From IMG/VR virus record IMGVR_UViG_3300050030_000093: a stretch of 37,875 bases of DNA; one strand, 5' to 3'. This DNA comes from an uncultured virus (IMG/VR IMGVR_UViG_3300050030_000093). Taxonomy: Duplodnaviria; Heunggongvirae; Uroviricota; Caudoviricetes. Made by a program: the position numbers and the translations under genes. The stretch's first letter is position 1, and each line of letters begins with the position of its first letter. Below are positions 1 to 37,875 of this stretch, in pieces. The notes below the pieces were generated by a model. It saw only the letters and a list, made by a program, of their open reading frames with translations, ran no database searches and was not told where the DNA came from.

Positions 1-321
1 AGTGGGAAATTTACTTTTAATTGTATGTCTAATTTTATTTTTTGTTTCTTCACTATGTTTTCTTCTTTTATTATTATATTGTGCTGAACAACTTTGATTA
101 CAAAACTTTTTTTCATTACTTAATGTTTTATTAATGGATTTACCACAATTTTTACATAAAATAATTTCATGGTGTTGTTTTAAAACTTTAAGTCCCAATC
201 TAAATGCTCTATTGGTAAGTGTTCTATATGATACATTAAATTCTTTAGCTATTTCATTATAGTCTTTATTTAAGTTTATTAAACTTTTTAATTTATTATC
301 TAATTCATTATTCCATTTCAT
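1..321 (-). CDS. Probable homing endonuclease (N-terminal part; runs off the window start)
   Basis: Manual translation from ATG at 321: MKWNNELDNKLKSL...CKNCGK...FCNQSCSAQYNNKRRKHSEETKNKIRH..., open to base 1. Has Zn-finger-like cysteines and a NUMOD3-like HSEETKNKI motif; GTATTTAT motif at 336-343; lies just downstream of tRNA-Cys. The catalytic domain is not visible. Confidence 0.65.
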   Translation of the reverse strand, partial: MKWNNELDNKLKSLINLNKDYNEIAKEFNVSYRTLTNRAFRLGLKVLKQHHEIILCKNCGKSINKTLSNEKKFCNQSCSAQYNNKRRKHSEETKNKIRHTIKSKFPT

Positions 322-379
322 TTTTTTATTTTTATATAAATACTTTAAAAACGAGTAAAAAATAGGACTTGAACCTTCG

Positions 380-450
380 AGCCACCCAAGCGAATCGAAC
401 GCTTCTAATCTGTTTTGCAGACAGATACCTGACCAATCGGACAGGGTGGC
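380..450 (-). tRNA. tRNA-Cys(GCA)
   Basis: GCCACCC/GGGTGGC acceptor, U73, anticodon arm TCTGT-CTGCAAA-ACAGA, GTTCGATTC T loop. Confidence 0.93.
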
Positions 451-451
451 A

Positions 452-474
452 AAATTTCCAACATGTCAAAGACC
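452..474 (-). promoter_or_regulatory. rrn boxA-like antitermination element before tRNA cluster 1
   Basis: Minus strand GGTCTTTGACATGTTGGAAATTT. 21 nt are identical to 29752-29772. Resembles rRNA-operon boxA (TGCTCTTTAACA / GTTCTTTGA) and is preceded by a long hairpin (476-530). Confidence 0.6.
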
Positions 475-548
475 TTCTTACGGAGTTATATAAGGTGCAA
501 ACCTTATATGTTGTGATTATAAGCCGTAAGACTTATATTTTAAAGAAT

Positions 549-577
549 AAAAAAACCCGAATCTTGCGAATCGGGTT
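549..577 (-). terminator. Intrinsic terminator/attenuator 1
   Basis: AACCCGATTC-GCAA-GATTCGGGTT followed by a U run; nearly identical to 13292-13319. Confidence 0.85.
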
Positions 578-603
578 CTTGGTTTATTAAAAACTTTTCA
601 GTT

Positions 604-735
604 TTATCTCATAAGAAAACCAGAACCCCCATCATCTCCATTATTTCTGCCTGTAAAGTCTGAACAGAATATAGAAATTCCGTTGCGACTTGAGGTCGAT
701 GTTATAATGGCTGATATGTGCCTGTACGTTTTCAT
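604..735 (-). CDS. Putative attenuator leader peptide 1 (43 aa, MKTYRHISAIITSTSSRNGISIFCSDFTGRNNGDDGGSGFLMR)
   Basis: Short ORF between promoter and terminator. Its 3' end GGGTTCTGGTTT (617-628) is complementary, with one bulge, to the terminator-overlapping AAACCAAGAACCC (573-585). Confidence 0.7.
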   Translation of the reverse strand: MKTYRHISAIITSTSSRNGISIFCSDFTGRNNGDDGGSGFLMR

Positions 736-775
736 TGTTTATTTATTATAAGTTCGTTTTCTATTAAATACTTGG

Positions 776-805
776 CAAAGTTAAATAAAGTTTCAATACC
801 ACCAA
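776..805 (-). promoter_or_regulatory. Bacteroidota sigma-A type promoter (-33 TTTG / -7 TAACTTTG)
   Basis: TTTG-N18-TAACTTTG matches the TTTG...TAnnTTTG consensus. Confidence 0.7.
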
Positions 806-827
806 ACATTTTTTCAATTATTTTCAT

Positions 828-856
828 AAAAAAACCTCAGAAAATTTTCTGAGGTT
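828..856 (-). terminator. Intrinsic terminator after vWA gene
   Basis: AACCTCAGAAAA/TTTTCTGAGGTT inverted repeat plus U tract. Confidence 0.75.
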
Positions 857-880
857 CTTAAATATTTGAGTATCTGAATT

Positions 881-3139
881 TTAGATTTTAACTTCTTTTT
901 CTGATAAATCGAAAGTAAAGTTAAGAAGTTGTTTGTCAAGGGTTAATTCGAGAGAGTTTTCATCGAATGTTTTGAATTCCTTGAACCATTTTTTGCTCAA
1001 TATCAAAGCGAATTTAATCTGAGCAATTTCTTGCAATGCTTTCCTTCTTACTTTATTCAGTTCGTTGGATTTAGTAATCAGATAGGTTTTCAGCATTTCT
1101 TTCTGTTGTGCTTCTGAAAGAGTTTTGTACAATTCAGACTCTGTTACAGCAAGATATTTTTTAATTGCATCTACCATGACGTACTCGCTGAGTTTCAGAC
1201 TTGCACCGCTTTTTATTTTGGCAACAACGTCTTCAACTTTTGGCAAGCTGCTAAGACTCTTTATTTTAGTTTCAAGATTCACTGACATGTAGAAGTCTGT
1301 TGATTCTTCGGCATCAGTTAAAGGAGCAAAGCCGTTATAGTCGGTAATACCGATTGTTTTCAGCCAATCTGCAGCTTCCTGTCCGAGCAATTCAACAAAT
1401 GATTTACTTTCTTTCGGGAATAATGACTTCCTGTAATAATCGTAAACCTTCTTGTCTGCCTGGGTTTTCAGAAGTTCCCATTCCTGTACAGCCAAATCTT
1501 TTGCAGAAAGTGAACGAACCATACCTCTGTTTATAATAGGCAGAGAATTAAGGTCGACAACAATTATAGCTGAAAAATCTGCACCTGCACTTATTACTGC
1601 AAATGGTACGGAATTCGTTGTCAATAAATCAACAAGTTTGCTTGAATAACTTACTGGAAGTTTTTCAACGTTAACAATACCGTCCTTTATAAGAGTAAAG
1701 GTATTGTACTTGTAAGTAGCAACTTCATTGATTTTGAACTTGTTTTCAGGAAGTATTGCTTTTCCTTCAATACGAATACGAATACTGAGATTTGCACGTT
1801 TTTCATTCCATACCAAATCAGTCATTGAATAACCTCTGTCTGGATTGGTGTTGGTGAATTTAACCTCAACGTTCTTCTGCTTCAATTCTTCTGTGATTTT
1901 GTTGAGTTCTTCCACGTTTTTAGCCTCAGATAATCTCTTCTTGTCGGCTTCGCTAAGATTTTCGCCCCTTGCAACACGTTTCCTACCAATCCTGTTGTAA
2001 ACAAAATCAGGATGATTAGGATAAAAAAGACAACCATCGATATTGCCTAACTCTTCAATTAAGTTCATCAAGCAATACGCATTGTCATCAACCTTCTGAA
2101 TAGCACCCCTTCCATCAACAAAACGTTTTGCAGCATCAGCAACGCAGTCTTTGATTGCAGTTTTAAATGCGTTCAATTTCTGTTTACCAAATGCATTTGC
2201 AAGCATTTTGTAATAATGATTGTCGCCCAGAGCATAGAATACTCTCTCAGCCATTTCAGGCATAAAACGTTCAGAAAGTAAATAAATTGCAGCATATAAT
2301 GCAGTATCAGTAATTGATGCTTTTTCACCAATTTCTTTGGTTGAGAAAAAATATAATTCTTTTACATCATTGTTGACAGTTACTTTGTTGTTATCAATAT
2401 TATATACCAACACACTACCGTCAGAATCAATTGAAAACGCAAAATCATATAGATAATTATCTATAATATCTACAATGATTTTTTTACTACCACCGAGTTT
2501 TTTTGTAAATCCTTTAGCAATTACAACGTCATATTCTTCAAATCCAGAACAATCAATTTTTTCTGCCCCAAGAAGTTCACTTATTTGTGTAAGTTTTTTT
2601 GTGTCACAATAAAATCCATATTCCACTACAAGAGAAGCAGATAATTTTGGTGATATTTGTTTTACGGCATTTATAACGCTATTCCAAGACACATCATCAT
2701 TAGAGCAACCATCTGTCATAAAAATTAAAGAAAATAATCCCTTTGAATTATTTTTATTGATACGTTCAATTACATCATTGGCAAGTTCTAATGGTTTAGT
2801 AAATGCCGTTAAACCAATTGGCATTAAAAATTTATCGATGGCATTATTTAAATCATTAAGTTGTTTTAATGAATTTACGTGAACTTCCTCTTTCAGAATG
2901 CCAGCATCATTTCTACCCGAAAACCAAATAATTGATATTGTGTCTTCCTCACCCTTAATTAAATTAGAAATTTTATTTTTTAAATTTTTTCTAATTTCGG
3001 GAAGGTCATGAGACATAGAACCACTAACATCAATAATAATCAAATGATTAATACTTTTTGCCACTTCCGTAGTTGTGTTGGAATTAATCTCTTGAGTTAT
3101 GAGATTAAAGTCTTCATCAAATTTTACATACTTCTTCAT
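881..3139 (-). CDS. vWA-domain protein (752 aa)
   Basis: N-terminal MIDAS motif DVSGSM...T...MTDG; long C-terminal region not recognised. Confidence 0.8.
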   Translation of the reverse strand: MKKYVKFDEDFNLITQEINSNTTTEVAKSINHLIIIDVSGSMSHDLPEIRKNLKNKISNLIKGEEDTISIIWFSGRNDAGILKEEVHVNSLKQLNDLNNAIDKFLMPIGLTAFTKPLELANDVIERINKNNSKGLFSLIFMTDGCSNDDVSWNSVINAVKQISPKLSASLVVEYGFYCDTKKLTQISELLGAEKIDCSGFEEYDVVIAKGFTKKLGGSKKIIVDIIDNYLYDFAFSIDSDGSVLVYNIDNNKVTVNNDVKELYFFSTKEIGEKASITDTALYAAIYLLSERFMPEMAERVFYALGDNHYYKMLANAFGKQKLNAFKTAIKDCVADAAKRFVDGRGAIQKVDDNAYCLMNLIEELGNIDGCLFYPNHPDFVYNRIGRKRVARGENLSEADKKRLSEAKNVEELNKITEELKQKNVEVKFTNTNPDRGYSMTDLVWNEKRANLSIRIRIEGKAILPENKFKINEVATYKYNTFTLIKDGIVNVEKLPVSYSSKLVDLLTTNSVPFAVISAGADFSAIIVVDLNSLPIINRGMVRSLSAKDLAVQEWELLKTQADKKVYDYYRKSLFPKESKSFVELLGQEAADWLKTIGITDYNGFAPLTDAEESTDFYMSVNLETKIKSLSSLPKVEDVVAKIKSGASLKLSEYVMVDAIKKYLAVTESELYKTLSEAQQKEMLKTYLITKSNELNKVRRKALQEIAQIKFALILSKKWFKEFKTFDENSLELTLDKQLLNFTFDLSEKEVKI

Positions 3140-3184
3140 AATTATGATTTTAAATTAATTTACCGCAAATATATTAAATTAATA

Positions 3185-4267
3185 TTAATAAACAAATATA
3201 TTCAAACAATTTTTCATATTTTTAGGCATATGTTTGCAAATTTCATCTAACCATCCACTTTCACGTGTAATTCTATATGAAGTACTTGATTTCATTTGAA
3301 ATTCTTTTCTTGTTTTATATTTTAATGCTTCTTGTTGACACATTTCCTTTGTCCAATATCCATTTTCCTTTCTCCCATTTGTCATATGTAAACAAATTTC
3401 GTTAAGCCAATCATTACGATATGCTGCTGTATGTGCACCGCAAGATTTTTTTTGAAATTCGGATTTAGTCTTATATTTTAATGCTTCTTGTTGACATGTT
3501 TCTTTTGTCCATTTTACTTGACAACCGCCAATTGCACCAGTTTTTGCAATATTCAATACTTGCCAGCCATTTTTATAATAATTATCTACATAATATTGTT
3601 CATTTTGTTTTGCTTTTTCAATATTAATATATTTAGTTAGTTGTTTAAATATTGGTTTATGACTACAGACTTGAATATGCTTGTAAATTTGTGATTTATT
3701 GTCTACCAAATGTCTGGCAGTTCTTTTATTGAAATTGTACGTTAATCCGATATAAACAAAACCATCATCGAATTCAGCAGCATATGTACATCTTTTCTTT
3801 AAACTTCCAATGGTTGCCATATGTTGGCATATTTCATCAAGAAATTTGTTTTTAGTGGCGAATGCGTGTCCGCCACCACATTTTCGAGCAAACTCACTTC
3901 TCGAATTATATTTCAATGCCTCATTTTTACAGAGTTCTTTACTCCATTTAATTCTCAAAACGGTCATGTGTTGACAAATTTCATTAAGCCAACCATTTCT
4001 TTTTGCGGAAAGATATGCACCCATAGAACTTTGATTGAACATAGTTCTGGTATTATATTTAAGTGCCTCATGTTTACATGCTTCTTTAAACCAAATTTTA
4101 TTATATTGTGTCGGTCTTACCATGTGTTGGCATATCTCCTTTAACCACCCATTCTTCTGTGCAGTTATATATCCACTATTAGATTTTTTCTGAAACTCAA
4201 CTCTGGACATATATTTGAATGCTTCTGCAGTACAATTTTCCTTAGACCAATATCTATATTTTCCCAT
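3185..4267 (-). CDS. GIY-YIG endonuclease flanked by five W-x-K-E-x-C...E-I-C-x-H-M repeats
   Basis: CTY...VYIGLT...R...H...E...LN GIY-YIG core; 3 repeats N-terminal and 2 C-terminal. Confidence 0.8.
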   Translation of the reverse strand: MGKYRYWSKENCTAEAFKYMSRVEFQKKSNSGYITAQKNGWLKEICQHMVRPTQYNKIWFKEACKHEALKYNTRTMFNQSSMGAYLSAKRNGWLNEICQHMTVLRIKWSKELCKNEALKYNSRSEFARKCGGGHAFATKNKFLDEICQHMATIGSLKKRCTYAAEFDDGFVYIGLTYNFNKRTARHLVDNKSQIYKHIQVCSHKPIFKQLTKYINIEKAKQNEQYYVDNYYKNGWQVLNIAKTGAIGGCQVKWTKETCQQEALKYKTKSEFQKKSCGAHTAAYRNDWLNEICLHMTNGRKENGYWTKEMCQQEALKYKTRKEFQMKSSTSYRITRESGWLDEICKHMPKNMKNCLNIFVY

Positions 4268-4418
4268 TATTCATATGATTGAAATGTTCTTGCAGAAGCC
4301 AATTTATGAGTTTGGACTTATTTATTCTGAGTTCTTCAAGCCTCTCGTTGATTTCGGGGCGAATGGTGATTGAGAATTTCCTTTTCTTCTCTTCGGGTTT
4401 CATTTGTTTTCTTGCCAT
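4254..4418 (-). CDS. Small ribbon-helix-helix-like DNA-binding protein
   Basis: MARKQMKPEEKKRKFSITIRPEINERLEELRINKSKLINWLL; start placed at ATG 4418, downstream of GTATTTAT (4434-4441). Confidence 0.6.
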   Translation of the reverse strand: MARKQMKPEEKKRKFSITIRPEINERLEELRINKSKLINWLLQEHFNHMNNGKI

Positions 4419-4464
4419 GATATTTACTTTATCATAAATACTCAATAAAACTCAAAAAGTAGGA

Positions 4465-4629
4465 TTAGTCGCACTTTTTTATGAACTTTTTTACGTCTTT
4501 TTTGTCAGATTTTAGCCATTTATCTAACAATGAGTTGATTAACTTGGATTTATTGTAATTGGATTTCTCAAGTTCTTCGTCAATTTTCTGGTCAACGGCT
4601 ATGGTTATCTTTGCTCGGTTCTTGCTCAT
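4465..4629 (-). CDS. Second RHH-like protein (54 aa), paralog of 4254-4418
   Basis: Manual translation MSKNRAKITIAVDQKIDEELEKSNYNKSKLINSLLDKWLK...; shares ITI...L...NKSKLIN.LL. Confidence 0.6.
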   Translation of the reverse strand: MSKNRAKITIAVDQKIDEELEKSNYNKSKLINSLLDKWLKSDKKDVKKFIKKCD

Positions 4630-4781
4630 TTTTCATTTTCAGTTGTGCTCTCCGGTTGTGTTGTAACTGGTTCGGGTGTTGGTTCGTTTGGTATTATTTG
4701 CTTCTCTTGACCCAATTGTTCTTCTGTTGGTTGCCAAGCAGGTTTCACATAATTTCGTTGTTCAAATTTTTCGTTTTCCAT
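4626..4781 (-). CDS. Hypothetical protein (51 aa, Pro/Glu/Thr-rich)
   Basis: Manual translation MENEKFEQRNYVKPAWQPTEEQLGQEKQIIPNEPTPEPVTTQPESTTENEK; ATGA overlap with the next ORF. Confidence 0.5.
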   Translation of the reverse strand: MENEKFEQRNYVKPAWQPTEEQLGQEKQIIPNEPTPEPVTTQPESTTENEK

Positions 4782-4802
4782 ATTAGTAATATTAAATTAA
4801 AA

Positions 4803-7271
4803 TTATTTCCTTATCATATGTGCTGTACATTCTTCAAACCAACCATTCTTTTTTGCTGTTCTATATGCATTATGATTTTTATTGTGCCATTCAGTTTTAG
4901 TTTTATATTTCATTGCATCAACAGCACAATTTTCTCTAATATTCCAATAACTTAATGGTTTTTGTTTTATCATGTGAGCAGTACATTCCTCTAACCAACT
5001 ATGCTTACGAGCAGCATTAACTGCACTGCCTTCATTATTCTGCCATTCTTTGATTGTTTTAAATTTCATTGCGCTTTTAATACATTTCTCCTTTGTCCAT
5101 AAATTCTTTTTGTTCATATGAAGAGTGCATTCTTCAAACCAATTATTTCTTTTTGCTGCATTACATGCACCACTACCACCTTTTATCCATTCATTTATTG
5201 TTTGAAATTTCTTAGCACTTTCAATACATAATTCCTTTGTCCATGAATTAAGAACCATTTTCATATGTTTAACACATTCATCGTACCAGCCTTCTCTTTT
5301 AGCAGCAGTATATGCACCACCCTCATTTATTCGCCACTCATTTATAGTTTGATATTTTTTAGCATTTTCAATACAACTTTCTTTTGTCCATGAGTTTCTT
5401 TTTTTCATGTGTGAGGTAATTTCATCAAGCCAACCATTTAGAAATGCCGCATTATATACACTTTGTTCATTTTTTTGCCATTCCGAATGTTCTGAATATC
5501 CCAATGCATTTTCAATACATTTTTCTTTAGTCCAATATCCAGACGGCTTTTGTGATTTTATTGTCATATGTTTGACACATTCATCGTACCAACCTTCTCT
5601 TTTGGCAGCATTATGTGCACCAGCAGCATTATTATTCCAATCAACAGGTCTTTGATATCTCGAAGCACTATCAATACATAATTCCTTTGTCCATCTAAAT
5701 AATTTCTCCATATGTTGTATGCATTCATCATACCAACCATTTGCTTGTGCAGCACGGCATGCACCACGTTCATTTTTTTCCCAATCAATAGGTCTTTGAT
5801 ATCTTGAAGCACTATCAACGCATCTTTGTCTGTTCCAAAATCCGCTTGGCATTGCTTTTAGAAACTCTGCCCGAACATCCCTAATTGTCGTAAATGCATA
5901 CGTATGAAGTAAAGAATCTTTCTTATGATATATGTCTTTGAAAAGTTCGAAGACTGGTAGTGCCGAAAAGTCTATTGGCGATAATCTCTTGACTGATTTC
6001 TTTCTGTTCGGGACAGCAGTGATGTCATTCGTATTATTACCACCGCCATTATTACCGTTGACATGTGGTCTTACGGGTATTTGCATGTCATTAAAGTTCT
6101 TCCCGTTAAAATGCGTGAAGTAATATTCGTCAGATAATGCCAAAACACCCGTCATAACGTACTTGTAATAATCACTGAGGGTGTTCGGGGCAACCTTGAA
6201 GAATAACTTCTGTAAGCCATTTGGATGCTTTCTAACGACTCTACAAAAGAGTTGATATACTCTGTCAACATTCATAGATGTTGTCATATCGACCACATTA
6301 ACGAGTTCTGGATAGTTAAATCCAAGTATACCTCTACCCACGACAATAAGTATGAGACAATCTGGGTCTGCTTTGAAATTTTCAATTTCCGTGGAGTCAT
6401 AGTCAATGTCTGAAATGCTCAGTGCGGATTTAACGCCAATTTTGTCAAAATAATTCTTAACTTGTATGGCTTGCCTTTGAGATTTACAAGCAATCATGGT
6501 TTTCTGCAAACGTTTCAAGGTAGGCAACCATTCGGGTAAAAGATTCATGTATTCATTACCTCTGATGCTCTTGAGTCTTTCAACAATCTTACCAATAAGG
6601 TCATCAAGTGTTTTCTTAGTCTCAGAATCTTTAAATTGAATGCTTTCTTTTAGTTCATCATTCTGGTTGTAATCGTATATGTCGAAGTTGTAACTACTCG
6701 TGGCTATTTCAACATAAACATCTGATACCATACCTTCGTCAAAGATAGTGTTCAGTGTTACGGGTATAATCGGGTGTTTCTCTCTTATGAATATTGAAGG
6801 AGTACCTGTAAGCAATAGTTGTCTGCGGGGTTTGGTCTTCTTGATGATGTCCTTTACCATTTTTTCACCAAAATAAAACTGATGTGCTTCGTCAACCACA
6901 AGCAGGTCAATCTTCTTGAGAGATTTTCTATTTAGAGTTTGCGGTAAGCAGACGTTCACGGCTTTGCTTTCATCATATTCACTGAAATTATCAGCCAACT
7001 TATATGTGAAGTCTGGTTTGATTTCTTCCAAGACATCATGAAATTGTGTACGTAATATGGTAGTACCGTGTGCCAACACAATTACTTTTGAATTGGGATT
7101 CTTCTGCAAGAAATCCTCAATGCAATGGATTGCCATTATTGTCTTACCAGCAGATGGGCAAGCAGCCAGTACTGTTATTTCCTGACTGCTTAGACTATCT
7201 TTGACTTTGTTTATTGTTTCTGTTTGGTATGCTAATACCTTGAGATTTCTACTTTCGAACCAATTATTCAT
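4803..7271 (-). CDS. SF2 (DEAH-box) helicase with seven C-terminal ~48-aa repeats
   Basis: Walker A AACPSAGKT, VVDEAH, LTGTP, motif VI QLFCRVVR; WTKExC...ECxxHM repeats. Confidence 0.88.
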   Translation of the reverse strand: MNNWFESRNLKVLAYQTETINKVKDSLSSQEITVLAACPSAGKTIMAIHCIEDFLQKNPNSKVIVLAHGTTILRTQFHDVLEEIKPDFTYKLADNFSEYDESKAVNVCLPQTLNRKSLKKIDLLVVDEAHQFYFGEKMVKDIIKKTKPRRQLLLTGTPSIFIREKHPIIPVTLNTIFDEGMVSDVYVEIATSSYNFDIYDYNQNDELKESIQFKDSETKKTLDDLIGKIVERLKSIRGNEYMNLLPEWLPTLKRLQKTMIACKSQRQAIQVKNYFDKIGVKSALSISDIDYDSTEIENFKADPDCLILIVVGRGILGFNYPELVNVVDMTTSMNVDRVYQLFCRVVRKHPNGLQKLFFKVAPNTLSDYYKYVMTGVLALSDEYYFTHFNGKNFNDMQIPVRPHVNGNNGGGNNTNDITAVPNRKKSVKRLSPIDFSALPVFELFKDIYHKKDSLLHTYAFTTIRDVRAEFLKAMPSGFWNRQRCVDSASRYQRPIDWEKNERGACRAAQANGWYDECIQHMEKLFRWTKELCIDSASRYQRPVDWNNNAAGAHNAAKREGWYDECVKHMTIKSQKPSGYWTKEKCIENALGYSEHSEWQKNEQSVYNAAFLNGWLDEITSHMKKRNSWTKESCIENAKKYQTINEWRINEGGAYTAAKREGWYDECVKHMKMVLNSWTKELCIESAKKFQTINEWIKGGSGACNAAKRNNWFEECTLHMNKKNLWTKEKCIKSAMKFKTIKEWQNNEGSAVNAARKHSWLEECTAHMIKQKPLSYWNIRENCAVDAMKYKTKTEWHNKNHNAYRTAKKNGWFEECTAHMIRK

Positions 7272-7335
7272 ATGTTACAGTTAAATGAATCACAAAGATA
7301 TATAAAATTTTACAATATGCAAATATTTACATTTT

Positions 7336-10300
7336 TTATCCACATTTTGAACTTCCACAACCTTTACAAACAAGACATCCTTCAATAAATTGAAGATTTT
7401 CACTTCCACATTCAGGGCATTTACCTCTTCCCTTTTCACCGTCCTTAATATATCTTTTTATTGTACGTGCTACGCCATTTTTCCAAGTATTAATATAGTC
7501 TTCTTTAAAGTTCAAAGAATCTATGAGTTCATATTGTTTAATTACTGGCATTCCATGTCTCATGATTCCCGAAATTAATTTAGCATAGTTCCAAAATTCG
7601 GGATTAAATGCTTGATTTAGTCCAGTATGAACTTGTTTTTCGCCATCACTATCAATATATTCAATATCATATCTTTTTATTTTGATTGGCTTGCTTTCTG
7701 CATCAATATCATCAATTATATTTTTAACTACTTCACATTCTTTCACGTGTGGTGGTAATTTGCTTAAACCATTTTCTAATTTACCTGTAAATATTTCATA
7801 TGGTCTGCCATCTTTCATACCTACAACAGCAATCCACTTTTCCAAATTATTTTGGAATCTATGAATTTCGGCTTTAAGTCTTTTTGGGCGTTTTGGCGCA
7901 TTATTTTCTTGAAGTTTTTCTTCTTTTCCTTCATTATTAATAAGAACACCACTGCGACTTTCATCACGATAAACAGTACAACCCTTACAACCACTTCGCC
8001 ATGCAGTTTCATACACTTTTGCAACAAGTTCTTCAGTTACATCTTTTGGTAGATTAACTGTTACAGAAATACTGTGGTCTACGTGACGTTGAATTCTACC
8101 CTGCATTTCAACCTTTTTAACCCAATCTACATCATTTGCAGTTGCCTTATAATATGGAGATTTTTTTACTATTTCATCACGTTGCTCATCAGTCATATTT
8201 CTGACTGCGTTTATATTATAATTATTAACATCCAGCCATATTTCAAATTTATGGTGAAATACCGGATATTCCTGCCATGCAATACCTTCGGCATCTTCAA
8301 AATCAGTTCTTACGTCTTTTTCTTGCGGATTGATTTTTCTGCGCCTTTTATATACTGGTGAAAAGCAAGGTTCAATTCCTGATGTGGTTTGAGTCATGAG
8401 ACTTGCTGTACCTGTTGGAGCAATTGTAAGTAGTGCGATGTTTCGCCTACCATATTTAATCATACTTTCATATAAATCGGGGTGTTCACTTTTTATGCGG
8501 AGAATAAAGGGATTATTCGCCTCACGTTTTGCATCGTATATTGGAAATGCGCCACGCTCCTTTGCCATTCTGATTGAAGAATCGTATGCATACAACTTTA
8601 AAGCCTTATGCACATTCTCGCTGAAAGTTGTTGCTTCATCAGTACCATAACGAAATCCAAGAGCTGCAAGCATATCACCTTCTGCAGTAACACCAAGTCC
8701 AGTTCTACGACCTCTAATGGTTTTATCCTTAATTCTTTCCCAAAGTCGGATTTCATATAGTTTTAAAAATTCGTCTTCGGGGTCTGAATTAATTTTAGCA
8801 AGAATCTGGTCAATTTTTTCAATTTCCAAATCGATTATATCGTCCATATAACGCATGGCAATTATCACATCGTTTACAAATAAATCCCAATCAAAATATG
8901 CGTTTTCTGTAAAAGGATATTTAACATAACCATATAAATTTAGTGATAATAAACGGCAACTATCGTCATTACAAAGAGGAATTTCACCACATCTTCGTGC
9001 AGAAATACCATTAACAATAATATTTCTACCCATATCTTCTTTAATACAATATACTGATTCATTGTTAATGTTTTTTATTACTATAACAGTATCTGTAAAT
9101 GATGATTTTATTTGAAAATTATGTTCAACATTAATTTTATCTTCTTTGTCTTTAAAACCTAAAAATCCGACACTATTTTTATATTTAACCAAAGAGCCAC
9201 CTAAACTAATTAATTCATATTGTATTTTTGTTTTGTATAATGAATTACCTCCACGACCATTGGGTAAACTTGTTAATTTACTATCTCTACGTTTATATAT
9301 ACCAAATATCATTCCGTTTGAATGAAGTATCATTTGAACTTTTCTTAGCATTTCTTCATTGCTCTGCGATAATCTAACAGTAAATCCACTTCTTTGAGTA
9401 CCTTGTACTGAACCATCACAATACATAAGTGCTGCAATATAAAATTTACCAATTTTTCTTGAAGAATTATTCATTATAAATTCAGGTACATCATGTTTGG
9501 TGTTATGATTAAATCCTACATTATTTAGTAATTTCGCCAACCATGCAGAAGAAATTCTAATTTTATTATATTTTTCACTACGTGAAACAAAATATTTACT
9601 CAGTTTCGCATCATTTTCATTATAAAAATCTCCATACTGAAGATATAAAATATCAATTAAACTTAATACGAATTTTTCCATTCTAAATCTATCATCACCC
9701 CAAAAATCCAAATGAGCACGATTACGTTTTTTATCAAATGTACCATCACCAGTTATTAATCCAATTAATGTTGCTAAAATTTCTTCATTGGTTTCAGGCA
9801 AACAACCAATAATTGAATCAAAAGCATTTGGTATTGCTATTAATATTTCATGTTCAGGAGTTAAATCTTTTGCTTCAATCATTCCCGTTGTAGTTGCAAT
9901 GTGATGGTCAGGTGTACATCTTAATTTAAAACCTTTAGATGTTATAATTTCAAGAATTTCGGCATTTTTTTGTGTTAAAAACACAGGACTTGCTATTCTG
10001 ATTAATGTTCCTTCTTGTGTGTTATCAATTTTCCAATTTTCTGGTTTTTCTTCACCATCATCAATATATGAAATTCTTCTATCAGAAACTATGTTTGTTG
10101 CTTTTATATCACATGTTGAATTTATAAATTTCGTTTCATTAATTGATGCTAAATCGCCAAATTTAACATATCCGTCTTCAGTTAATAAATATTCGCTTGC
10201 TGGAAAACATGGATTTGTTGAAGTAGTTTTATACCCTAAGTCTGCATAACAATCTGGAACACTTTCACGTATAACTTGGTCCCAGAATAAAATACCTGGT

Positions 10301-11103
10301 TCAGCAGAACGCCAAGCATTGAATATGATTTTCTTCCATAGCTTTTGTGCATCAATTTCTTTAGTAACTTTTGCTTGACCTTCAATTGGAAATTGCTGTT
10401 GATATGTTGTGCCTTGTGTTGCAGCAATCATAAAATCATCGTGGAGTTTTACTGATACGTTTGCACCAGTAACTTTTCCGGGAGTAAATTTGGCATCAAT
10501 AAATTTTTCTGAATCAGGATGTCTGATTGAAATACTTTCCATTAGAGCACCCCTGCGACCATCCTGTGCTACTTCCTTTGTACTGTTAGAGTATCTTTCC
10601 ATGAAAGGTACAACACCCGTAGAAGTGATTGCAGAGTTCTTTACGGGACTACCTGAAGGTCGTACAAATGAAAGGTCAAGACCTACTCCACCACGTCTTT
10701 TTTCTAATTGTACACATTCTTGGTCGAGTTTCAGAATTCCACCATAACTATCGCTTTCACCATCGTTTCCAATAACAAAACAATTACTGAGGCTTACAAC
10801 TTGGAGGGTATTACCGATTCCTGACATTGGTGAACCTTGTGGTACAATTCTTTCAAAATATTTTATTGTATCATAAATTTGTTCTTCAGTAAGAGGGTTG
10901 GGATATTTCGCTTCGATTCTCGCAAGTTCTTTTGCGATTCTATGATGCATATCATCTGGGTTCAGTTCGTAATAATTCTTATCGTCTTTTAAGCAGTATT
11001 TTTTCATCCAAACATGTGCTGCCAATTCATCTAATTTAAAATATTGTAATGCAGACTTTTCGACTTCTTGTTTGGGATAACTTTTGAGATTTTTTTCCGT
11101 CAT
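7336..11103 (-). CDS. nrdJ: Class II (adenosylcobalamin-dependent) ribonucleotide reductase with intein
   Basis: SNCFV, GGVG, NP|CGEIPL active site split by an insertion, TIAPTGT, TTSGIEP, KGCTVYR, C-terminal CPEC...CxxC Zn ribbon. Confidence 0.95.
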   Translation of the reverse strand: MTEKNLKSYPKQEVEKSALQYFKLDELAAHVWMKKYCLKDDKNYYELNPDDMHHRIAKELARIEAKYPNPLTEEQIYDTIKYFERIVPQGSPMSGIGNTLQVVSLSNCFVIGNDGESDSYGGILKLDQECVQLEKRRGGVGLDLSFVRPSGSPVKNSAITSTGVVPFMERYSNSTKEVAQDGRRGALMESISIRHPDSEKFIDAKFTPGKVTGANVSVKLHDDFMIAATQGTTYQQQFPIEGQAKVTKEIDAQKLWKKIIFNAWRSAEPGILFWDQVIRESVPDCYADLGYKTTSTNPCFPASEYLLTEDGYVKFGDLASINETKFINSTCDIKATNIVSDRRISYIDDGEEKPENWKIDNTQEGTLIRIASPVFLTQKNAEILEIITSKGFKLRCTPDHHIATTTGMIEAKDLTPEHEILIAIPNAFDSIIGCLPETNEEILATLIGLITGDGTFDKKRNRAHLDFWGDDRFRMEKFVLSLIDILYLQYGDFYNENDAKLSKYFVSRSEKYNKIRISSAWLAKLLNNVGFNHNTKHDVPEFIMNNSSRKIGKFYIAALMYCDGSVQGTQRSGFTVRLSQSNEEMLRKVQMILHSNGMIFGIYKRRDSKLTSLPNGRGGNSLYKTKIQYELISLGGSLVKYKNSVGFLGFKDKEDKINVEHNFQIKSSFTDTVIVIKNINNESVYCIKEDMGRNIIVNGISARRCGEIPLCNDDSCRLLSLNLYGYVKYPFTENAYFDWDLFVNDVIIAMRYMDDIIDLEIEKIDQILAKINSDPEDEFLKLYEIRLWERIKDKTIRGRRTGLGVTAEGDMLAALGFRYGTDEATTFSENVHKALKLYAYDSSIRMAKERGAFPIYDAKREANNPFILRIKSEHPDLYESMIKYGRRNIALLTIAPTGTASLMTQTTSGIEPCFSPVYKRRRKINPQEKDVRTDFEDAEGIAWQEYPVFHHKFEIWLDVNNYNINAVRNMTDEQRDEIVKKSPYYKATANDVDWVKKVEMQGRIQRHVDHSISVTVNLPKDVTEELVAKVYETAWRSGCKGCTVYRDESRSGVLINNEGKEEKLQENNAPKRPKRLKAEIHRFQNNLEKWIAVVGMKDGRPYEIFTGKLENGLSKLPPHVKECEVVKNIIDDIDAESKPIKIKRYDIEYIDSDGEKQVHTGLNQAFNPEFWNYAKLISGIMRHGMPVIKQYELIDSLNFKEDYINTWKNGVARTIKRYIKDGEKGRGKCPECGSENLQFIEGCLVCKGCGSSKCG
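8992..10209 (-). mobile_element. Intein with LAGLIDADG homing endonuclease (406 aa) at the RNR active-site Cys
   Basis: Begins CFPASEYLLT after NP; block B TPDH; LIGLITGDG and AALMYCDG motifs; ends VYCI...IIVNGISARR before C-GEIPL. Confidence 0.9.
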
Positions 11104-11234
11104 GTAAATAATAATTTTTTATAAAAATTATGTTTGCAAATATATCGATAAGCCTTCATAAATACAAGAGTTTATTTGAATATTCTCAAAAATTTTTAAA
11201 TAAATTTTAAGTCATTCAGACATAAACTTTTAAC

Positions 11235-11260
11235 AAAAAAAGGACACCCGAAAGTGTCCC
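11235..11260 (-). terminator. Intrinsic terminator
   Basis: GGACAC-TTTCGG-GTGTCC hairpin plus U tract on the minus strand. Confidence 0.75.
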
Positions 11261-11299
11261 AAAAAAAACGAAATAGATATAAAAACAGAAAAAATTTCT

Positions 11300-12190
11300 T
11301 TATTTTTTATCAGTATTATTAACTACTGTATTAGTGGTTGTATTTGGATTACTAAATGTGATGTTTGTACCATTAGAAGTAATATTGCCACCAATATTTA
11401 CATTACCAGCATCTTTACTGTTATTTGGGTCGTTTGGGTCATCAGGAATTAATGATTTTGACATTTTTTTGAAGTTTGCGCTTTTTGCACTCATACCCCT
11501 ATAAGAAGTGGTTGCACAATTCAATGTTGATGACATTACGCCAACACCTGCAGAACTTGCAGTATATGTGAATGTGTTTCCAGGAGCAATACCAAATGAC
11601 GTACCAACTGCGAATGCATTTTGATTTGCTGCAAGATAAATGAAATTCCAATCATCTTTTTCACAATCAGCAATAAGTTTCTGAATATCTTCACGTCTGT
11701 ATTCTTTACTTGCATTTTCGAAACCATCGGTTACAACGCAAACCAATACTTTAGAAGGCTTTTCAACGCCAAGACGGTTAAGTGTTGCTCTGTCTTGATT
11801 AATTGTTTTACCGATTGCATCGTATAATGCGGTTGTGCCTCTTGGATACCACTGAGAACTTGTGATTTCTTTTACGTCTTTAATGTTTGCACATTCATAC
11901 AACCATTCGTGTTTGTCATCGAATAAATGAATTGTAATAGTTGCTTCGCCAGGAAGTTTCTTTTGTTGTTTTAGGAATTCATTGAATCCACCGATAGAAT
12001 CGCTCATGATACTACCCATAGAACCACTGCGGTCCAAGATACAAATAATATGGGTCTTATCATTCATTGTTATAGTTTCTTCAGTGACAGTTGTAGTAAC
12101 CGTAGTAACTATTTTTTTCTTTTTTTCTTTAACGGGTTTTACCTCTTCTTTTGTTGTAGTAGTTGTGACTACCTTTTTGTTTTTAGCCAT
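11300..12190 (-). CDS. vWA-domain protein (296 aa)
   Basis: ILDRSGSM, GTTALYDAIG, VTDGFENAS motifs; Thr/Lys-rich N-terminus and Asn/Thr-rich C-terminus. Confidence 0.85.
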   Translation of the reverse strand: MAKNKKVVTTTTTKEEVKPVKEKKKKIVTTVTTTVTEETITMNDKTHIICILDRSGSMGSIMSDSIGGFNEFLKQQKKLPGEATITIHLFDDKHEWLYECANIKDVKEITSSQWYPRGTTALYDAIGKTINQDRATLNRLGVEKPSKVLVCVVTDGFENASKEYRREDIQKLIADCEKDDWNFIYLAANQNAFAVGTSFGIAPGNTFTYTASSAGVGVMSSTLNCATTSYRGMSAKSANFKKMSKSLIPDDPNDPNNSKDAGNVNIGGNITSNGTNITFSNPNTTTNTVVNNTDKK

Positions 12191-12339
12191 TTCTCATAAT
12201 ACTTAAGCATAAAATTATTTTCACAAATATAATAATTCTTAAAGAATTATGCAAGACTATTTTTATTTAGACTAAATAAAAATAATAACTGGCTCAAAAT
12301 AAAAGACTTACTAAACATTATATTTGGTAAGTCTTCATG

Positions 12340-12412
12340 TGACCCCGGTGGAACTCGAATCCACAATCCTTACTTTAAGAGAGTACAGCTTCACCAATTA
12401 AGCTACGGAGTC
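12340..12412 (-). tRNA. tRNA-Lys(CTT)
   Basis: GACTCCG/CGGGGTC acceptor, loop CTCTTAA, TTCGAGT T loop, A73. Confidence 0.88.
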
Positions 12413-13048
12413 AATTTTACATATTTCTTCATATTCTTTTTTTAATCTGTGGCATCTTCCATAATTACCGCCTTTTGCTGCTAAACCAACGGTGATTAAA
12501 GATTGTCTCATGTTAAAATTATTCTCCAATAATACCTTAAATAATTCGTCATCATTAACTCTTCCTCGATTAATATTATTGCCCTTATTTCTTCCTCTCC
12601 ATGTTGGTGTTAATGAATGACAATTTGGACAGAGTGCTTCAAGATTTTTTCTTTCATTATTTGAATGATGACCATCAATATGTTCTATTTCAAGGATTAA
12701 TTTTTCTCCAAGCCATTCCGATAATTTACATCTGTTACATTTTCCATTTTGTTCTAATATTACTCTTTTTTTAATGGTGTCTTCACCCAAAGTATTATAA
12801 TCAGCATTTAATAATCTTTCTTTATAATAGGCATTTCTTTTATCTTGAATTTCTTTCCATTTTTCATTAGAATATGTATGAAACACTCCTATTCGTCCCA
12901 ATAATTTTTTACTTACCGCTTCATTAATTTCTTTTCTTTTTGCTTTAGTACTAAAACCATTTGCACAATTTTTTGAACAAAATTCACCACAACTATATTT
13001 GCTATATTTAACAGCTTCTTTAATTTTACAATATTTACATTTACTCAT
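12398..13048 (-). CDS. HNH endonuclease
   Basis: CNRC...LEIEHIDGHHSNNERKNLEALCPNCH; stop codon lies inside tRNA-Lys(CTT). Confidence 0.92.
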   Translation of the reverse strand: MSKCKYCKIKEAVKYSKYSCGEFCSKNCANGFSTKAKRKEINEAVSKKLLGRIGVFHTYSNEKWKEIQDKRNAYYKERLLNADYNTLGEDTIKKRVILEQNGKCNRCKLSEWLGEKLILEIEHIDGHHSNNERKNLEALCPNCHSLTPTWRGRNKGNNINRGRVNDDELFKVLLENNFNMRQSLITVGLAAKGGNYGRCHRLKKEYEEICKIDSVA

Positions 13049-13108
13049 AATTTGAACTATTTTTAATATAAATACTATCTACTTAAAAAATAGTTCAAAT
13101 GAAATTTG

Positions 13109-13191
13109 TGCGCCCGGTGGGATTCGAACCCACGTAGGTCAACTGACCCCGGATTAAAGGTCCGGTGCATAGCCAACTTTGCTACGAGCGC
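13109..13191 (-). tRNA. tRNA-Lys(TTT), atypical (C33, long variable arm)
   Basis: GCGCTCG/CGGGCGC, CCGGA-CCTTTAA-TCCGG, V-arm GGTCAGTTGACC, GTGGG-TTCGAAT-CCCAC. Confidence 0.8.
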
Positions 13192-13198
13192 AAATTTG

Positions 13199-13283
13199 TG
13201 AGGGTAGAGGGATTCGAACCCCCTGTGTTTCTTTGTTTCGGTTTTACAGACCGAAGTCACTCCACCACCGTGACCGTACCCAC
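13199..13283 (-). tRNA. tRNA-Tyr(GTA)
   Basis: TCGGT-CTGTAAA-ACCGA, long variable region, GTTCGAATC T loop; U2.U71 mismatch. Confidence 0.85.
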
Positions 13284-13291
13284 ATGAAAAC

Positions 13292-13319
13292 AAAAAACCC
13301 GAATCTTTCGAATCGGGTT
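13292..13319 (-). terminator. Intrinsic terminator/attenuator 2
   Basis: AACCCGATTC-GAAA-GATTCGGGTTTTTT, about 8 nt upstream of tRNA-Tyr. Confidence 0.85.
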
Positions 13320-13344
13320 CTTAATATCTTTAAAAGTATATCTA

Positions 13345-13440
13345 TTACATGCCTATACTTTTGGACACAGTATTCCCGATTCCTATAAAGTGCTTTTTAT
13401 AAGATTTTTTACCGTAATAATATGTACCAAATGTAATCAT
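13345..13440 (-). CDS. Putative attenuator leader peptide 2 (31 aa, MITFGTYYYGKKSYKKHFIGIGNTVSKSIGM)
   Basis: TAT TAT TAC GGT AAA AAA TCT TAT AAA AAG run; internal GAATCGGG (13375-13382) is complementary to terminator 5' arm CCCGATTC (13310-13317). Confidence 0.8.
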   Translation of the reverse strand: MITFGTYYYGKKSYKKHFIGIGNTVSKSIGM

Positions 13441-13479
13441 TGCTTTATTTTCTAATTGTTTGTTTTAAATATCAAGTGA

Positions 13480-13510
13480 CAAATGTAGTAATAAATACCG
13501 AACTTGCAAA
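13480..13510 (-). promoter_or_regulatory. Bacteroidota-type promoter (TTTG-N19-TACATTTG) with embedded GTATTTAT
   Basis: Consensus match upstream of leader 2. Confidence 0.65.
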
Positions 13511-13526
13511 TAAAATCGCAATTATT

Positions 13527-14048
13527 TTACACATTATTTTCAAGTACGGTTTCATAATAATTAATTAACTGTTGTTCAGTACTGAAATACAGCACGTTAG
13601 TGGGTGGAGTATAATTAACCATTTCTCTGCCTTTTATGACTAAACCATCATATCCAAGTCTTTGCATTTCATCTGCAATCGTTGTTTTGCTACTGAAAAA
13701 TTCATTACTTCTCGGCACACCATGCATTTTACAAAAATTAGTAACTACTTGTTGTAAAAAAATTTCTGCATCATTTGTAGTATACACTATTTTTGGTTTC
13801 TTTGGTATTGCATTAACAAGAAAATAAACCTTACCATATTGTTTTGCCAAATCTCTATTCCCTAAAAAGGCAGAATATAAACCTTGTCCATAACTTGCAA
13901 ATCCACCATTCTCCGCAGAATTATTATTATCACGTATACCTCTTATAGTTACGTTTTGTCGTTTCCACTTTAAATAATTGACATGATTATAGTCTTCAGT
14001 CACTACATTTGCAATTTCTTCTTTAATAATGTTAACAATACTTTTCAT
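13527..14048 (-). CDS. Hypothetical protein, possibly ADP-ribosyltransferase-like fold; IKEE N-terminal motif
   Basis: 173-aa ORF; RG...GQGLYS...LGYDGLV...E pattern is reminiscent of phage ART-like domains (weak). Confidence 0.55.
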   Translation of the reverse strand: MKSIVNIIKEEIANVVTEDYNHVNYLKWKRQNVTIRGIRDNNNSAENGGFASYGQGLYSAFLGNRDLAKQYGKVYFLVNAIPKKPKIVYTTNDAEIFLQQVVTNFCKMHGVPRSNEFFSSKTTIADEMQRLGYDGLVIKGREMVNYTPPTNVLYFSTEQQLINYYETVLENNV

Positions 14049-14851
14049 TATTCAACTAATCTGATTGTCCAAAAGTCGTCTGCAACATATGGCGTATTTA
14101 TATACCAATAAGGTAAATAAAAATATCCGTTTAAACCCCATGAAGTACCCCAGGAATTTCTGACTATGAGTGAATTTTTTTCATCATCATATCCAACAGC
14201 TAATACTGCATGACCACCAATTGGTGCTTCATTGGGTAATGGTATTGGTACTTCTCCTGAATTTGCAACATCGTCAGTCATAAATGATTCGTATAATGTG
14301 AAGCCAAATATAACAGGATATCCACTTACAAGGCATTGCTTTGTATCATATGTGTTATTCGAAGATAATCTTAAATATTCTTGAACTTGATTATCGAGTG
14401 CTGTAGCATAACAATCGGGACAAGGTTTTGATTTAAATTTACCTTCATTATATTTCCACATTGTTTCAGGACATACACCTGCATCAACAAGGGTTTTAAT
14501 GCCTGTTCTTATCATTGCACCACCATCATCATTAATTGAGTTCTCAATTGACCTTTCATTATAATAAATAAATAATCTTGAAGGAATGAAATTGGGTTTG
14601 CTTTGTTTCATTTGTTCAAACTGAAATGCTGCACCAAGTGCATTTGCCGTACAACTACCAAGTTGTCCTTGGTCATAAATTGATGGGCATTGCGGTCTAA
14701 GGTCAAATAATGGCGGTAATGCTATTGGTGCGGTGACTTTGAATTTAATGTCTCTTGGGTCATATAGGTCATGTTTCCAGCCAAATTTTCTTCCTTGTGC
14801 CAAATCTTTTGCACTTTTTGATTTTCTGAAGATAATGTCAAATGTTTTCAC
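14048..14851 (-). CDS. Papain-like C1 cysteine peptidase
   Basis: DQGQLGSCTANA, GGHAVLAVGY, RNSWG catalytic motifs. Confidence 0.93.
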   Translation of the reverse strand: MKTFDIIFRKSKSAKDLAQGRKFGWKHDLYDPRDIKFKVTAPIALPPLFDLRPQCPSIYDQGQLGSCTANALGAAFQFEQMKQSKPNFIPSRLFIYYNERSIENSINDDGGAMIRTGIKTLVDAGVCPETMWKYNEGKFKSKPCPDCYATALDNQVQEYLRLSSNNTYDTKQCLVSGYPVIFGFTLYESFMTDDVANSGEVPIPLPNEAPIGGHAVLAVGYDDEKNSLIVRNSWGTSWGLNGYFYLPYWYINTPYVADDFWTIRLVE

Positions 14852-14875
14852 GATATTTATTTATTATAAATACAC

Positions 14876-14902
14876 AAAAAAAGCGGAGATTCTCCGCTTT
14901 TT
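14876..14902. terminator. Hairpin terminator between peptidase genes
   Basis: AAAAAGCGGAGA/TCTCCGCTTTTT inverted repeat. Confidence 0.7.
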
Positions 14903-14940
14903 AATATTTCGGTTTCAAAGTCTTAGACTTCGAGGCTAAT

Positions 14941-15759
14941 TTAAATTATTGATAAATCTATTTCAATTAATCTTATTGTCCAGAAGTCGGATGTTAATTG
15001 GGCAAGTGATGTATATGCATATGGCATATAAAAATAGCCATTTAAACCCCAACTTCTTCCCCAACTATTTCTTACGATTAAAGCACTTTTGGCATCGTCA
15101 TATCCAACAGCTAATACTGCATGACCACCTTCTAACTGGTCGGTATCTTTTGGCATTGACATGATACCCGTTTTTGCTACTTGGTCAGTCATAAACGATG
15201 AATAAACACTAAAGCCAAATGCAACGGGAAAACCATCAGCAAGGCATTGTTTTATTTGAGGTATTGTGGGATTAACGCTTAAATATTCCTGAACTTGATT
15301 TTTTAAAGCACTTGCATAACAATTTGCTGGTGGTTTTTGTTTAAATTTACTTATTTTATATTTCCATAAATTTTCGCTACAAACACCATTGTTATTTAAT
15401 GTTTTAATACCATTTCTTAGTGTTGCACCAGCATCACTATTTACAGTATTTTCCAGTACTCTTTCATTATAATAAATAAACAGTCTTGAAGGAATAAATG
15501 AAAGGCTTCTTTTTTTTATTTGTTTTAATTGTTCAAATTGAAATGCTCCTGCTAATGCGTTTGCTGTACAACTACCAAGTTGTCCTTGGTCATAAATTAT
15601 TGGGCATTGCGGTCTAAGGTCAAATAATGGCGGTGCTGGTTTATTTAAAACTATTTTGAACATATGGTCTCGATAGTCAGTTAATTCTGGCTTCCAATTC
15701 AAAACCCTTTTATTGATACTACTATTGGATTCGTTTTTTAAGTAATTAAATGTATCCAT
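14941..15759 (-). CDS. Papain-like C1 cysteine peptidase (tandem paralog)
   Basis: Same QGQLGSC/GHAV/RNSWG motifs; long identical stretches with the neighbour. Confidence 0.93.
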   Translation of the reverse strand: MDTFNYLKNESNSSINKRVLNWKPELTDYRDHMFKIVLNKPAPPLFDLRPQCPIIYDQGQLGSCTANALAGAFQFEQLKQIKKRSLSFIPSRLFIYYNERVLENTVNSDAGATLRNGIKTLNNNGVCSENLWKYKISKFKQKPPANCYASALKNQVQEYLSVNPTIPQIKQCLADGFPVAFGFSVYSSFMTDQVAKTGIMSMPKDTDQLEGGHAVLAVGYDDAKSALIVRNSWGRSWGLNGYFYMPYAYTSLAQLTSDFWTIRLIEIDLSII

Positions 15760-15844
15760 GATATTTTGTTTATCATAAATACTAATAAAAAAAGCGAAGT
15801 TCGCACTTCGCCTAATTTAATCTATTTGCTTCAAACACAATTCT

Positions 15845-16924
15845 TTATTCGTCTTCAAAGCCGTCCTTAAATGGTTTGCTGTAGACTGGTCGAATCATCT
15901 TCCAGATTATTTCATCATATGGTCGTTTGTCATACATCTTAAACAATATTGCACTGTATTTTGTATTTAATGCTTCAATTGCAAATGTTCTACGGTCAGT
16001 ACCCTTTACAGGATAAATTTTACCATATTCCATCAATGCTTGAGATTCAATATCATTGAAATCCCCTTTTAACTTACGAACAGTTTTTTGTAACCAATCA
16101 TAGAATTCGTCTGGAACTCTATCGAGTAGTTCGTCAAAGTCGTTATTGTTTTTCAGATGTTCCCAAATAGTTAAATTTGAAACGTTTGTTACAATGGCAT
16201 GTAATCTGCAATATTCAGCAAATTTCATTTTTAAACGAAAACCATTAGCAAATCTTAAAACAACACCTTCTTTATTATCTTCTCCAATATTTATTAATTT
16301 TCTTAATTCATCAAATGATTTAAGTTCCAGTTTTTTTACAACTGTGAAATATTCAGAATATGTAGCAAGTACACTTTCGTATGGTAGTTCATAACCACTT
16401 AAAGTTTCTATTACTGCAAGCAACACAAGTTCCCTTCTGTTACCGTAATCAAGAACAATACGGTTTTCCGGATATAAAATTTCAAATAAATATGTCATTT
16501 GTTCCTCTAACTTATCATAAAGCGGAACATGGAGCATCTTTTGTGCTTCTAATGCCTGTTCAGAAATAAATGAACCTCTGGAAGCCACTATCCATTTCGA
16601 AACTGATTTGTAGTAAAACAATATAATAAGCGAGCCATCCATTTTTTCAAATGCATCGAAATCCATTGACCAATCAATTTCTGATGGAAGATATTCTTCG
16701 TAGTTTTTGAATTTTTGAAATGGACGTGCCAAGATATTACCTTCTGCATCCACAACCAAACCACGGCATGACAAAGTATATTCGTCCCAAGCCTTCATTG
16801 CTTGAACTCTTACCGAATAGTTAAGTATCCAGATATCATATTCTGGATGCTTATTTGCCATAATAAGTTTATTGTCGATGTATGTGTTCAACAATTTCCA
16901 ATCAACCTTTTCCAACATTTTCAT
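15845..16924 (-). CDS. RNA ligase, T4 Rnl1-like
   Basis: Motif I FEKMDGS, CRGLV, PFQKFKN, ASRGSF, FEILYPENRIV, EGVV, KMK. Confidence 0.88.
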   Translation of the reverse strand: MKMLEKVDWKLLNTYIDNKLIMANKHPEYDIWILNYSVRVQAMKAWDEYTLSCRGLVVDAEGNILARPFQKFKNYEEYLPSEIDWSMDFDAFEKMDGSLIILFYYKSVSKWIVASRGSFISEQALEAQKMLHVPLYDKLEEQMTYLFEILYPENRIVLDYGNRRELVLLAVIETLSGYELPYESVLATYSEYFTVVKKLELKSFDELRKLINIGEDNKEGVVLRFANGFRLKMKFAEYCRLHAIVTNVSNLTIWEHLKNNNDFDELLDRVPDEFYDWLQKTVRKLKGDFNDIESQALMEYGKIYPVKGTDRRTFAIEALNTKYSAILFKMYDKRPYDEIIWKMIRPVYSKPFKDGFEDE

Positions 16925-16929
16925 TTCAG

Positions 16930-17475
16930 TTATACTTTAGCATATATAATACCAAATTTCAGTTCTGCATTGGGAAATATCTCCTTTACTATTTCAAGAT
17001 ACTCCTCTTGGGTTTTATAGTGTTGAAATGTTCCGGATTTGGTCACTCCCGATTGTTTTGCGGGGTTTTTATATGTTGACCTAACGTAGAGCATTCCACC
17101 ATCTTTAAGTGCATCATGCGCCATATTTAATGCATTCAACTGTATTTCATGTTCTGCTATGACATTTAATAAATTAAACATTGTCACAGTATCGACACTA
17201 TTATCCTCAAGACCATAAATAATCTTGATGTTGTGTGCCAAACTTCTGTTATACGGGTCAAACACCAGATTTGTTACACCTTTCTCCAATAATTTTTCGG
17301 TCATTAAGTCATATTTTCCACCACCGATGTCTAAATTAGTGGTATTTGGTTGCCAACCAAAATGCTTGTCGACAATCTTAAACCCTGCTGGAACCTGTTT
17401 TATTGAAGTTTTTGCTGACGTATACTTTTGATGTACCATTGAATACTTCATCTGCTCAAACGTAATTAAGTACAA
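16930..17475 (-). CDS. Class I SAM-dependent methyltransferase
   Basis: LDIGGGKYD, FDPYN, DTVTMFNLLNVI, LKDGG. Confidence 0.75.
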   Translation of the reverse strand: MYLITFEQMKYSMVHQKYTSAKTSIKQVPAGFKIVDKHFGWQPNTTNLDIGGGKYDLMTEKLLEKGVTNLVFDPYNRSLAHNIKIIYGLEDNSVDTVTMFNLLNVIAEHEIQLNALNMAHDALKDGGMLYVRSTYKNPAKQSGVTKSGTFQHYKTQEEYLEIVKEIFPNAELKFGIIYAKV

Positions 17476-17529
17476 ATATATAAAAGAATTTCATATAAAA
17501 TCAAGTATTTATAAAAAATGTGGATTTAC

Positions 17530-17979
17530 ATGAAATTAAAATCTCTTATTAAAGAAGAATTAATTGATATGGTTCGGGAAACTGCAACTCAAGCACCCGG
17601 AGCAACACTCGTAAAAGATGATAGGCTTAAATTCACTTCAATAGTTAATTCAACATTCAACAATTATGAAGGATTTACCAAGGATTTCGATACGGGCATT
17701 GATACAAGTAAAATTATTGTTCATTGGAACGTTAATTTTTTAGTAAATCCCGAAGGAATTTATAAGTTTAATGTTGAGGTAGAGCAAGTTGAGGGTCAAT
17801 TTATCTTACGTATGTATGACAAACACTCCGATGAATTAATGCAAGAAACACCAAAAAATATTGCTGATACCAAGTGGAAATTTGAAATTGGTGAAGTTGC
17901 CGTTGAACAGGGTGGATTTTTATTTGTGAGAGAATTAGAATTCGATTTTAAAAATAATGTTTGTAACGTAGTATTTTAA
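17530..17979 (+). CDS. Hypothetical protein with LIKEE N-terminal motif
   Basis: ORF after GTATTTAT (17505-17512); start MKLKSLIKEEL (alternative start 17518). Confidence 0.7.
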   Translation: MKLKSLIKEELIDMVRETATQAPGATLVKDDRLKFTSIVNSTFNNYEGFTKDFDTGIDTSKIIVHWNVNFLVNPEGIYKFNVEVEQVEGQFILRMYDKHSDELMQETPKNIADTKWKFEIGEVAVEQGGFLFVRELEFDFKNNVCNVVF

Positions 17980-17982
17980 CCA

Positions 17983-18825
17983 ATGAACTTAACATCATTA
18001 ATTAAAGAAGAGGTTAATGGCTTTCTTAATGAGTTTGCCGAAGAAGATATTGTTGATAGCCGTAATATTAATTTGCAGAAGGAATATGATGATTTAAATA
18101 AATTACTTTGGGAAGGCAAGTTGCCTAATGTCCCACTGAAATTTGATGCCAAAAAGAATGGATATGGTCGTGTAAATGGTATGATTGAACGATTCACGAG
18201 AAAAGTAATTGTACATCATCTGGCAATATCAAACATGTATAGTTTCACATATCGTCAATTTAGAAATATTATGGCACATGAACAAATTCACGTATATCAA
18301 ATGGCAGTAAAGCAAGAAAGGGGTGGTCATGGTTGGGATTTTGAGCGTGAGGCACGTAGAATTAATGGTATGGGATTGGGATTTAATATTACTGCAAGAA
18401 ACGGTGAAGATATACCAGTATCGGACCAAGCAAAACAAAATTTTAGTAAGAAAAAATTGATTGCTATGGTATTGAATTTTGATGGACAATATAGCTTAAC
18501 ATTGACAACTCCGAGCGTATATGAAAGAGAAGCAGACCAATTTTTTAAGATTTTTGACAGTGCAGTAAATAAGTTTCACAAATATAGTAGTGTGGAAATA
18601 ACTGTAATTGAAACATCAAATCCTGAAGTAATGGGATTTCCAGTTGCAAGAACATTCATGAGAAGTGTAAGGTCAGTACCATTACATGACAGATTACTTG
18701 AGCAATTGCTTAACGATAAAATAATTAAGGAAGTAAAAATAAAAAGAGGTATGCCAATGTCGGTATCCGAACAAGTTCTTTCAGAAGCCAATACGGGCGA
18801 ATGGGAAGAAATAGAAATAGTTTAA
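17983..18825 (+). CDS. SprT-like zinc metalloprotease with LIKEE N-terminal motif
   Basis: YDDLNKLLWEGKLP...IMAHEQIH...GHGWDF. Confidence 0.8.
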   Translation: MNLTSLIKEEVNGFLNEFAEEDIVDSRNINLQKEYDDLNKLLWEGKLPNVPLKFDAKKNGYGRVNGMIERFTRKVIVHHLAISNMYSFTYRQFRNIMAHEQIHVYQMAVKQERGGHGWDFEREARRINGMGLGFNITARNGEDIPVSDQAKQNFSKKKLIAMVLNFDGQYSLTLTTPSVYEREADQFFKIFDSAVNKFHKYSSVEITVIETSNPEVMGFPVARTFMRSVRSVPLHDRLLEQLLNDKIIKEVKIKRGMPMSVSEQVLSEANTGEWEEIEIV

Positions 18826-18827
18826 CA

Positions 18828-19196
18828 ATGAAAAATAATAAACAAAGACTTTATGAAGTCATGGAAAGAGTAGCACCAAATTTTGGTGAAAATGATTATA
18901 AGAAAATCATGAATGATTTTCCTGGTCATGCCAAATATGTAAATCCCGTAGATTCTCTACAATATAAGTGGTATCAAGAAGTATTGCAGTTCATGCAAGG
19001 CAATAATCCTATTGAGCAAAAAGCGGAACTTGTTAAATTTTTTCAGAATGACTTTTTTGGCATTGACTACGGAGAATTTCAAACAGACGAAGAAATGGTT
19101 AATTGGTGGCTTTCTCCTGAAGAACAGAAATTTATTGCAGATGAAATGAACCCCAATGGCTCACCAAGTGAATTACAGAATGCACCGCTTAAATAA
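18828..19196 (+). CDS. Hypothetical protein with KQRLYEVM N-terminal motif
   Basis: Start placed at MKNNKQRL, just after the previous stop. Confidence 0.7.
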   Translation: MKNNKQRLYEVMERVAPNFGENDYKKIMNDFPGHAKYVNPVDSLQYKWYQEVLQFMQGNNPIEQKAELVKFFQNDFFGIDYGEFQTDEEMVNWWLSPEEQKFIADEMNPNGSPSELQNAPLK

Positions 19197-19203
19197 ATTT
19201 AAT

Positions 19204-19587
19204 ATGAAAAGAAACGATAAACAAAGACTTTTCGAAGTCATGCAAAGACTCGATAAAACATTTAATCCTAAGTTGAATGAAATGTTAGAGTCGCCAGAAG
19301 AAGAACAGACTAATCCAGATTTTCTTCCAATAACTACTCCTGTTGGAAGTCCTGATGATAAGTTATTTACTGAGGTTGTTAATCAAGGAATTGATTCGCA
19401 TCTTGAAGGCTTTACCAAAAGTAAGTTCGAGATTAAAAACAGTTCGTTGGGTAATAGGAGAATATTTAACTTTCATAGGTCCGAATTACCAATATTGCTC
19501 AGAAGGTTAGAAGAAATTGGCAGTCCGGAAGCACTTCAATGGAAAGAAGACATTGAGCAATATAAAGATACTCCGGTATTTCATTAA
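19204..19587 (+). CDS. Hypothetical protein with KQRLFEVM N-terminal motif
   Basis: Start placed at MKRNDKQRL. Confidence 0.7.
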   Translation: MKRNDKQRLFEVMQRLDKTFNPKLNEMLESPEEEQTNPDFLPITTPVGSPDDKLFTEVVNQGIDSHLEGFTKSKFEIKNSSLGNRRIFNFHRSELPILLRRLEEIGSPEALQWKEDIEQYKDTPVFH

Positions 19588-19616
19588 AAATAAATGTATT
19601 TATAATAAAAAATAAT

Positions 19617-19931
19617 ATGAAAAAATATTGGGAAATGTTCGTAGCATGGCTGAAAGCAGTTGTGTTACCTTGGTTAAAAGGATTGTGGTTAAAATTTACC
19701 ACATGGTTTATGGGCAAGGAACTTGCATGGATTAAGAAAAATTGGAAAGAAATCGCTAATTTTCTTATTATATTAATTGCATACTGGAAACTTAAGGCAG
19801 ATAGTGCTGTGTTTGTTGCTTTTTTGTTAAAAGCATGGCTTATTGCAATGACTTTGTATTATGTCTTTATTCAAGGACTACAAATACAGAAGTTGTTTAA
19901 GAAAACACCACCTGCACCGCCTGTAGCATAA
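19617..19931 (+). CDS. Trp-rich membrane protein
   Basis: Amphipathic N-terminus plus two hydrophobic segments; GTATTTAT at 19596-19603. Confidence 0.65.
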   Translation: MKKYWEMFVAWLKAVVLPWLKGLWLKFTTWFMGKELAWIKKNWKEIANFLIILIAYWKLKADSAVFVAFLLKAWLIAMTLYYVFIQGLQIQKLFKKTPPAPPVA

Positions 19932-19947
19932 CATACTGGAAATTCTA

Positions 19948-19972
19948 AACCCGTCAATTGGCGGGTTTTTTT
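19948..19972 (+). terminator. Intrinsic terminator (likely bidirectional)
   Basis: AAACCCGTCA-AT-TGGCGGGTTTTTTT between convergent units. Confidence 0.8.
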
Positions 19973-19973
19973 G

Positions 19974-20046
19974 TAGCGACACAGGGAATCGAACCCTGAT
20001 TCCTTCCTTATGAGAGAAGTGTCTTAGCCATTAGAGCGATGTCGCT
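19974..20046 (-). tRNA. tRNA with CAT anticodon (elongator Met or Ile2)
   Basis: AGCGACA/TGTCGCT, CTTCT-CTCATAA-GGAAG, CAGGG-TTCGATT-CCCTG; lacks initiator features; irregular D stem. Confidence 0.85.
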
Positions 20047-20059
20047 ATGTATATCGACA

Positions 20060-20386
20060 CTACCAAATAATGTCGATACATGCTCTTTGATACCCACCAT
20101 AATATCTGGTGTTGATTTTGGTTGGTTTTTTCATCCATTGCCTTGGATTTTTAGAAACTAATTTCCAGTTTGGAAATCTGGTGTTTGTTCCCTTTCTTTT
20201 ACCACGGCATATTTCCATGTCATCGTAAATATATCCACCGTACCATTTTTTACCATCCGCATTTTCGTTGTGATGATAGCCACAGTATGAGCAATGAATT
20301 CTACACTTTTGTTCAAGATAAATCTTGTAGGCACGGTTGAATTCACCACGATTTGTGGTTGTCTTACTAATAATTTTACTTTTCAT
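20060..20386 (-). CDS. Hypothetical basic protein
   Basis: 108-aa ORF with a CSYC motif, co-oriented with neighbours. Confidence 0.6.
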   Translation of the reverse strand: MKSKIISKTTTNRGEFNRAYKIYLEQKCRIHCSYCGYHHNENADGKKWYGGYIYDDMEICRGKRKGTNTRFPNWKLVSKNPRQWMKKPTKINTRYYGGYQRACIDIIW

Positions 20387-20444
20387 TTTCTTGTATACGC
20401 TTTAGTGCGTTACAAGAAATACATCCAAGGTCTTTTCATCGTTT

Positions 20445-20684
20445 TTAGTTTTTATCAATTAAATTTATTTCGTTAGCTATTTCTTGAAATTTCTTATTAA
20501 GTTCTTCATATTTTATTCTGTCTTCTCCATCATCAGGTATTTCAACAAATTCAATCTTACCATCATCTATAGTGGTGGTGTATGGCTTGAGAAGTTTGTC
20601 TATTTCATCCATTACTTTGCCCAATGCCCGACCCTTTTGTTCATTGAGTTTTTCAAACACCTTTCTACCCATTTCTGTTATCAT
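20445..20684 (-). CDS. Hypothetical protein
   Basis: ~79-aa ORF starting just after tRNA-Leu(CAA). Confidence 0.55.
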   Translation of the reverse strand: MITEMGRKVFEKLNEQKGRALGKVMDEIDKLLKPYTTTIDDGKIEFVEIPDDGEDRIKYEELNKKFQEIANEINLIDKN

Positions 20685-20686
20685 AG

Positions 20687-20770
20687 TCCTCAAGGTCGGG
20701 GTCGAACCGACACGTCATTGCTGACAATAGTTTTTGAAACTATCACGTCTACCAATTTCATCACATGAGG
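20687..20770 (-). tRNA. tRNA-Leu(CAA)
   Basis: CCTCATG/CTTGAGG, ATAGT-TTCAAAA-ACTAT, V-arm GTCA-GCAA-TGAC, A73. Confidence 0.88.
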
Positions 20771-20941
20771 AAGTATAAAGTAATGCGGAATATTTGGGTC
20801 AAATACATAATTTATCACAGGATTTTCAGCACCCTTTTTCAGTGCCCGGTTATATGCTTTGATGATATCTTTACCTGAAGCAATAACTTTGGTGTCCGTG
20901 AATGATTTTGTTATAATATATTTTCCGTAATACTTTTTCAT
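20690..20941 (-). CDS. Small protein, DUF5678-like; reading frame runs through tRNA-Leu(CAA)
   Basis: MKKYYGKYII...KVIASGKD...AYNRALKKG.ENP. Confidence 0.5.
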   Translation of the reverse strand: MKKYYGKYIITKSFTDTKVIASGKDIIKAYNRALKKGAENPVINYVFDPNIPHYFILPHVMKLVDVIVSKTIVSNDVSVRPRP

Positions 20942-21063
20942 TATTTCTTTTTTGGCACAACCCTTATGATTTTTCTTCGTGGGTCTGTTATTTTCAACGG
21001 TTTGCCACAATGACAATCATCTTCTTTGGGTATTGGCTTTTTACTTTTGATTATGTTTGTCAT
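20941..21063 (-). CDS. Hypothetical 40-aa basic peptide
   Basis: Manual translation MTNIIKSKKPIPKEDDCHCGKPLKITDPRRKIIRVVPKKK; ATGA and TAATG overlaps with both neighbours. Confidence 0.5.
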   Translation of the reverse strand: MTNIIKSKKPIPKEDDCHCGKPLKITDPRRKIIRVVPKKK

Positions 21064-21242
21064 TTCAAATCAAGTTTTTCGTCTTCATATACTTGAGTAG
21101 TTGCCATACCATCATTATGATATAACGTACCTTCCTTTTGCGCCCGGAGAATATCAGCAGGGTCTTCAATTCGTGTCAAATCACCCATACCGTCTTCTTC
21201 ATAGTATCCTTCATCCAACCAATTTCTAAATAGTAATCCCAT
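21060..21242 (-). CDS. Hypothetical protein
   Basis: 60-aa acidic ORF in a tightly packed run. Confidence 0.55.
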   Translation of the reverse strand: MGLLFRNWLDEGYYEEDGMGDLTRIEDPADILRAQKEGTLYHNDGMATTQVYEDEKLDLK

Positions 21243-21417
21243 TTACTTCTCGTTTTAATTCTTGCTTAATTCGTTGTCTTTCAGCACCCTTATTAATGTC
21301 ACCAAGTTCAGTTTCCCACCAATTAACCCATTTACCACCAAATTTTTTACTCAATCTTTTTGGATGGCAATCGGTGTAGTTATATCTCATTTTTGCACTT
21401 TTTCCGTAAGGTAACAT
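21226..21417 (-). CDS. Hypothetical protein
   Basis: ORF MLPYGKSAK...WVNWWE..., packed between neighbours. Confidence 0.55.
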   Translation of the reverse strand: MLPYGKSAKMRYNYTDCHPKRLSKKFGGKWVNWWETELGDINKGAERQRIKQELKREVNGITI

Positions 21418-21418
21418 A

Positions 21419-21685
21419 TTATATCCAAGGTTTACCAAATGCTGTCATTTCTTCTGCAGTCCATTTTCCTGCCTTCACCAAATCACCCTTTATCCTATCA
21501 AGAACCAAGCAACAAATATTGCCTTTATCTTCCTGGAAATACTTCAAGAATTCTTTACGGTCTTCATCAGAAGCTAATTTAATGATTTCTTTGGCTTCTG
21601 CATGATATTGCTTTGCAATTTCCTTAACAACTGCCTTATTACAATTTTCCAATAAAACATCAATTGGAACATTTGGTTTTTTCAT
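21419..21685 (-). CDS. Hypothetical protein
   Basis: 88-aa ORF; GTATTTAT at 21699-21706. Confidence 0.65.
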   Translation of the reverse strand: MKKPNVPIDVLLENCNKAVVKEIAKQYHAEAKEIIKLASDEDRKEFLKYFQEDKGNICCLVLDRIKGDLVKAGKWTAEEMTAFGKPWI

Positions 21686-21710
21686 GTTATTTTTTATTAT
21701 AAATACTTAG

Positions 21711-21817
21711 TAGCGAAGATGGGAGTCGAACCCACACGGACATTACTGCCCACGGGATTTGATTTGCTCTATTCGAAGCACTAAGTCCAGCGTGTCTACC
21801 AATTCCACCACTACGCC
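21711..21817 (-). tRNA. tRNA-Leu-type gene with 21-nt insertion in the anticodon loop (intron-containing or pseudogene)
   Basis: GGCGTAG TG GTGGAATTGGTAGACAC G CTGGA CTTAG[23 nt]TCCCG, long V-arm, GTGGG-TTCGACT-CCCAT, A73. Confidence 0.7.
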
Positions 21818-21818
21818 A

Positions 21819-22283
21819 TTATTTTTTATTTGTTGCATTTTTTCCTCTGTGTGTTTCTGTTTGACTATGACAATTTGGACACAACATTTTTAAGTTCGAC
21901 AACAAATGATTGGTTCTATCTCCATCAACGTGGTCTAATTCCATTTCCAATTTCTTTCTATGCCACTTATTTTTTTGTCCACATTCTTCACATTCATTTT
22001 TTTTATAACCTTCACCGACTAATCTGTTTTTTAATTTAAATGTTTGATATTCTGGATGTTTACCTTCAAATATTATTTCTTCAATTGGTATTATTTTTGA
22101 GGGTCTTTTTCTTGTACCCTTTCCCGATTGATTTGTTTTATAACAATTTAAAATTATTGCTCTTCGTTTAAAACTATTGAAATGTATTTTTAATTTTGCA
22201 GCAGCTTGCGCCATGCTTGTTGATGATTTGCATACACTAATAAAATATTTATCATTTATTCTATCTTTAATTTGTTTTGGCAT
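21819..22283 (-). CDS. HNH endonuclease
   Basis: CEECG...MELDHVDGDRTNHLLSNLKMLCPNCH. Confidence 0.92.
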   Translation of the reverse strand: MPKQIKDRINDKYFISVCKSSTSMAQAAAKLKIHFNSFKRRAIILNCYKTNQSGKGTRKRPSKIIPIEEIIFEGKHPEYQTFKLKNRLVGEGYKKNECEECGQKNKWHRKKLEMELDHVDGDRTNHLLSNLKMLCPNCHSQTETHRGKNATNKK

Positions 22284-22343
22284 AACATTTATTTTTCAAT
22301 AAATACTACACACTCAAGAAAAAAATTGTTTAGTGTCTGTTAA

Positions 22344-23390
22344 TTATTTATAGTTTTTTATTTTTCTTAAGTCTAAGCCACAATAAATCTCTTTACTTAG
22401 AAATTCTGACGATATGTTATTTAAAATGTCAAACAATCGATATCTCCATCTATTATCTGAACCCCAATTATCTTCTGAATCTCTAATAAATATAGGATAT
22501 ATTGTAGCTGGTTTTCCATCAGAGTCAGTAAATATGCCTTCATTCATAATCCTCTTATCAGTTACTTTCCAAAAGAAATTAATTGGTATTGTGACATAAT
22601 GTGGTTGATTATTATGTTTCAATATGATAATAAATACCTTATTTTCGGCATCTAAATTCACGTAAATACCTTCGTCATTGAAAGGAAAATTAATTTCTTT
22701 TTTCCTTTCCAAACACAGATAGGGAGTCAAATAACCAGTGAAAGAATCATCATCCATTTTATCCAATAGTGATTCATTTTGTTCATTGGCAATAATATAT
22801 GTTAATAAAAACAATCTAATTGTGTCAACATTAATTAGCTTTATTATTCTTATATCAAAATGGGTTGATAGAAAAAGATATGCACTTTTAAATAATCCTA
22901 AATGAGTTTCTTTAATAAGAAGTCTATCTGATAATGTCAGATTTTCTATTGTGAATGAATTGTTTTTACTAAAATAATCTGAAAGTGATTTATATTCATT
23001 CCCCTTAACTCTTTTACCATCAGAAACTATTAATTTTTCTTTTTGATAATTTAATTTCACTTGAAATGGTGCAATAACTCCTTTTAATTTTAAATTGGCA
23101 ACCAAATCATCTTTAATTTCTTTTTTCATATAGAAATTATCAAGCATGAATGTTTTGTTGGTCTTTTCTTCAATAGTTCCAAAACCACAATTACATGTAT
23201 GACATACAGGTGTTGTTCTTATACCACCCCATGCTATTGGTGGGACGTGTTCATCAGTTAAAACTTGAGTGTTATTGGGAAATAACGATAAACATATTGG
23301 GCATGGATATTCGGTGGGATTTTCATAGAATCCCGATAATTTTGCACCTTCGACACCAAAATTAAAAGCTAATTCTCTATTATATTTCAT
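22344..23390 (-). CDS. Protein with N-terminal HNH-like nuclease domain
   Basis: CPIC...LTDEHVPPIAWGG...VCHTCN; long unrecognised C-terminus. Confidence 0.7.
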   Translation of the reverse strand: MKYNRELAFNFGVEGAKLSGFYENPTEYPCPICLSLFPNNTQVLTDEHVPPIAWGGIRTTPVCHTCNCGFGTIEEKTNKTFMLDNFYMKKEIKDDLVANLKLKGVIAPFQVKLNYQKEKLIVSDGKRVKGNEYKSLSDYFSKNNSFTIENLTLSDRLLIKETHLGLFKSAYLFLSTHFDIRIIKLINVDTIRLFLLTYIIANEQNESLLDKMDDDSFTGYLTPYLCLERKKEINFPFNDEGIYVNLDAENKVFIIILKHNNQPHYVTIPINFFWKVTDKRIMNEGIFTDSDGKPATIYPIFIRDSEDNWGSDNRWRYRLFDILNNISSEFLSKEIYCGLDLRKIKNYK

Positions 23391-23407
23391 TTTTAAAAAT
23401 TATTTAA

Positions 23408-23425
23408 AATTTCACCACTACGCCA
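23408..23425 (-). repeat. Duplicated 5' end of tRNA-Leu (17/18 identical to 21801-21818)
   Basis: TGGCGTAGTGGTGAAATT vs TGGCGTAGTGGTGGAATT. Confidence 0.8.
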
Positions 23426-23429
23426 AATA

Positions 23430-23627
23430 TCATTCTTTGTCATGATGACCAGTTGTATTGTTACCCCAAAAACCACTATCAGTGGAATTCTTTACAACAG
23501 GAATATCGTCATCATCTAAGGCATTTAATCTTGCAAACCTTATTTTCTTTTTCTTATTTTTCTCTCTAACAATATTAGCTGCTGTTTCAGTTAAATCGAC
23601 ACCATCATATCTATCTTCTGTTTTCAT
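23430..23627 (-). CDS. Hypothetical protein
   Basis: 65-aa ORF; ATGA overlap with upstream gene. Confidence 0.55.
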   Translation of the reverse strand: MKTEDRYDGVDLTETAANIVREKNKKKKIRFARLNALDDDDIPVVKNSTDSGFWGNNTTGHHDKE

Positions 23628-23932
23628 GATTCTTCAAGTATTATTCTGTTATCAAAACTGCCACGTTCTAATTTTTTCTTCGCTTTTACTTCCTTAATTT
23701 TATCCAAATGAAAATCGTAAAACTTAGCAAGTGCTTCAAGTACTTCCATTACATCAGCAAATTCTTCCAGACTTGGTTTTTCTTTAAATTCCAAGATTTC
23801 TTCTCCAAGTTTTTCGTAGAGTTTTTCAAGAAATTCTTTATCGTCTTTAGCTATATGGTATTTGCAACCCCCGCCAGACCTTTTAATGATTTTAAGAATT
23901 TTATCCCTAACCAGTTTATTATATGTTTTCAT
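23624..23932 (-). CDS. All-alpha NTP pyrophosphohydrolase (MazG-like)
   Basis: YNKLVRDKI...KLGEEILEF...EEFADVMEV...K..ERGSF. Confidence 0.85.
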   Translation of the reverse strand: MKTYNKLVRDKILKIIKRSGGGCKYHIAKDDKEFLEKLYEKLGEEILEFKEKPSLEEFADVMEVLEALAKFYDFHLDKIKEVKAKKKLERGSFDNRIILEES

Positions 23933-24360
23933 ACCTGCAATACCATTCGCATGTCTTCTTTATTATATATTCTGTGGAAGCATCCTTGTCCACAAATTGT
24001 TTGAAAATAGTAACCCTTAAAGAAATAAATCGTACTTGGAAAATGTTTTGGTTCAATTTCTGCTACTTCAATTGGTTCATAATTGTGAACAAGATAATCA
24101 ATCACAAAAGCCAATTTATTATTTGGATATGGCTCATAGCCTTTATGTCCACATTTTTCCAAATAACCGTCATCATGTTCAAGAATCAATCGGTACATCA
24201 GAGTTTCAAAATCATGAGTTTCAAGATATTTTTCGAATTTTCTGTAACGACCATCGGCAATTTTTAATTCCTTTGCCATTTTTTCAATAAACTCATTACG
24301 AATGGCAATACCTTCAGGAGATTCTGCCCATTTTTTCATTTTTTTGTAATCCAAACTCAT
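23929..24360 (-). CDS. Hypothetical protein
   Basis: 143-aa ORF in a translationally coupled run. Confidence 0.7.
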   Translation of the reverse strand: MSLDYKKMKKWAESPEGIAIRNEFIEKMAKELKIADGRYRKFEKYLETHDFETLMYRLILEHDDGYLEKCGHKGYEPYPNNKLAFVIDYLVHNYEPIEVAEIEPKHFPSTIYFFKGYYFQTICGQGCFHRIYNKEDMRMVLQV

Positions 24361-24362
24361 AA

Positions 24363-24554
24363 TTAATTTAATTTTGTTAGTTCAAATTTTCTTTTATATT
24401 CATCAAATTCTTTATCTGACATTTTAAGTAGTCCGTCTGCTAATATTTTGGCTTCAACATCCCTTTTTTTCATAGTATTTGGATGATTCATGTAGAGCAC
24501 AAAAAGTATTGCTTCTTTCGCTCTGTCAAGTTTATTTATTTCTTCGTCAGTCAT
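24363..24554 (-). CDS. Hypothetical protein
   Basis: 63-aa ORF; ATGA overlap. Confidence 0.55.
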   Translation of the reverse strand: MTDEEINKLDRAKEAILFVLYMNHPNTMKKRDVEAKILADGLLKMSDKEFDEYKRKFELTKLN

Positions 24555-25102
24555 AATTTATTTATCCAAAATAACGCAATTTTTTTGCAAAAAGCAACTG
24601 TTTCTTCTTCGGTCATCGAATTTTTCATGTAGTTTATTGGTGTTGACACAAACACCACATTATTTTTTTCATATGGTTTATTCGAATCAACTCGGTCAAG
24701 CGATGCCATTTCAAACATCTGATGTCTTTTTCTTGCTTGAGGTAACTTAAGTTCAATTCCTGTGTATGGACATTTACCGTTTTGTTTATTCCATTGTTCA
24801 AGCAAATCGTCTAATGTTAAATCACCCAAGTTTTTTCTTCGTTTTGCTCTCCTTATAAATTCCCGAAAACCAGTAAATTGGTCTCTTTGAGTTTTACCAT
24901 TAAAATTATCAACATTTCCCTTTCCTATCCAAATGCCCAGATTTTTAATATTTGTTTTTCCAAGGCAACTTTGGGAGCAATAATGTTTTTTACCTTTTGC
25001 TTCCGTTCTTTTTATTTCTGAAACCGCTTTTTCAAACGGAGTATTGCAGTTATAACATATAACTACTGCTGTTTTTCTTTTATACTTTTCCATCTTCCAC
25101 AA
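24551..25102 (-). CDS. Putative HNH/His-Me finger homing endonuclease downstream of tmRNA
   Basis: N-terminal CYNC...YCSQSC; KCPYTG...SLDRVDSNKPYEKNNV...INYMK. Confidence 0.75.
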   Translation of the reverse strand: MWKMEKYKRKTAVVICYNCNTPFEKAVSEIKRTEAKGKKHYCSQSCLGKTNIKNLGIWIGKGNVDNFNGKTQRDQFTGFREFIRRAKRRKNLGDLTLDDLLEQWNKQNGKCPYTGIELKLPQARKRHQMFEMASLDRVDSNKPYEKNNVVFVSTPINYMKNSMTEEETVAFCKKIALFWINKL

Positions 25103-25147
25103 TATTTTATTATAAATACTGTGGAAGTGCGGAAAAGTTTGTGGAAG

Positions 25148-25497
25148 TGGAGCAGAAGGGAGTTGAACCCTTGTCCAGTCATGCGACTAATACGTTTTCT
25201 ACAAGTTTATCTGAATTTTCTAATTCAGCGAAATATCTGATGTTTGCGGAACATCAACAATCCGTCTTGTCTTTTGCTTCCTTAAGCCGGAAGGTTCTTT
25301 GCTGAGTTTTTTGTTTCCTTATGCTGCGATTGCGAGTTCAGCGTTTCTTGCGAATACTGCATTACCTCTCGTAAGAGAAGTTGGAATAGACATTATGTCT
25401 TCTGCGTTTGTTGTTTTGAACCTTTTTAACGTAGTCTGATTCAACTACCACTTGCTTACTATACCACTCTGCCACGCTGTCAAAACCAGGCTGCCCC
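25148..25497 (-). ncRNA. ssrA: tmRNA
   Basis: GGGGCAG/CTGCTCC-A acceptor with G3.U70, TTTTGAC, GGGTTCAACTCCC T arm; internal tag ORF 25319-25405 AEDIMSIPTSLTRGNAVFARNAELAIAA*. Confidence 0.93.
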
Positions 25498-25502
25498 AAT
25501 TA

Positions 25503-25805
25503 TTAATATTCAACGTTTTTATATAATTCCATCCATTTTTTAATAAACATCTTTTCCATGTCATTCGCATCTACAAAAGTAATTTGTGTAAATCCGTATT
25601 TTTCTTTTTTTCTTCCTCTCACACCATGACCAGATTTAATGCCTATAAGTAAATACTTCGGGTCTTTAATTCCCTCAAGTGAGTATGCTTCAAATTCCCG
25701 GTCTTCTGTATAATCTTTGTCGATTAAACATCTAACTACATAACCTTTCTCAGATTTACGAAGAAATATTGCGGGAATGATAATTATCTTATTTACTTCT
25801 TCCAT
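25503..25805 (-). CDS. Hypothetical protein
   Basis: 100-aa ORF. Confidence 0.65.
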   Translation of the reverse strand: MEEVNKIIIIPAIFLRKSEKGYVVRCLIDKDYTEDREFEAYSLEGIKDPKYLLIGIKSGHGVRGRKKEKYGFTQITFVDANDMEKMFIKKWMELYKNVEY

Positions 25806-26061
25806 TTAATTTAGTTTCCAAATATAGGTCACAATCTAAGTGTCCATTCATACATGCCATCAAAGAGCCAAGCATTTGATGTTTCTCAAATTCGCTGTAA
25901 ATGTTCCATGCAACTTCATGTGCTGAACCTTCGAGATTTATTTGAGAAACCAATTCTTTAAAACATATCTTCAAGAACATAAATCTTTTGTCTCTTGTGT
26001 CAAGATGTGTTTCCAGTGCTTTAATTAAAGCATTTTTGCTTTTTTCAGTTATTGTACACAT
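25789..26061 (-). CDS. Hypothetical protein
   Basis: Start placed at MCTITEK, just after the previous stop. Confidence 0.6.
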   Translation of the reverse strand: MCTITEKSKNALIKALETHLDTRDKRFMFLKICFKELVSQINLEGSAHEVAWNIYSEFEKHQMLGSLMACMNGHLDCDLYLETKLNGRSK

Positions 26062-26062
26062 T

Positions 26063-26788
26063 TTATTTACTTTTTTCTGGTTCTTTTCTGAATGACCATT
26101 TATCAAATCCGTGTTGTGTAATCTTATATTTGTCTGCTACTTCCACGATTTCCTTTTCACCCCTGCCAAGTACTCCACCCATGAACATCGAAACTTCTTG
26201 AAATGCTTGTACTGCATCAAAGACTTTGTAAAACTGAAAGTCTTTTAAAAGTGGATTAATAATAAATTTTGAATATTGGTCATTATTTTTTCTTCTGAAA
26301 TAATGCGTTCTTCCATAATCACTGTCATAAACAAATGCAGGACTCTTAAGGTCTCTGAATATTTGCATTGCATTATATGATTGAACATATTTAACACTGT
26401 CTGATATATTACCTTCCCAACTTTTTTCTTCAAGAATATTCAGCATGTATTCTGTGTCATAAGTATATTCTGTACTGACTTCTTCATCTGAATTTATTAC
26501 CCTGTAGAGTTTCCAACCAATGTACAATTTTCCACAAAAACCTAAGATAAAATACGAATGATGATTGCAAATGTTTCGAAATTCTTTTTTCATATTATGA
26601 TAATGCATTGCATGAAAAGGTGTTTTTGCTCGGCTTAAACCCCAATATCCTCTATGTCTTTCAAAGAGCACAGGAATATCGTCTTTTTCGAATTCTTGAG
26701 TTTCTCGCTCATATACAATGGTTTTATCTATACCAGTTGTACCTGCAACGCCATCATAATAATCTTTTCTTTTTGCAATTATATACAT
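26063..26788 (-). CDS. Hypothetical phage protein (241 aa)
   Basis: Long ORF, KDYYD...GFCGK...HGFDKWSFRK. Confidence 0.8.
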   Translation of the reverse strand: MYIIAKRKDYYDGVAGTTGIDKTIVYERETQEFEKDDIPVLFERHRGYWGLSRAKTPFHAMHYHNMKKEFRNICNHHSYFILGFCGKLYIGWKLYRVINSDEEVSTEYTYDTEYMLNILEEKSWEGNISDSVKYVQSYNAMQIFRDLKSPAFVYDSDYGRTHYFRRKNNDQYSKFIINPLLKDFQFYKVFDAVQAFQEVSMFMGGVLGRGEKEIVEVADKYKITQHGFDKWSFRKEPEKSK

Positions 26789-26808
26789 AATCCGACAAAT
26801 TTACTTCA

Positions 26809-26837
26809 TTATACGTAATTAAACAAGAAATGTTACA
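26809..26837 (-). promoter_or_regulatory. Bipartite motif TGTAACA-N13-TACGTATAA (copy 1)
   Basis: Same motif and spacing at 37019-37047; both lie just upstream of minus-strand gene runs. Confidence 0.6.
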
Positions 26838-26856
26838 GATAAATACGAAAATATTT

Positions 26857-27129
26857 CTAAGGTTCTAATCTCCAAATAAATTCTCGTAGCCAATCAACTT
26901 TTCTAAGGGTAATTAAATCATCGAGTTTTTTATAGAGTTCATACTTCTTGATTTCTCTGTCACTAAATGGCTTTCTTCTCTTTTGAATATAATACTTCTT
27001 AAAGAGTTGTTTGTGGAAGTAATTGTAATGTACGAATTTCCACCACAATGTTCTGCGATACCTAAATCTGATTTTGAAGATGTACTCCTTTCTTATTAAG
27101 TTATTACTAATCATTCCTAATTTATCCAA
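26857..27129 (-). CDS. Possible basic hypothetical protein
   Basis: 90-aa ORF filling the gap; TTG start, or ATG at 27114. Confidence 0.4.
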   Translation of the reverse strand: MDKLGMISNNLIRKEYIFKIRFRYRRTLWWKFVHYNYFHKQLFKKYYIQKRRKPFSDREIKKYELYKKLDDLITLRKVDWLREFIWRLEP

Positions 27130-27152
27130 AATTTGAAAATATTAGGAATCTC

Positions 27153-27288
27153 TGAAGTGGTAGTGTACTGCTAACTGATATTGCTCTTAGGCACAGATAA
27201 ATCTGCCCTCAGTGGTCGTTGTGCTCTTAGTTCATTTGGACTGAACGCCAACCTGCAGTACATACCTGCGATTTTTACTATCACTTCA
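27153..27288 (-). ncRNA. Unknown structured RNA at the 3' end of tRNA cluster 3
   Basis: Nested stems TGAAGTGATAGT/ACTACCACTTCA and TGTACTGC/GCAGTACA; two arms each carrying CTAAGAGCA. Confidence 0.6.
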
Positions 27289-27293
27289 TTTTG

Positions 27294-27365
27294 CACGTCT
27301 GGAAGTAATCGAAACCTCATCCACGGGTTTGGGAGCCGTTATCTTAGCCATTAGACGACAGACGT
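27294..27365 (-). tRNA. tRNA-Trp(CCA), atypical (C33, C31.C39 mismatch)
   Basis: ACGTCTG/CAGACGT, G73, ACGGC-TCCCAAA-CCCGT; a Gly(CCC) register is possible but fits worse. Confidence 0.7.
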
Positions 27366-27374
27366 ATTTTATTG

Positions 27375-27447
27375 CACACCGGGAGAGGCTCGAACTCCCG
27401 ACCTTTGCTTTTGGAGAGCACTATTCTACCAACTGAACTACCGATGT
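27375..27447 (-). tRNA. tRNA-Trp(CCA)
   Basis: ACATCGG/CCGGTGT, G73, loop CTCCAAA. Confidence 0.9.
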
Positions 27448-28158
27448 GTTAATTTGTTTTTCATAGAATTTAAGCCATTTACGTATTGTATTATCCGAAA
27501 CGCCATATTTTTTTCCTGTTGCAGTATATCCACCAGAAAAAGTAATATTATTAATTAGTTCACCATATGTTGGTCGTGATTTAACCTTACGTAAATTTTC
27601 ATGATGGCATTTTTGACATTTAGTACTATTATTTTTTATCTGAGCACCACATGAACAATAATTAATGTTTTCATGTTTTTTATATTTTTTCTTATCAACA
27701 TTTTTTCCACAATATGTGGATGTCTGTGAATGACAATTTGGACACAACACTTTTAAATTTTCTAAACGATAATCATTATTAATGCCATTAATGTGGTCTA
27801 AATGCAGACTTAATTTTTCTCCAAACCAAATTTCACTCTGACCACATTTTTCACACTTTCTTTCTTTTAATCCAAATTCAAACAATTTTAGTTTTAATCT
27901 ATGTGTATTAGTATATGTGGAATTAACAACTAAGAATTTTTTAATAAATTCTTCTTTGCTGTATTTTTGATGCAGTTTTTTATTTTTATTCCATCCCATT
28001 CCCAAAAAATGCGATGTATCAATATTATATTCATTGAATTTTTTTAATATTGTTTTATAGTTTCCACCTGCAGGTTTCAATTTAAGTAATTTAAGCACAT
28101 TAGCAATTGAATTACTTTCTTTTACAAATCGTGTTAAAACTTCTTTATTATATTTCAT
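27421..28158 (-). CDS. HNH endonuclease with C-terminal HTH
   Basis: CEKCG...LHLDHINGINNDYRLENLKVLCPNCH; GKKYGVSDNTIRKW; stop inside tRNA-Trp. Confidence 0.92.
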   Translation of the reverse strand: MKYNKEVLTRFVKESNSIANVLKLLKLKPAGGNYKTILKKFNEYNIDTSHFLGMGWNKNKKLHQKYSKEEFIKKFLVVNSTYTNTHRLKLKLFEFGLKERKCEKCGQSEIWFGEKLSLHLDHINGINNDYRLENLKVLCPNCHSQTSTYCGKNVDKKKYKKHENINYCSCGAQIKNNSTKCQKCHHENLRKVKSRPTYGELINNITFSGGYTATGKKYGVSDNTIRKWLKFYEKQINTSVVQLVE

Positions 28159-28258
28159 TTTAGAATTTTATGATAAATACTTTAAAAATCTTAAAAGGTA
28201 TTGTTTTTGCAAATATAATCCTTTAAGTTCGATAATCATATTAAATTCAAAAAATTTG

Positions 28259-28332
28259 TACCCCGTCTCAGATTCGGACTGAGAGAAAACTGCTTTTAAG
28301 ACAGGTATGGTTACCAGTTACATCAACGGGGC
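28259..28332 (-). tRNA. tRNA-Leu(TAA), atypical (short variable loop, TCC T loop)
   Basis: GCCCCGT/ACGGGGT, A73, loop CTTAAAA, 5-nt variable loop, CTCAG-TCCGAAT-CTGAG. Confidence 0.75.
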
Positions 28333-28409
28333 AGTTGTCCTTATTCACGAACCATGACTTCGTGCCTAAGTGTTTGGAACTATTTGCTTCGTTATCCAAA
28401 ATAAGGTCG

Positions 28410-28484
28410 TGCAGATGGCGGGACTCGAACCCATAATCCCCACCGTGAAAGGGTGATGTCCTGAACCAATTAGACGATGGGAAA
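28410..28484 (-). pseudogene. Chimeric pseudo-tRNA-Glu(TTC)
   Basis: Good Glu D and anticodon arms (TCACC-CTTTCAC-GGTGG), but the acceptor strands TTTCCCA / CATCTGC do not pair. Confidence 0.7.
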
Positions 28485-28489
28485 GTTTG

Positions 28490-28561
28490 TACTCGGTGCG
28501 GTAGTCGAAACCGCATTCATAGATTGAGAGTCTATTTTCCTTACCGTTAGAAGAACCGAGC
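28490..28561 (-). tRNA. tRNA-Glu(CTC)
   Basis: GCTCGGT/ACCGAGT, ATAGA-CTCTCAA-TCTAT. Confidence 0.9.
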
Positions 28562-28564
28562 GTG

Positions 28565-28692
28565 TAAATATCTATTCTGCGGTGAAGTTAATTATCTTCT
28601 GAAGTCCTGATGGGGAGCCAGGCGGCACTCTGTCGGTATCCGACATTGCCCTATTCTAACATACTTTCTATCACGTTTACCTAAGATATTTA
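28565..28692 (-). ncRNA. Unknown structured RNA inside tRNA cluster 3
   Basis: 9-bp closing stem TAAATATCT/AGATATTTA; GGCA-TGTCGG/CCGACA-TGCC and CCTGG/TCAGG hairpins. Confidence 0.5.
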
Positions 28693-28695
28693 GCG

Positions 28696-28776
28696 TACAG
28701 CGTGGGGGATTCGAACCCCCGAACCTTTCGGGACAGATTGAAGGTCTGCCTACTTTAGCCGTTTGTATAACGCTGC
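28696..28776 (-). tRNA. tRNA-Glu(TTC), atypical (C33, long variable arm)
   Basis: GCAGCGT/ACGCTGT, GCAGA-CCTTCAA-TCTGT, V-arm CC-GAAA-GG, GGGGG-TTCGAAT-CCCCC. Confidence 0.78.
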
Positions 28777-28800
28777 ATATAATCTCCGAACTGTTTTTTG

Positions 28801-28880
28801 CACCGAGCACCGACTGATTCGACTCGAATCGGTAGCTGACATACGAGCCAGTATTCACCAGTAACCTACTTTCATTCGGT
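28801..28880 (-). ncRNA. tRNA-like RNA with non-canonical arms
   Basis: ACCGA/TCGGT-G-CA acceptor-like end, TGG-containing D-like loop, CTGGC/GTCAG stem with 6-nt loop, extended ACCGA...TCGGT arm. Confidence 0.45.
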
Positions 28881-28888
28881 TGAGATTG

Positions 28889-28963
28889 CACTCCCGGAGG
28901 TATTCGAAACCTCTATTTTACATGGGTGACAGCCAAGTTCTTCACCAAGAAGCCTACGAGAGT
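28889..28963 (-). tRNA. tRNA-Asp(GTC)
   Basis: ACTCTCG/CGGGAGT, G73, loop CTGTCAC. Confidence 0.83.
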
Positions 28964-29592
28964 ATTGTATGTTTATTATAAAATTTAATCCATTTTCTTA
29001 TTGCATTGTCACTTACACCATATTTTTTTCCAGTTCCAGTAAATCCCAATTCTTTTATTTCATTTTGAAGTTGTTCGAATGATGGACGTTTAACTTTACG
29101 TTGAATAACAGATTGTTCTAAACGTGTAATTTTCTTTTTTTTATTTCGTTTTACATTTTTTCCACTAAATGTTGGTAAGGTTGCGTTACAATTAGGACAA
29201 ACAATTCTCAAATTTTCAAGTCTATGGTCATTATTTATCCCATTAATATGGTCAAGAATTAAACTCATGTGTTCACCATGCCAATTTTCATCTTGTCCAC
29301 ATAACTCACATTTACGTTCTTTTATTCCTTCATCATACAATCTTTCTTTTAAATTTGTCGTATTGTATGTTGAGCCAGATATTAATATTTTTGATAGTGG
29401 TGTTTTAATAAATTTATTTGAACGAACATTTCCGTTATTTGTTCCGAAATGTGATATATCAATATTATGTTGATTAATATATTTTTTTATTGTTATTCTA
29501 TTACCGTATAATTTATTACCATATAATTTAAAGCATGTTTCGGTAGTGCTATTTGATTCTGCAATAATTGCTTTTAATTTATCTATGTCCAT
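28954..29592 (-). CDS. HNH endonuclease with C-terminal HTH
   Basis: CELCG...LILDHINGINNDHRLENLRIVCPNCN; start placed at MDIDK after GTATTTAT; stop inside tRNA-Asp. Confidence 0.92.
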   Translation of the reverse strand: MDIDKLKAIIAESNSTTETCFKLYGNKLYGNRITIKKYINQHNIDISHFGTNNGNVRSNKFIKTPLSKILISGSTYNTTNLKERLYDEGIKERKCELCGQDENWHGEHMSLILDHINGINNDHRLENLRIVCPNCNATLPTFSGKNVKRNKKKKITRLEQSVIQRKVKRPSFEQLQNEIKELGFTGTGKKYGVSDNAIRKWIKFYNKHTILS

Positions 29593-29664
29593 AGCAAAGT
29601 GTTTTATATAAATACGTGATAGTTCGGCAAAGATAAACAATAATTATCATATAATCAAACATTG

Positions 29665-29751
29665 CGGTCCCAATGGGATTCGAACCCACCTGTCGGTATT
29701 ATCCGTTCCGGAGTGACAGTCCGGCAGCCACGCCAAGCAGCTCCTGAGACC
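29665..29751 (-). tRNA. tRNA-Asp(GTC), atypical (long variable arm)
   Basis: GGTCTCA/TGGGACC, G73, CCGGA-CTGTCAC-TCCGG, ~18-nt variable region with CGG/CCG stem. Confidence 0.8.
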
Positions 29752-29774
29752 AAATTTCCAACATGTCAAAGAAC
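29752..29774 (-). promoter_or_regulatory. rrn boxA-like element before tRNA cluster 3
   Basis: GTTCTTTGACATGTTGGAAATTT, repeated at 452-474; preceded by a TTGGACAA/TTGTCTAA stem. Confidence 0.6.
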
Positions 29775-29786
29775 TTTAGACAATCT

Positions 29787-29918
29787 TTAAAACTTTTCGA
29801 ACCAAACTTTGCTTGTCCAAGCATTATAGTATTGGTGTTGTCTTGTTGCATAATTACTTCCGATTCTATGTTTGAAGGAAGACCTTATTGCGTGTATAAA
29901 ATATTTAATCGTTTCCAT
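29787..29918 (-). CDS. Possible 43-aa peptide between attenuator 3 and boxA
   Basis: Manual translation METIKYFIHAIRSSFKHRIGSNYATRQHQYYNAWTSKVWFEKF; A-rich upstream context. Confidence 0.4.
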   Translation of the reverse strand: METIKYFIHAIRSSFKHRIGSNYATRQHQYYNAWTSKVWFEKF

Positions 29919-29946
29919 TTTATTTTTCCTTTAATTGTTTAAAAAC

Positions 29947-29979
29947 AAAAAACCCGACCATTTTGCGACAGTCGGGTTT
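29947..29979 (-). terminator. Intrinsic terminator/attenuator 3
   Basis: AAACCCGACTGT-CGCAA-AATGGTCGGGTTTTTT. Confidence 0.85.
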
Positions 29980-30014
29980 CTTTATTAAAGAAAGGAGGTT
30001 GTAATATCAAAGTA

Positions 30015-30107
30015 TTACCCGACTGTACATAGCTTATCCTCTTCGGCTGCCCATAATAGGACATCCACCATGAGGACTGCCATCAATATGTCGAATAATT
30101 TTTTCAT
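30015..30107 (-). CDS. Putative attenuator leader peptide 3 (30 aa, MKKLFDILMAVLMVDVLLWAAEEDKLCTVG)
   Basis: 3' end ACAGTCGGGT (30017-30026) is perfectly complementary to terminator 5' arm ACCCGACTGT (29968-29977). Confidence 0.75.
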   Translation of the reverse strand: MKKLFDILMAVLMVDVLLWAAEEDKLCTVG

Positions 30108-30152
30108 TGTTGTTTCTTTTAAATTTGTTGTTTCTTTCATTTAAATACTTGG

Positions 30153-30182
30153 CAAAGATAGTAAAGTTTTCTTAATTCCAAA
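30153..30182 (-). promoter_or_regulatory. Bacteroidota-type promoter (TTTG-N18-TATCTTTG)
   Basis: Consensus match; downstream CTTTGCCAAGTATTTAA is identical to the locus 1 promoter. Confidence 0.7.
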
Positions 30183-30212
30183 TATTTTTGCAATTATTTT
30201 TTAAAATTATTT

Positions 30213-31253
30213 TTAATAAATAAAATCAAGCCACATTTTTTTGGCTTTTTCATTATAATTATTTAAACTTCTATGCATTAATTTTTTTAATATACACGAG
30301 TGTCGATATTCATACATAAAAATTATTTTTCCTGTAACATCATTATAATCAATTGTTGATGTTTTAAATATTCTTGGCATCCATTCAATTGCTTCGCTAA
30401 CAAGAATTAACTTATTATTATTTATAAAATCAGCAGTAACAATATTAAAACTTTCACTAAATGATAATTGCATACCAATATCCATTTTTTTAATTAAATG
30501 TTGAAATTCTTTATTTTCTTTCCATTCGTGTTTTACAAGTACGTGACGGCTATTAGCAAATAATTCTTCAAGATTTTTTAAAACCGGATTTAATTTAATT
30601 TGATGCTCATCATCATATCCGTCTATTTTTGCTAAAGTGACGTGAAAATGTAATGTTTTGCCAAGAATATCTGCTGCCTTGATTGCACATAATGCTTGAA
30701 ATACAGGATTTTTCAATAATCTTAGTGCACCAAAGCATCCAATATTTATAATATTTGAATTATGTTCTTCATGATTATTATTTTTTTCATGATTAATTGT
30801 GATGACATTTGGTAGGTATGTGAAATCATACCCCATTGCATTTGAAAGATATTTAGTGAAAATTTTGTTATTTGGTGCTATGAATAGGTTTGGTCTATTT
30901 AATGCTATGTAATCATTTACATATTTTAATGCTAATGTTTCTGCACTTAAATATCCAATATCACTATGTATTCTAATAACCCATTTAATGTTTTTATATT
31001 TATTAATTTTGATGAGTTCCTTTAGTTTTTCACCAGTAATCCATAATGCCTCAATAACAACAATATCTGGTTTGTATCCATGAACTTCTTTATCAATACC
31101 ATTGGCATCGATAACTGTAACTACTTTTGTTTCAATACCTTTTAATACATTCAAAAAATTGGCAATATGTGTTGATGAGTTTATTAAACCATATGATTTA
31201 ACATTAGTATTGCCATAGAATCTTTTTTTTAGTATAAATAATATTTTTTTCAT
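30213..31253 (-). CDS. Glycosyltransferase (GT-B/GT4-like)
   Basis: KPDIVVIE, IGCFGALRLLKN, MDIGMQLSFSESFNIVTAD. Confidence 0.75.
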   Translation of the reverse strand: MKKILFILKKRFYGNTNVKSYGLINSSTHIANFLNVLKGIETKVVTVIDANGIDKEVHGYKPDIVVIEALWITGEKLKELIKINKYKNIKWVIRIHSDIGYLSAETLALKYVNDYIALNRPNLFIAPNNKIFTKYLSNAMGYDFTYLPNVITINHEKNNNHEEHNSNIINIGCFGALRLLKNPVFQALCAIKAADILGKTLHFHVTLAKIDGYDDEHQIKLNPVLKNLEELFANSRHVLVKHEWKENKEFQHLIKKMDIGMQLSFSESFNIVTADFINNNKLILVSEAIEWMPRIFKTSTIDYNDVTGKIIFMYEYRHSCILKKLMHRSLNNYNEKAKKMWLDFIY

Positions 31254-31322
31254 TGTATTTTATTATAAATACTAAATAAAGATAAACAATATGCTAAATT
31301 TTAATTAATATTATGCTTGGAA

Positions 31323-31664
31323 TTACTTGCCGCCTACTTTTGCTATTGCATTAACAGGTATTTTCTTTCCGGCATTAGGTTTAACTTCATCAAGTTCTTT
31401 CTTGTCTTTGTGTTCTTCTTTTTCTTCTTCAGGAGTTTCAGACTCTTCGTGTTCGGTAGATTCTTCACCTTCCTTCTTTTCAAAGTTCCACTTTTTCTTA
31501 CCAGAAGTTTTTTTCATATCGTCATCCTTATCTTCATCTTTGTCAACATCGCCCTTTTTCTTGTCGAAGTTCCATTCTGTAAGAAGTTTAGCGTTTGGTT
31601 TGAAATCTGGATTTAATTTAGCCATATTTTCAAATAGCTTTTGTCTGGTATCTGTAGTTTTCAT
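31323..31664 (-). CDS. Highly charged hypothetical protein with RQKLFENM N-terminal motif
   Basis: K/E/D-rich, two WNF(D/E)KK motifs; GTATTTAT at 31680-31687. Confidence 0.7.
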   Translation of the reverse strand: MKTTDTRQKLFENMAKLNPDFKPNAKLLTEWNFDKKKGDVDKDEDKDDDMKKTSGKKKWNFEKKEGEESTEHEESETPEEEKEEHKDKKELDEVKPNAGKKIPVNAIAKVGGK

Positions 31665-31745
31665 AATATTGAATTTATTATAAATACACAGTAATAATAT
31701 AAAAGTTTGGTACAGATATTGCTATTTATATATAAACATAAATTT

Positions 31746-32885
31746 ATGAAAAAAATTTTATTAATTATCTGTCTTTTGCTTTTAGCAAGTATATTATCTG
31801 CACAAAAGAAAACCAATTATGAAAAGTATTGGCAAGCCAGAGAAGACTCAATTACAAAAAGTCAAACGACTTTAAGTAATAATGCAACAGAAAATCAAAT
31901 TACTTCTGCAAAGCCAGAATATGATGACCTTTATTATCAACCAGGTAAAGATATTTCAATTGTCAAGAAGCACAAAAAAGTTAATACTGAAGATACTCTT
32001 AGGGCAATTGTTGATACTCTCGTAAATGAAAATCCAGACATTAGTATTAATTATATGTACAATGATGACCTATTCTTTTATTCAAATCATTTAGGAATGT
32101 TTTATCATGGTGGATTTAATTATTGGCACTATAATCCATTCTTTTACAACCCTTGGTATGATTGGAATTGGAATCCTTATTACGGAAATCCTTGGAGATA
32201 TGGCAATTTGGGATTTTATGATGGTTATTATTTTGGATATAATTCTTATTGGGGTTGGAATTTTGGTTGGAATTGGTATCATCCTTATTATCATAACAAT
32301 TATTGGCACGGTCAGCATAATAACTTTTACGGACGTAATAATGGTTTTAATCAACAACCTCAGTATGGTCATAGAGAAAGACCGTCAAACAATCAAATTG
32401 ATAATAGAAGAACTCAGCCACAAGAAAGAAAAATTACTGGTAGAGACCCTAATAATAGACCCACATATAATAACGAAAGAAGGGCATACACGCCTTCTTA
32501 TAATAATCCCCGTATGAGTACAAGACCACAATATAATAATACTCGTGTTAATTTGATTCGAGAAAATACTAATAGATATCAGACTAATAGTGTTAGACCA
32601 GATGTTAGAAGTCAGCAATATCGTAATACTGAAAATAGAAAAAGCGGTATTCAATCAAATATTCGTGGGTCAGAAACACGTATACCAGTACGCTCATATA
32701 CCACACCATCAAGAAGTTATGGCGAATCACGTACAATTAACAATAATGGTCAAAATAGTGGTGCTAATAGCAGTAGAAGTTTCAGTGGCTCAAATGGTTC
32801 AAGCAATTCAAGTGGTGGCAGAAGTAGCGGTAGTTCAAGTGGTTCGGGTAGTCGTTCAGGAACTTCTGGTACGGGAAGAAGATAA
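31746..32885 (+). CDS. Secreted low-complexity protein (W/Y/G/N-rich middle, R/S/G-rich tail)
   Basis: Signal peptide MKKILLIICLLLLASILSA; YDDLYY motif; resembles Bacteroidota hypothetical proteins. Confidence 0.75.
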   Translation: MKKILLIICLLLLASILSAQKKTNYEKYWQAREDSITKSQTTLSNNATENQITSAKPEYDDLYYQPGKDISIVKKHKKVNTEDTLRAIVDTLVNENPDISINYMYNDDLFFYSNHLGMFYHGGFNYWHYNPFFYNPWYDWNWNPYYGNPWRYGNLGFYDGYYFGYNSYWGWNFGWNWYHPYYHNNYWHGQHNNFYGRNNGFNQQPQYGHRERPSNNQIDNRRTQPQERKITGRDPNNRPTYNNERRAYTPSYNNPRMSTRPQYNNTRVNLIRENTNRYQTNSVRPDVRSQQYRNTENRKSGIQSNIRGSETRIPVRSYTTPSRSYGESRTINNNGQNSGANSSRSFSGSNGSSNSSGGRSSGSSSGSGSRSGTSGTGRR

Positions 32886-32972
32886 TATAAATAATTGGTT
32901 TTTTTGTTTTTACAATTGTTTTGCTGTAGTCGTTTTACAACTGTAACTGTATTTATATTAAAACGAATTGGT

Positions 32973-33431
32973 ATGAAAGAGAATAATGGAAATGTTTGGA
33001 CACTTGAAGCACTTAAAGAGCATTATGAAGCATTAATAAAACTTCAAAATGATGACTTTAACCAACTGCTTAAAGAGCGTGATGAAAGAATGGTTCAGAG
33101 GTATAATTCAATGGAATTGGCAGTTAATAAAGCAGAAGTTGCCACTGAGAAACGTTTCGAAGGTGTTAATGAATTTCGTGCACAACTTGGCGACCAATCG
33201 AGAACACTTATGCCACGTATTGAAACCGAAGTTTTGATTAAGAATATAAATGATAAAATTGAAACATCAAATAAAAGCATAAATGATAAAATTACAGCAT
33301 TAACGACCAAAATAGAAAAGACCGAAAATGTAAAAGCGGGTGGAAGTGCTATGGTTGCATATATTATTGCAGGAATATCGTTAATTATAACCGTTATTAC
33401 ACTTTTGGCAAAATTTGGTGTTATAAAATAA
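32973..33431 (+). CDS. Coiled-coil protein with C-terminal TM helix
   Basis: Start MKENNG after GTATTTAT (32949-32956); hydrophobic C-terminus. Confidence 0.7.
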   Translation: MKENNGNVWTLEALKEHYEALIKLQNDDFNQLLKERDERMVQRYNSMELAVNKAEVATEKRFEGVNEFRAQLGDQSRTLMPRIETEVLIKNINDKIETSNKSINDKITALTTKIEKTENVKAGGSAMVAYIIAGISLIITVITLLAKFGVIK

Positions 33432-33459
33432 ATAATAATTTAAAATTAAAAACAAAAAA

Positions 33460-33897
33460 ATGGAAAAAGGAATTTTAACAGCAGTACAGGAAAAGGAATT
33501 AGCAGTAATGCTTGATGACTTGGTAAAACTTAAAGGACTTTGGGAACTTGTCGATGGATATGTTTTTAAAGTTGTAATTACACTTTTAGACGATACAGTT
33601 ATCGATAAGATAAAAGAAGACATTAAAGTTAAATTAGCTGCTCTTGTGGATGCAGTAATGGCAAAAGACGTTACATTAGCAGAACAATTAGCAACAGATA
33701 TTGTCAATGGTTTAATTGATATTCCCGGTCTTGATGAAGATGCCGAAGGACTTATTTTTGGTGGAATTATTCAATTAGTTGTTGGTGCTATTTTAGCTAA
33801 ACTTCAGTCTATTAAAGGTGAACAGATTACTTTGAAATTGGCTAAACCTCAGATAATTAAAGGTCAACCAATTACTCCGAAATCAGCTAAGAAATAG
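33460..33897 (+). CDS. Hypothetical protein
   Basis: 145-aa helical ORF followed by a hairpin at 33930-33955. Confidence 0.7.
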   Translation: MEKGILTAVQEKELAVMLDDLVKLKGLWELVDGYVFKVVITLLDDTVIDKIKEDIKVKLAALVDAVMAKDVTLAEQLATDIVNGLIDIPGLDEDAEGLIFGGIIQLVVGAILAKLQSIKGEQITLKLAKPQIIKGQPITPKSAKK

Positions 33898-33983
33898 TAG
33901 TAATAACTATACTATGTATTATTTTGTATAAACTTCCGATTTTCACCGGAAGTTTATTGTATTGAAATTAATTAATAAATGTA

Positions 33984-34475
33984 ATGGCAAACGCAAAAGT
34001 TAAGGATGAATTCGACTTAGAAGAAATCAATGAGGACAAAGAATCTAAAGCAACAAAATTATTTAAAAAAATTCTTTGGTATGCAGGTGCTATAATTGTT
34101 GTTGTTCTTGCTATAGGCGGCAGCATTCAATTTCTTGTTAAAAAAGGTATTGATAAAAATGCGAGTACCGAAAAACTTGAAATTATTATTAATACTCAAT
34201 TAGCGCAAAAAAAACTAAGCGATTCAATTCTTGTTAATGTTAAAGAAATTAAAGAATTGGTAAAAGAAAATACTGAGACTGTTGAAGGGTTAAGTAATAG
34301 TTATGTATTGTTTATGCAAAACAATAAATCACTTAGTAAGGATGACTTTCGTAATTACATGGAAGGTGTAACCTGGGAAAGTAAAAAAAAAGCGGTAACT
34401 GAACCTATTGAAGTCAAGGAGGATACGAGCAAATATAGAGGTCATATTATAGTAAATAAATTGGATAAAAAATAA
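33984..34475 (+). CDS. Membrane-anchored hypothetical protein
   Basis: One TM segment, then coiled coil. Confidence 0.7.
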   Translation: MANAKVKDEFDLEEINEDKESKATKLFKKILWYAGAIIVVVLAIGGSIQFLVKKGIDKNASTEKLEIIINTQLAQKKLSDSILVNVKEIKELVKENTETVEGLSNSYVLFMQNNKSLSKDDFRNYMEGVTWESKKKAVTEPIEVKEDTSKYRGHIIVNKLDKK

Positions 34476-34484
34476 AAAATAAAA

Positions 34485-35126
34485 ATGGAAGAAATAACTG
34501 GTGGTACTCAAAATTATGATGATATTCAATGGAATGAAAAAATGTCATTGAATGCGTTTGATGTGGCTTTTATAAAAAATATGTTCAGTCGCCAAGATAA
34601 TATAAAAGAAGCATTTATATCGAATTTGTTGAGAGATAATTACAATGTTCTTGTTAATAAAATTATTAATGAATTAAACACTCGTGAAGAACATACTTTT
34701 GATGCATTAAAATATCAAGAAACTAAGGTACAAGATGCTTTAAGACTTCAAGAAGGCAAAGTAAGAGATGCTTTAAAAGAACAAGAAGGTAGAATTCTTG
34801 CAAGAGTTCATACACAAGAAGATAAAGTTCTTGCGGCATTAGAGGCACAAGAAGATAAAGTTCTTGGTGTTTTGACTGTACAAGAAGGCAAAGTTCTTGG
34901 CGCATTGGGAGTACAAGAGGGTAAGGTTCTCGATGCGGTTAGAAATCAAGAAGATAAAGTTCTTCATGCTTTAGGAAAACAAGAAGGTATTGTTTTTGGC
35001 GTTTTGGCTGTGCAAGAAGGTAAGGTTCTTGATGCTTTGGAAGTACAAGAAAAAAAGGTTCTTGATGCTTTAGATAAGCAAGAAGGTAAAGTTCTTAATG
35101 TTTTAAACGGAAACGGCAAAAAATAA
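34485..35126 (+). CDS. Protein with 12 tandem 11-aa QEGKVLDALxx repeats
   Basis: 33-bp periodicity at 34716-35111. Confidence 0.75.
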   Translation: MEEITGGTQNYDDIQWNEKMSLNAFDVAFIKNMFSRQDNIKEAFISNLLRDNYNVLVNKIINELNTREEHTFDALKYQETKVQDALRLQEGKVRDALKEQEGRILARVHTQEDKVLAALEAQEDKVLGVLTVQEGKVLGALGVQEGKVLDAVRNQEDKVLHALGKQEGIVFGVLAVQEGKVLDALEVQEKKVLDALDKQEGKVLNVLNGNGKK

Positions 35127-35131
35127 AATGC

Positions 35132-36352
35132 ATGAAAGATTCTGCTAAAATACTTCTATTGGATAACTCTGAAATCCAAGCAGAGTTGATTTCTAATTTA
35201 TTGAAAAACAACGAATATACCACAGATATATTAATTGCAAGCGATAGAAAATCCTTCATTTCTATATTAGAAAACAATAAGATTGATGTGATGATATGTA
35301 GTCATGTTTTACCTGAAGGATTTAATTCTTTGGAAGCATTTAGGCTTGCAAAAAGCACATATCCAGACATTTTGTGTATTCTGCTTTCAGGTACAATTAA
35401 TGATGAATTTGCTATTGAGATACTTAAAGAAGGATTTGATGATTATGTCAATAATGACCATTTATCTTTTTTACCGTTTTCAATTGAAAATGCGTATTTA
35501 AAAAATCTGTATAGGGATGAAGTGGCTAATTTGGAAAATGTGAACAAAGAATTAGAAAGGTCATATAAGATAATTGAAGAAGAAAAGAAGACCATAACCC
35601 AAAGCATTATATTTGCGGCAAGAATACAAGCACTAACACTCCCAAAAATTGATTTCTTATTAAAAAATTTTAGTGAAGCATTTGTATTTTATAAACCCAA
35701 AGATATTGTTAGTGGTGATTTTTATTGGTTTGCCGAAAAAAATGGCAATATTATTGTTGTTGTTGCTGATTGTACGGGACATGGTGTGTCTGGTGCGCTA
35801 TTAGCAATGCTTGGCAGTAATTTCTTAAATGAGATTTTGGCAGATGAAACTTGTACCAATAATCCTACAGACATATTAACCAGGCTTGATGCGCATATTT
35901 GTAAAGTATTAAATCAGTCATCCGGTGATGGATATCAAGATGGAATTGATTTAGCATTGATATCAATTAATAAAACCGAAAAGAAAATATATTACTGTGG
36001 ATGCCAGAGGTCATTATTATATTTGATGAAGGGCGAGAAAAAGATTACCACATATAAAGGTAATCCATATTTAGTTGGCGGTGTAGATTATAGAATTGAA
36101 AAAATATTCCCTACACAAGAAATTAAATATGAAACTGATGATGTGATTTACATGTATAGTGATGGTTATGTTGACCAATTTGGCGGGAAAGAAAATAAAA
36201 AGTTATTAAAAGATAATTTCTTCACGTTATTAAATTCTTTTCAGCATCTTGGATTGGAATATCAGTGTCAATTACTCGAACAAAGATTATTAAGATGGAA
36301 AGGCACTAACGACCAAACTGATGACATATTAGTGCTTGGTATTAAACTTTAA
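35132..36352 (+). CDS. Receiver-like domain + PP2C/SpoIIE (RsbU-like) Ser/Thr phosphatase
   Basis: VSGDFY, VADCTGHGVSGA, YSDGYVDQFGG, DQTDDILVLG; N-terminal REC fold. Confidence 0.9.
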   Translation: MKDSAKILLLDNSEIQAELISNLLKNNEYTTDILIASDRKSFISILENNKIDVMICSHVLPEGFNSLEAFRLAKSTYPDILCILLSGTINDEFAIEILKEGFDDYVNNDHLSFLPFSIENAYLKNLYRDEVANLENVNKELERSYKIIEEEKKTITQSIIFAARIQALTLPKIDFLLKNFSEAFVFYKPKDIVSGDFYWFAEKNGNIIVVVADCTGHGVSGALLAMLGSNFLNEILADETCTNNPTDILTRLDAHICKVLNQSSGDGYQDGIDLALISINKTEKKIYYCGCQRSLLYLMKGEKKITTYKGNPYLVGGVDYRIEKIFPTQEIKYETDDVIYMYSDGYVDQFGGKENKKLLKDNFFTLLNSFQHLGLEYQCQLLEQRLLRWKGTNDQTDDILVLGIKL

Positions 36353-36795
36353 ATACGCTTATTTGTAGATAAGATAAAAATATCTCCCGATTGGTCTATA
36401 TTATAAACCTTAAAATAGGTTTCGAATAATGACTTAATGTTCATACTTCCTGCAGGATTCATTGAATGAATCAAAATATCTGCAGGAAGTTTTTTATTGT
36501 TGTCAATACAATAGTCAATAAGCCACTTGGCACAATGGTATCCGGTCTTTTCGTCAAACATGTCGTAGATTTGTTCATACGATTCAGTACCAACAATTTT
36601 TGGGTCATAATGTTCATCAGCAAGGTCGTGGTCGAAACTAATAATATCCGGAATACCTTTACCTTCAATTATCTGTACAAAGGCATAGTAATTCCTGACG
36701 ATGGACCAATCGACTGAAATATAAATTGGAAGTTTCATGTAGTCGAAGGTATCCTTCGGCATCCGAACATCGTCTAAGAATAAGTTGTATCCCAT
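36349..36795 (-). CDS. Cyclic-phosphate-processing receiver-domain protein
   Basis: LFLDDVR, ISFDHDL, TGYHCAKWL, IHSMNPAG signature. Confidence 0.8.
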   Translation of the reverse strand: MGYNLFLDDVRMPKDTFDYMKLPIYISVDWSIVRNYYAFVQIIEGKGIPDIISFDHDLADEHYDPKIVGTESYEQIYDMFDEKTGYHCAKWLIDYCIDNNKKLPADILIHSMNPAGSMNIKSLFETYFKVYNIDQSGDIFILSTNKRI

Positions 36796-36797
36796 AA

Positions 36798-37007
36798 TTA
36801 TTTAAGTATTTCATTTAAACTATCTCTGAGCATTATTGCCATGCTCTTGGTCATAAGAATCTGATTATCATACCAATCAAAACCCCATGTGAGTTTTATA
36901 ACTGGTTCGCCCTTTTCTATTTTATCTGTTACTTCGGGATTGACGACCCAATAAATATCGGTCTTCGGGTCAATCTTTATAAATCCGTTTTCATCTGCTT
37001 TTTCCAT
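36798..37007 (-). CDS. Hypothetical protein
   Basis: 69-aa ORF after motif copy 2. Confidence 0.6.
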   Translation of the reverse strand: MEKADENGFIKIDPKTDIYWVVNPEVTDKIEKGEPVIKLTWGFDWYDNQILMTKSMAIMLRDSLNEILK

Positions 37008-37018
37008 AATTCATGTGA

Positions 37019-37047
37019 TTATACGTAAATAAATACAAAATGTTACA
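37019..37047 (-). promoter_or_regulatory. Bipartite motif TGTAACA-N13-TACGTATAA (copy 2)
   Basis: Matches 26809-26837. Confidence 0.6.
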
Positions 37048-37114
37048 ATTAATTGTCTTTTTAAAATTTTAACCGTATTTATTTAAATAATTCACGAAGT
37101 TAAAAAAATAAATT

Positions 37115-37624
37115 ATGAAAGCAAAATATTTAAAGGAAAATTTCGAACCCATAGTTAAATGTTCAAAGAATTACACTGAAGTTTTACAAAAAATGGGGTT
37201 GGGTATTAAAGGCAATTCAAGACCGATATTAAAAAAATACGTAAAACTATATAACATTAATATTTCTCATTTTGAAACTGATGTGGAAAGATATTCAAGA
37301 ACAAACAGTAAATTAAATGATTCTCGAAGATTTCTTACAAGTAAAATATTAGTGTCGGGGTCAACATATACAAATGTGGGTAATATTAAAAATCGTTTGT
37401 ATGAAGAAGGATTAAAAGAACGAATTTGTGAAAAATGTGGACAAGACGAAAATTGGCACGGGGAACACATGAGTCTGATACTTGACCATATAAATGGTCG
37501 TAATTCGGACCATCGTTTAGAAAACTTACGAATTTTATGTCCTAACTGTAATTCAACATTACCGACACATTGTCGTTGTCGTAAAAAAGTTGACCTTGTA
37601 GGACTCGAACCTACACTCGCCTGA
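37115..37624 (+). CDS. HNH endonuclease, convergent with and overlapping tRNA-Gln
   Basis: CEKCGQDENWHGEHMSLILDHING...LRILCPNCN; close paralog of 28954-29592 lacking the HTH tail. Confidence 0.9.
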   Translation: MKAKYLKENFEPIVKCSKNYTEVLQKMGLGIKGNSRPILKKYVKLYNINISHFETDVERYSRTNSKLNDSRRFLTSKILVSGSTYTNVGNIKNRLYEEGLKERICEKCGQDENWHGEHMSLILDHINGRNSDHRLENLRILCPNCNSTLPTHCRCRKKVDLVGLEPTLA

Positions 37625-37663
37625 ATCAAAATCAGATGTGTTAACCAATTACACCAAAGGTCA
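37590..37663 (-). tRNA. tRNA-Gln(TTG)
   Basis: TGACCTT/AAGGTCA, TCTGA-TTTTGAT-TCAGG. Confidence 0.9.
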
Positions 37664-37711
37664 ATGTTTTGCAAAGATAATAATAAATACGACAATTCAA
37701 AGAACATTTAG

Positions 37712-37794
37712 TAGTCCCTGTAAGATTCGAACTTACAAACCCGTTGGGGTGTCAGCTTCAAAGACTGATGCAATGACCATTCTGCCAAAGGACT
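37712..37794 (-). tRNA. tRNA-Gln(TTG), atypical (long variable arm)
   Basis: AGTCCTT/AGGGACT, TCAGT-CTTTGAA-GCTGA, V-arm ACCC-CAAC-GGGT. Confidence 0.8.
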
Positions 37795-37875
37795 ATATTG
37801 AGTGATGCAGGTGCTCTAACCGTGTGGGTTGATTAGATATCTTTTAAACCCACGGCACTGGATTACCAGGTTTTT

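Follow-up and report, generated by a model that had tools for sequence, protein, structure and literature searches.

The window analysed here is a 37,875-nt stretch of DNA from an uncultured virus (IMG/VR record IMGVR_UViG_3300050030_000093; Duplodnaviria, Heunggongvirae, Uroviricota, Caudoviricetes). Between positions 857 and 379, its minus strand carries, in this order, the terminator of an upstream gene, a promoter, a 43-codon open reading frame (ORF), an antiterminator/terminator region, a hairpin region, a 21-nt box and a tRNA-Cys gene (Table 1). Both the parts and their order bear out an initial annotation made from the sequence alone, which had taken the unit for an attenuator in front of a tRNA array. 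The upstream gene (881-3139) encodes a 752-aa protein with a vWA domain match, and its terminator insulates the unit from it. We found that units of this design recur: five related phage records, of which three are complete at 327-357 kb, have four such units in common, arranged in the same order, and our unit comparison covers 23 units from six phages. In all 23, an intrinsic terminator lies between a short leader ORF, which ends 20-38 nt before it, and the tRNA block, which begins 34-342 nt downstream of the hairpin start.

Table 1. Features of the tRNA-Cys unit and of its sister units in the window (positions are those of the window).
Feature	Position	Strand	Basis or details
Start of 264-aa ORF (length in the full genome), between tRNA-Cys and tRNA-Asn	1..321	-	ORF listing, domain search
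tRNA-Cys(gca), first array gene	379..450	-	ARAGORN (450-379); Rfam, 46.5 bits
Predicted boxA-type box, 21 nt, abutting the first array tRNA	452..472	-	Exact repeat and comparison with rrn
Structured spacer (hairpin region)	477..536	-	Fold and direct reading
Intrinsic terminator (attenuator)	549..580	-	Hairpin 580-551 and T-run to 549; fold and terminator scan
Antiterminator 3' strand	573..585	-	Pairing in nascent-transcript folds
Leader ORF, 43 codons and stop	604..735	-	ORF listing; frame kept in relatives
Antiterminator 5' strand	617..628	-	12-nt leader tail in codons 36-40, 11-22 nt before the stop codon
Bacteroidota-type promoter pattern	776..806	-	-33 TTTG at 806-803; -7 TAnnTTTG at 783-776
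Intrinsic terminator closing the upstream gene	828..857	-	Direct reading and terminator scan (scan position 37019)
Tyr/Lys sister unit	13292..13510	-	Promoter 13510-13480; leader ORF 13440-13345; terminator from 13320
Asp/Glu/Val/Leu/Ala/Trp/Met sister unit	29752..30182	-	Promoter 30182-30153; leader ORF 30107-30015; terminator from 29979

The leader ORF begins 40 nt after the -7 box of the promoter pattern, and it is by what we take to be the Bacteroidota promoter consensus that 806-776 is assigned as a promoter. The pattern used in our scan (TTTG-N19-TAnnTTTG) has 16 matches in the genome versus 4.7 ± 1.8 in shuffles, and its strict form is located 22-57 nt upstream of the leader ATG in 19 of the 23 units. 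An exact 17-mer at 780-764, which overlaps the pattern, recurs at 30157-30141 (0.41 matches expected even when up to three mismatches are allowed), in agreement with the earlier claim that this unit and the one at 29752-30182 have promoter sequence in common.

The tRNA-Cys call was confirmed by both ARAGORN and Rfam, and a larger array does continue past base 1 of the window, where 18 further tRNA genes follow on the same strand over ~13 kb (genome 61544-49339). They comprise two for Asn, two for Ile, three for Ser, two for Phe, three for Gly, two for Thr and three for Arg, and one suppressor-like tRNA(cta) at the far end of this largest block. Enrichment for Ser, Ile, Thr, Gly, Arg, Asn and Phe tRNAs, with few for Glu, Trp, Pro, Val or Gln, had been predicted blind from the leader; every one of the 17 sense tRNAs found downstream is for one of these seven amino acids, and none in the downstream array serves Glu, Trp, Pro, Val or Gln, which is an exact match. 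Its chance is 1 in 330 under a conservative null, in which seven amino acids are drawn from the 11 unserved by the tRNAs visible in the window. The regulated genes would be 19 tRNA genes with interspersed ORFs, and not biosynthetic or synthetase genes. As for stop-codon recoding, TAG or TGA read-through raises the ORF cover of this 100-kb record from 0.71 to 0.77 or 0.79, respectively, which is no clear signal.

Our composition count agrees with the earlier description of a 43-aa product rich in Ser, Ile, Thr, Gly, Arg and Asn with one Cys: after the start there are 7 Ser, 5 Ile (three ATA), 4 Thr, 6 Gly, 4 Arg, 3 Asn, 3 Phe and 1 Cys. Among the 42 residues (start excluded), 33 are of the eight amino acids for which the array behind the leader supplies tRNAs, and 30 of the codons are read by array tRNAs. 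A cognate leader codon is present for 14 of the 15 sense anticodon species of the array, the exception being Arg(tcg). When 42-codon windows of the genome's long ORFs were taken as controls, at least 30 such codons were found in 9 of 3258 and 14 species in 18 of 3258. Composition alone is no great rarity in this AT-rich genome: among its small ORFs, the same in-set fraction is reached by 6 of 433 and the same codon fraction by 3 of 173. It was rejected as a sufficient argument, because the small ORFs already average 48% in-set.

The terminator that follows the leader ORF is 86% identical over 44 nt to that at 13335-13292 (family D20); the two had been called nearly identical. The 3' end of the leader had been proposed to pair with a sequence overlapping the 5' arm of this terminator, and the pairing was recovered by folding: 628-617 pairs with 585-573 over 12 bp with one bulge and takes 7 nt (579-573) of the terminator 5' arm, among which are the three C whose partners are the GGG in the 3' arm. 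Both the minimum-energy and the centroid fold of a transcript that still lacks the terminator 3' arm contain this antiterminator, the terminator appears in the fold of the full transcript, and the folds predict that the two structures are mutually exclusive. The leader-tail pairing has an energy of -17.3 kcal/mol versus -11.6 ± 2.5 for shuffled tails, 5 of 200 of which reach it. No anti-antiterminator of the trp 1:2 type was found in folds of the leader, and a long hairpin inside the leader ORF leaves 628-617 unpaired by it. The leader prefix, when untranslated, adopts the antiterminator fold, and keeping the unit 'off' would thus require efficient translation. In each of the 23 units there is pairing between the leader tail and the 5' arm of the unit's own terminator (-10.3 to -22.1 kcal/mol), and in 21 of them at most 5 of 200 shuffled tails pair as well as the real tail. 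Cognate tail/arm pairs outscore within-class swaps in 20,000 of 20,000 permutations, which indicates that leader tail and terminator arm co-vary across units.

The long hairpin expected after the terminator corresponds to the structured spacer, which folds either into one long hairpin (530-524 with 483-477, inner hairpin 509-488) or, alternatively, into two smaller ones. It is followed by the 21-nt box, of which there is an exact copy at 29772-29752 and no other genome site with up to five substitutions. In all 23 viral stretches that carry the box, a tRNA begins 0-41 nt after it. An 18-mer of the box occurs in 108 bacterial stretches, nearly all from Bacteroidota; 12 of 20 examined bacterial loci have it in the 16S-23S spacer, ~30-100 nt before the 23S gene as located with Rfam, the other eight show no rRNA within the locus, and a primer-like search found no 16S start after the box within the flanks of the bacterial loci. 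The boxA label given by the initial annotation is supported because the box occurs just before 23S rRNA in Bacteroidota rrn operons, and we consider it a predicted rrn-type boxA, i.e., a putative Nus-factor antitermination site. According to an extract of PMC10250234, rrn operons carry a second boxB-boxA-boxC set before 23S, in the order boxB-boxA. The position of the spacer matches that of boxB in this arrangement, and by analogy it may also have a boxB-like function. The rrn-type boxA and the promoter type point to the use of the host polymerase and to a Bacteroidota host.

The four units of the related phages carry tRNA sets for Pro/His/Gln, Asp/Glu/Val/Leu/Ala/Trp/Met, Tyr/Lys and Cys/Asn/Ile/Ser/Phe/Gly/Thr/Arg, which divide the full 20 amino acids into groups of 3, 7, 2 and 8. 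Leader residues belong to the set of their own unit in 422 of 698 cases pooled over the six phages and in 63 of 101 in this genome, for which random partitions give 30.0 ± 6.6; none of 100,000 partitions reached the observed count, either pooled or in each of the six phages. Across the four classes, the terminators have a core in common. The Tyr/Lys leader contains three consecutive Tyr codons and Lys pairs, its tRNA-Tyr begins ~8 nt after the T-run, and the unit of this genome lacks the 21-nt box. In turn, the Asp-class unit has an upstream ATG at 30140, an extra small ORF and the second copy of the box before tRNA-Asp; its leader peptide is hydrophobic and helix-like. In Tyr/Lys leaders, residues of the Cys-class set (88 of 178) outnumber those of the leaders' own set (57 of 178), and in this genome's Asp-class unit a tRNA reading the codon was found in the array for only 11 of the 29 leader codons; Val, Ala and Leu(CUN) tRNAs that relatives have were not found in this genome. 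The tail element of Tyr/Lys leaders is located 24-48 nt ahead of the stop codon's end, and a ribosome at the stop would therefore not cover it.

On computational grounds, we consider it probable (about three chances in four) that window positions 806-451 constitute a ribosome-mediated transcription attenuator, which senses decoding shortage and gates tRNA-Cys and the 18 tRNA genes behind it. The attenuator reading put forward earlier is supported by the exclusive pairings, the conservation of the ORF in 18 relatives, the co-variation of tail and arm and the three sister classes. Host RNA polymerase would start ~35 nt upstream of the leader ATG. During smooth translation to the end of the ORF, the ribosome would cover 628-617, the terminator hairpin would form and transcription would stop at ~549. 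If charged tRNAs matching the leader codons were short, the ribosome would stall, and with its P site no further along than about codon 30 the segment 628-617 would be free to pair with 585-573, so that the polymerase would read through; 24 of leader codons 2-30 belong to the eight amino acids of the array. The last set codons (Gly, Gly, Ser, Gly, Phe) sit on the antiterminator strand itself, and a stall there would therefore favour termination over read-through. General translation loss would also turn the array on, because the untranslated transcript folds into the antiterminator. The boxA-type box could then recruit host NusB/NusE-type factors, making the polymerase processive over 13 kb of untranslated, structured tRNA genes. 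We infer translation of the leader, read-through as a result of stalling and a single transcript for the whole 13-kb array. The first tRNA begins no more than 50 nt after the start of the terminator hairpin in 9 of the 23 units, and our genome scan gave no promoter pattern at 549-451; these short distances and the lack of a pattern leave little space in which the tRNAs could have a promoter of their own. A promoter of a different type could be concealed in the 95-nt spacer before tRNA-Cys. Because of this possibility, and of another promoter pattern found inside the array (genome 58349-58319), the array may not be one transcript.

Of the other explanations, factor-dependent antitermination survives best, and we consider it unlikely. 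Here a phage protein (lambda Q/N-like) or a Nus/boxA complex would override the promoter-proximal terminator at a fixed stage of infection, and the small ORF would have no sensing role. In lambda late control (pR'-tR'-Q), a strong terminator soon after the promoter gates a long block, and the promoter, short leader and strong terminator found here before a long tRNA block resemble pR'-tR'; an rrn-type box is present as well, and the terminator core common to the four classes means that one factor could serve all of them. However, the box is located downstream of the terminator, so its RNA is absent when the terminator is reached, and its exact sequence occurs only twice in the genome, leaving the Tyr/Lys unit without it. 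Such a factor also leaves unexplained why leader classes are spelled in the codons of their own blocks (none of the 100,000 partitions) and why leader tail and terminator arm co-vary. In lambda it is a protein, Q, that modifies the polymerase, whereas codon content and RNA pairing suggest a ribosome sensor here.

The way in which the leaders vary bears on a slightly less likely explanation, that the products of the small ORFs are functional micro-proteins, each ORF having a terminator of its own, and that the tRNAs arise by constitutive leak-through. The ORF, its frame and its codon set are conserved in 18 distinct relatives' leaders of the Cys class, and the neighbouring 752-aa protein is only 57-73% identical across phages with conserved leader peptides; this contrast, together with the hydrophobic character of the Asp-class leader, would suit a functional peptide. 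Yet the variable core columns of the leaders exchange chemically unlike residues that remain within the tRNA set: 146 of 218 minority residues are in the set versus 49.5% expected for random non-synonymous neighbours. Several codons are, moreover, fixed at the isoacceptor level. In an 11-leader codon alignment, AGT, CGC/CGT, GGA/GGG, ATA, TGT, GGC and AGA are (nearly) invariant, and each of them is the cognate of a different array isoacceptor. The 3' ends of the ORFs follow the terminator sequence rather than a peptide motif, and an unregulated strong terminator before every tRNA block would be wasteful. Judged by this pattern of substitutions, the leader ORF appears to behave as a codon list rather than as a folded peptide.

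It is very improbable that the leader is an RNA-only sensor of the T-box type, binding uncharged tRNA directly, with the open frame as a by-product. T-box riboswitches sense tRNA status and switch between terminator and antiterminator in a 5' leader, so tRNA sensing coupled to antitermination has a precedent, and the leader has more structure than shuffled sequences (z -4.4). A T-box, however, binds one specific tRNA without an ORF, while in our case a single RNA would need to read up to 15 different tRNAs, and conservation extends to the frame, the start codon and the stop-to-terminator distance. No Rfam family was found on the leader at threshold, sub-threshold sRNA matches being driven by the terminator hairpin, and the T-box covariance model matched nothing in 440-860 at the gathering threshold or at E up to 1. 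Least probable of all is chance, i.e., a spurious AT-rich ORF beside an ordinary terminator: the 6 of 433 small ORFs with the same set fraction would allow it, but the exact prediction outside the window speaks against it, as do the co-variation, the results of the partition tests and the conservation in 18 relatives.

Multivalent leader-peptide attenuators are known from the thr, ilvGMEDA and ilvBN operons of E. coli and Salmonella, and leader-peptide attenuators also control trp, his, leu and pheA. The unit resembles those of amino-acid operons, for which the principle is given in an extract of PMC1183508, in having a promoter-proximal short ORF with regulatory codons and an intrinsic terminator. 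In our proposal it would also share with them an antiterminator 5' strand masked by the ribosome completing the ORF and, with the multivalent ones, a single leader that senses several amino acids. It differs in that the targets are tRNA genes and not biosynthetic enzymes, that eight amino acids and 14 isoacceptors are sampled by one 43-codon leader, and that the system is phage-borne, with four leaders dividing all 20 amino acids; moreover, no 1:2-type hairpin was found in the folds, so an untranslated leader would read through. The pheM leader attenuator, which controls the pheST (phenylalanyl-tRNA synthetase) operon of E. coli, comes close, as attenuation acts there on a gene of the decoding machinery and a shortage of charged tRNA raises the component that relieves it. 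Unlike the present unit, pheM controls a synthetase, senses a single amino acid and is chromosomal. As for the box, elements described in extracts of PMC10250234 and PMC3177189 (rrn boxB-boxA-boxC, rrnTAC, and lambda nut sites) offer a comparison: as in the second rrn set, where the 18-mer precedes 23S, there is a hairpin ahead and long untranslated RNA genes behind. In contrast to rrn elements, the box belongs to a phage, where it follows a proposed attenuator and precedes tRNA arrays, and its binding of NusB/NusE is putative.

In the preferred attenuator reading, the unit is one of four classes in this phage group, and each class would gate the tRNAs for a different portion of the 20 amino acids. 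The reading can be extended to the whole tRNA complement of these presumably Bacteroidota-infecting phages: together the four classes might form a four-channel roll-call circuit, a proposal for and against which we see equal weight: the four leaders would list their own tRNAs (nearly per isoacceptor) and open on a stall or on translation collapse, the borrowed host boxA would then carry the polymerase through the block, and the circuit would sense host tRNA depletion and supply tRNAs on demand. It would answer codon-usage mismatch, starvation or tRNA-cutting defence nucleases, and would also gate the suppressor-like tRNA(cta).

Phage tRNA genes are usually taken to assist with codon usage or to replace host tRNAs that defence nucleases cut, and an extract of PMC12409363 presents them in this way for PARIS. 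To our knowledge, little has been established about the control of their expression. In full-text searches of the open literature on attenuation, leader peptides and phage tRNAs, we found no description of leader-peptide attenuation of tRNA genes. If our reading is true, the phage gauges decoding capacity directly, with the ribosome as probe, and each tRNA set is supplied only on demand. Leader-peptide attenuation would be extended to a new class of target, RNA genes that serve decoding, and would reach a new scale, with up to eight amino acids and 14 isoacceptors per leader and four leaders covering the code. The rule predicts which tRNAs stand behind a leader, which worked once here, blind, and the compact parts may be of use for synthetic tRNA-supply sensors.

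The ORF that follows tRNA-Cys encodes a helix-turn-helix-like N-terminus and Cys-rich motifs. It had been annotated as a probable homing endonuclease, an identity that our searches do not support: its treble-clef score is only 20.4 bits versus a cut-off of 26.8, and it has no similarity to the HNH ORFs of the window. A blastn search of bases 1-3200 against phage records gave no match. RNA contigs of three peat metatranscriptomes match small scattered pieces of bases 1-3200, and none of these covers the leader or the terminator; the contigs are neutral for the model, because they cannot reveal transcript ends or levels. One of them, a 232-nt contig from one metatranscriptome, spans 198-429, that is, the 3' part of tRNA-Cys and the start of the next ORF. 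The phage sequence was also seen in peat metagenomes, according to the run labels.

We found that the array probably controlled by the Cys-class unit extends well beyond base 1 of the window, which covers bases 62001-99875 of a 99,875-bp virus record. ARAGORN detected 32 tRNA genes and one tmRNA in the whole record, all on one strand. On the 3' side of tRNA-Cys their order is Asn, Ile, Ser, Ser, Phe, Phe, Gly, Gly, Ile, Asn, Thr, Thr, Arg, Arg, Arg, Gly, Ser, tRNA(cta). From the codons of the leader, the initial annotation had predicted an enrichment for Ser, Ile, Thr, Gly, Arg, Asn and Phe tRNAs in this flank, with few Glu, Trp, Pro, Val or Gln tRNAs; all 17 downstream sense tRNAs belong to the former group and none (0/17) to the latter. 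Rfam also recognised the array genes, plus a single degenerate tRNA-like copy (genome C1:54753-54826; anticodon loop of 6 nt) adjoining tRNA-Gly(gcc).

Features of the Cys-class unit and its neighbours (window coordinates)
Feature	Position	Strand	Basis
752-aa vWA-domain gene, upstream neighbour	3139-881	minus	vWA domain match
Terminator closing the 752-aa gene	857-828	minus	sequence and terminator scan
Promoter pattern, Bacteroidota type (TTTG, 19 nt, TAnnTTTG)	806-776	minus	pattern search
Leader ORF, 43 codons	735-604	minus	ORF reading
Intrinsic terminator: strong hairpin, then T-run to 549	580-551	minus	folding and terminator scan
Hairpin region	536-477	minus	folding
Box, 21 nt	472-452	minus	sequence search
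tRNA-Cys	450-379	minus	ARAGORN and Rfam
ORF after tRNA-Cys, 264 aa in the whole genome	starts 321	minus	

The promoter pattern, of the type used in Bacteroidota, has 16 matches in the genome versus 4.7 +/- 1.8 in shuffles. The 17-mer noted earlier as common to this promoter and that of another locus indeed overlaps it and recurs exactly at 30157-30141, and the terminator region (580-549) is 86% identical over 44 nt to the terminator at 13335-13292. The ORF starting at 321 had been labelled a probable homing endonuclease; this is unsupported, since it yields only a sub-threshold treble-clef match and no similarity to the HNH ORFs of the window was found. HNH-endonuclease ORFs are located among the tRNA genes at 21819-22283, 22344-23390, 27421-28158 and 28954-29640 (minus strand); they are alike in upstream region and first codons, which also resemble the region preceding the ORF at 321.

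In folds of the transcript that end at the terminator loop, positions 628-617, which lie inside leader codons 36-40, pair with 585-573 in a helix of 12 bp with one bulge. In the short piece this antiterminator reaches -19.5 kcal/mol (z -2.8; equalled by 1/200 shuffles), and it is also present in the minimum-energy and centroid folds of the whole 5' leader, while the full-length fold contains the terminator. The antiterminator captures 7 nt of the terminator 5' arm (579-573), including the three C that the 3' arm would pair through its GGG; antiterminator and terminator are therefore mutually exclusive. In the absence of translation the leader adopts the antiterminator fold, so the off state would require efficient translation. 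The final codons for the leader's own set, i.e., the amino acids served by the tRNA block behind it, sit on the antiterminator strand itself.

Under simple wobble rules, the array tRNAs read 30/42 codons of this leader, and the leader offers a cognate codon to 14 of the array's 15 sense anticodon species, all but Arg(tcg). Among 42-codon windows of long ORFs (n=3258), the level of 30 codons is reached by 9 and that of 14 species by 18; for small ORFs 35-50 codons long (n=173), the respective numbers are 3 and 2. By these controls the leader composition is unusual, though not decisive by itself. The own-set fraction is 33/42 in this leader and ranges from 72 to 90% across 18 distinct relatives. 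In the alignment of Cys-class leaders, core columns vary among chemically unlike residues (e.g., Thr, Ile, Phe, Gly) yet stay within the set, and several codons are nearly or wholly invariant, each cognate to a different array isoacceptor. Minority residues in set-majority columns are in-set in 146/218 cases, compared with 49.5% for random non-synonymous neighbours. Judged from the aligned sequences, the column variation, the fixed codons and the minority residues favour a codon list over a functional peptide.

The 752-aa neighbour has relatives in 21 viral loci; in 13 of the 20 analysed, the same tRNA order follows that gene. We compared the tRNA regions of five related phage records (G001-G005), three of them complete (327-357 kb). 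Counting the window's genome, this makes six phages with 23 units, arranged in the same order throughout. In each unit a short ORF ends 20-38 nt 5' of a terminator, with a tRNA block behind it. The four kinds of block are Pro/His/Gln; Asp/Glu/Val/Leu/Ala/Trp, then tmRNA, Leu and Met (Asp class); Tyr/Lys; and (Thr) Cys/Asn/Ile/Ser/Phe/Gly/Thr/Arg, ending with tRNA(cta) (Cys class). Between them, these sets divide up all 20 amino acids, in groups of 3, 7, 2 and 8. The Pro/His/Gln leaders contain a run of exactly Pro, His and Gln codons, and the Tyr/Lys leaders three consecutive Tyr codons plus Lys pairs. Own-set residues make up 422/698 of the pooled leader residues and 63/101 in the window's genome, where random same-size partitions give 30.0 +/- 6.6; none of 100,000 such partitions reaches the observed count, either pooled or in any of the six phages.

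The ORF's last 48 nt pair with the terminator 5' arm of the same unit in 23/23 cases (-10.3 to -22.1 kcal/mol). At most 5/200 dinucleotide shuffles equal this pairing in 21 of the 23 units, the exceptions being 26/200 and 13/200, and cognate partners outscore within-class swaps in 20,000/20,000 permutations, indicating co-variation. The fit is looser in two places. In Tyr/Lys leaders, Cys-class residues (88/178) outnumber own-set ones (57/178), and the tail element is so distant from the stop codon that a ribosome at the stop would not cover it. In the Asp-class unit of the window's genome, the own array reads only 11/29 leader codons, since no Val, Ala or Leu(CUN) tRNA was detected in this genome.

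Several units carry additional elements. The tmRNA gene (25145-25497, minus strand; Rfam 110 bits; 28-residue tag) lies within the Asp-class tRNA block; ARAGORN places one at the same site in G001, G002 and G005 and none in G003 and G004. An extra 43-codon ORF (29917-29786, minus strand) between the Asp-class terminator and box was seen only in the window's genome and near-identical copies. Locus L172, from a related contig, has a truncated second Cys-class leader of 30 codons with no terminator behind it; the complete copy follows about 880 nt downstream (leader matches at 3852-3878 and 4730-4756 of the locus). In the Pro/His/Gln unit of G001, about 250 nt of GC-richer sequence, missing in the other phages, separates promoter and leader (L047 = G001:C1:46001-64000, ~3570-3800) and may be an inserted RNA element.

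The exact 21-mer box was detected in 23 viral stretches, with a tRNA starting 0-41 nt downstream in all 23. Its 18-nt part occurs in 108 bacterial-genome stretches, nearly all from Bacteroidota; in 12 of 20 examined with Rfam it lies in the 16S-23S spacer, past the spacer tRNAs and ~30-100 nt before 23S, while the other eight have no rRNA inside the locus. In E. coli, a second boxB-boxA-boxC set is described upstream of 23S, and boxA is sufficient for antitermination-complex formation (PMC10250234); boxA RNA is recognised by NusB-NusE (PMC3177189). This shared position supports the earlier designation of the box as boxA. Being downstream of the terminator, the box cannot explain read-through of it; the putative boxA would act afterwards, across the untranslated tRNA array. 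Within the array, a same-strand terminator scan gave no sites except two that are tRNA T-arms. The promoter pattern is present within the array; between 549 and 451 of the focal unit the pattern search found none. In 9/23 units the first tRNA begins at most 50 nt past the start of the terminator hairpin, which leaves a separate tRNA promoter little space.

No Rfam family matched the leader. In the portions consulted of the literature on attenuation, leader peptides and phage tRNAs, no account came up of tRNA genes controlled by leader-peptide attenuation. The proposed mechanism is of a known class; its tRNA-gene target and the four-way design are not known from this literature.

RNA contigs from three metatranscriptomes match only scattered pieces. 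One 232-nt contig from a peat metatranscriptome (depth 16.8) is 100% identical to 198-429; it includes the 3' portion of tRNA-Cys and the beginning of the ORF that follows, and stops within the tRNA body, before the anticodon loop. The tRNA(cta), which would read TAG, closes the largest array at genome C1:49339-49411, and likewise in G002, G004 and G005. With its intron search enabled, ARAGORN calls a second unusual tRNA, which has a tca anticodon and an intron of 21 nt (21711-21817, minus strand; Rfam 34 bits); the ORF cover of the 100-kb record gives no clear sign of TAG/TGA recoding. A second tRNA-Trp(cca) (27294-27365, minus strand) is not called by the default ARAGORN run. Elsewhere in the window, a ribonucleotide reductase large subunit contains an intein bearing a LAGLIDADG domain (7336-11103, minus strand), diverged tandem repeats of 144-159 nt occupy 4804-5823 within a helicase-like ORF (4803-7271), and 33-nt repeats occupy 34716-35111 within the ORF at 34485-35126.

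What the first reader, a model, noticed from the sequence alone, without database searches (positions are those of the whole stretch)
13109..13510. Leader-peptide attenuator (YYYGKKSYKK) gating a Tyr/Lys/Lys tRNA cluster: candidate phage sensor of tRNA depletion
Seen on the minus strand, in order: host-type promoter (13480-13510); a 31-aa ORF whose codons 7-16 are TAT TAT TAC GGT AAA AAA TCT TAT AAA AAG; an intrinsic terminator (13292-13319); then tRNA-Tyr(GTA), tRNA-Lys(TTT), HNH and tRNA-Lys(CTT). About 10 nt after the Lys run, the ORF contains GAATCGGG, exactly complementary to the terminator 5' arm CCCGATTC. An internal AAAAGTATA/TATACTTTT stem extends this alternative hairpin. Established: this is the geometry of trp/his/pheST-type ribosome-mediated attenuation. 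tRNA-Lys(UUU) and tRNA-Tyr are known targets of anti-phage nucleases (PrrC, PARIS AriB, retron Ec78 PtuAB), and phage tRNAs can rescue them. Inference: stalling on Tyr/Lys codons frees the antiterminator and induces exactly the tRNAs that are missing. I do not know of leader-peptide attenuation being described for phage tRNA genes.
Basis: partly seen in the sequence, partly recalled or inferred. Interest (0 to 1): 0.96.

Follow-up and report, generated by a model that had tools for sequence, protein, structure and literature searches.

The report
Lys/Tyr leader switch before phage tRNAs
A large uncultured phage places a tiny reading frame full of tyrosine and lysine codons, wired to a switchable transcription stop, directly in front of its tyrosine and lysine tRNA genes, so it probably makes these tRNAs only when ribosomes read those codons slowly, a control known for amino-acid genes but not found in print for tRNA genes.

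Summary
On the minus strand lie a Bacteroidota-type promoter, a 31-codon ORF (YYYGKKSYKK at codons 7-16), GAATCGGG, the terminator CCCGATTC-GAAA-GATTCGGG-U6, then tRNA-Tyr 14 nt after the stem.

The unit is a conserved family. I found 39 distinct leader sequences in 87 fetched loci. All have the ATG in the same place, a 26-31 codon ORF and 6-10 Tyr/Lys codons within codons 5-17. GAATCGGG and CCCGATTC are nearly invariant, even in three variants where a 1-nt deletion changes the reading frame across GAATCGGG.

Downstream tRNAs are almost only Lys and Tyr:
- 85 of 86
- 124 of 126 in a partly overlapping set found without using the terminator

Array order and copy number vary freely. A leader hairpin that buries GAATCGGG is supported by covariation.

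Best reading (confidence about 0.7): a ribosome-mediated attenuator that senses decoding of Tyr/Lys codons. No expression data exist. Equilibrium folding alone does not give a clean switch. The link to anti-phage tRNA nucleases is untested.

Two more units in the window (Ser/Thr/Ile/Asn/Cys; Asp/Glu/Leu/Trp) look analogous.

Six literature searches found no published case for tRNA genes. This scan has noted the same class before on other DNA (e1-5897573, e1-6035932 and others).

The parts
13480..13510 (-). Promoter of Bacteroidota type: -33 TTTG (13510-13507), 19-nt spacer containing CGTATTTAT, -7 TACATTTG (13487-13480)
   Evidence: Sequence and motif scan. Both boxes and CGTATTTAT are conserved in the 31-sequence alignment. 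The consensus itself is recalled knowledge. The transcription start is not mapped.
13441..13474 (-). A-rich, poorly conserved 5' untranslated leader ahead of the invariant ATG
   Evidence: The 20 nt before the ATG are on average 66% A (range 50-75%) and 9% G in 30 sequences. Column entropy is 1.19 bits here against 0 at the ATG.
13345..13440 (-). Leader ORF, 31 codons plus stop: MITFGTYYYGKKSYKKHFIGIGNTVSKSIGM
   Evidence: An ORF of 26-31 codons from the same ATG is present in all 39 distinct leader versions.
13393..13422 (-). Regulatory codon run, codons 7-16: Tyr Tyr Tyr Gly Lys Lys Ser Tyr Lys Lys
   Evidence: Across 38 distinct peptides, codons 5-17 hold 3-5 Tyr and 2-5 Lys, at least 6 together.
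13356..13435 (-). Leader hairpin P1 (pairing of regions 1 and 2). The apical stem UCUUAUAAA/UUUAUAGGA is at 13404-13396 with 13389-13381. The lower stems pair the Tyr/Gly codons with AUCG of GAAUCGGG and beyond.
   Evidence: Minimum-energy folds. In 30 sequences, 89.8% of cells are paired against 35-48% when partners are slid. Covarying pairs: columns 75-82 (GC 20, AU 9) and 43-108 (GC 15, AU 7).
13375..13382 (-). GAATCGGG, the proposed antiterminator strand (region 2). It is a perfect 8-bp complement of the terminator 5' arm.
   Evidence: It is exact in 38 of 39 distinct leaders. It stays conserved as nucleotides in three variants where a 1-nt deletion shifts the reading frame across it.
13332..13362 (-). 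Hairpin P2 (AAAAGUAUA/UAUACUUUU) enclosing the stop codon UAA (13347-13345). It lies inside the loop closed by the alternative helix.
   Evidence: Relatives have a hairpin at the same place with different sequence. I read this by eye from the alignment and did not count it formally.
13287..13319 (-). Intrinsic terminator: 5' arm CCCGATTC 13317-13310 (region 3), loop GAAA, 3' arm GATTCGGG 13305-13298 (region 4), then U6-G-U4
   Evidence: -11.9 kcal/mol. The arms are invariant in 30 aligned sequences. One variant has a compensatory A-U to G-C change that still allows a G-U pair with GAATCGGG (L150/L163).
13198..13283 (-). tRNA-Tyr(GTA), starting 14 nt after the terminator stem with no room for a promoter
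   Evidence: ARAGORN; distance
13108..13191 (-). tRNA-Lys(TTT), 84 nt, with a long variable arm
   Evidence: ARAGORN; Rfam tRNA at 57.2 bits
12398..13048 (-). HNH-like homing endonuclease ORF inserted in the array
   Evidence: ORF. DNA similarity to annotated HNH endonucleases of large phages. Paralogous ORFs in the window hit PF01844. This ORF itself has no Pfam hit at E<=0.001.
12339..12412 (-). tRNA-Lys(CTT), last gene of the array
   Evidence: ARAGORN; Rfam tRNA at 58.1 bits

Best explanation
This is a ribosome-mediated (leader-peptide) transcription attenuator that gates a tRNA-Tyr/tRNA-Lys operon of a large uncultured phage.

Proposed steps (all inferred):
1. Host RNA polymerase starts at the Bacteroidota-type promoter and a ribosome starts on the leader ORF.
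2. If Tyr and Lys codons are read quickly, the ribosome runs through GAAUCGGG to the stop codon. The leader hairpin P1 re-forms behind it and buries GAAUCGGG. The terminator CCCGAUUC/GAUUCGGG-U6 then forms and transcription ends before tRNA-Tyr.
3. If charged tRNA-Tyr or tRNA-Lys is scarce, the ribosome stalls in the run YYYGKKSYKK. That keeps the 5' strand of P1 covered and leaves GAAUCGGG free. GAAUCGGG pairs with CCCGAUUC as soon as that arm is made, the terminator cannot form, and the polymerase reads into the tRNA genes.

The product relieves the stall, so the loop is homeostatic.

Shown here: the parts, their conservation, their exclusive link to Lys/Tyr tRNA genes, and the covariation of P1. 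Inferred: translation, stalling, antitermination and the physiological trigger.
For: **The parts are real and unlikely by chance**.

**The unit is a conserved family.**
- blastn of the leader against fetched loci gave 41 loci and 31 distinct versions at 66-100% identity.
- A second search used only the leader core and not the terminator. It gave 37 viral loci.
- Together these are 39 distinct leaders in 87 loci.

**The reading frame is kept.**
- The ATG is invariant after a variable, A-rich 5' region.
- The ORF is 26-31 codons in 39 of 39 leaders.
- Deletions inside the codon run are 3 or 6 nt.

**The codon load is kept while exact positions change.**
- YYYGKK becomes SYYGYK, YYLYK or YYKRYY.
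- Always 3-5 Tyr and 2-5 Lys remain in codons 5-17.

**GAATCGGG is conserved as RNA, not as codons.** Three variants (L030, L021, L155) read it in another frame.

**The arms behave as if under a three-way constraint.**
- GAATCGGG with CCCGATTC occurs in 37 of 39 leaders.
- One variant changed the terminator pair A-U to G-C and still keeps a G-U pair with GAATCGGG.

**Target specificity.**
- 85 of 86 same-strand tRNAs behind 30 distinct leaders are Lys or Tyr.
- Four arrays extended to 2.5 kb stay Lys/Tyr only, one of them with 7 genes.
- 124 of 126 are Lys or Tyr in the core-pattern set.
- Order and copy number differ widely between arrays.
- In 13 of 30 leaders the first tRNA starts within 21 nt of the stem. 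Only 1 of 30 spacers holds a TAnnTTTG box.

**P1 is supported by covariation**.

**Folding agrees in direction.**
- Without a ribosome, the terminator probability is at least 0.98 in 30 of 31 leaders.
- With the A site on Lys codon 11, the antiterminator probability is at least 0.5 in 16 of 31.
- In the window the terminator's advantage falls from 8.7 to 1.7-2.0 kcal/mol.
- A ribosome with its A site on codons 19-26 masks GAAUCGGG in 31 of 31.

**Sister units exist.**
- Unit A (Ser/Thr/Ile/Asn/Cys leader ahead of Thr/Cys/Asn/Ile/Ser tRNAs) has, in 7 of 7 variants, an 8-12 bp upstream complement to the terminator flank and arm. The sequence of that complement covaries. At most 9 of 300 shuffles do as well.
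- Unit C (DVLLWAAEEDKL ahead of Asp/Glu/Leu/Trp tRNAs) has CAGTCGGG opposite CCCGACTG.
Against: - There are no expression data of any kind.
- Equilibrium folding does not give a clean switch.
  - In transcripts cut at the end of the terminator 5' arm, the antiterminator forms without any ribosome in 18 of 31 leaders (median probability 0.88; window 0.97). The off state therefore needs kinetic trapping by P1, which I did not test.
  - With the full terminator present and a ribosome on the Tyr/Lys codons, the window's antiterminator probability is only 0.08-0.26.
- The alternative helix is invariant, so no covariation proves it in this family. The one variant with a changed GAATCGGG (L116, GAATCAGG) gains an A-C mismatch, not a compensation.
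- Third-codon-position variability is only weakly higher: 0.64 against 0.41 and 0.48 bits, permutation p = 0.11.
- The peptide is conserved beyond Tyr and Lys (F4, G10, S13, I-G-N), which could mean a working peptide.
- In 17 of 30 leaders the first tRNA lies 31-395 nt after the stem. Eight of these have a repeat-filled spacer of 128-158 nt that might carry a promoter of a type I cannot recognise.
- A side prediction failed. Arg CGT codons in the run of L040 and L029 are not matched by an Arg tRNA within 2.5 kb.
Confidence: 0.7

Rival explanations
1. The unit is an independent small gene with its own promoter and terminator. It would encode either a 30-residue basic Tyr/Lys-rich peptide or a structured RNA of about 180 nt. 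It sits next to the Lys/Tyr tRNA genes only through inherited gene order, and the tRNAs are made by leaky read-through or from other promoters.
For: - The peptide is conserved beyond Tyr and Lys (M.TFGTYYYGKKSYKK.L.RIGN.MS).
- The RNA is strongly structured (z = -4.67) and its hairpin covaries.
- Attenuator RNAs and leader peptides can have trans functions. This is stated in the abstracts of PMC6614838 and PMC7968998, seen only in the search listings.
- 17 of 30 leaders have a spacer of 31-395 nt before the first tRNA.
Against: - Three frame-shifted variants keep the nucleotides GAATCGGG but change the C-terminal half of the peptide.
- Synonymous positions in the run are nearly invariant, which points to RNA or codon identity and not to the protein.
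- Inherited gene order does not explain why arrays that differ in order and in number (1-7 genes) hold Lys and Tyr almost exclusively (85 of 86; 124 of 126).
- It also does not explain why two unrelated leaders in the same genome match their own arrays.
- In the window and in 12 other leaders no room exists for a promoter before the first tRNA.
Confidence: 0.15
2. The unit is a ribosome-independent RNA switch or processing signal. The leader hairpin, GAAUCGGG and the terminator would respond to a protein or to a tRNA binding the RNA directly, or would mark a processing site for the tRNA precursor. The open frame would be incidental.
For: - Nucleotide-level conservation and covariation of P1.
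- Invariance of GAATCGGG and of both terminator arms, which would also fit a sequence-specific binding site.
- Weak codon periodicity.
Against: - The ATG is invariant next to a variable 5' region.
- The frame is open for 26-31 codons in 39 of 39 versions, including three frame-shifted ones.
- Deletions within the run are in frame.
- Substitutions swap Lys and Tyr codons for each other, such as AAA to TAT, which needs two changes.
- No Rfam family matches, T-box included, at gathering level or at E up to 10 apart from weak terminator-driven hits.
Confidence: 0.1
3. The resemblance to an attenuator is a chance product of an AT-rich genome, where Lys and Tyr codons are common.
For: The window is 32% G+C. 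Lys plus Tyr make up 14.4% of the residues in the long ORFs.
Against: - Only 1 of 43,213 windows reaches the observed Tyr/Lys load.
- The whole unit is conserved in 39 versions.
- It has an exclusive association with Lys/Tyr tRNA genes.
Confidence: 0.01

Closest known systems
Leader-peptide transcription attenuators of enterobacterial amino-acid operons (trpL, hisL, pheL, leuL), including the multivalent thr and ilvGMEDA leaders
   Same: All share a short translated leader with a cluster of regulatory codons, an intrinsic terminator, a mutually exclusive antiterminator helix and an upstream hairpin that hides the antiterminator strand. Two amino acids are sensed by one leader, as in the thr and ilv leaders. 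These features of the known systems are recalled textbook knowledge. Only the pheL abstract was seen, in the listing (PMC3082878).
   Different: - The genes controlled are tRNA genes, not biosynthetic enzymes, so the product directly supplies the sensed molecule.
- The setting is a phage with Bacteroidota-type promoters and no Shine-Dalgarno sequence.
- The ORF is long (26-31 codons) and runs through the antiterminator strand. Its stop codon lies in a separate hairpin about 25 nt further on.
- No sequence or Rfam relation exists.
pheST attenuator (pheM leader) of E. coli
   Same: It is a leader-peptide attenuator that controls a component of the translation apparatus and not a biosynthetic pathway (recalled knowledge).
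   Different: It controls an aminoacyl-tRNA synthetase, which is a protein, and not the tRNA itself. There is no sequence relation.
T-box riboswitches
   Same: Both are transcription attenuation that responds to the state of a specific tRNA.
   Different: T-boxes bind uncharged tRNA directly, without a ribosome, and turn genes on in Firmicutes (recalled knowledge). Here there is no T-box match in Rfam, and an open frame is conserved instead of a specifier loop.
Phage tRNAs as counter-defence (T5 tRNA-Lys(UUU) against PARIS AriB; T5 tRNA-Tyr against retron 78/PtuAB; Septu cleaving tRNA-Tyr)
   Same: The same two tRNA species, Lys(UUU) and Tyr, are supplied by the phage. Sources: PMC12409363, abstract read; 10.1101/2023.03.15.532788, PMC11555353, PMC11464382 and PMC13096335, abstract beginnings in the listing.
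   Different: In what I read of those works (the abstract of PMC12409363 and the opening lines of the other four abstracts), nothing is said about conditional control of the phage tRNA genes. Here the arrays sit behind a sensor. Whether the sensor responds to nuclease damage is untested.
Earlier notes of this scan on other DNA (e1-5897573, e1-6035932, e1-2978539, e1-5901704, e1-6065301, e1-5710378, e1-5863229)
   Same: They describe codon-matched leader ORFs with a terminator in front of phage tRNA arrays. Two are Lys/Tyr leaders of about 30 codons, one of them next to an RNA ligase.
   Different: These are unpublished AI notes on other windows and are not independent evidence. I did not see their sequences, so I cannot say whether they belong to the same sequence family as this leader.

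Membership tests
Leader-peptide (ribosome-mediated) transcription attenuators | Short ORF with a start codon in the 5' leader of the transcript | tested here: met
   The ATG is invariant and the ORF is 26-31 codons in 39 of 39 distinct leaders. The region before the ATG is A-rich. Translation itself was not tested.
Leader-peptide (ribosome-mediated) transcription attenuators | Cluster of regulatory codons cognate to what the operon supplies | tested here: met
   The window has 8 Tyr/Lys codons in 10 (1 of 43,213 windows). All 38 peptides have 6-10 in codons 5-17. Downstream tRNAs are Lys or Tyr in 85 of 86 and 124 of 126 cases.
Leader-peptide (ribosome-mediated) transcription attenuators | Intrinsic terminator between the leader ORF and the regulated genes | tested here: met
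   The hairpin is -11.9 kcal/mol and is followed by U6GU4. It is present in all 39 leaders; L155 was read by eye after a regex miss.
Leader-peptide (ribosome-mediated) transcription attenuators | Antiterminator helix that shares a strand with the terminator | tested here: met
   GAATCGGG pairs with CCCGATTC over 8 perfect bp (-11.7 kcal/mol) in 37 of 39 leaders. One more keeps 8 bp with a G-U pair, and one has a mismatch. Because the helix is invariant there is no covariation in this family. The sister unit A does covary.
Leader-peptide (ribosome-mediated) transcription attenuators | Upstream pairing (regions 1 and 2) that overlaps the regulatory codons and hides the antiterminator strand when no ribosome stalls | tested here: inconclusive
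   P1 exists and covaries and it pairs AUCG of GAAUCGGG. At equilibrium, however, the antiterminator still wins in truncated transcripts of 18 of 31 leaders. The off state would need kinetic trapping.
Leader-peptide (ribosome-mediated) transcription attenuators | Read-through rises when ribosomes stall on the regulatory codons | not testable with these tools
   No RNA data exist and no cultured host is known. The only match in genome contigs is a 362,763-nt contig filed as a MAG.
Leader-peptide (ribosome-mediated) transcription attenuators | Regulated genes encode amino-acid biosynthesis enzymes or aminoacyl-tRNA synthetases, as in all described members I know (recalled) | tested here: not met
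   The regulated genes are tRNA genes. This is the point of novelty, not a flaw in the mechanism.
T-box riboswitch (Rfam RF00230) | Match to the T-box covariance model (specifier loop, T-box bulge) | tested here: not met
   There is no match at gathering level in the window. There is none up to E = 10 in 13200-13560.
Any Rfam leader or sRNA family | Match to a curated covariance model | tested here: not met
   Only hits far below threshold appear (13-21 bits against gathering scores of 40-90). They are centred on the terminator.

The most novel reading that the evidence does not exclude
Large phages of this clade may run their tRNA genes as codon-matched, demand-sensing regulons. Each array sits behind its own leader peptide written in the codons that the array decodes. 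This window holds three such units: Tyr/Lys; Ser/Thr/Ile/Asn/Cys; Asp/Glu/Leu/Trp. On this reading the phage measures decoding speed codon by codon and replaces exactly those tRNAs that host tRNA-cleaving immunity (PrrC, PARIS or retron/Septu type) or codon-usage mismatch has made limiting. That would be a damage-inducible counter-defence, working beside the T4-type RNA ligase encoded 2.4 kb upstream.
Probability: 0.3. Interest if true: 0.95.

Novelty: new variant of a known kind. Interest (0 to 1): 0.86.

Why it matters
Phage tRNA genes are usually discussed as constitutive helpers for codon usage or as decoys against tRNA-cleaving defences.

If this reading holds, it has several consequences:
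- A conserved ribosome-based sensor in front of them would mean phages regulate tRNA supply by measuring decoding itself.
- It would explain why arrays in large phages are sorted by amino acid.
- It would give a sequence signature (a leader written in the array's codons, with a terminator and antiterminator) for finding such units.
- It would make the idea of inducible tRNA replacement directly testable with reporter fusions.
- It would extend classical attenuation to a case where the regulated product is the sensed molecule, and to hosts without Shine-Dalgarno-led translation.

Tried and rejected
- **Own assembly.** It is not held, so I used the nearest record G001 and loci of relatives.
- **Peptide homologues.** A homology search with the 31-residue peptide was not possible because the query is below the 40-residue minimum. 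I dropped it.
- **Public phage records.** The 'phages' collection holds no relative of the leader. Only the HNH ORF matched, at 68-77% over at most 10% of the query.
- **Sequencing runs.** No RNA holder is listed. The 24 rows are DNA runs, so I did not use read laying.
- **Rfam.** Nothing at gathering level and nothing meaningful at E up to 10.
- **Simple terminator scan.** It misses this hairpin because of its internal mismatch.
- **Arg side test.** I asked whether Arg CGT codons in the run predict an Arg tRNA in the array. L116 has both. L040 and L029 have the codon but no Arg tRNA within 2.5 kb. No claim is made.
- **Codon-position periodicity.** It is not significant as a test of coding (p = 0.11).
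- **Unit A codon enrichment in this window alone.** It is not significant after allowing for the number of windows (8 of 12, null 451 of 39,306; whole ORF p = 0.11). Its support comes from relatives.
- **Literature.** Six searches found no paper on leader-peptide control of tRNA genes.
  - Searches were aimed at that question.
  - concerned retron/PtuAB and tRNA-Tyr.
  - The library lacks most subscription journals, so absence from print is not proven.
- **Technical repeats.** One row (L054) was mis-indexed by my script, so its peptide is taken.
Full report
**What is there.**
Read on the minus strand, the region holds the following, in order:
- a promoter with the two boxes typical of Bacteroidota (consensus recalled): TTTG at 13510-13507, a 19-nt spacer, TACATTTG at 13487-13480;
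- an A-rich untranslated stretch;
- an ATG at 13440 opening a 31-codon ORF, MITFGTYYYGKKSYKKHFIGIGNTVSKSIGM;
- GAATCGGG at 13382-13375;
- a small hairpin around the stop codon (13362-13332);
- the terminator AACCCGATTC-GAAA-GATTCGGG-TTTTTTGTTTT (13319-13287).

tRNA-Tyr(GTA) starts at 13283. It is followed by tRNA-Lys(TTT), an HNH-like ORF and tRNA-Lys(CTT).

The promoter is one of only seven two-box matches on the gene-carrying strand of the 37.9-kb window.

**Is it more than chance?**
- The window is 32% G+C, so Lys and Tyr codons are common. Even so, the run at codons 7-16 is the only one of 43,213 stop-free 10-codon windows in all six frames with at least eight Tyr/Lys codons.
- As a 12-codon window it is matched by 4 of 39,306.
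- GAATCGGG occurs three times on both strands against 0.47 expected. Two of the three are just the complements of terminator arms.
- The leader folds far better than shuffles: -42.4 against -25.9 +/- 3.5 kcal/mol, z = -4.67, 0 of 200 shuffles as good.

**Relatives.**
- The public phage collection holds nothing similar except for the HNH ORF.
- Relatives of the 173-residue protein encoded just upstream were found in viral contigs (5 loci) and in metagenome contigs (79 loci).
- A scan for the terminator sequence gave 33 viral loci.
- blastn of the 237-nt leader against all these loci found the whole unit, promoter to terminator, in 41 loci. That makes 31 distinct versions at 66-100% identity.
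- The terminator scan biases that set towards an invariant terminator. I therefore repeated the search with a pattern from the leader core only, which gave 37 viral loci.
- Together there are 39 distinct leader sequences and 38 distinct peptides in 87 fetched loci.
- The one match in the genome collection is a 362,763-nt contig filed as a Candidatus Paceibacterota MAG. A contig of the same length is in IMG/VR as a virus (L174). No cultured host is in sight.

**What is conserved.**
- The 5' untranslated part varies freely (1.19 bits per column) up to an invariant ATG. It is 66% A on average.
- From that ATG every version has an open frame of 26-31 codons.
- Deletions inside the codon run are 3 or 6 nt.
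- The Tyr/Lys load is kept while positions move: YYYGKKSYKK, YYFGKKSYKK, SYYGYKSYKK, YYLYKSYKK, YYKRYYKK. Codons 5-17 always hold 3-5 Tyr and 2-5 Lys, at least six together.
- Some changes replace a Lys codon by a Tyr codon (AAA to TAT), which needs two substitutions.
- GAATCGGG is exact in 38 of 39 versions and CCCGATTC in 37 of 39.
- In three variants (L030, L021, L155) a 1-nt deletion just before GAATCGGG shifts the frame. The peptide then reads MESG instead of MRIG, yet the eight nucleotides are unchanged and the frame still closes after 29-31 codons. So this block is conserved as RNA and not as protein.
- One variant (L150/L163) changed a terminator pair from A-U to G-C. The changed 5'-arm base can still pair with GAATCGGG as G-U. 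That is what a strand with two alternative partners would tolerate.
- The opposite case also exists. L116 has GAATCAGG, which adds an A-C mismatch.

**What lies behind the leader.**
- ARAGORN on the downstream DNA of the 31 versions found tRNAs in 30. L057 has only 350 nt left.
- There are 86 same-strand genes: 44 Lys(TTT), 29 Tyr(GTA), 12 Lys(CTT) and one Arg(GCG).
- Four arrays extended to 2.5 kb stay Lys/Tyr only. One of them has seven genes.
- In the core-pattern set, 124 of 126 are Lys or Tyr; the exceptions are one Val and one Leu. The two sets overlap.
- Order and number differ widely (Tyr-Lys; Lys-Lys-Tyr-Lys-Lys-Tyr; Tyr-Lys-Tyr-Lys-Lys and so on). The arrays have been rebuilt repeatedly while staying Lys/Tyr.
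- In 13 of 30 versions, the window among them, the first tRNA begins within 21 nt of the terminator stem. The tRNAs there can only be made by read-through.
- Only 1 of 30 spacers holds a TAnnTTTG box.
- Eight versions have a 128-158-nt spacer built of five to seven repeats of RTGAAAAAC. Its role is unknown and it is absent from the window.

**RNA structure.**
- The minimum-energy fold pairs most of the ORF into one long hairpin, P1 (13435-13356). Its apical stem is UCUUAUAAA/UUUAUAGGA. Its middle pairs CGGU of the Tyr-Gly codons with AUCG of GAAUCGGG.
- On 30 aligned sequences, 89.8% of cells are paired against 35-48% when partners are slid. Two pairs covary clearly: GC 20 with AU 9, and GC 15 with AU 7. 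The terminator never varies.
- RNAalifold on its own recovers only the apical stem and the terminator.

**Folding with a ribosome mask.**

| Condition | Result |
|---|---|
| Full leader, no ribosome | terminator probability at least 0.98 in 30 of 31 versions |
| Full leader, 27 nt masked, A site on Lys codon 11 | antiterminator probability at least 0.5 in 16 of 31; window only 0.08-0.26 |
| Window, no ribosome | terminated form wins by 8.7 kcal/mol (-35.2 against -26.5) |
| Window, ribosome on Tyr/Lys codons | terminated form wins by only 1.7-2.0 kcal/mol |
| Transcript cut at end of terminator 5' arm, no ribosome | alternative helix already forms in 18 of 31 (median 0.88) |
| Same transcript, A site on codons 6-10 | alternative helix forms in 31 of 31 |
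| Same transcript, A site on codons 19-26 | alternative helix forms in 0 of 31, because GAAUCGGG is covered |

The geometry fits attenuation. The off state cannot be explained by equilibrium alone. It needs P1, which is made first, to act as a kinetic trap, or the running ribosome to cover GAAUCGGG at the decisive moment. I could not test either.

**Other units in the window.**

Two more of the seven promoters drive a small ORF followed by a terminator in front of tRNA genes.

Unit C:
- Its ORF is 30140-30015, MKETTNLKETTMKKLFDILMAVLMVDVLLWAAEEDKLCTVG.
- The stretch DVLLWAAEEDKL uses TTA, TGG, GAA, GAG and GAT codons. The array behind it is Asp, Asp, Glu(TTC), Glu(CTC), Leu(TAA), Trp and Trp.
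- 8 of 12 codons match, against a null of 61 of 39,306.
- Its last codons hold CAGTCGGG, the complement of the terminator arm CCCGACTG.
- A relative at 81% identity keeps both features and has tRNA-Asp about 50 nt after the terminator stem.

Unit A:
- Its ORF is 735-604.
- The ORF is rich in Ser, Thr, Ile, Asn and Cys. It precedes tRNA-Cys, followed in the nearest record by Asn, Ile and Ser.
- In this window alone the enrichment is not significant.
- Five distinct peptides of the family are all Ser/Thr/Ile/Asn/Cys-rich.
- Their arrays hold Thr, Cys, Asn, Ile and Ser; one also has Gly and one tRNA of unclear anticodon. None holds Lys or Tyr.
- In 7 of 7 variants an upstream segment pairs over 8-12 bp with the terminator flank and arm, at -12.0 to -16.9 kcal/mol against about -8 for shuffles. 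At most 9 of 300 shuffles do as well.
- The paired sequences differ between variants (GGGGUUCUGGUUU with AAACCAAGAACCC; GGGUUUUUGUUU with AGACAAAAACCC). This is the covariation that the invariant Lys/Tyr unit cannot show.

Three unrelated leaders, each matching its own array, are hard to explain by inherited gene order.

**Context.**
- A T4 Rnl1-type RNA ligase is encoded at 15848-16924 (PF09511, E = 1e-19). In T4 this enzyme repairs tRNA-Lys cut by PrrC (recalled knowledge).
- A cyclic-phosphate-processing receiver domain protein (PF20274) lies at 36352-36795.
- A phage tmRNA lies at 25147-25497.
- Host nucleases that cut tRNA-Lys(UUU) or tRNA-Tyr, and rescue by phage tRNAs, are in print:
  - PMC12409363, abstract read;
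  - 10.1101/2023.03.15.532788, PMC11555353, PMC11464382 and PMC13096335, beginnings of abstracts in the listing.
- This makes the defence reading attractive. Nothing here tests it. Plain matching of supply to the demand of an AT-rich genome explains the data equally well.

**Novelty.**
- Six full-text searches returned no paper describing leader-peptide control of tRNA genes. Searches were aimed at that question. One search concerned retron/PtuAB and tRNA-Tyr. I read only the listings.
- The library lacks most subscription journals.
- Notes of this scan describe the same kind of unit on other DNA, two of them Lys/Tyr leaders. They are unchecked AI notes and not independent evidence.
- The mechanism is classical. 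The target and the setting are new.

**Verdict.**
- The attenuator reading is well supported by comparative evidence (confidence about 0.7).
- The link to defence is open.

Noticed in passing
window 550-810 (minus strand): Unit A consists of a promoter (-7 box TAACTTTG starting at 783), a 43-codon ORF at 735-604 rich in Ser/Thr/Ile/Asn/Cys, and a terminator at 578-550 whose 20-nt core differs by one loop base from that of the Lys/Tyr unit. tRNA-Cys follows at 450-379. Relatives carry Thr, Cys, Asn, Ile and Ser tRNAs behind it, and they have a covarying 8-12 bp antiterminator-like complement.
   Followed up: partly
window 29947-30190 (minus strand): Unit C consists of a promoter (-7 box starting at 30160) and a 41-codon ORF at 30140-30015. 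The ORF contains DVLLWAAEEDKL, and its last codons contain CAGTCGGG, complementary to the terminator arm CCCGACTG (terminator 29982-29947). It lies upstream of Asp, Asp, Glu, Glu, Leu, Trp and Trp tRNAs. The peptide also looks like a small membrane helix, so a protein role is not excluded.
   Followed up: partly
window 452-472 and 29752-29772 (minus strand); also L127 and L035: An identical 21-nt motif, TCTTTGACATGTTGGAAATTT, abuts the 5' end of the first tRNA of two arrays (Cys and Asp). It recurs in relatives. It could be a processing signal or an unrecognised promoter type.
   Followed up: no
window 13108-13191; also 28695-28776, 29664-29751, 37711-37794: Some tRNAs are unusually long. tRNA-Lys(UUU) is 84 nt with a stem-forming variable arm and an anticodon loop that reads CCUUUAA, so C stands where U33 is expected. 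Glu(UUC) is 82 nt, Asp(GUC) 88 nt and Gln(UUG) 84 nt, each beside a normal-length isoacceptor in the window. Such changes might affect recognition by tRNA nucleases.
   Followed up: no
window 15848-16924, 36352-36795, 25147-25497: A T4 Rnl1-type RNA ligase (PF09511) lies 2.4 kb upstream of the Lys/Tyr unit. The same window also encodes a cREC_REC cyclic-phosphate-processing receiver domain protein and a phage tmRNA with a 28-residue tag.
   Followed up: partly
relatives L003, L043, L065, L051, L041, L039, L014, L046 (between terminator and first tRNA): A conserved 128-158-nt spacer is made of five to seven copies of RTGAAAAAC at a period of about 22 nt. It is absent from the window. It could be a set of protein-binding sites or tandem promoters of an unknown type.
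   Followed up: partly
window 27294-27365, 21711-21817, 28403-28495 (minus strand): Three tRNA-like stretches that ARAGORN does not call:
- A second tRNA-Trp(CCA), found by Rfam only.
- A 107-nt tRNA match, possibly interrupted.
- A tRNA-Glu-like stretch with anticodon loop CUUUCAC whose acceptor arms do not pair.
   Followed up: no
window 12398-13048, 21819-22283, 27421-28158, 28954-29640: Four paralogous HNH endonuclease ORFs are interspersed among the tRNA genes. One paper in the listing (PMC13096335) reports that a homing endonuclease amplifies anti-defence loci. That may bear on the variable copy number of the Lys/Tyr genes.
   Followed up: no
L142 (genome contigs) and L174 (viral contigs): A 362,763-nt contig that carries the leader is filed as a Candidatus Paceibacterota MAG in the genome collection. 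A contig of the same length is filed as a virus in IMG/VR. This is probably a large phage binned into a bacterial MAG.
   Followed up: no
window 13491-13499 and 37689-37697 region (minus strand): CGTATTTAT is conserved in the promoter spacer of the Lys/Tyr unit across relatives. It recurs in the promoter in front of tRNA-Gln (-7 box starting at 37679). It may mark a promoter subclass.
   Followed up: no

Follow-up and report, generated by a model that had tools for sequence, protein, structure and literature searches.

In a clade of uncultured 320-365 kb Bacteroidota-type phages, 90 of the 537 distinct class I tRNAs bear a long variable arm, and these 90 serve 14 amino acids; as a reverse swap, the long arm was absent from 34 of 71 distinct Leu tRNAs. 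The clade includes the phage behind the window, that is, the whole stretch of DNA analysed (37,875 nt, one strand, from the uncultured virus IMGVR_UViG_3300050030_000093). The clade tRNAs are arranged in four operons, each placed after a leader peptide and a terminator/antiterminator. Since the long-arm tRNAs keep the amino-acid marks of their anticodons and lie behind apparently shortage-sensing switches, they are probably working replacements. We lean towards the explanation that they are cognately charged, shortage-induced replacement tRNAs in which the arm would act as a body-level disguise against tRNA-targeting defence.

ARAGORN made 1237 tRNA calls; the stem filters kept 1148, which represent 675 distinct sequences. 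The counts exclude seven CUA tRNAs and two long calls that were doubtful (Phe GAA and Ile AAU). Because the clade sequences are related, the long-arm counts, to which Pro and Gln contribute 43 of the 90 class I tRNAs, overstate independent events. A broad pattern for long-arm Lys gave matches that, as listed, were mostly unrelated loci, and it was reused as a background set; among the matches listed, unrelated viral loci also had long arms on 5 of 98 class I tRNAs. The origin of tRNA parts was judged by a host-referenced test (nearest host tRNA for each D region or acceptor). No cultured relative was found: the best protein match was about 32%, and DNA matches were short tRNA pieces only. When relatives were sought with a neighbouring protein, the source contig alone carried these tRNAs. 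Three RNA runs contained 5-7% of words. Stop-codon recoding gave no clear gain in coding cover, and literature searches returned no paper matching long-arm class I tRNAs or leader-switched tRNA operons.

The initial annotation had described long-arm tRNAs for Lys, Glu, Asp and Gln, and ARAGORN called all four at the same positions, as follows.

13109..13191, minus strand: tRNA-Lys(UUU), 15-nt variable arm with 4 bp; A73, C33 and a 3-bp D stem
28696..28776, minus strand: tRNA-Glu(UUC), 12-nt variable region with a 2-bp stem only and a GAAA loop
29665..29751, minus strand: tRNA-Asp(GUC), 18-nt variable arm with 3 bp; G73, C38, G1:C72 and G2:C71
37712..37794, minus strand: tRNA-Gln(UUG), 15-nt variable arm with 4 bp; A73 and A15:U48

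All four have 7/5 acceptor/T stems in the ARAGORN structures. With Rfam RF00005, Lys and Gln scored 57 and 58 bits, respectively, and Glu and Asp fell below the gathering score; folding alone supported the cloverleaf for Lys (z -2.8) and Glu (z -2.2) and left it unsupported for Asp and Gln. The tRNA-Lys is the sole Lys(UUU) seen across the four clusters of the window phage. The tRNA-Glu has G1.U72 and A73, like the Bacteroidota tRNA-Glu examined, together with C33 and a Tyr/Ser-like D region, and is without the U11:A24 pair and the short V loop needed by E. coli GluRS. The long tRNA-Asp(GUC) family comprises 14 metagenome loci with a covarying arm. The long Gln(UUG) family comprises 23 distinct sequences; its window copy has a D arm near-identical to that of one clade tRNA-Ser and an A1:U72 pair, where 18 of the 23 have U1:A72. 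The following genes lie around these tRNAs.

380-450: tRNA-Cys, with a tRNA cluster that runs past the window edge
12340..12412, minus strand: short-arm tRNA-Lys(CUU) (ARAGORN, Rfam)
13199..13283, minus strand: tRNA-Tyr(GUA) with an A-rich unpaired variable region, first gene past the Tyr/Lys terminator
15845..16924, minus strand: T4 Rnl1-type RNA ligase
28259..28332, minus strand: tRNA-Leu(UAA) with a 5-nt loop in place of the long arm (reverse swap)
28490..28561, minus strand: short-arm tRNA-Glu(CUC) (ARAGORN, Rfam)
28889..28963, minus strand: tRNA-Asp(GUC), 7-nt variable loop (ARAGORN)
37590..37663, minus strand: short-arm tRNA-Gln(UUG) (ARAGORN, Rfam)

A conventional copy had been reported near each long-arm tRNA. 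The nearby short Lys and Glu tRNAs carry CUU and CUC, so that a true short twin is present for Asp and Gln only. Restriction of the feature to four amino acids did not survive the comparison across the clade. The operon switches, the short-arm Leu and the 14-amino-acid spread had been overlooked. A tRNA repair role for the RNA ligase, and a link to the window tRNAs, is possible.

Taken singly, the 12-18 nt window arms pair no better than their own shuffles (P 0.10-0.33), and the case for the arms therefore rests on comparison. At least 3 bp were found in 82 of the 90 long class I arms of the clade, with a mean of 4.1 versus 2.7 in shuffled arms. In the Pro arm, four of seven pairs were changed on both sides (n = 15 sequences), and across the window copy plus 14 copies from metagenomes, pair two of the Asp arm appears as G-C, A-U, C-G or U-A. 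Anchored counts showed little variation in the Gln arm, where the alignment is gapped. The mean arm stem was 5.6 bp in clade Ser tRNAs and 6.6 bp in the Pro family, and the window four have 2-4 bp. These comparisons show a long arm that is conserved and predicted to be paired across the clade.

The D region was nearest to a host Ser, Leu or Tyr tRNA in 52/90 long versus 46/447 short class I tRNAs; for the acceptor, the figures were 13/90 and 57/447. A purine-purine 13:22 pair was present in 56/90 long class I tRNAs, 50/93 tRNAs for class II amino acids and 45/447 short class I tRNAs. A D region of cognate type persists in long Val and some long Lys and Asp tRNAs; hence more than one route led to gain of the arm. 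Judged by sequence resemblance, the arms arose on Ser/Tyr-like cores and also within cognate families. Against the explanation that we favour, the long fraction is small for Asp (3/36 sequences) and Lys (6/53), and many clade members have short copies only.

In 77 of the 90 long class I tRNAs, the discriminator is the base that most short tRNAs serving that amino acid carry (mean 43.8 and maximum 59 after shuffling), and in 73 of 90 the 1:72 pair likewise agrees with the short-tRNA majority (mean 20.8 and maximum 37 after shuffling); amino acid by amino acid, the acceptor marks agree in 14/14. They also agree with two Bacteroidota genomes (U73 for Thr, Gly and Cys; A1:U72 and G73 for Trp; G1.U72 and A73 for Glu; C1:G72 and A73 for Pro). 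Window Lys (UUU and A73), Asp (G34, U35, C36, C38 and G73) and Gln (anticodon and host-type A73) have the cognate class I identity sets. E. coli GluRS requires U11:A24, the U13-G22:A46 triple and absence of residue 47 (PMC9976931). These features are present in the host-type tRNA-Glu examined and absent from the long Glu copies, all six of which show A13.A22 together with a long V region. By analogy, the E. coli rules would argue against cognate charging of the long Glu copy.

AAA and GAA are the two commonest codons of the window phage (427 and 349 of 5875), and for both, no intact copy other than the long one was seen in it. Of the 31 long tRNAs in seven complete genomes, 8 have no companion copy serving their amino acid. 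Phage-encoded synthetases of four Pfam families were found in 0/5 genomes each. When codons were compared with conserved residues in one window gene, GAA matched Glu in 8/8 columns, GAC matched Asp in 9/9, and AAA matched Lys in 9/15, with Ser in none and Leu in one; CAA fell in one column only. No recoding was seen in the conserved protein of this gene. We consider it likely, from these sequence marks, that the long-arm tRNAs are working cognate decoding tRNAs.

Leader-peptide transcription attenuators are known in amino-acid operons (trpL, hisL, thrL and pheL). Each leader peptide of the tRNA operons is composed of the amino acids served by its own operon, and the four leaders share out 19. 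Three of the leaders lie in the window.

604..735, minus strand: leader ORF of 43 codons, rich in Thr, Ser, Ile, Arg, Asn, Gly, Phe and Cys; antiterminator stretch 618-630
549..577, minus strand: intrinsic terminator before tRNA-Cys (380-450) and the cluster beyond the window
13345..13440, minus strand: Tyr/Lys leader ORF of 31 codons, rich in Tyr and Lys, with the core YYYGKKSYKK; antiterminator stretch 13375-13382
13292..13319, minus strand: intrinsic terminator between the Tyr/Lys leader and tRNA-Tyr, tRNA-Lys(UUU) and tRNA-Lys(CUU)
30015..30107, minus strand: leader ORF of 30 codons, rich in Asp, Glu, Leu, Trp, Val and Ala; antiterminator stretch 30017-30026
29947..29978, minus strand: intrinsic terminator before the Asp/Glu/Leu/Trp tRNA cluster

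Mutually exclusive terminator and antiterminator folds were predicted for all three. Matches to the Tyr/Lys peptide pattern preceded Tyr/Lys tRNAs in 33 of 35 cases, and those to the Pro/His/Gln pattern preceded Pro/His/Gln tRNAs in 36 of 37; the leaders were gathered with motifs that partly fix their composition. Antiterminator pairing in 81 leaders was 8.2-8.8 nt versus 4.4-5.1 nt for a control stretch. In bacterial genomes, the terminator pattern, which is narrow, matched six ordinary terminators, none of which (0/6) had a leader and downstream tRNAs. As in amino-acid operon attenuators, a short leader ORF is rich in the sensed amino acids, with an antiterminator at the leader end and an intrinsic terminator before the first gene; unlike in those operons, the controlled genes are phage tRNAs, and the control is predicted from sequence. 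On this model, the operon switches seem to sense tRNA shortage.

Reviews give it as a rule that long variable arms are a property of the tRNAs for Ser, Leu, Tyr and Sec. Like bacterial class II tRNAs (Ser, Leu and Tyr), the clade long-arm tRNAs have a variable region of at least 10 nt and a frequent purine-purine 13:22 pair, but their anticodon and acceptor end are those of class I. Nematode nev-tRNAs likewise join a long variable arm to a non-Leu, non-Ser anticodon; those (PMC3333845) carry A73 throughout, accept Leu and have a preference for rare codons, whereas the clade tRNAs carry anticodon-matched acceptor marks and read main, often the commonest, codons. The allo-tRNAs and the selC* tRNA-Cys (PMC5389517) also have a long V-arm with varied anticodons, come from prokaryote and phage metagenomes and include, in selC*, a long-arm tRNA bearing Cys marks, but their acceptor branches are 8/4 or 9/3 and their identity is mostly Ser, whereas the window four are 7/5. 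Known replacement tRNAs include T5 tRNA-Lys against PARIS AriB, a phage tRNA-Thr against P2 OLD and a phage tRNA-Tyr against retron-Eco7 (PMC12409363, PMC12445682, PMC11555353 and PMC10264068). They too are phage encoded for host-targeted anticodons, diverge from the host and occur in large arrays, and an RNA ligase lies near the window tRNAs too. Escape in these sources is described as a few anticodon stem or loop bases or high expression, without a change of tRNA class, and resistance is demonstrated; the clade long-arm tRNAs are known from sequence alone.

The arm could instead be a tolerated by-product on cognate tRNAs that add decoding capacity: fast-evolving arrays would recruit Ser, Leu and Tyr genes by anticodon shift and module recombination, and the arm would go unnoticed by synthetases whose recognition is confined to the anticodon and acceptor end. 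We regard this as rather unlikely. By inspection, many long families are one base off a class II anticodon (for instance Pro UGG and Thr UGU, each one change from Ser UGA, and Cys GCA, one change from Ser GCU), and the class II-like D regions, one odd D arm common to Asp and Ala tRNAs and the long arms of unrelated viral loci all fit such recruitment; for the absence of long arms from Arg (0/33), Phe (0/14) and Ala (0/17), synthetase limits alone would suffice. However, arm pairing is preserved through compensatory changes, arms also sit on cognate-type bodies (Val, Lys and Asp), the Leu losses mean that changes go in both directions and always off the host type, and arms occur on 81/431 U34 or G34 tRNAs but on 0/59 C34 tRNAs (Met and Trp excluded). 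HNH homing endonucleases that cut rivals' conserved tRNA genes, with rebuilt genes as immune alleles, would move the advantage to the DNA level. HNH genes do come after long Lys and long Asp and border other window tRNAs, but an ORF of at least 100 aa follows 19/44 long versus 74/229 short class I tRNAs (P 0.17) and lies on either side of 24/44 versus 115/229 (P 0.62), in counts where ORFs were not typed as HNH. Adjacency was rejected for want of an excess of neighbouring ORFs, the conserved arm pairing would be left unexplained, and we give this escape very little weight.

Mis-acylation, in which recognition of the arm by SerRS or LeuRS would put Ser or Leu on the tRNA for missense suppression as with nev-tRNAs and allo-tRNAs, had been offered in the initial annotation and appears improbable. 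It has precedents (PMC3333845 and PMC5389517). The Pro arm is Ser-like in length and geometry; serine identity depends mainly on the arm, and a yeast tRNA-Ser with a Pro anticodon remains serylated, which puts the Pro family, with its 7-8 bp Ser-like arm, at risk. The bacterial Ser marks G1:C72, G2:C71 and G73 occur among the window four only in Asp, where they are likewise Asp marks, and the Leu marks A73 and A15:U48 only in Gln; 11/23 long Gln carry this part of the Leu set, with A15:U48 also in 55/56 short Gln. However, acceptor marks follow the anticodon: N73 varies with it, whereas A73 is present in 115/115 nev-tRNA genes (PMC3333845). A73 with A15:U48 is present in 37/37 long Leu but 17/90 long class I tRNAs, and the Ser/Asp pair G73 and G2:C71 in 8/90. 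LeuRS would not retain the discriminator spread of long Gln (A 11, G 7, U 5), and Asp arms have 3-4 bp against the Ser mean. Cognate charging, as in the explanation that we favour, has precedents: an amber tRNA-Ser body turned Gln-specific once its acceptor was altered at two places, and the arm is dispensable for E. coli LeuRS (PMC9976931). The conserved columns of the window gene, with GAA and GAC at Glu and Asp and AAA without Ser, likewise speak against recoding, and misreading the commonest codons would harm the phage's own proteins. A role as decoys or non-translating RNAs that occupy host nucleases or toxins seems still more remote. The AriB authors suggest that overexpressed viral tRNAs possibly act as an inhibitor (PMC12409363), some charged irregular tRNAs are unused in translation (PMC5389517), and C33 replaces U33 in 6/6 long Glu and 2/6 long Lys; but C33 also occurs in short tRNAs (15 Glu(UUC) and 10 Lys(UUU) sequences), full synthetase marks, the 7/5 acceptor branch and 7-nt loops are retained, and sole copies lie within leader-matched operons.

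For cognate replacement tRNAs with a disguised body, we propose that host synthetases would charge them according to the anticodon, while the body differs from the host type. Cleavage or lack of charging of host tRNAs would stall ribosomes in the leader, the antiterminator would form and the matching tRNA operon would be transcribed. At the weakest step, gain of the arm in class I or its loss in Leu would alter the shape read by host nucleases or toxins; shape-reading nucleases or modifying toxins may recognise the tRNA body distant from the cut site, and a mixed set of bodies would leave at least one survivor of attack. AriB reads positions outside the anticodon loop (PMC12409363), and VapC52 cleaves a variable loop (PMC13273310). 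The escape changes mapped in phage tRNAs, as described in PMC12445682 and PMC12409363, lie in the anticodon arm and not in the variable arm. Whether defence evasion is the reason for the arm is, by analogy, an even call, and camouflage against tRNA-targeting defence remains the best candidate motive. Leader-matched attenuators, the T4 Rnl1-type RNA ligase and C33 in Glu and Lys loops form its context. More tentatively, and with some doubt, the tRNAs might form an inducible, near-complete back-up set with class I/II architecture inverted relative to the host, charged yet unrecognised by nucleases, of which four codon-sensing attenuators would release exactly the group that the host has destroyed.

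Known exceptions to the long-arm rule mis-charge or bear odd acceptor stems, and the clade tRNAs keep matching marks. The 90-member natural series would map synthetase tolerance of the arm and supply ready-made tRNA scaffolds. The leaders make phage tRNA carriage testable, naming the codons whose shortage should switch on each set, and the long-arm tRNAs would add a second escape route from tRNA-cutting immunity.

The long-arm tRNAs of the window are real. All four proposed in the initial annotation are present, tRNA-Lys(UUU) at 13109-13191, tRNA-Glu(UUC) at 28696-28776, tRNA-Asp(GUC) at 29665-29751, and tRNA-Gln(UUG) at 37712-37794, with variable regions of 15, 12, 18, and 15 nt, respectively. 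The claim that each carries a paired arm held for families and not for single genes: the Glu stem has only 2 bp, and single window arms paired no better than shuffled sequence, but at least 3 bp are formed by 82 of the 90 long arms on class I tRNAs (those normally without such an arm) in the clade, the related giant Bacteroidota-type phages sharing these tRNA clusters. In the Pro arm, both sides have changed at 4 of 7 pairs, and four Watson-Crick pair types occur at one arm position in the long Asp family. The Asp D arm, used as a metagenome query, retrieved 54 loci, 16 within tRNAs, of which 14 were Asp(GUC) with arms of 14-21 nt and G73 and C38 in all. tRNA-Ala genes with 7-nt variable loops (loci L462 and L465) also carry the unusual D arm seen in long tRNA-Asp. 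As for the conventional copies said to lie nearby, short neighbours of Lys and Glu are present but decode other codons (anticodons CUU and CUC). C33 instead of U33 was concentrated in Glu(UUC) (21 of 38 distinct tRNAs) and Lys(UUU) (12 of 35), in long and short copies alike, including the window Lys and Glu genes.

Scans for the leader and terminator patterns, together with retrieved genome stretches, supplied the clade tRNA set. Stem filtering reduced 1237 ARAGORN calls to 675 distinct tRNAs, and the counts omit two calls judged doubtful and seven tRNAs with anticodon CUA. Long arms were found on 90 of 537 class I tRNAs, across 14 amino acids, and were absent from the clade's Arg (0/33), Ala (0/17), and Phe (0/14) tRNAs and from its C34 tRNAs (0/59). 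The reverse case, a short arm on tRNA-Leu, accounted for 34 of 71. Among 226 other viral loci, retrieved by biased patterns, long arms occurred on 5 of 98 class I tRNAs. In two Bacteroidota genomes, no class-rule breaker occurred among 57 tRNAs from the best 30 of 33 and best 30 of 41 matches, the other matches being mostly long tRNAs. An initiator-type tRNA-Met with a 21-nt variable region lies away from the clusters in one genome (G007; L440 from 836).

On the minus strand of the window (GC 32%), ARAGORN finds 14 tRNAs and a tmRNA; the window also encodes a T4 Rnl1-type RNA ligase, a ribonucleotide reductase, and HNH proteins. Seven complete relatives measure 322-365 kb; protein and DNA matching found no cultured relative. 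Acceptor ends of the tRNAs agree with those in two Bacteroidota genomes, and promoter-like TAnnTTTG sites of the Bacteroidota type lie upstream of the window clusters. Upstream of every tRNA cluster stand an intrinsic terminator and, before it, a short leader ORF.

Leaders and other features (window coordinates unless stated)
604-735: Thr/Ser/Ile/Arg/Asn/Gly/Phe/Cys leader
7336-11103, minus strand: ribonucleotide reductase with LAGLIDADG intein
12398-13048: HNH endonuclease gene (phrog_10822/14736 type) between tRNA genes
13345-13440: Tyr/Lys leader
21819-22283: HNH gene, same type and setting
25147-25497, minus strand: phage tmRNA with 28-residue tag (ARAGORN, Rfam)
27294-27365, minus strand: second tRNA-Trp-like gene, irregular anticodon arm (Rfam, relaxed ARAGORN)
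27421-28158: HNH gene, same type and setting
28954-29640: HNH gene, same type and setting
30015-30107: Asp/Glu/Leu/Trp/Val/Ala leader
35132-36795: receiver-SpoIIE protein, opposite a cREC receiver gene
37115-37624: HNH gene, same type and setting
L001 1810-2040 (same contig, shortly after the right edge of the window): fourth leader, rich in Gln, Pro, and His, with terminator

Downstream of the fourth leader and terminator lies tRNA-Pro(UGG), whose arm is Ser-like and 25 nt long. Of 26 viral loci matching the terminator pattern, 22 had a leader and downstream tRNAs, 1 had a leader at a contig end, and 3 were unrelated. Peptide-pattern matches lay upstream of matching tRNAs at 33 of 35 (Tyr/Lys) and 36 of 37 (Pro/His/Gln) loci, with 21 of 118 for the Asp-cluster pattern among the matches listed. 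Cluster order was constant in the seven genomes, the Tyr/Lys cluster being cut down to Tyr in one. Each of the 81 distinct leaders includes all amino acids of its own set, an outcome that the motifs used impose in part; pairing between leader ends and the first arm of the terminator spans 8.2-8.8 nt, versus 4.4-5.1 for the preceding stretch. Terminator and antiterminator folds were both predicted for the three window leaders. Motifs that we take to be boxA-like occur at 472, 29772, and 37703 (minus strand), just upstream of tRNA-Cys, long tRNA-Asp, and short tRNA-Gln.

Some further tRNA genes in the window are irregular. At 21711-21817 (minus strand), a tRNA-Leu body carries a 21-nt hairpin-forming insert in its anticodon loop; in relatives, the tRNA of this family at this place is Leu(UAA). 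An insert of equal length (21 nt), bearing a compensatory change, interrupts the corresponding site in a second phage (L144). The insert appears intron-like, with ambiguous splice points. Two tRNA-like remnants, uncalled by ARAGORN and Rfam, lie at about 28405-28482 and 28790-28880 (minus strand), the former with the D and anticodon arm of Glu(UUC) type.

Acceptor-end marks mostly follow the anticodon. Long class I tRNAs match the short tRNAs of their own amino acid in the discriminator (77/90; shuffled mean 43.8, maximum 59) and in the first pair (73/90; mean 20.8, maximum 37), counts inflated by kinship and with Pro and Gln supplying 43 of the 90; majority discriminators agree for 14 of 14 amino acids. 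Window Lys combines UUU with A73, and window Asp has all five Asp determinants (G34, U35, C36, C38, and G73; PMC9976931). The Leu marks A73 and A15:U48 occur in 37/37 long Leu versus 17/90 long class I tRNAs, 11 of the 17 being Gln, whose short form likewise has A15:U48. Counting against cognate charging, long Glu lacks the core on which E. coli GluRS depends (PMC9976931), and the Pro arm resembles that of Ser, whose identity depends mainly on the arm. The initial annotation had also suggested mis-acylation that alters decoding. The gene at 881-3139 (752 residues) showed no recoding in an alignment to 142 of 150 homologues, from which the closest match and short pieces were left out, a test blind to partial mis-charging; in conserved columns, GAA matched Glu (8/8), GAC Asp (9/9), GAT Asp (5/9), AAA Lys (9/15), and CCA Pro (4/4). 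The four synthetase families searched gave no matches in five phage genomes. A CUA (amber) tRNA ends the last cluster in G003, G004, and G006-G010, and the stretches tested gave no clear sign of TAG recoding.

D regions are closest to host Ser/Leu/Tyr in 52/90 long class I versus 46/447 short tRNAs, and acceptor ends show no comparable shift. The window Gln D arm is nearly identical to that of one clade tRNA-Ser, and that of Glu is Tyr/Ser-like; the closest sequences to window Lys and Asp are short tRNAs from their own families, and a Val-type D arm persists in 5 of the 6 long Val tRNAs. Because D arms are class II-like in some long tRNAs and cognate-type in others, the arm was probably gained in two ways, by rebuilding of class II genes and by growth within cognate genes. 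The seven complete genomes contain 31 long class I tRNAs, of which 19 have a same-anticodon and 22 a same-amino-acid short copy; 8 are sole copies after recheck (7 if a relaxed Asn-like call is included). For AAA and GAA, the window phage's commonest codons, the only intact readers seen in the part of the genome covered are long copies. The long-arm tRNAs combine conserved arms, anticodon-matched acceptor ends, and leader-matched operon positions.

By control, the nearest known systems are amino acid operon attenuators, which work through leader peptides. Hamashima (2016) reportedly concerns eukaryotic V-arm tRNAs. Neither cognate long-arm tRNAs of class I in phages nor tRNA operons under attenuation turned up in the literature searched, and novelty may also depend on papers behind subscription and on supplements available only as figures. 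By function, the nearest are nuclease-resistant phage tRNAs (PMC12409363, PMC12445682, PMC11555353, PMC10264068). By shape, they are the Leu-charged nematode nev-tRNAs (PMC3333845) and the allo-tRNAs with 8/4 or 9/3 acceptor branches (PMC5389517); in the features compared, the clade's long-arm tRNAs fit neither group. Further comparison drew on PMC7609411, PMC13056530, and PMC10747093. AriB contacts lie partly away from the anticodon loop (PMC12409363), VapC52 cleaves within a variable loop (PMC13273310), and resistance to OLD is located in the anticodon arm (PMC12445682); the literature covered on tRNA-targeting factors describes no escape via the variable arm.

Taken as functional tRNAs, the long-arm genes would be loaded by host synthetases with the cognate amino acid, which we consider likely. 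Ribosome stalling at leader codons would release the matching tRNA operon. Unless the arm is a neutral by-product of tRNA recruitment, which is the main rival explanation, the arm swap would conceal these tRNAs from body-reading host factors, a role to which we give an even chance.

What the first reader, a model, noticed from the sequence alone, without database searches (positions are those of the whole stretch)
29665..30182. Second attenuator: leader codons D/L/W/E match the downstream Asp-Asp-Glu-Glu-Leu-Trp-Trp array
Seen, in order: promoter; 30-aa ORF MKKLFDILMAVLMVDVLLWAAEEDKLCTVG; terminator; boxA-like element; tRNA array (27294-29751). The last codons (ACAGTCGGGT) are a perfect 10-nt complement of the terminator 5' arm (ACCCGACTGT). 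The segment GAT GTC CTA TTA TGG GCA GCC GAA GAG GAT contains a codon for every anticodon in the array: GTC, TAA, CCA, TTC and CTC. The terminator stem differs from loci 1 and 2 (CCCGAC vs CCCGAT) and the antiterminator changes to match, which is covariation within one genome. Inference: a multi-input OR gate for several tRNA species.
Basis: partly seen in the sequence, partly recalled or inferred. Interest (0 to 1): 0.93.

Follow-up and report, generated by a model that had tools for sequence, protein, structure and literature searches.

The report
Leader-peptide attenuator gating phage tRNA genes
A tiny translated gene, spelled mostly in the amino acids whose tRNA genes lie behind it, is wired to a stop/go RNA hairpin switch in a giant phage of Bacteroidota, so the phage probably makes this tRNA set only when ribosomes read those codons slowly.

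Summary
On the minus strand lie a Bacteroidota-type promoter (30182-30153), a 30-codon ORF (30107-30015), a strong intrinsic terminator (29979-29950 plus T run), a boxA element (29773-29752) and seven tRNA genes (Asp, Asp, Glu, Glu, Leu, Trp, Trp; 29751-27293). The last 10 nt of the ORF are a perfect complement of the terminator's 5' arm.

Nineteen distinct homologous leaders from viral contigs keep this design. The antiterminator and terminator helices covary, and tRNA-Asp always comes first. In relatives with full arrays the set is Asp, Glu, Val, Leu, Ala, Trp. These are the amino acids that make up the leader: 17 of 21 core codons in the window.

Three complete relatives carry four such units. 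Their leaders match four disjoint tRNA arrays that together cover 19 amino acids. True leader/array pairings beat every shuffled pairing, and the match exists only in the ORF's reading frame.

Best reading: a ribosome-mediated transcription attenuator that autoregulates a phage tRNA operon.

Caveats:
- There are no expression data.
- The window's array has lost its Val and Ala tRNAs.
- The array holds two HNH genes and an internal promoter.
- Leaders do not track recent tRNA losses.

This scan noted the same kind of element before on other DNA. Five literature searches found no published account.

The parts
30153..30182 (-). Promoter of the Bacteroidota type (-33 box 30182-30179, -7 box 30160-30153, 18-nt spacer)
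   Evidence: The pattern scan found 11 matches in the window against 3.45 expected, and 0 of 100 shuffles reached 11. The same motif heads loci 1 and 2 and the relatives' units. The consensus itself is recalled from the literature, not taken from a call.
30015..30107 (-). Leader ORF, 30 codons plus a TAA stop. An in-frame ATG at 30140 would extend it to 41 codons.
   Evidence: It is conserved as an ORF in 38 loci plus the window, giving 19 distinct DNA versions. Its composition matches its array only in this reading frame.
30090..30098 (-). Segment 1 (codons 4-6): can pair with segment 2, acting as an anti-antiterminator
   Evidence: RNAfold and RNAalifold both predict this pairing. It is paired in 95.3% of cells against 26-45% in slid controls. 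Both sides are nearly invariant, so there is no covariation evidence.
30036..30065 (-). Sensor cluster, codons 15-24, with Asp, Leu, Trp and Glu codons
   Evidence: It holds a cognate codon for all five anticodons of the array. Leu-Leu-Trp and Glu-Asp are invariant in 19 of 19 peptides. The last Asp codon lies 11-13 nt before segment 2's invariant six-base core (30023-30018), even where the reading frame differs (L013, L018).
30017..30026 (-). Segment 2: the antiterminator strand, formed by the last three sense codons and the first base of the stop
   Evidence: It is a perfect 10-nt complement of 29977-29968. The helix is paired in 85.3% of cells, 5 of 10 pairs show changes on both sides, and 0 of 500 shuffles reach the observed score.
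29989..29999 (-). Conserved 11-nt copy of the 3' tail of Bacteroidota 16S rRNA (anti-Shine-Dalgarno region); role unknown
   Evidence: It is near-invariant in the family C alignment. The same 11 bases end the 16S match in bacterial locus L214.
29941..29979 (-). Intrinsic terminator: segments 3 and 4 (5' arm 29979-29968, 3' arm 29958-29950), then the T run
   Evidence: It is paired in 89.4% of cells, 5 of 12 pairs show changes on both sides, and 0 of 500 shuffles reach the covariation score.
29787..29918 (-). 43-codon ORF inside a 198-nt stretch between terminator and boxA, found only in this phage lineage
   Evidence: present only in the window, L004 and L019. No Pfam match.
29752..29773 (-). 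boxA element abutting the 5' end of the first tRNA
   Evidence: The 21-mer has exact copies in 21 viral loci. The 18-nt core occurs in 108 bacterial stretches, nearly all Bacteroidota. In 10 of 16 of these scanned, it sits 30-50 nt before the 23S rRNA start, in the 16S-23S spacer.
27293..29751 (-). tRNA array Asp(gtc), Asp(gtc), Glu(ttc), Glu(ctc), Leu(taa), Trp(cca), Trp(cca), interrupted by two HNH endonuclease genes
   Evidence: tRNAs; HNH.
29628..29659 (-). Internal promoter-like site just after the first tRNA-Asp and ahead of the HNH gene
   Evidence: It could let six of the seven tRNAs be transcribed without passing the attenuator.

Best explanation
This is a ribosome-mediated (leader-peptide) transcription attenuator heading a phage tRNA operon.

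Proposed course of events.
1. Host RNA polymerase starts at the Bacteroidota-type promoter and transcribes the 30-codon leader.
2. If ribosomes translate the leader quickly to its stop codon, they cover segment 2 (30026-30017). The terminator (29979-29950) then folds and transcription ends before the tRNA genes.
3. If a ribosome is delayed at the Asp, Glu, Leu, Trp, Val or Ala codons of the leader, segment 2 stays free. The cluster at 30065-30036 ends about 12 nt before segment 2. Free segment 2 pairs with the terminator's 5' arm (29977-29968), the terminator cannot form, and polymerase runs on.
4. Polymerase then crosses the boxA element, which probably loads the host rrn antitermination factors, and continues into the tRNA array.
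5. With no translation at all, segment 1 (30098-30090) can hold segment 2, and termination wins.

Because the products are the tRNAs that read the leader, the unit is a negative-feedback supply controller. It would respond when the host tRNA pool is short, mismatched or destroyed.

Shown: the sequence anatomy, the covariation, and the codon/array matching.
Inferred: that the leader is translated, the direction of the switch, and the boxA function.
For: Anatomy. Promoter, ORF, terminator and the 10-nt complement are as described.

Energetics. Terminator and antiterminator folds are close, -28.8 against -25.0 kcal/mol on 30060-29945. The segment 2:3 duplex is -17.1.

Conservation of the switch.
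- There are 19 distinct homologous leaders.
- The antiterminator helix has 5 of 10 pairs with compensatory changes, and 0 of 500 shuffles reach its score.
- The terminator has 5 of 12 such pairs.
- L018 changes the same position in segments 2, 3 and 4 together.
- L013 and L018 read segment 2 in another frame yet keep its distance from the last Asp codon. The constraint is therefore on the RNA, not the peptide's tail.

Link to tRNA.
- tRNA-Asp is the first gene in 19 of 19 loci.
- Full arrays in relatives are Asp, Glu, Val, Leu, Ala, Trp.
- In the window's leader, 19 of 29 codons belong to that set (P = 0.003), and 17 of 21 among codons 4-24 (P < 1e-5).
- At variable peptide columns, 171 of 199 residues stay inside the set. 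Acidic and hydrophobic residues swap at the same column, and Gly never appears (my count).

Four units per genome. A fourth unit (Pro, His, Gln), predicted from synteny, was found in 3 of 3 complete relatives, with its own matched antiterminator.
- Amino-acid coverage is complete in 15 of 15 units.
- The codon observed/expected ratio is at least 1.53 in 15 of 15 true pairs and at most 1.38 in 42 of 42 mismatched pairs. The true pairing ranks 1 of 24 in three genomes and 1 of 6 in the window's genome.
- The match is frame-specific: 262 of 476 codons in frame against 75 of 461 and 99 of 461 in the other frames.
- An antiterminator complement of at least 7 nt is present in 14 of 15 units.
- All 15 leaders end in TAA.

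boxA. It equals the Bacteroidota rrn spacer element. It lies after the attenuator, as expected if the attenuator must remain sensitive to termination.
Against: - There is no expression, 3'-end or ribosome data. The one attempt to lay metatranscriptome runs returned nothing.
- Taken alone, the window's match to its own four-amino-acid array is modest: 12 of 29 codons, P = 0.019; 5 of 5 anticodons covered, P = 0.03.
- Seven of the window's 29 leader codons are Val or Ala, but no Val or Ala tRNA gene lies in the array or in the 90 kb examined.
- Leader composition is the same in relatives whose arrays lost Glu, Val, Leu or Ala tRNAs (L063, L068, L069). There is no within-family tracking.
- In the window, a 198-nt insert and an internal promoter-like site at 29659-29628 could feed six of the seven tRNAs independently of the attenuator.
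- The family C unit of G004 has only a 5-nt complement.
- Segment 1:2 pairing shows no covariation because both sides are invariant.
- Strong conservation of the peptide and of synonymous sites (Leu-Leu-Trp, Glu-Asp) could also reflect a nascent-peptide or RNA-structure constraint.
- Whether transcription and translation are coupled tightly enough in Bacteroidota is not known to me.
Confidence: 0.8

Rival explanations
1. Peptide-specific ribosome arrest. The conserved leader peptide would stall the ribosome through its nascent chain, possibly in response to a small molecule (as TnaC or SecM do; recalled). That stall, rather than tRNA supply, would set the switch.
For: Family C peptides are unusually conserved for a leader. 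Several residues are invariant in 19 of 19, including the single Trp and the Glu-Asp pair. Their codons are nearly invariant at synonymous sites.
Against: Four unrelated leader peptides each match their own tRNA array. At variable columns residues swap between acidic and hydrophobic but stay within the array's set. No arrest motif is known to me for these sequences.
Confidence: 0.07
2. The small ORF encodes a functional hydrophobic micro-protein with its own terminator. The tRNAs would be expressed by leak-through or from other promoters, and the composition match would be coincidence.
For: The peptide is hydrophobic and conserved. In the window, an internal promoter-like site and a 198-nt insert follow the terminator.
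Against: The true leader/array pairing ranks first in all four genomes. Exchanges between hydrophobic and acidic residues do not fit a membrane helix. The ORF's end is conserved as RNA even when the frame shifts. Most relatives have only 12-64 nt between terminator and tRNA, with no promoter motif seen there by eye.
Confidence: 0.05
3. An RNA switch that does not need translation, such as a riboswitch or a tRNA- or protein-binding leader of the T-box kind. The ORF would be incidental.
For: Alternative helices exist and covary. A conserved copy of the 16S tail and a small hairpin around the stop codon are unexplained.
Against: No Rfam family, T-box included, reaches its threshold on 29700-30250. 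The ORF is kept open with start and stop in all 19 versions. The composition match is frame-specific.
Confidence: 0.05
4. A constitutive terminator of a short transcript with no regulatory role. The complementarity would be chance or a by-product of repeated terminator-like sequence.
For: Segments 1, 2 and 4 all resemble one another, as would copies of one motif.
Against: The 10-nt complement arose in 0.1% of shuffles. Compensatory changes occur in both helices. boxA and the tRNAs directly follow without a promoter in the relatives.
Confidence: 0.03

Closest known systems
Multivalent leader-peptide attenuators of amino-acid operons (ilvGMEDA with Ile/Leu/Val codons, thr with Thr/Ile; trp, his, leu, pheA) - recalled textbook knowledge
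   Same: Promoter, short translated leader, mutually exclusive 1:2 / 2:3 / 3:4 helices, and an intrinsic terminator before the regulated genes. The regulatory codons lie about 12 nt upstream of segment 2. More than one amino acid is sensed.
   Different: The regulated genes are tRNAs, not enzymes, so the loop closes on the sensed molecules themselves. The leader samples six amino acids (up to eight or nine in a sister unit) with few tandem runs. It is phage-encoded, in a Bacteroidota setting, and is followed by a boxA. No sequence or Rfam relationship was found.
pheST (phenylalanyl-tRNA synthetase) attenuator - recalled
   Same: A gene of the translation apparatus is controlled by leader-peptide attenuation with codons for its own amino acid.
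   Different: It controls a synthetase, senses one amino acid, and is bacterial.
T-box leaders
   Same: They sense tRNA status and switch a terminator/antiterminator upstream of translation-related genes.
   Different: T-boxes bind uncharged tRNA directly and need no ORF. No T-box match was found here, and an ORF is conserved.
rrn antitermination boxA of Bacteroidota rRNA operons
   Same: The 18-nt core at 29773-29756 is identical to the element lying 30-50 nt before 23S rRNA in 10 of 16 bacterial loci checked.
   Different: Here it sits in a phage, between an attenuator and a tRNA gene. Binding of Nus factors was not tested.
Earlier notes of this scan on other phages (e1-5886956, e1-2978539, e1-5943215, e1-5926040 and others)
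   Same: The same design: promoter, codon-matched leader, switchable terminator, tRNA array.
   Different: They concern other genomes. No look-alike of this sequence is in the scan's index. Those notes are AI notes that I did not check.

Membership tests
Leader-peptide (ribosome-mediated) transcription attenuator | Short ORF with start and stop between the promoter and the regulated genes, conserved as an ORF | tested here: met
   The ORF is 30107-30015 and is open in 19 of 19 distinct homologues. The promoter motif is at 30182-30153.
Leader-peptide (ribosome-mediated) transcription attenuator | Intrinsic terminator between the leader and the regulated genes | tested here: met
   It is conserved and covaries.
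Leader-peptide (ribosome-mediated) transcription attenuator | Antiterminator helix that excludes the terminator and overlaps the end of the ORF | tested here: met
   A 10-nt perfect complement, reached in 0.1% of shuffles. Five of 10 pairs are compensatory, and 0 of 500 shuffles reach the score.
Leader-peptide (ribosome-mediated) transcription attenuator | Upstream segment able to sequester the antiterminator strand when the leader is not translated | tested here: inconclusive
   It is predicted by RNAfold and RNAalifold and paired in 95.3% of cells, but there is no covariation.
Leader-peptide (ribosome-mediated) transcription attenuator | Leader enriched in codons that relate to the regulated genes | tested here: met
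   For the window alone against its own reduced array the enrichment is modest (P about 0.02-0.03).
Leader-peptide (ribosome-mediated) transcription attenuator | Readthrough depends on leader translation and on supply of the cognate charged tRNA | not testable with these tools
   No usable RNA data: the call that laid reads returned nothing.
Rfam leader families and T-box | Match to a curated covariance model at its gathering score | tested here: not met
   Only tRNA and tmRNA pass in the window. The best non-tRNA match on 29700-30250 scores 28.5 bits against a threshold of 43. Phe_leader and Leu_leader have E about 8.
rrn boxA antitermination element | Sequence identity with the element in the host-clade rRNA operon spacer or leader | tested here: met
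   There are 108 exact bacterial matches, nearly all Bacteroidota. In 10 of 16 scanned, the element lies just before 23S rRNA.
rrn boxA antitermination element | Recruits NusB/NusE and makes polymerase resistant to terminators | not testable with these tools
   Inference from the E. coli paradigm (recalled).

The most novel reading that the evidence does not exclude
These giant Bacteroidota phages may run a four-channel tRNA homeostat. Nineteen amino acids are divided among four tRNA operons. Each operon sits behind its own leader-peptide attenuator, written in exactly its own amino acids. Each measures ribosome transit time over those codons and releases polymerase, through a borrowed host rrn boxA, only when that part of the decoding capacity falls short. 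Shortfall could arise, for example, when host defences or host shut-off destroy tRNAs. The unit in the window is the Asp/Glu/Val/Leu/Ala/Trp channel, caught in a lineage whose array is being eroded by homing endonucleases.
Probability: 0.6. Interest if true: 0.92.

Novelty: new variant of a known kind. Interest (0 to 1): 0.88.

Why it matters
Leader-peptide attenuation is a textbook control for amino-acid synthesis genes. I found no account of it controlling tRNA genes (full-text searches; listings and abstracts only).

If it works as read, phages do not simply carry spare tRNAs. They meter them by a direct test of decoding speed, channel by channel. That would explain:
- why phage tRNA genes are grouped as they are;
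- how huge phages cope with tRNA-targeting defences or codon mismatch.

It would also give a compact natural sensor of the supply of specific charged tRNAs, usable as a reporter. The claim can be tested with simple reporter fusions and in-vitro coupled transcription-translation.

Tried and rejected
RNA evidence.
- Runs holding the stretch are peat metagenomes. Three metatranscriptome runs hold only 5-7% of the sampled words.
There is therefore no evidence on expression either way.

Searches for relatives.
- The phage nucleotide search found only a tRNA-sized match to two 735-kb uncultured phage records.
- The window's own assembly is not held. The nearest record, G001 (83 kb), ends inside the window's range, so the Pro/His/Gln leader of this phage itself could not be seen.
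Hits were filtered by context. Three hits that passed that filter (L034, L057, L078) have unrelated peptides and were dropped.

Tests that gave nothing.
- Within-family tracking of leader codons against array content: no association.
- Pfam on neighbouring ORFs: only the two HNH genes matched. The 346-aa upstream ORF and the 43-codon insert ORF had no match.
- A role of boxA as a promoter was rejected: the spacing does not fit, and the element abuts the tRNA's first base.
- Leaders in front of the Leu/Leu/Met and Ser/Met/suppressor groups: none found.
- boxA also occurs before tRNAs without any leader (L011, L227, L233, L262), so boxA is not specific to attenuated units.

Full report
WHAT IS THERE

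Everything lies on the minus strand of an AT-rich window (32% G+C) that carries 14 tRNA genes and a tmRNA by default ARAGORN. The order is:
- a promoter of the Bacteroidota type (-33 box 30182-30179, -7 box 30160-30153);
- a 30-codon ORF (30107-30015, TAA stop);
- a conserved 11-nt element (29999-29989);
- an intrinsic terminator (stem 29979-29950, T run to about 29941);
- a 198-nt stretch with a 43-codon ORF (29918-29787);
- a 21-nt element that abuts the first tRNA (29772-29752);
- seven tRNA genes, Asp, Asp, Glu(ttc), Glu(ctc), Leu(taa), Trp, Trp (29751-27293).

The promoter pattern occurs 11 times in the window against 3.45 expected, and 0 of 100 shuffles reach 11. The consensus itself is recalled. 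The terminator is the best-scoring one in 19000-37875, with a hairpin energy of -17.9 kcal/mol.

ORF bases 30026-30017 pair with 29977-29968 in the terminator's 5' arm. A complement this long was reached in 0.1% of 2000 shuffles of the leader.

The array is not contiguous. Two HNH endonuclease genes sit in it (29640-28954 and 28158-27421). A promoter-like site (29659-29628) precedes the first of them.

RELATIVES

The 21-mer before the tRNA and a 14-mer of the leader were used to probe viral contigs. After filtering by context, 38 loci plus the window carry a homologous leader with a terminator. Three other hits with unrelated peptides were dropped. These give 19 distinct DNA versions.

The first gene after the terminator is tRNA-Asp(gtc) in all 19 loci with distinct peptides. 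Except in the window's lineage, the terminator is followed within 12-64 nt by boxA and the tRNA. No promoter motif was seen there by eye, and no formal promoter scan was run on the relatives. The tRNAs must therefore be reached by reading through the terminator.

THE SWITCH

On alignment A1 the helices behave as follows.

| Helix | Cells paired | Pairs with changes on both sides | Shuffle control |
|---|---|---|---|
| Antiterminator (segment 2 with segment 3) | 85.3% | 5 of 10 (14 cells) | 0 of 500 reach the score; slid controls 23-48% paired |
| Terminator (segment 3 with segment 4) | 89.4% | 5 of 12 | 0 of 500 reach the covariation score |
| Segment 1 (30098-30090, codons 4-6) with segment 2 | 95.3% | none; both sides invariant | slid controls 26-45% paired |

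- L018 changes the same stem position in segments 2, 3 and 4 together.
- The three bases 5' of the invariant core of segment 2 vary, and they change the encoded residue. They are matched by the bases 3' of the core in segment 3 in several lineages.
- L013 and L018 read segment 2 in a different frame and stop later. They still keep 11-13 nt between the last invariant Asp codon and segment 2's invariant core. The end of the ORF is therefore conserved as RNA, not as peptide.
- RNAfold and RNAalifold predict the segment 1:2 helix independently. The lack of variation neither supports nor refutes it.
- Terminator and antiterminator folds of 30060-29945 differ by 3.8 kcal/mol (-28.8 against -25.0).

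This is the four-segment layout of classical attenuators.

THE CODON MATCH

The 10 codons at 30065-30036 contain a cognate codon for each of the five anticodons. This occurs in 0.09% of random 10-codon windows (chosen after the fact) and in 3% of 29-codon windows.

The match to the window's own array is modest: 12 of 29 codons are Asp, Glu, Leu or Trp (P = 0.019).

Relatives explain the rest of the leader. Complete arrays are Asp, Glu, Val(tac), Leu(aag, tag, cag, taa), Ala(tgc), Trp. In the window's leader:
- 19 of 29 codons fall in that six-amino-acid set (P = 0.003);
- 17 of 21 codons do so among codons 4-24 (P < 1e-5).

At the variable columns of the 19-peptide alignment:
- 171 of 199 residues stay in the set (my count);
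- 18 of the rest are Met;
- acidic and hydrophobic residues replace each other at the same columns;
- Gly never appears, although its codons are one mutation away. Its tRNA lies in another array.

This is hard to reconcile with a peptide selected for its physical properties.

FOUR CHANNELS

The nearest held record (G001) and three complete relatives (G002-G004, 327-363 kb) show a syntenic tRNA region with four arrays. A rule-based search (terminator plus nearest short ORF) found 15 leader/array units.

| Leader rich in | tRNA array behind it |
|---|---|
| Pro, His, Gln | Pro, His, Gln |
| Asp, Glu, Val, Leu, Ala, Trp | Asp, Glu, Val, Leu, Ala, Trp |
| Lys, Tyr | Lys, Tyr |
| Thr, Cys, Asn, Ile, Ser, Phe, Gly, Arg | Thr, Cys, Asn, Ile, Ser, Phe, Gly, Arg |

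- The Pro/His/Gln unit was a prediction from synteny. The window's two tRNA-Gln genes (37589-37794) are that array's tail. The unit was found in 3 of 3 complete genomes, with a different terminator stem and a matching antiterminator.
- Every unit's leader contains every amino acid of its array (15 of 15).
- Own-set enrichment has P between <5e-5 and 0.035 per unit against random ORF windows.
- The codon observed/expected ratio is at least 1.53 for all 15 true pairs and at most 1.38 for all 42 mismatched pairs. The true pairing ranks first of 24 in each complete genome and first of 6 in the window's genome.
- The match is frame-specific: 262 of 476 codons in frame against 75 of 461 and 99 of 461 in the other frames.
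- An antiterminator complement of at least 7 nt is present in 14 of 15 units. The exception is G004's family C unit, with 5 nt.
- In 12 of 15 units the minimum-energy fold pairs segment 2 with a segment inside the ORF. In the Pro/His/Gln and Lys/Tyr families that segment overlaps the sensor codons.
- All 15 leaders end in TAA.

boxA

The 18-nt core before the first tRNA has 108 exact matches in bacterial genomes, nearly all Bacteroidota. Of 16 scanned with Rfam, it lies in the 16S-23S spacer 30-50 nt before the 23S start in 10, and directly before tRNA genes in 2.

That is the place of the rrn spacer boxA in the E. coli paradigm (recalled). It also points to a Bacteroidota host, as the promoters do.

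The element lies after the attenuator. This fits a design in which polymerase becomes terminator-resistant only once the decision has been taken. That step is inference.

MECHANISM AND CAVEATS

The best reading is a leader-peptide attenuator that autoregulates a tRNA operon. Fast translation to the stop masks segment 2 and lets the terminator form. Slow decoding of the set's codons leaves segment 2 free to block the terminator.

Results that weaken the case or limit it:
- There are no expression data.
- The window's array lacks Val and Ala tRNAs and most Leu tRNAs, although the leader keeps their codons.
- Relatives with eroded arrays keep the same leader, so leaders do not track recent losses.
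- The insert and the internal promoter in the window may uncouple six of the seven tRNAs.
- The strong conservation of peptide and synonymous sites in this family leaves room for an added nascent-peptide or RNA constraint.

COMPARISON AND NOVELTY

No Rfam family matches: there is no T-box, and the amino-acid leader families score at noise level.

Five full-text searches found nothing on leader-peptide attenuation of tRNA genes. I saw listings and abstracts only and read no paper.

The scan's own index holds notes of the same design in other phages (76 findings in at least 70 genomes by word search). It holds none on this sequence. Those are unchecked AI notes. They agree with my reading but did not form it.

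I class the element as a new variant of a known kind. The mechanism is the classical attenuator. The regulated genes (tRNAs), the closed feedback loop and the multi-amino-acid, array-matched leaders are new.

Noticed in passing
window 554-806 (-) and 13296-13510 (-): Two sister units. One leader is rich in Ser, Thr, Ile, Gly, Arg, Asn, Phe and Cys and precedes tRNA-Cys; in G001 its array continues as Asn, Ile, Ser, Phe, Gly, Thr, Arg. The other leader has a run of Tyr and Lys codons, and its terminator ends 12 nt before tRNA-Tyr, followed by two tRNA-Lys. Each has an antiterminator matched to its own terminator.
   Followed up: yes
window 29989-29999 (-): An 11-nt copy of the 3' tail of Bacteroidota 16S rRNA (the anti-Shine-Dalgarno region) lies between the leader's stop and the terminator. 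It is near-invariant in this leader family and absent from the other three families. Its role is unknown. One fold pairs it with the Glu-Glu-Asp codons.
   Followed up: partly
window 28954-29640 (-), 27421-28158 (-), 29628-29659 (-): Two HNH endonuclease genes are inserted in the tRNA array, and the first has its own promoter-like site. Relatives without them have compact, fuller arrays. This suggests that homing endonucleases are eroding the array.
   Followed up: partly
window 29773-29949 (-): A 198-nt insert with a 43-codon ORF (29918-29787) lies between terminator and boxA. It is found only in this lineage (window, L004, L019) and has no Pfam match.
   Followed up: partly
window 29664-29751 (-), 28258-28332 (-): Atypical tRNAs. 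The first tRNA-Asp is 88 nt with a long extra arm and was missed by Rfam at threshold. tRNA-Leu(taa) is 75 nt and lacks the long variable arm usual for bacterial tRNA-Leu.
   Followed up: no
window 25145-25497 (-): A phage-encoded tmRNA (110 bits) lies downstream of this array. It occupies the same place in the relatives.
   Followed up: no
G001 39516-39588 (-); also G002, G003, G004: A tRNA with anticodon cta (an amber suppressor, which ARAGORN labels Pyl) lies at the far end of the tRNA region. This suggests TAG may be read as sense in part of the genome. All 15 leaders end in TAA.
   Followed up: no
window 37672-37701 (-): A promoter-like site lies directly before the second tRNA-Gln, so not every tRNA depends on an attenuator.
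   Followed up: no
window 21711-21817 (-): A 107-nt tRNA-like match (Rfam 34 bits) follows an HNH-like ORF and was not called by ARAGORN. It may contain an intron or be degenerate.
   Followed up: no
L011, L227, L233, L262: The same boxA core directly precedes tRNA genes with no leader or terminator in the 400 nt upstream.
   Followed up: partly
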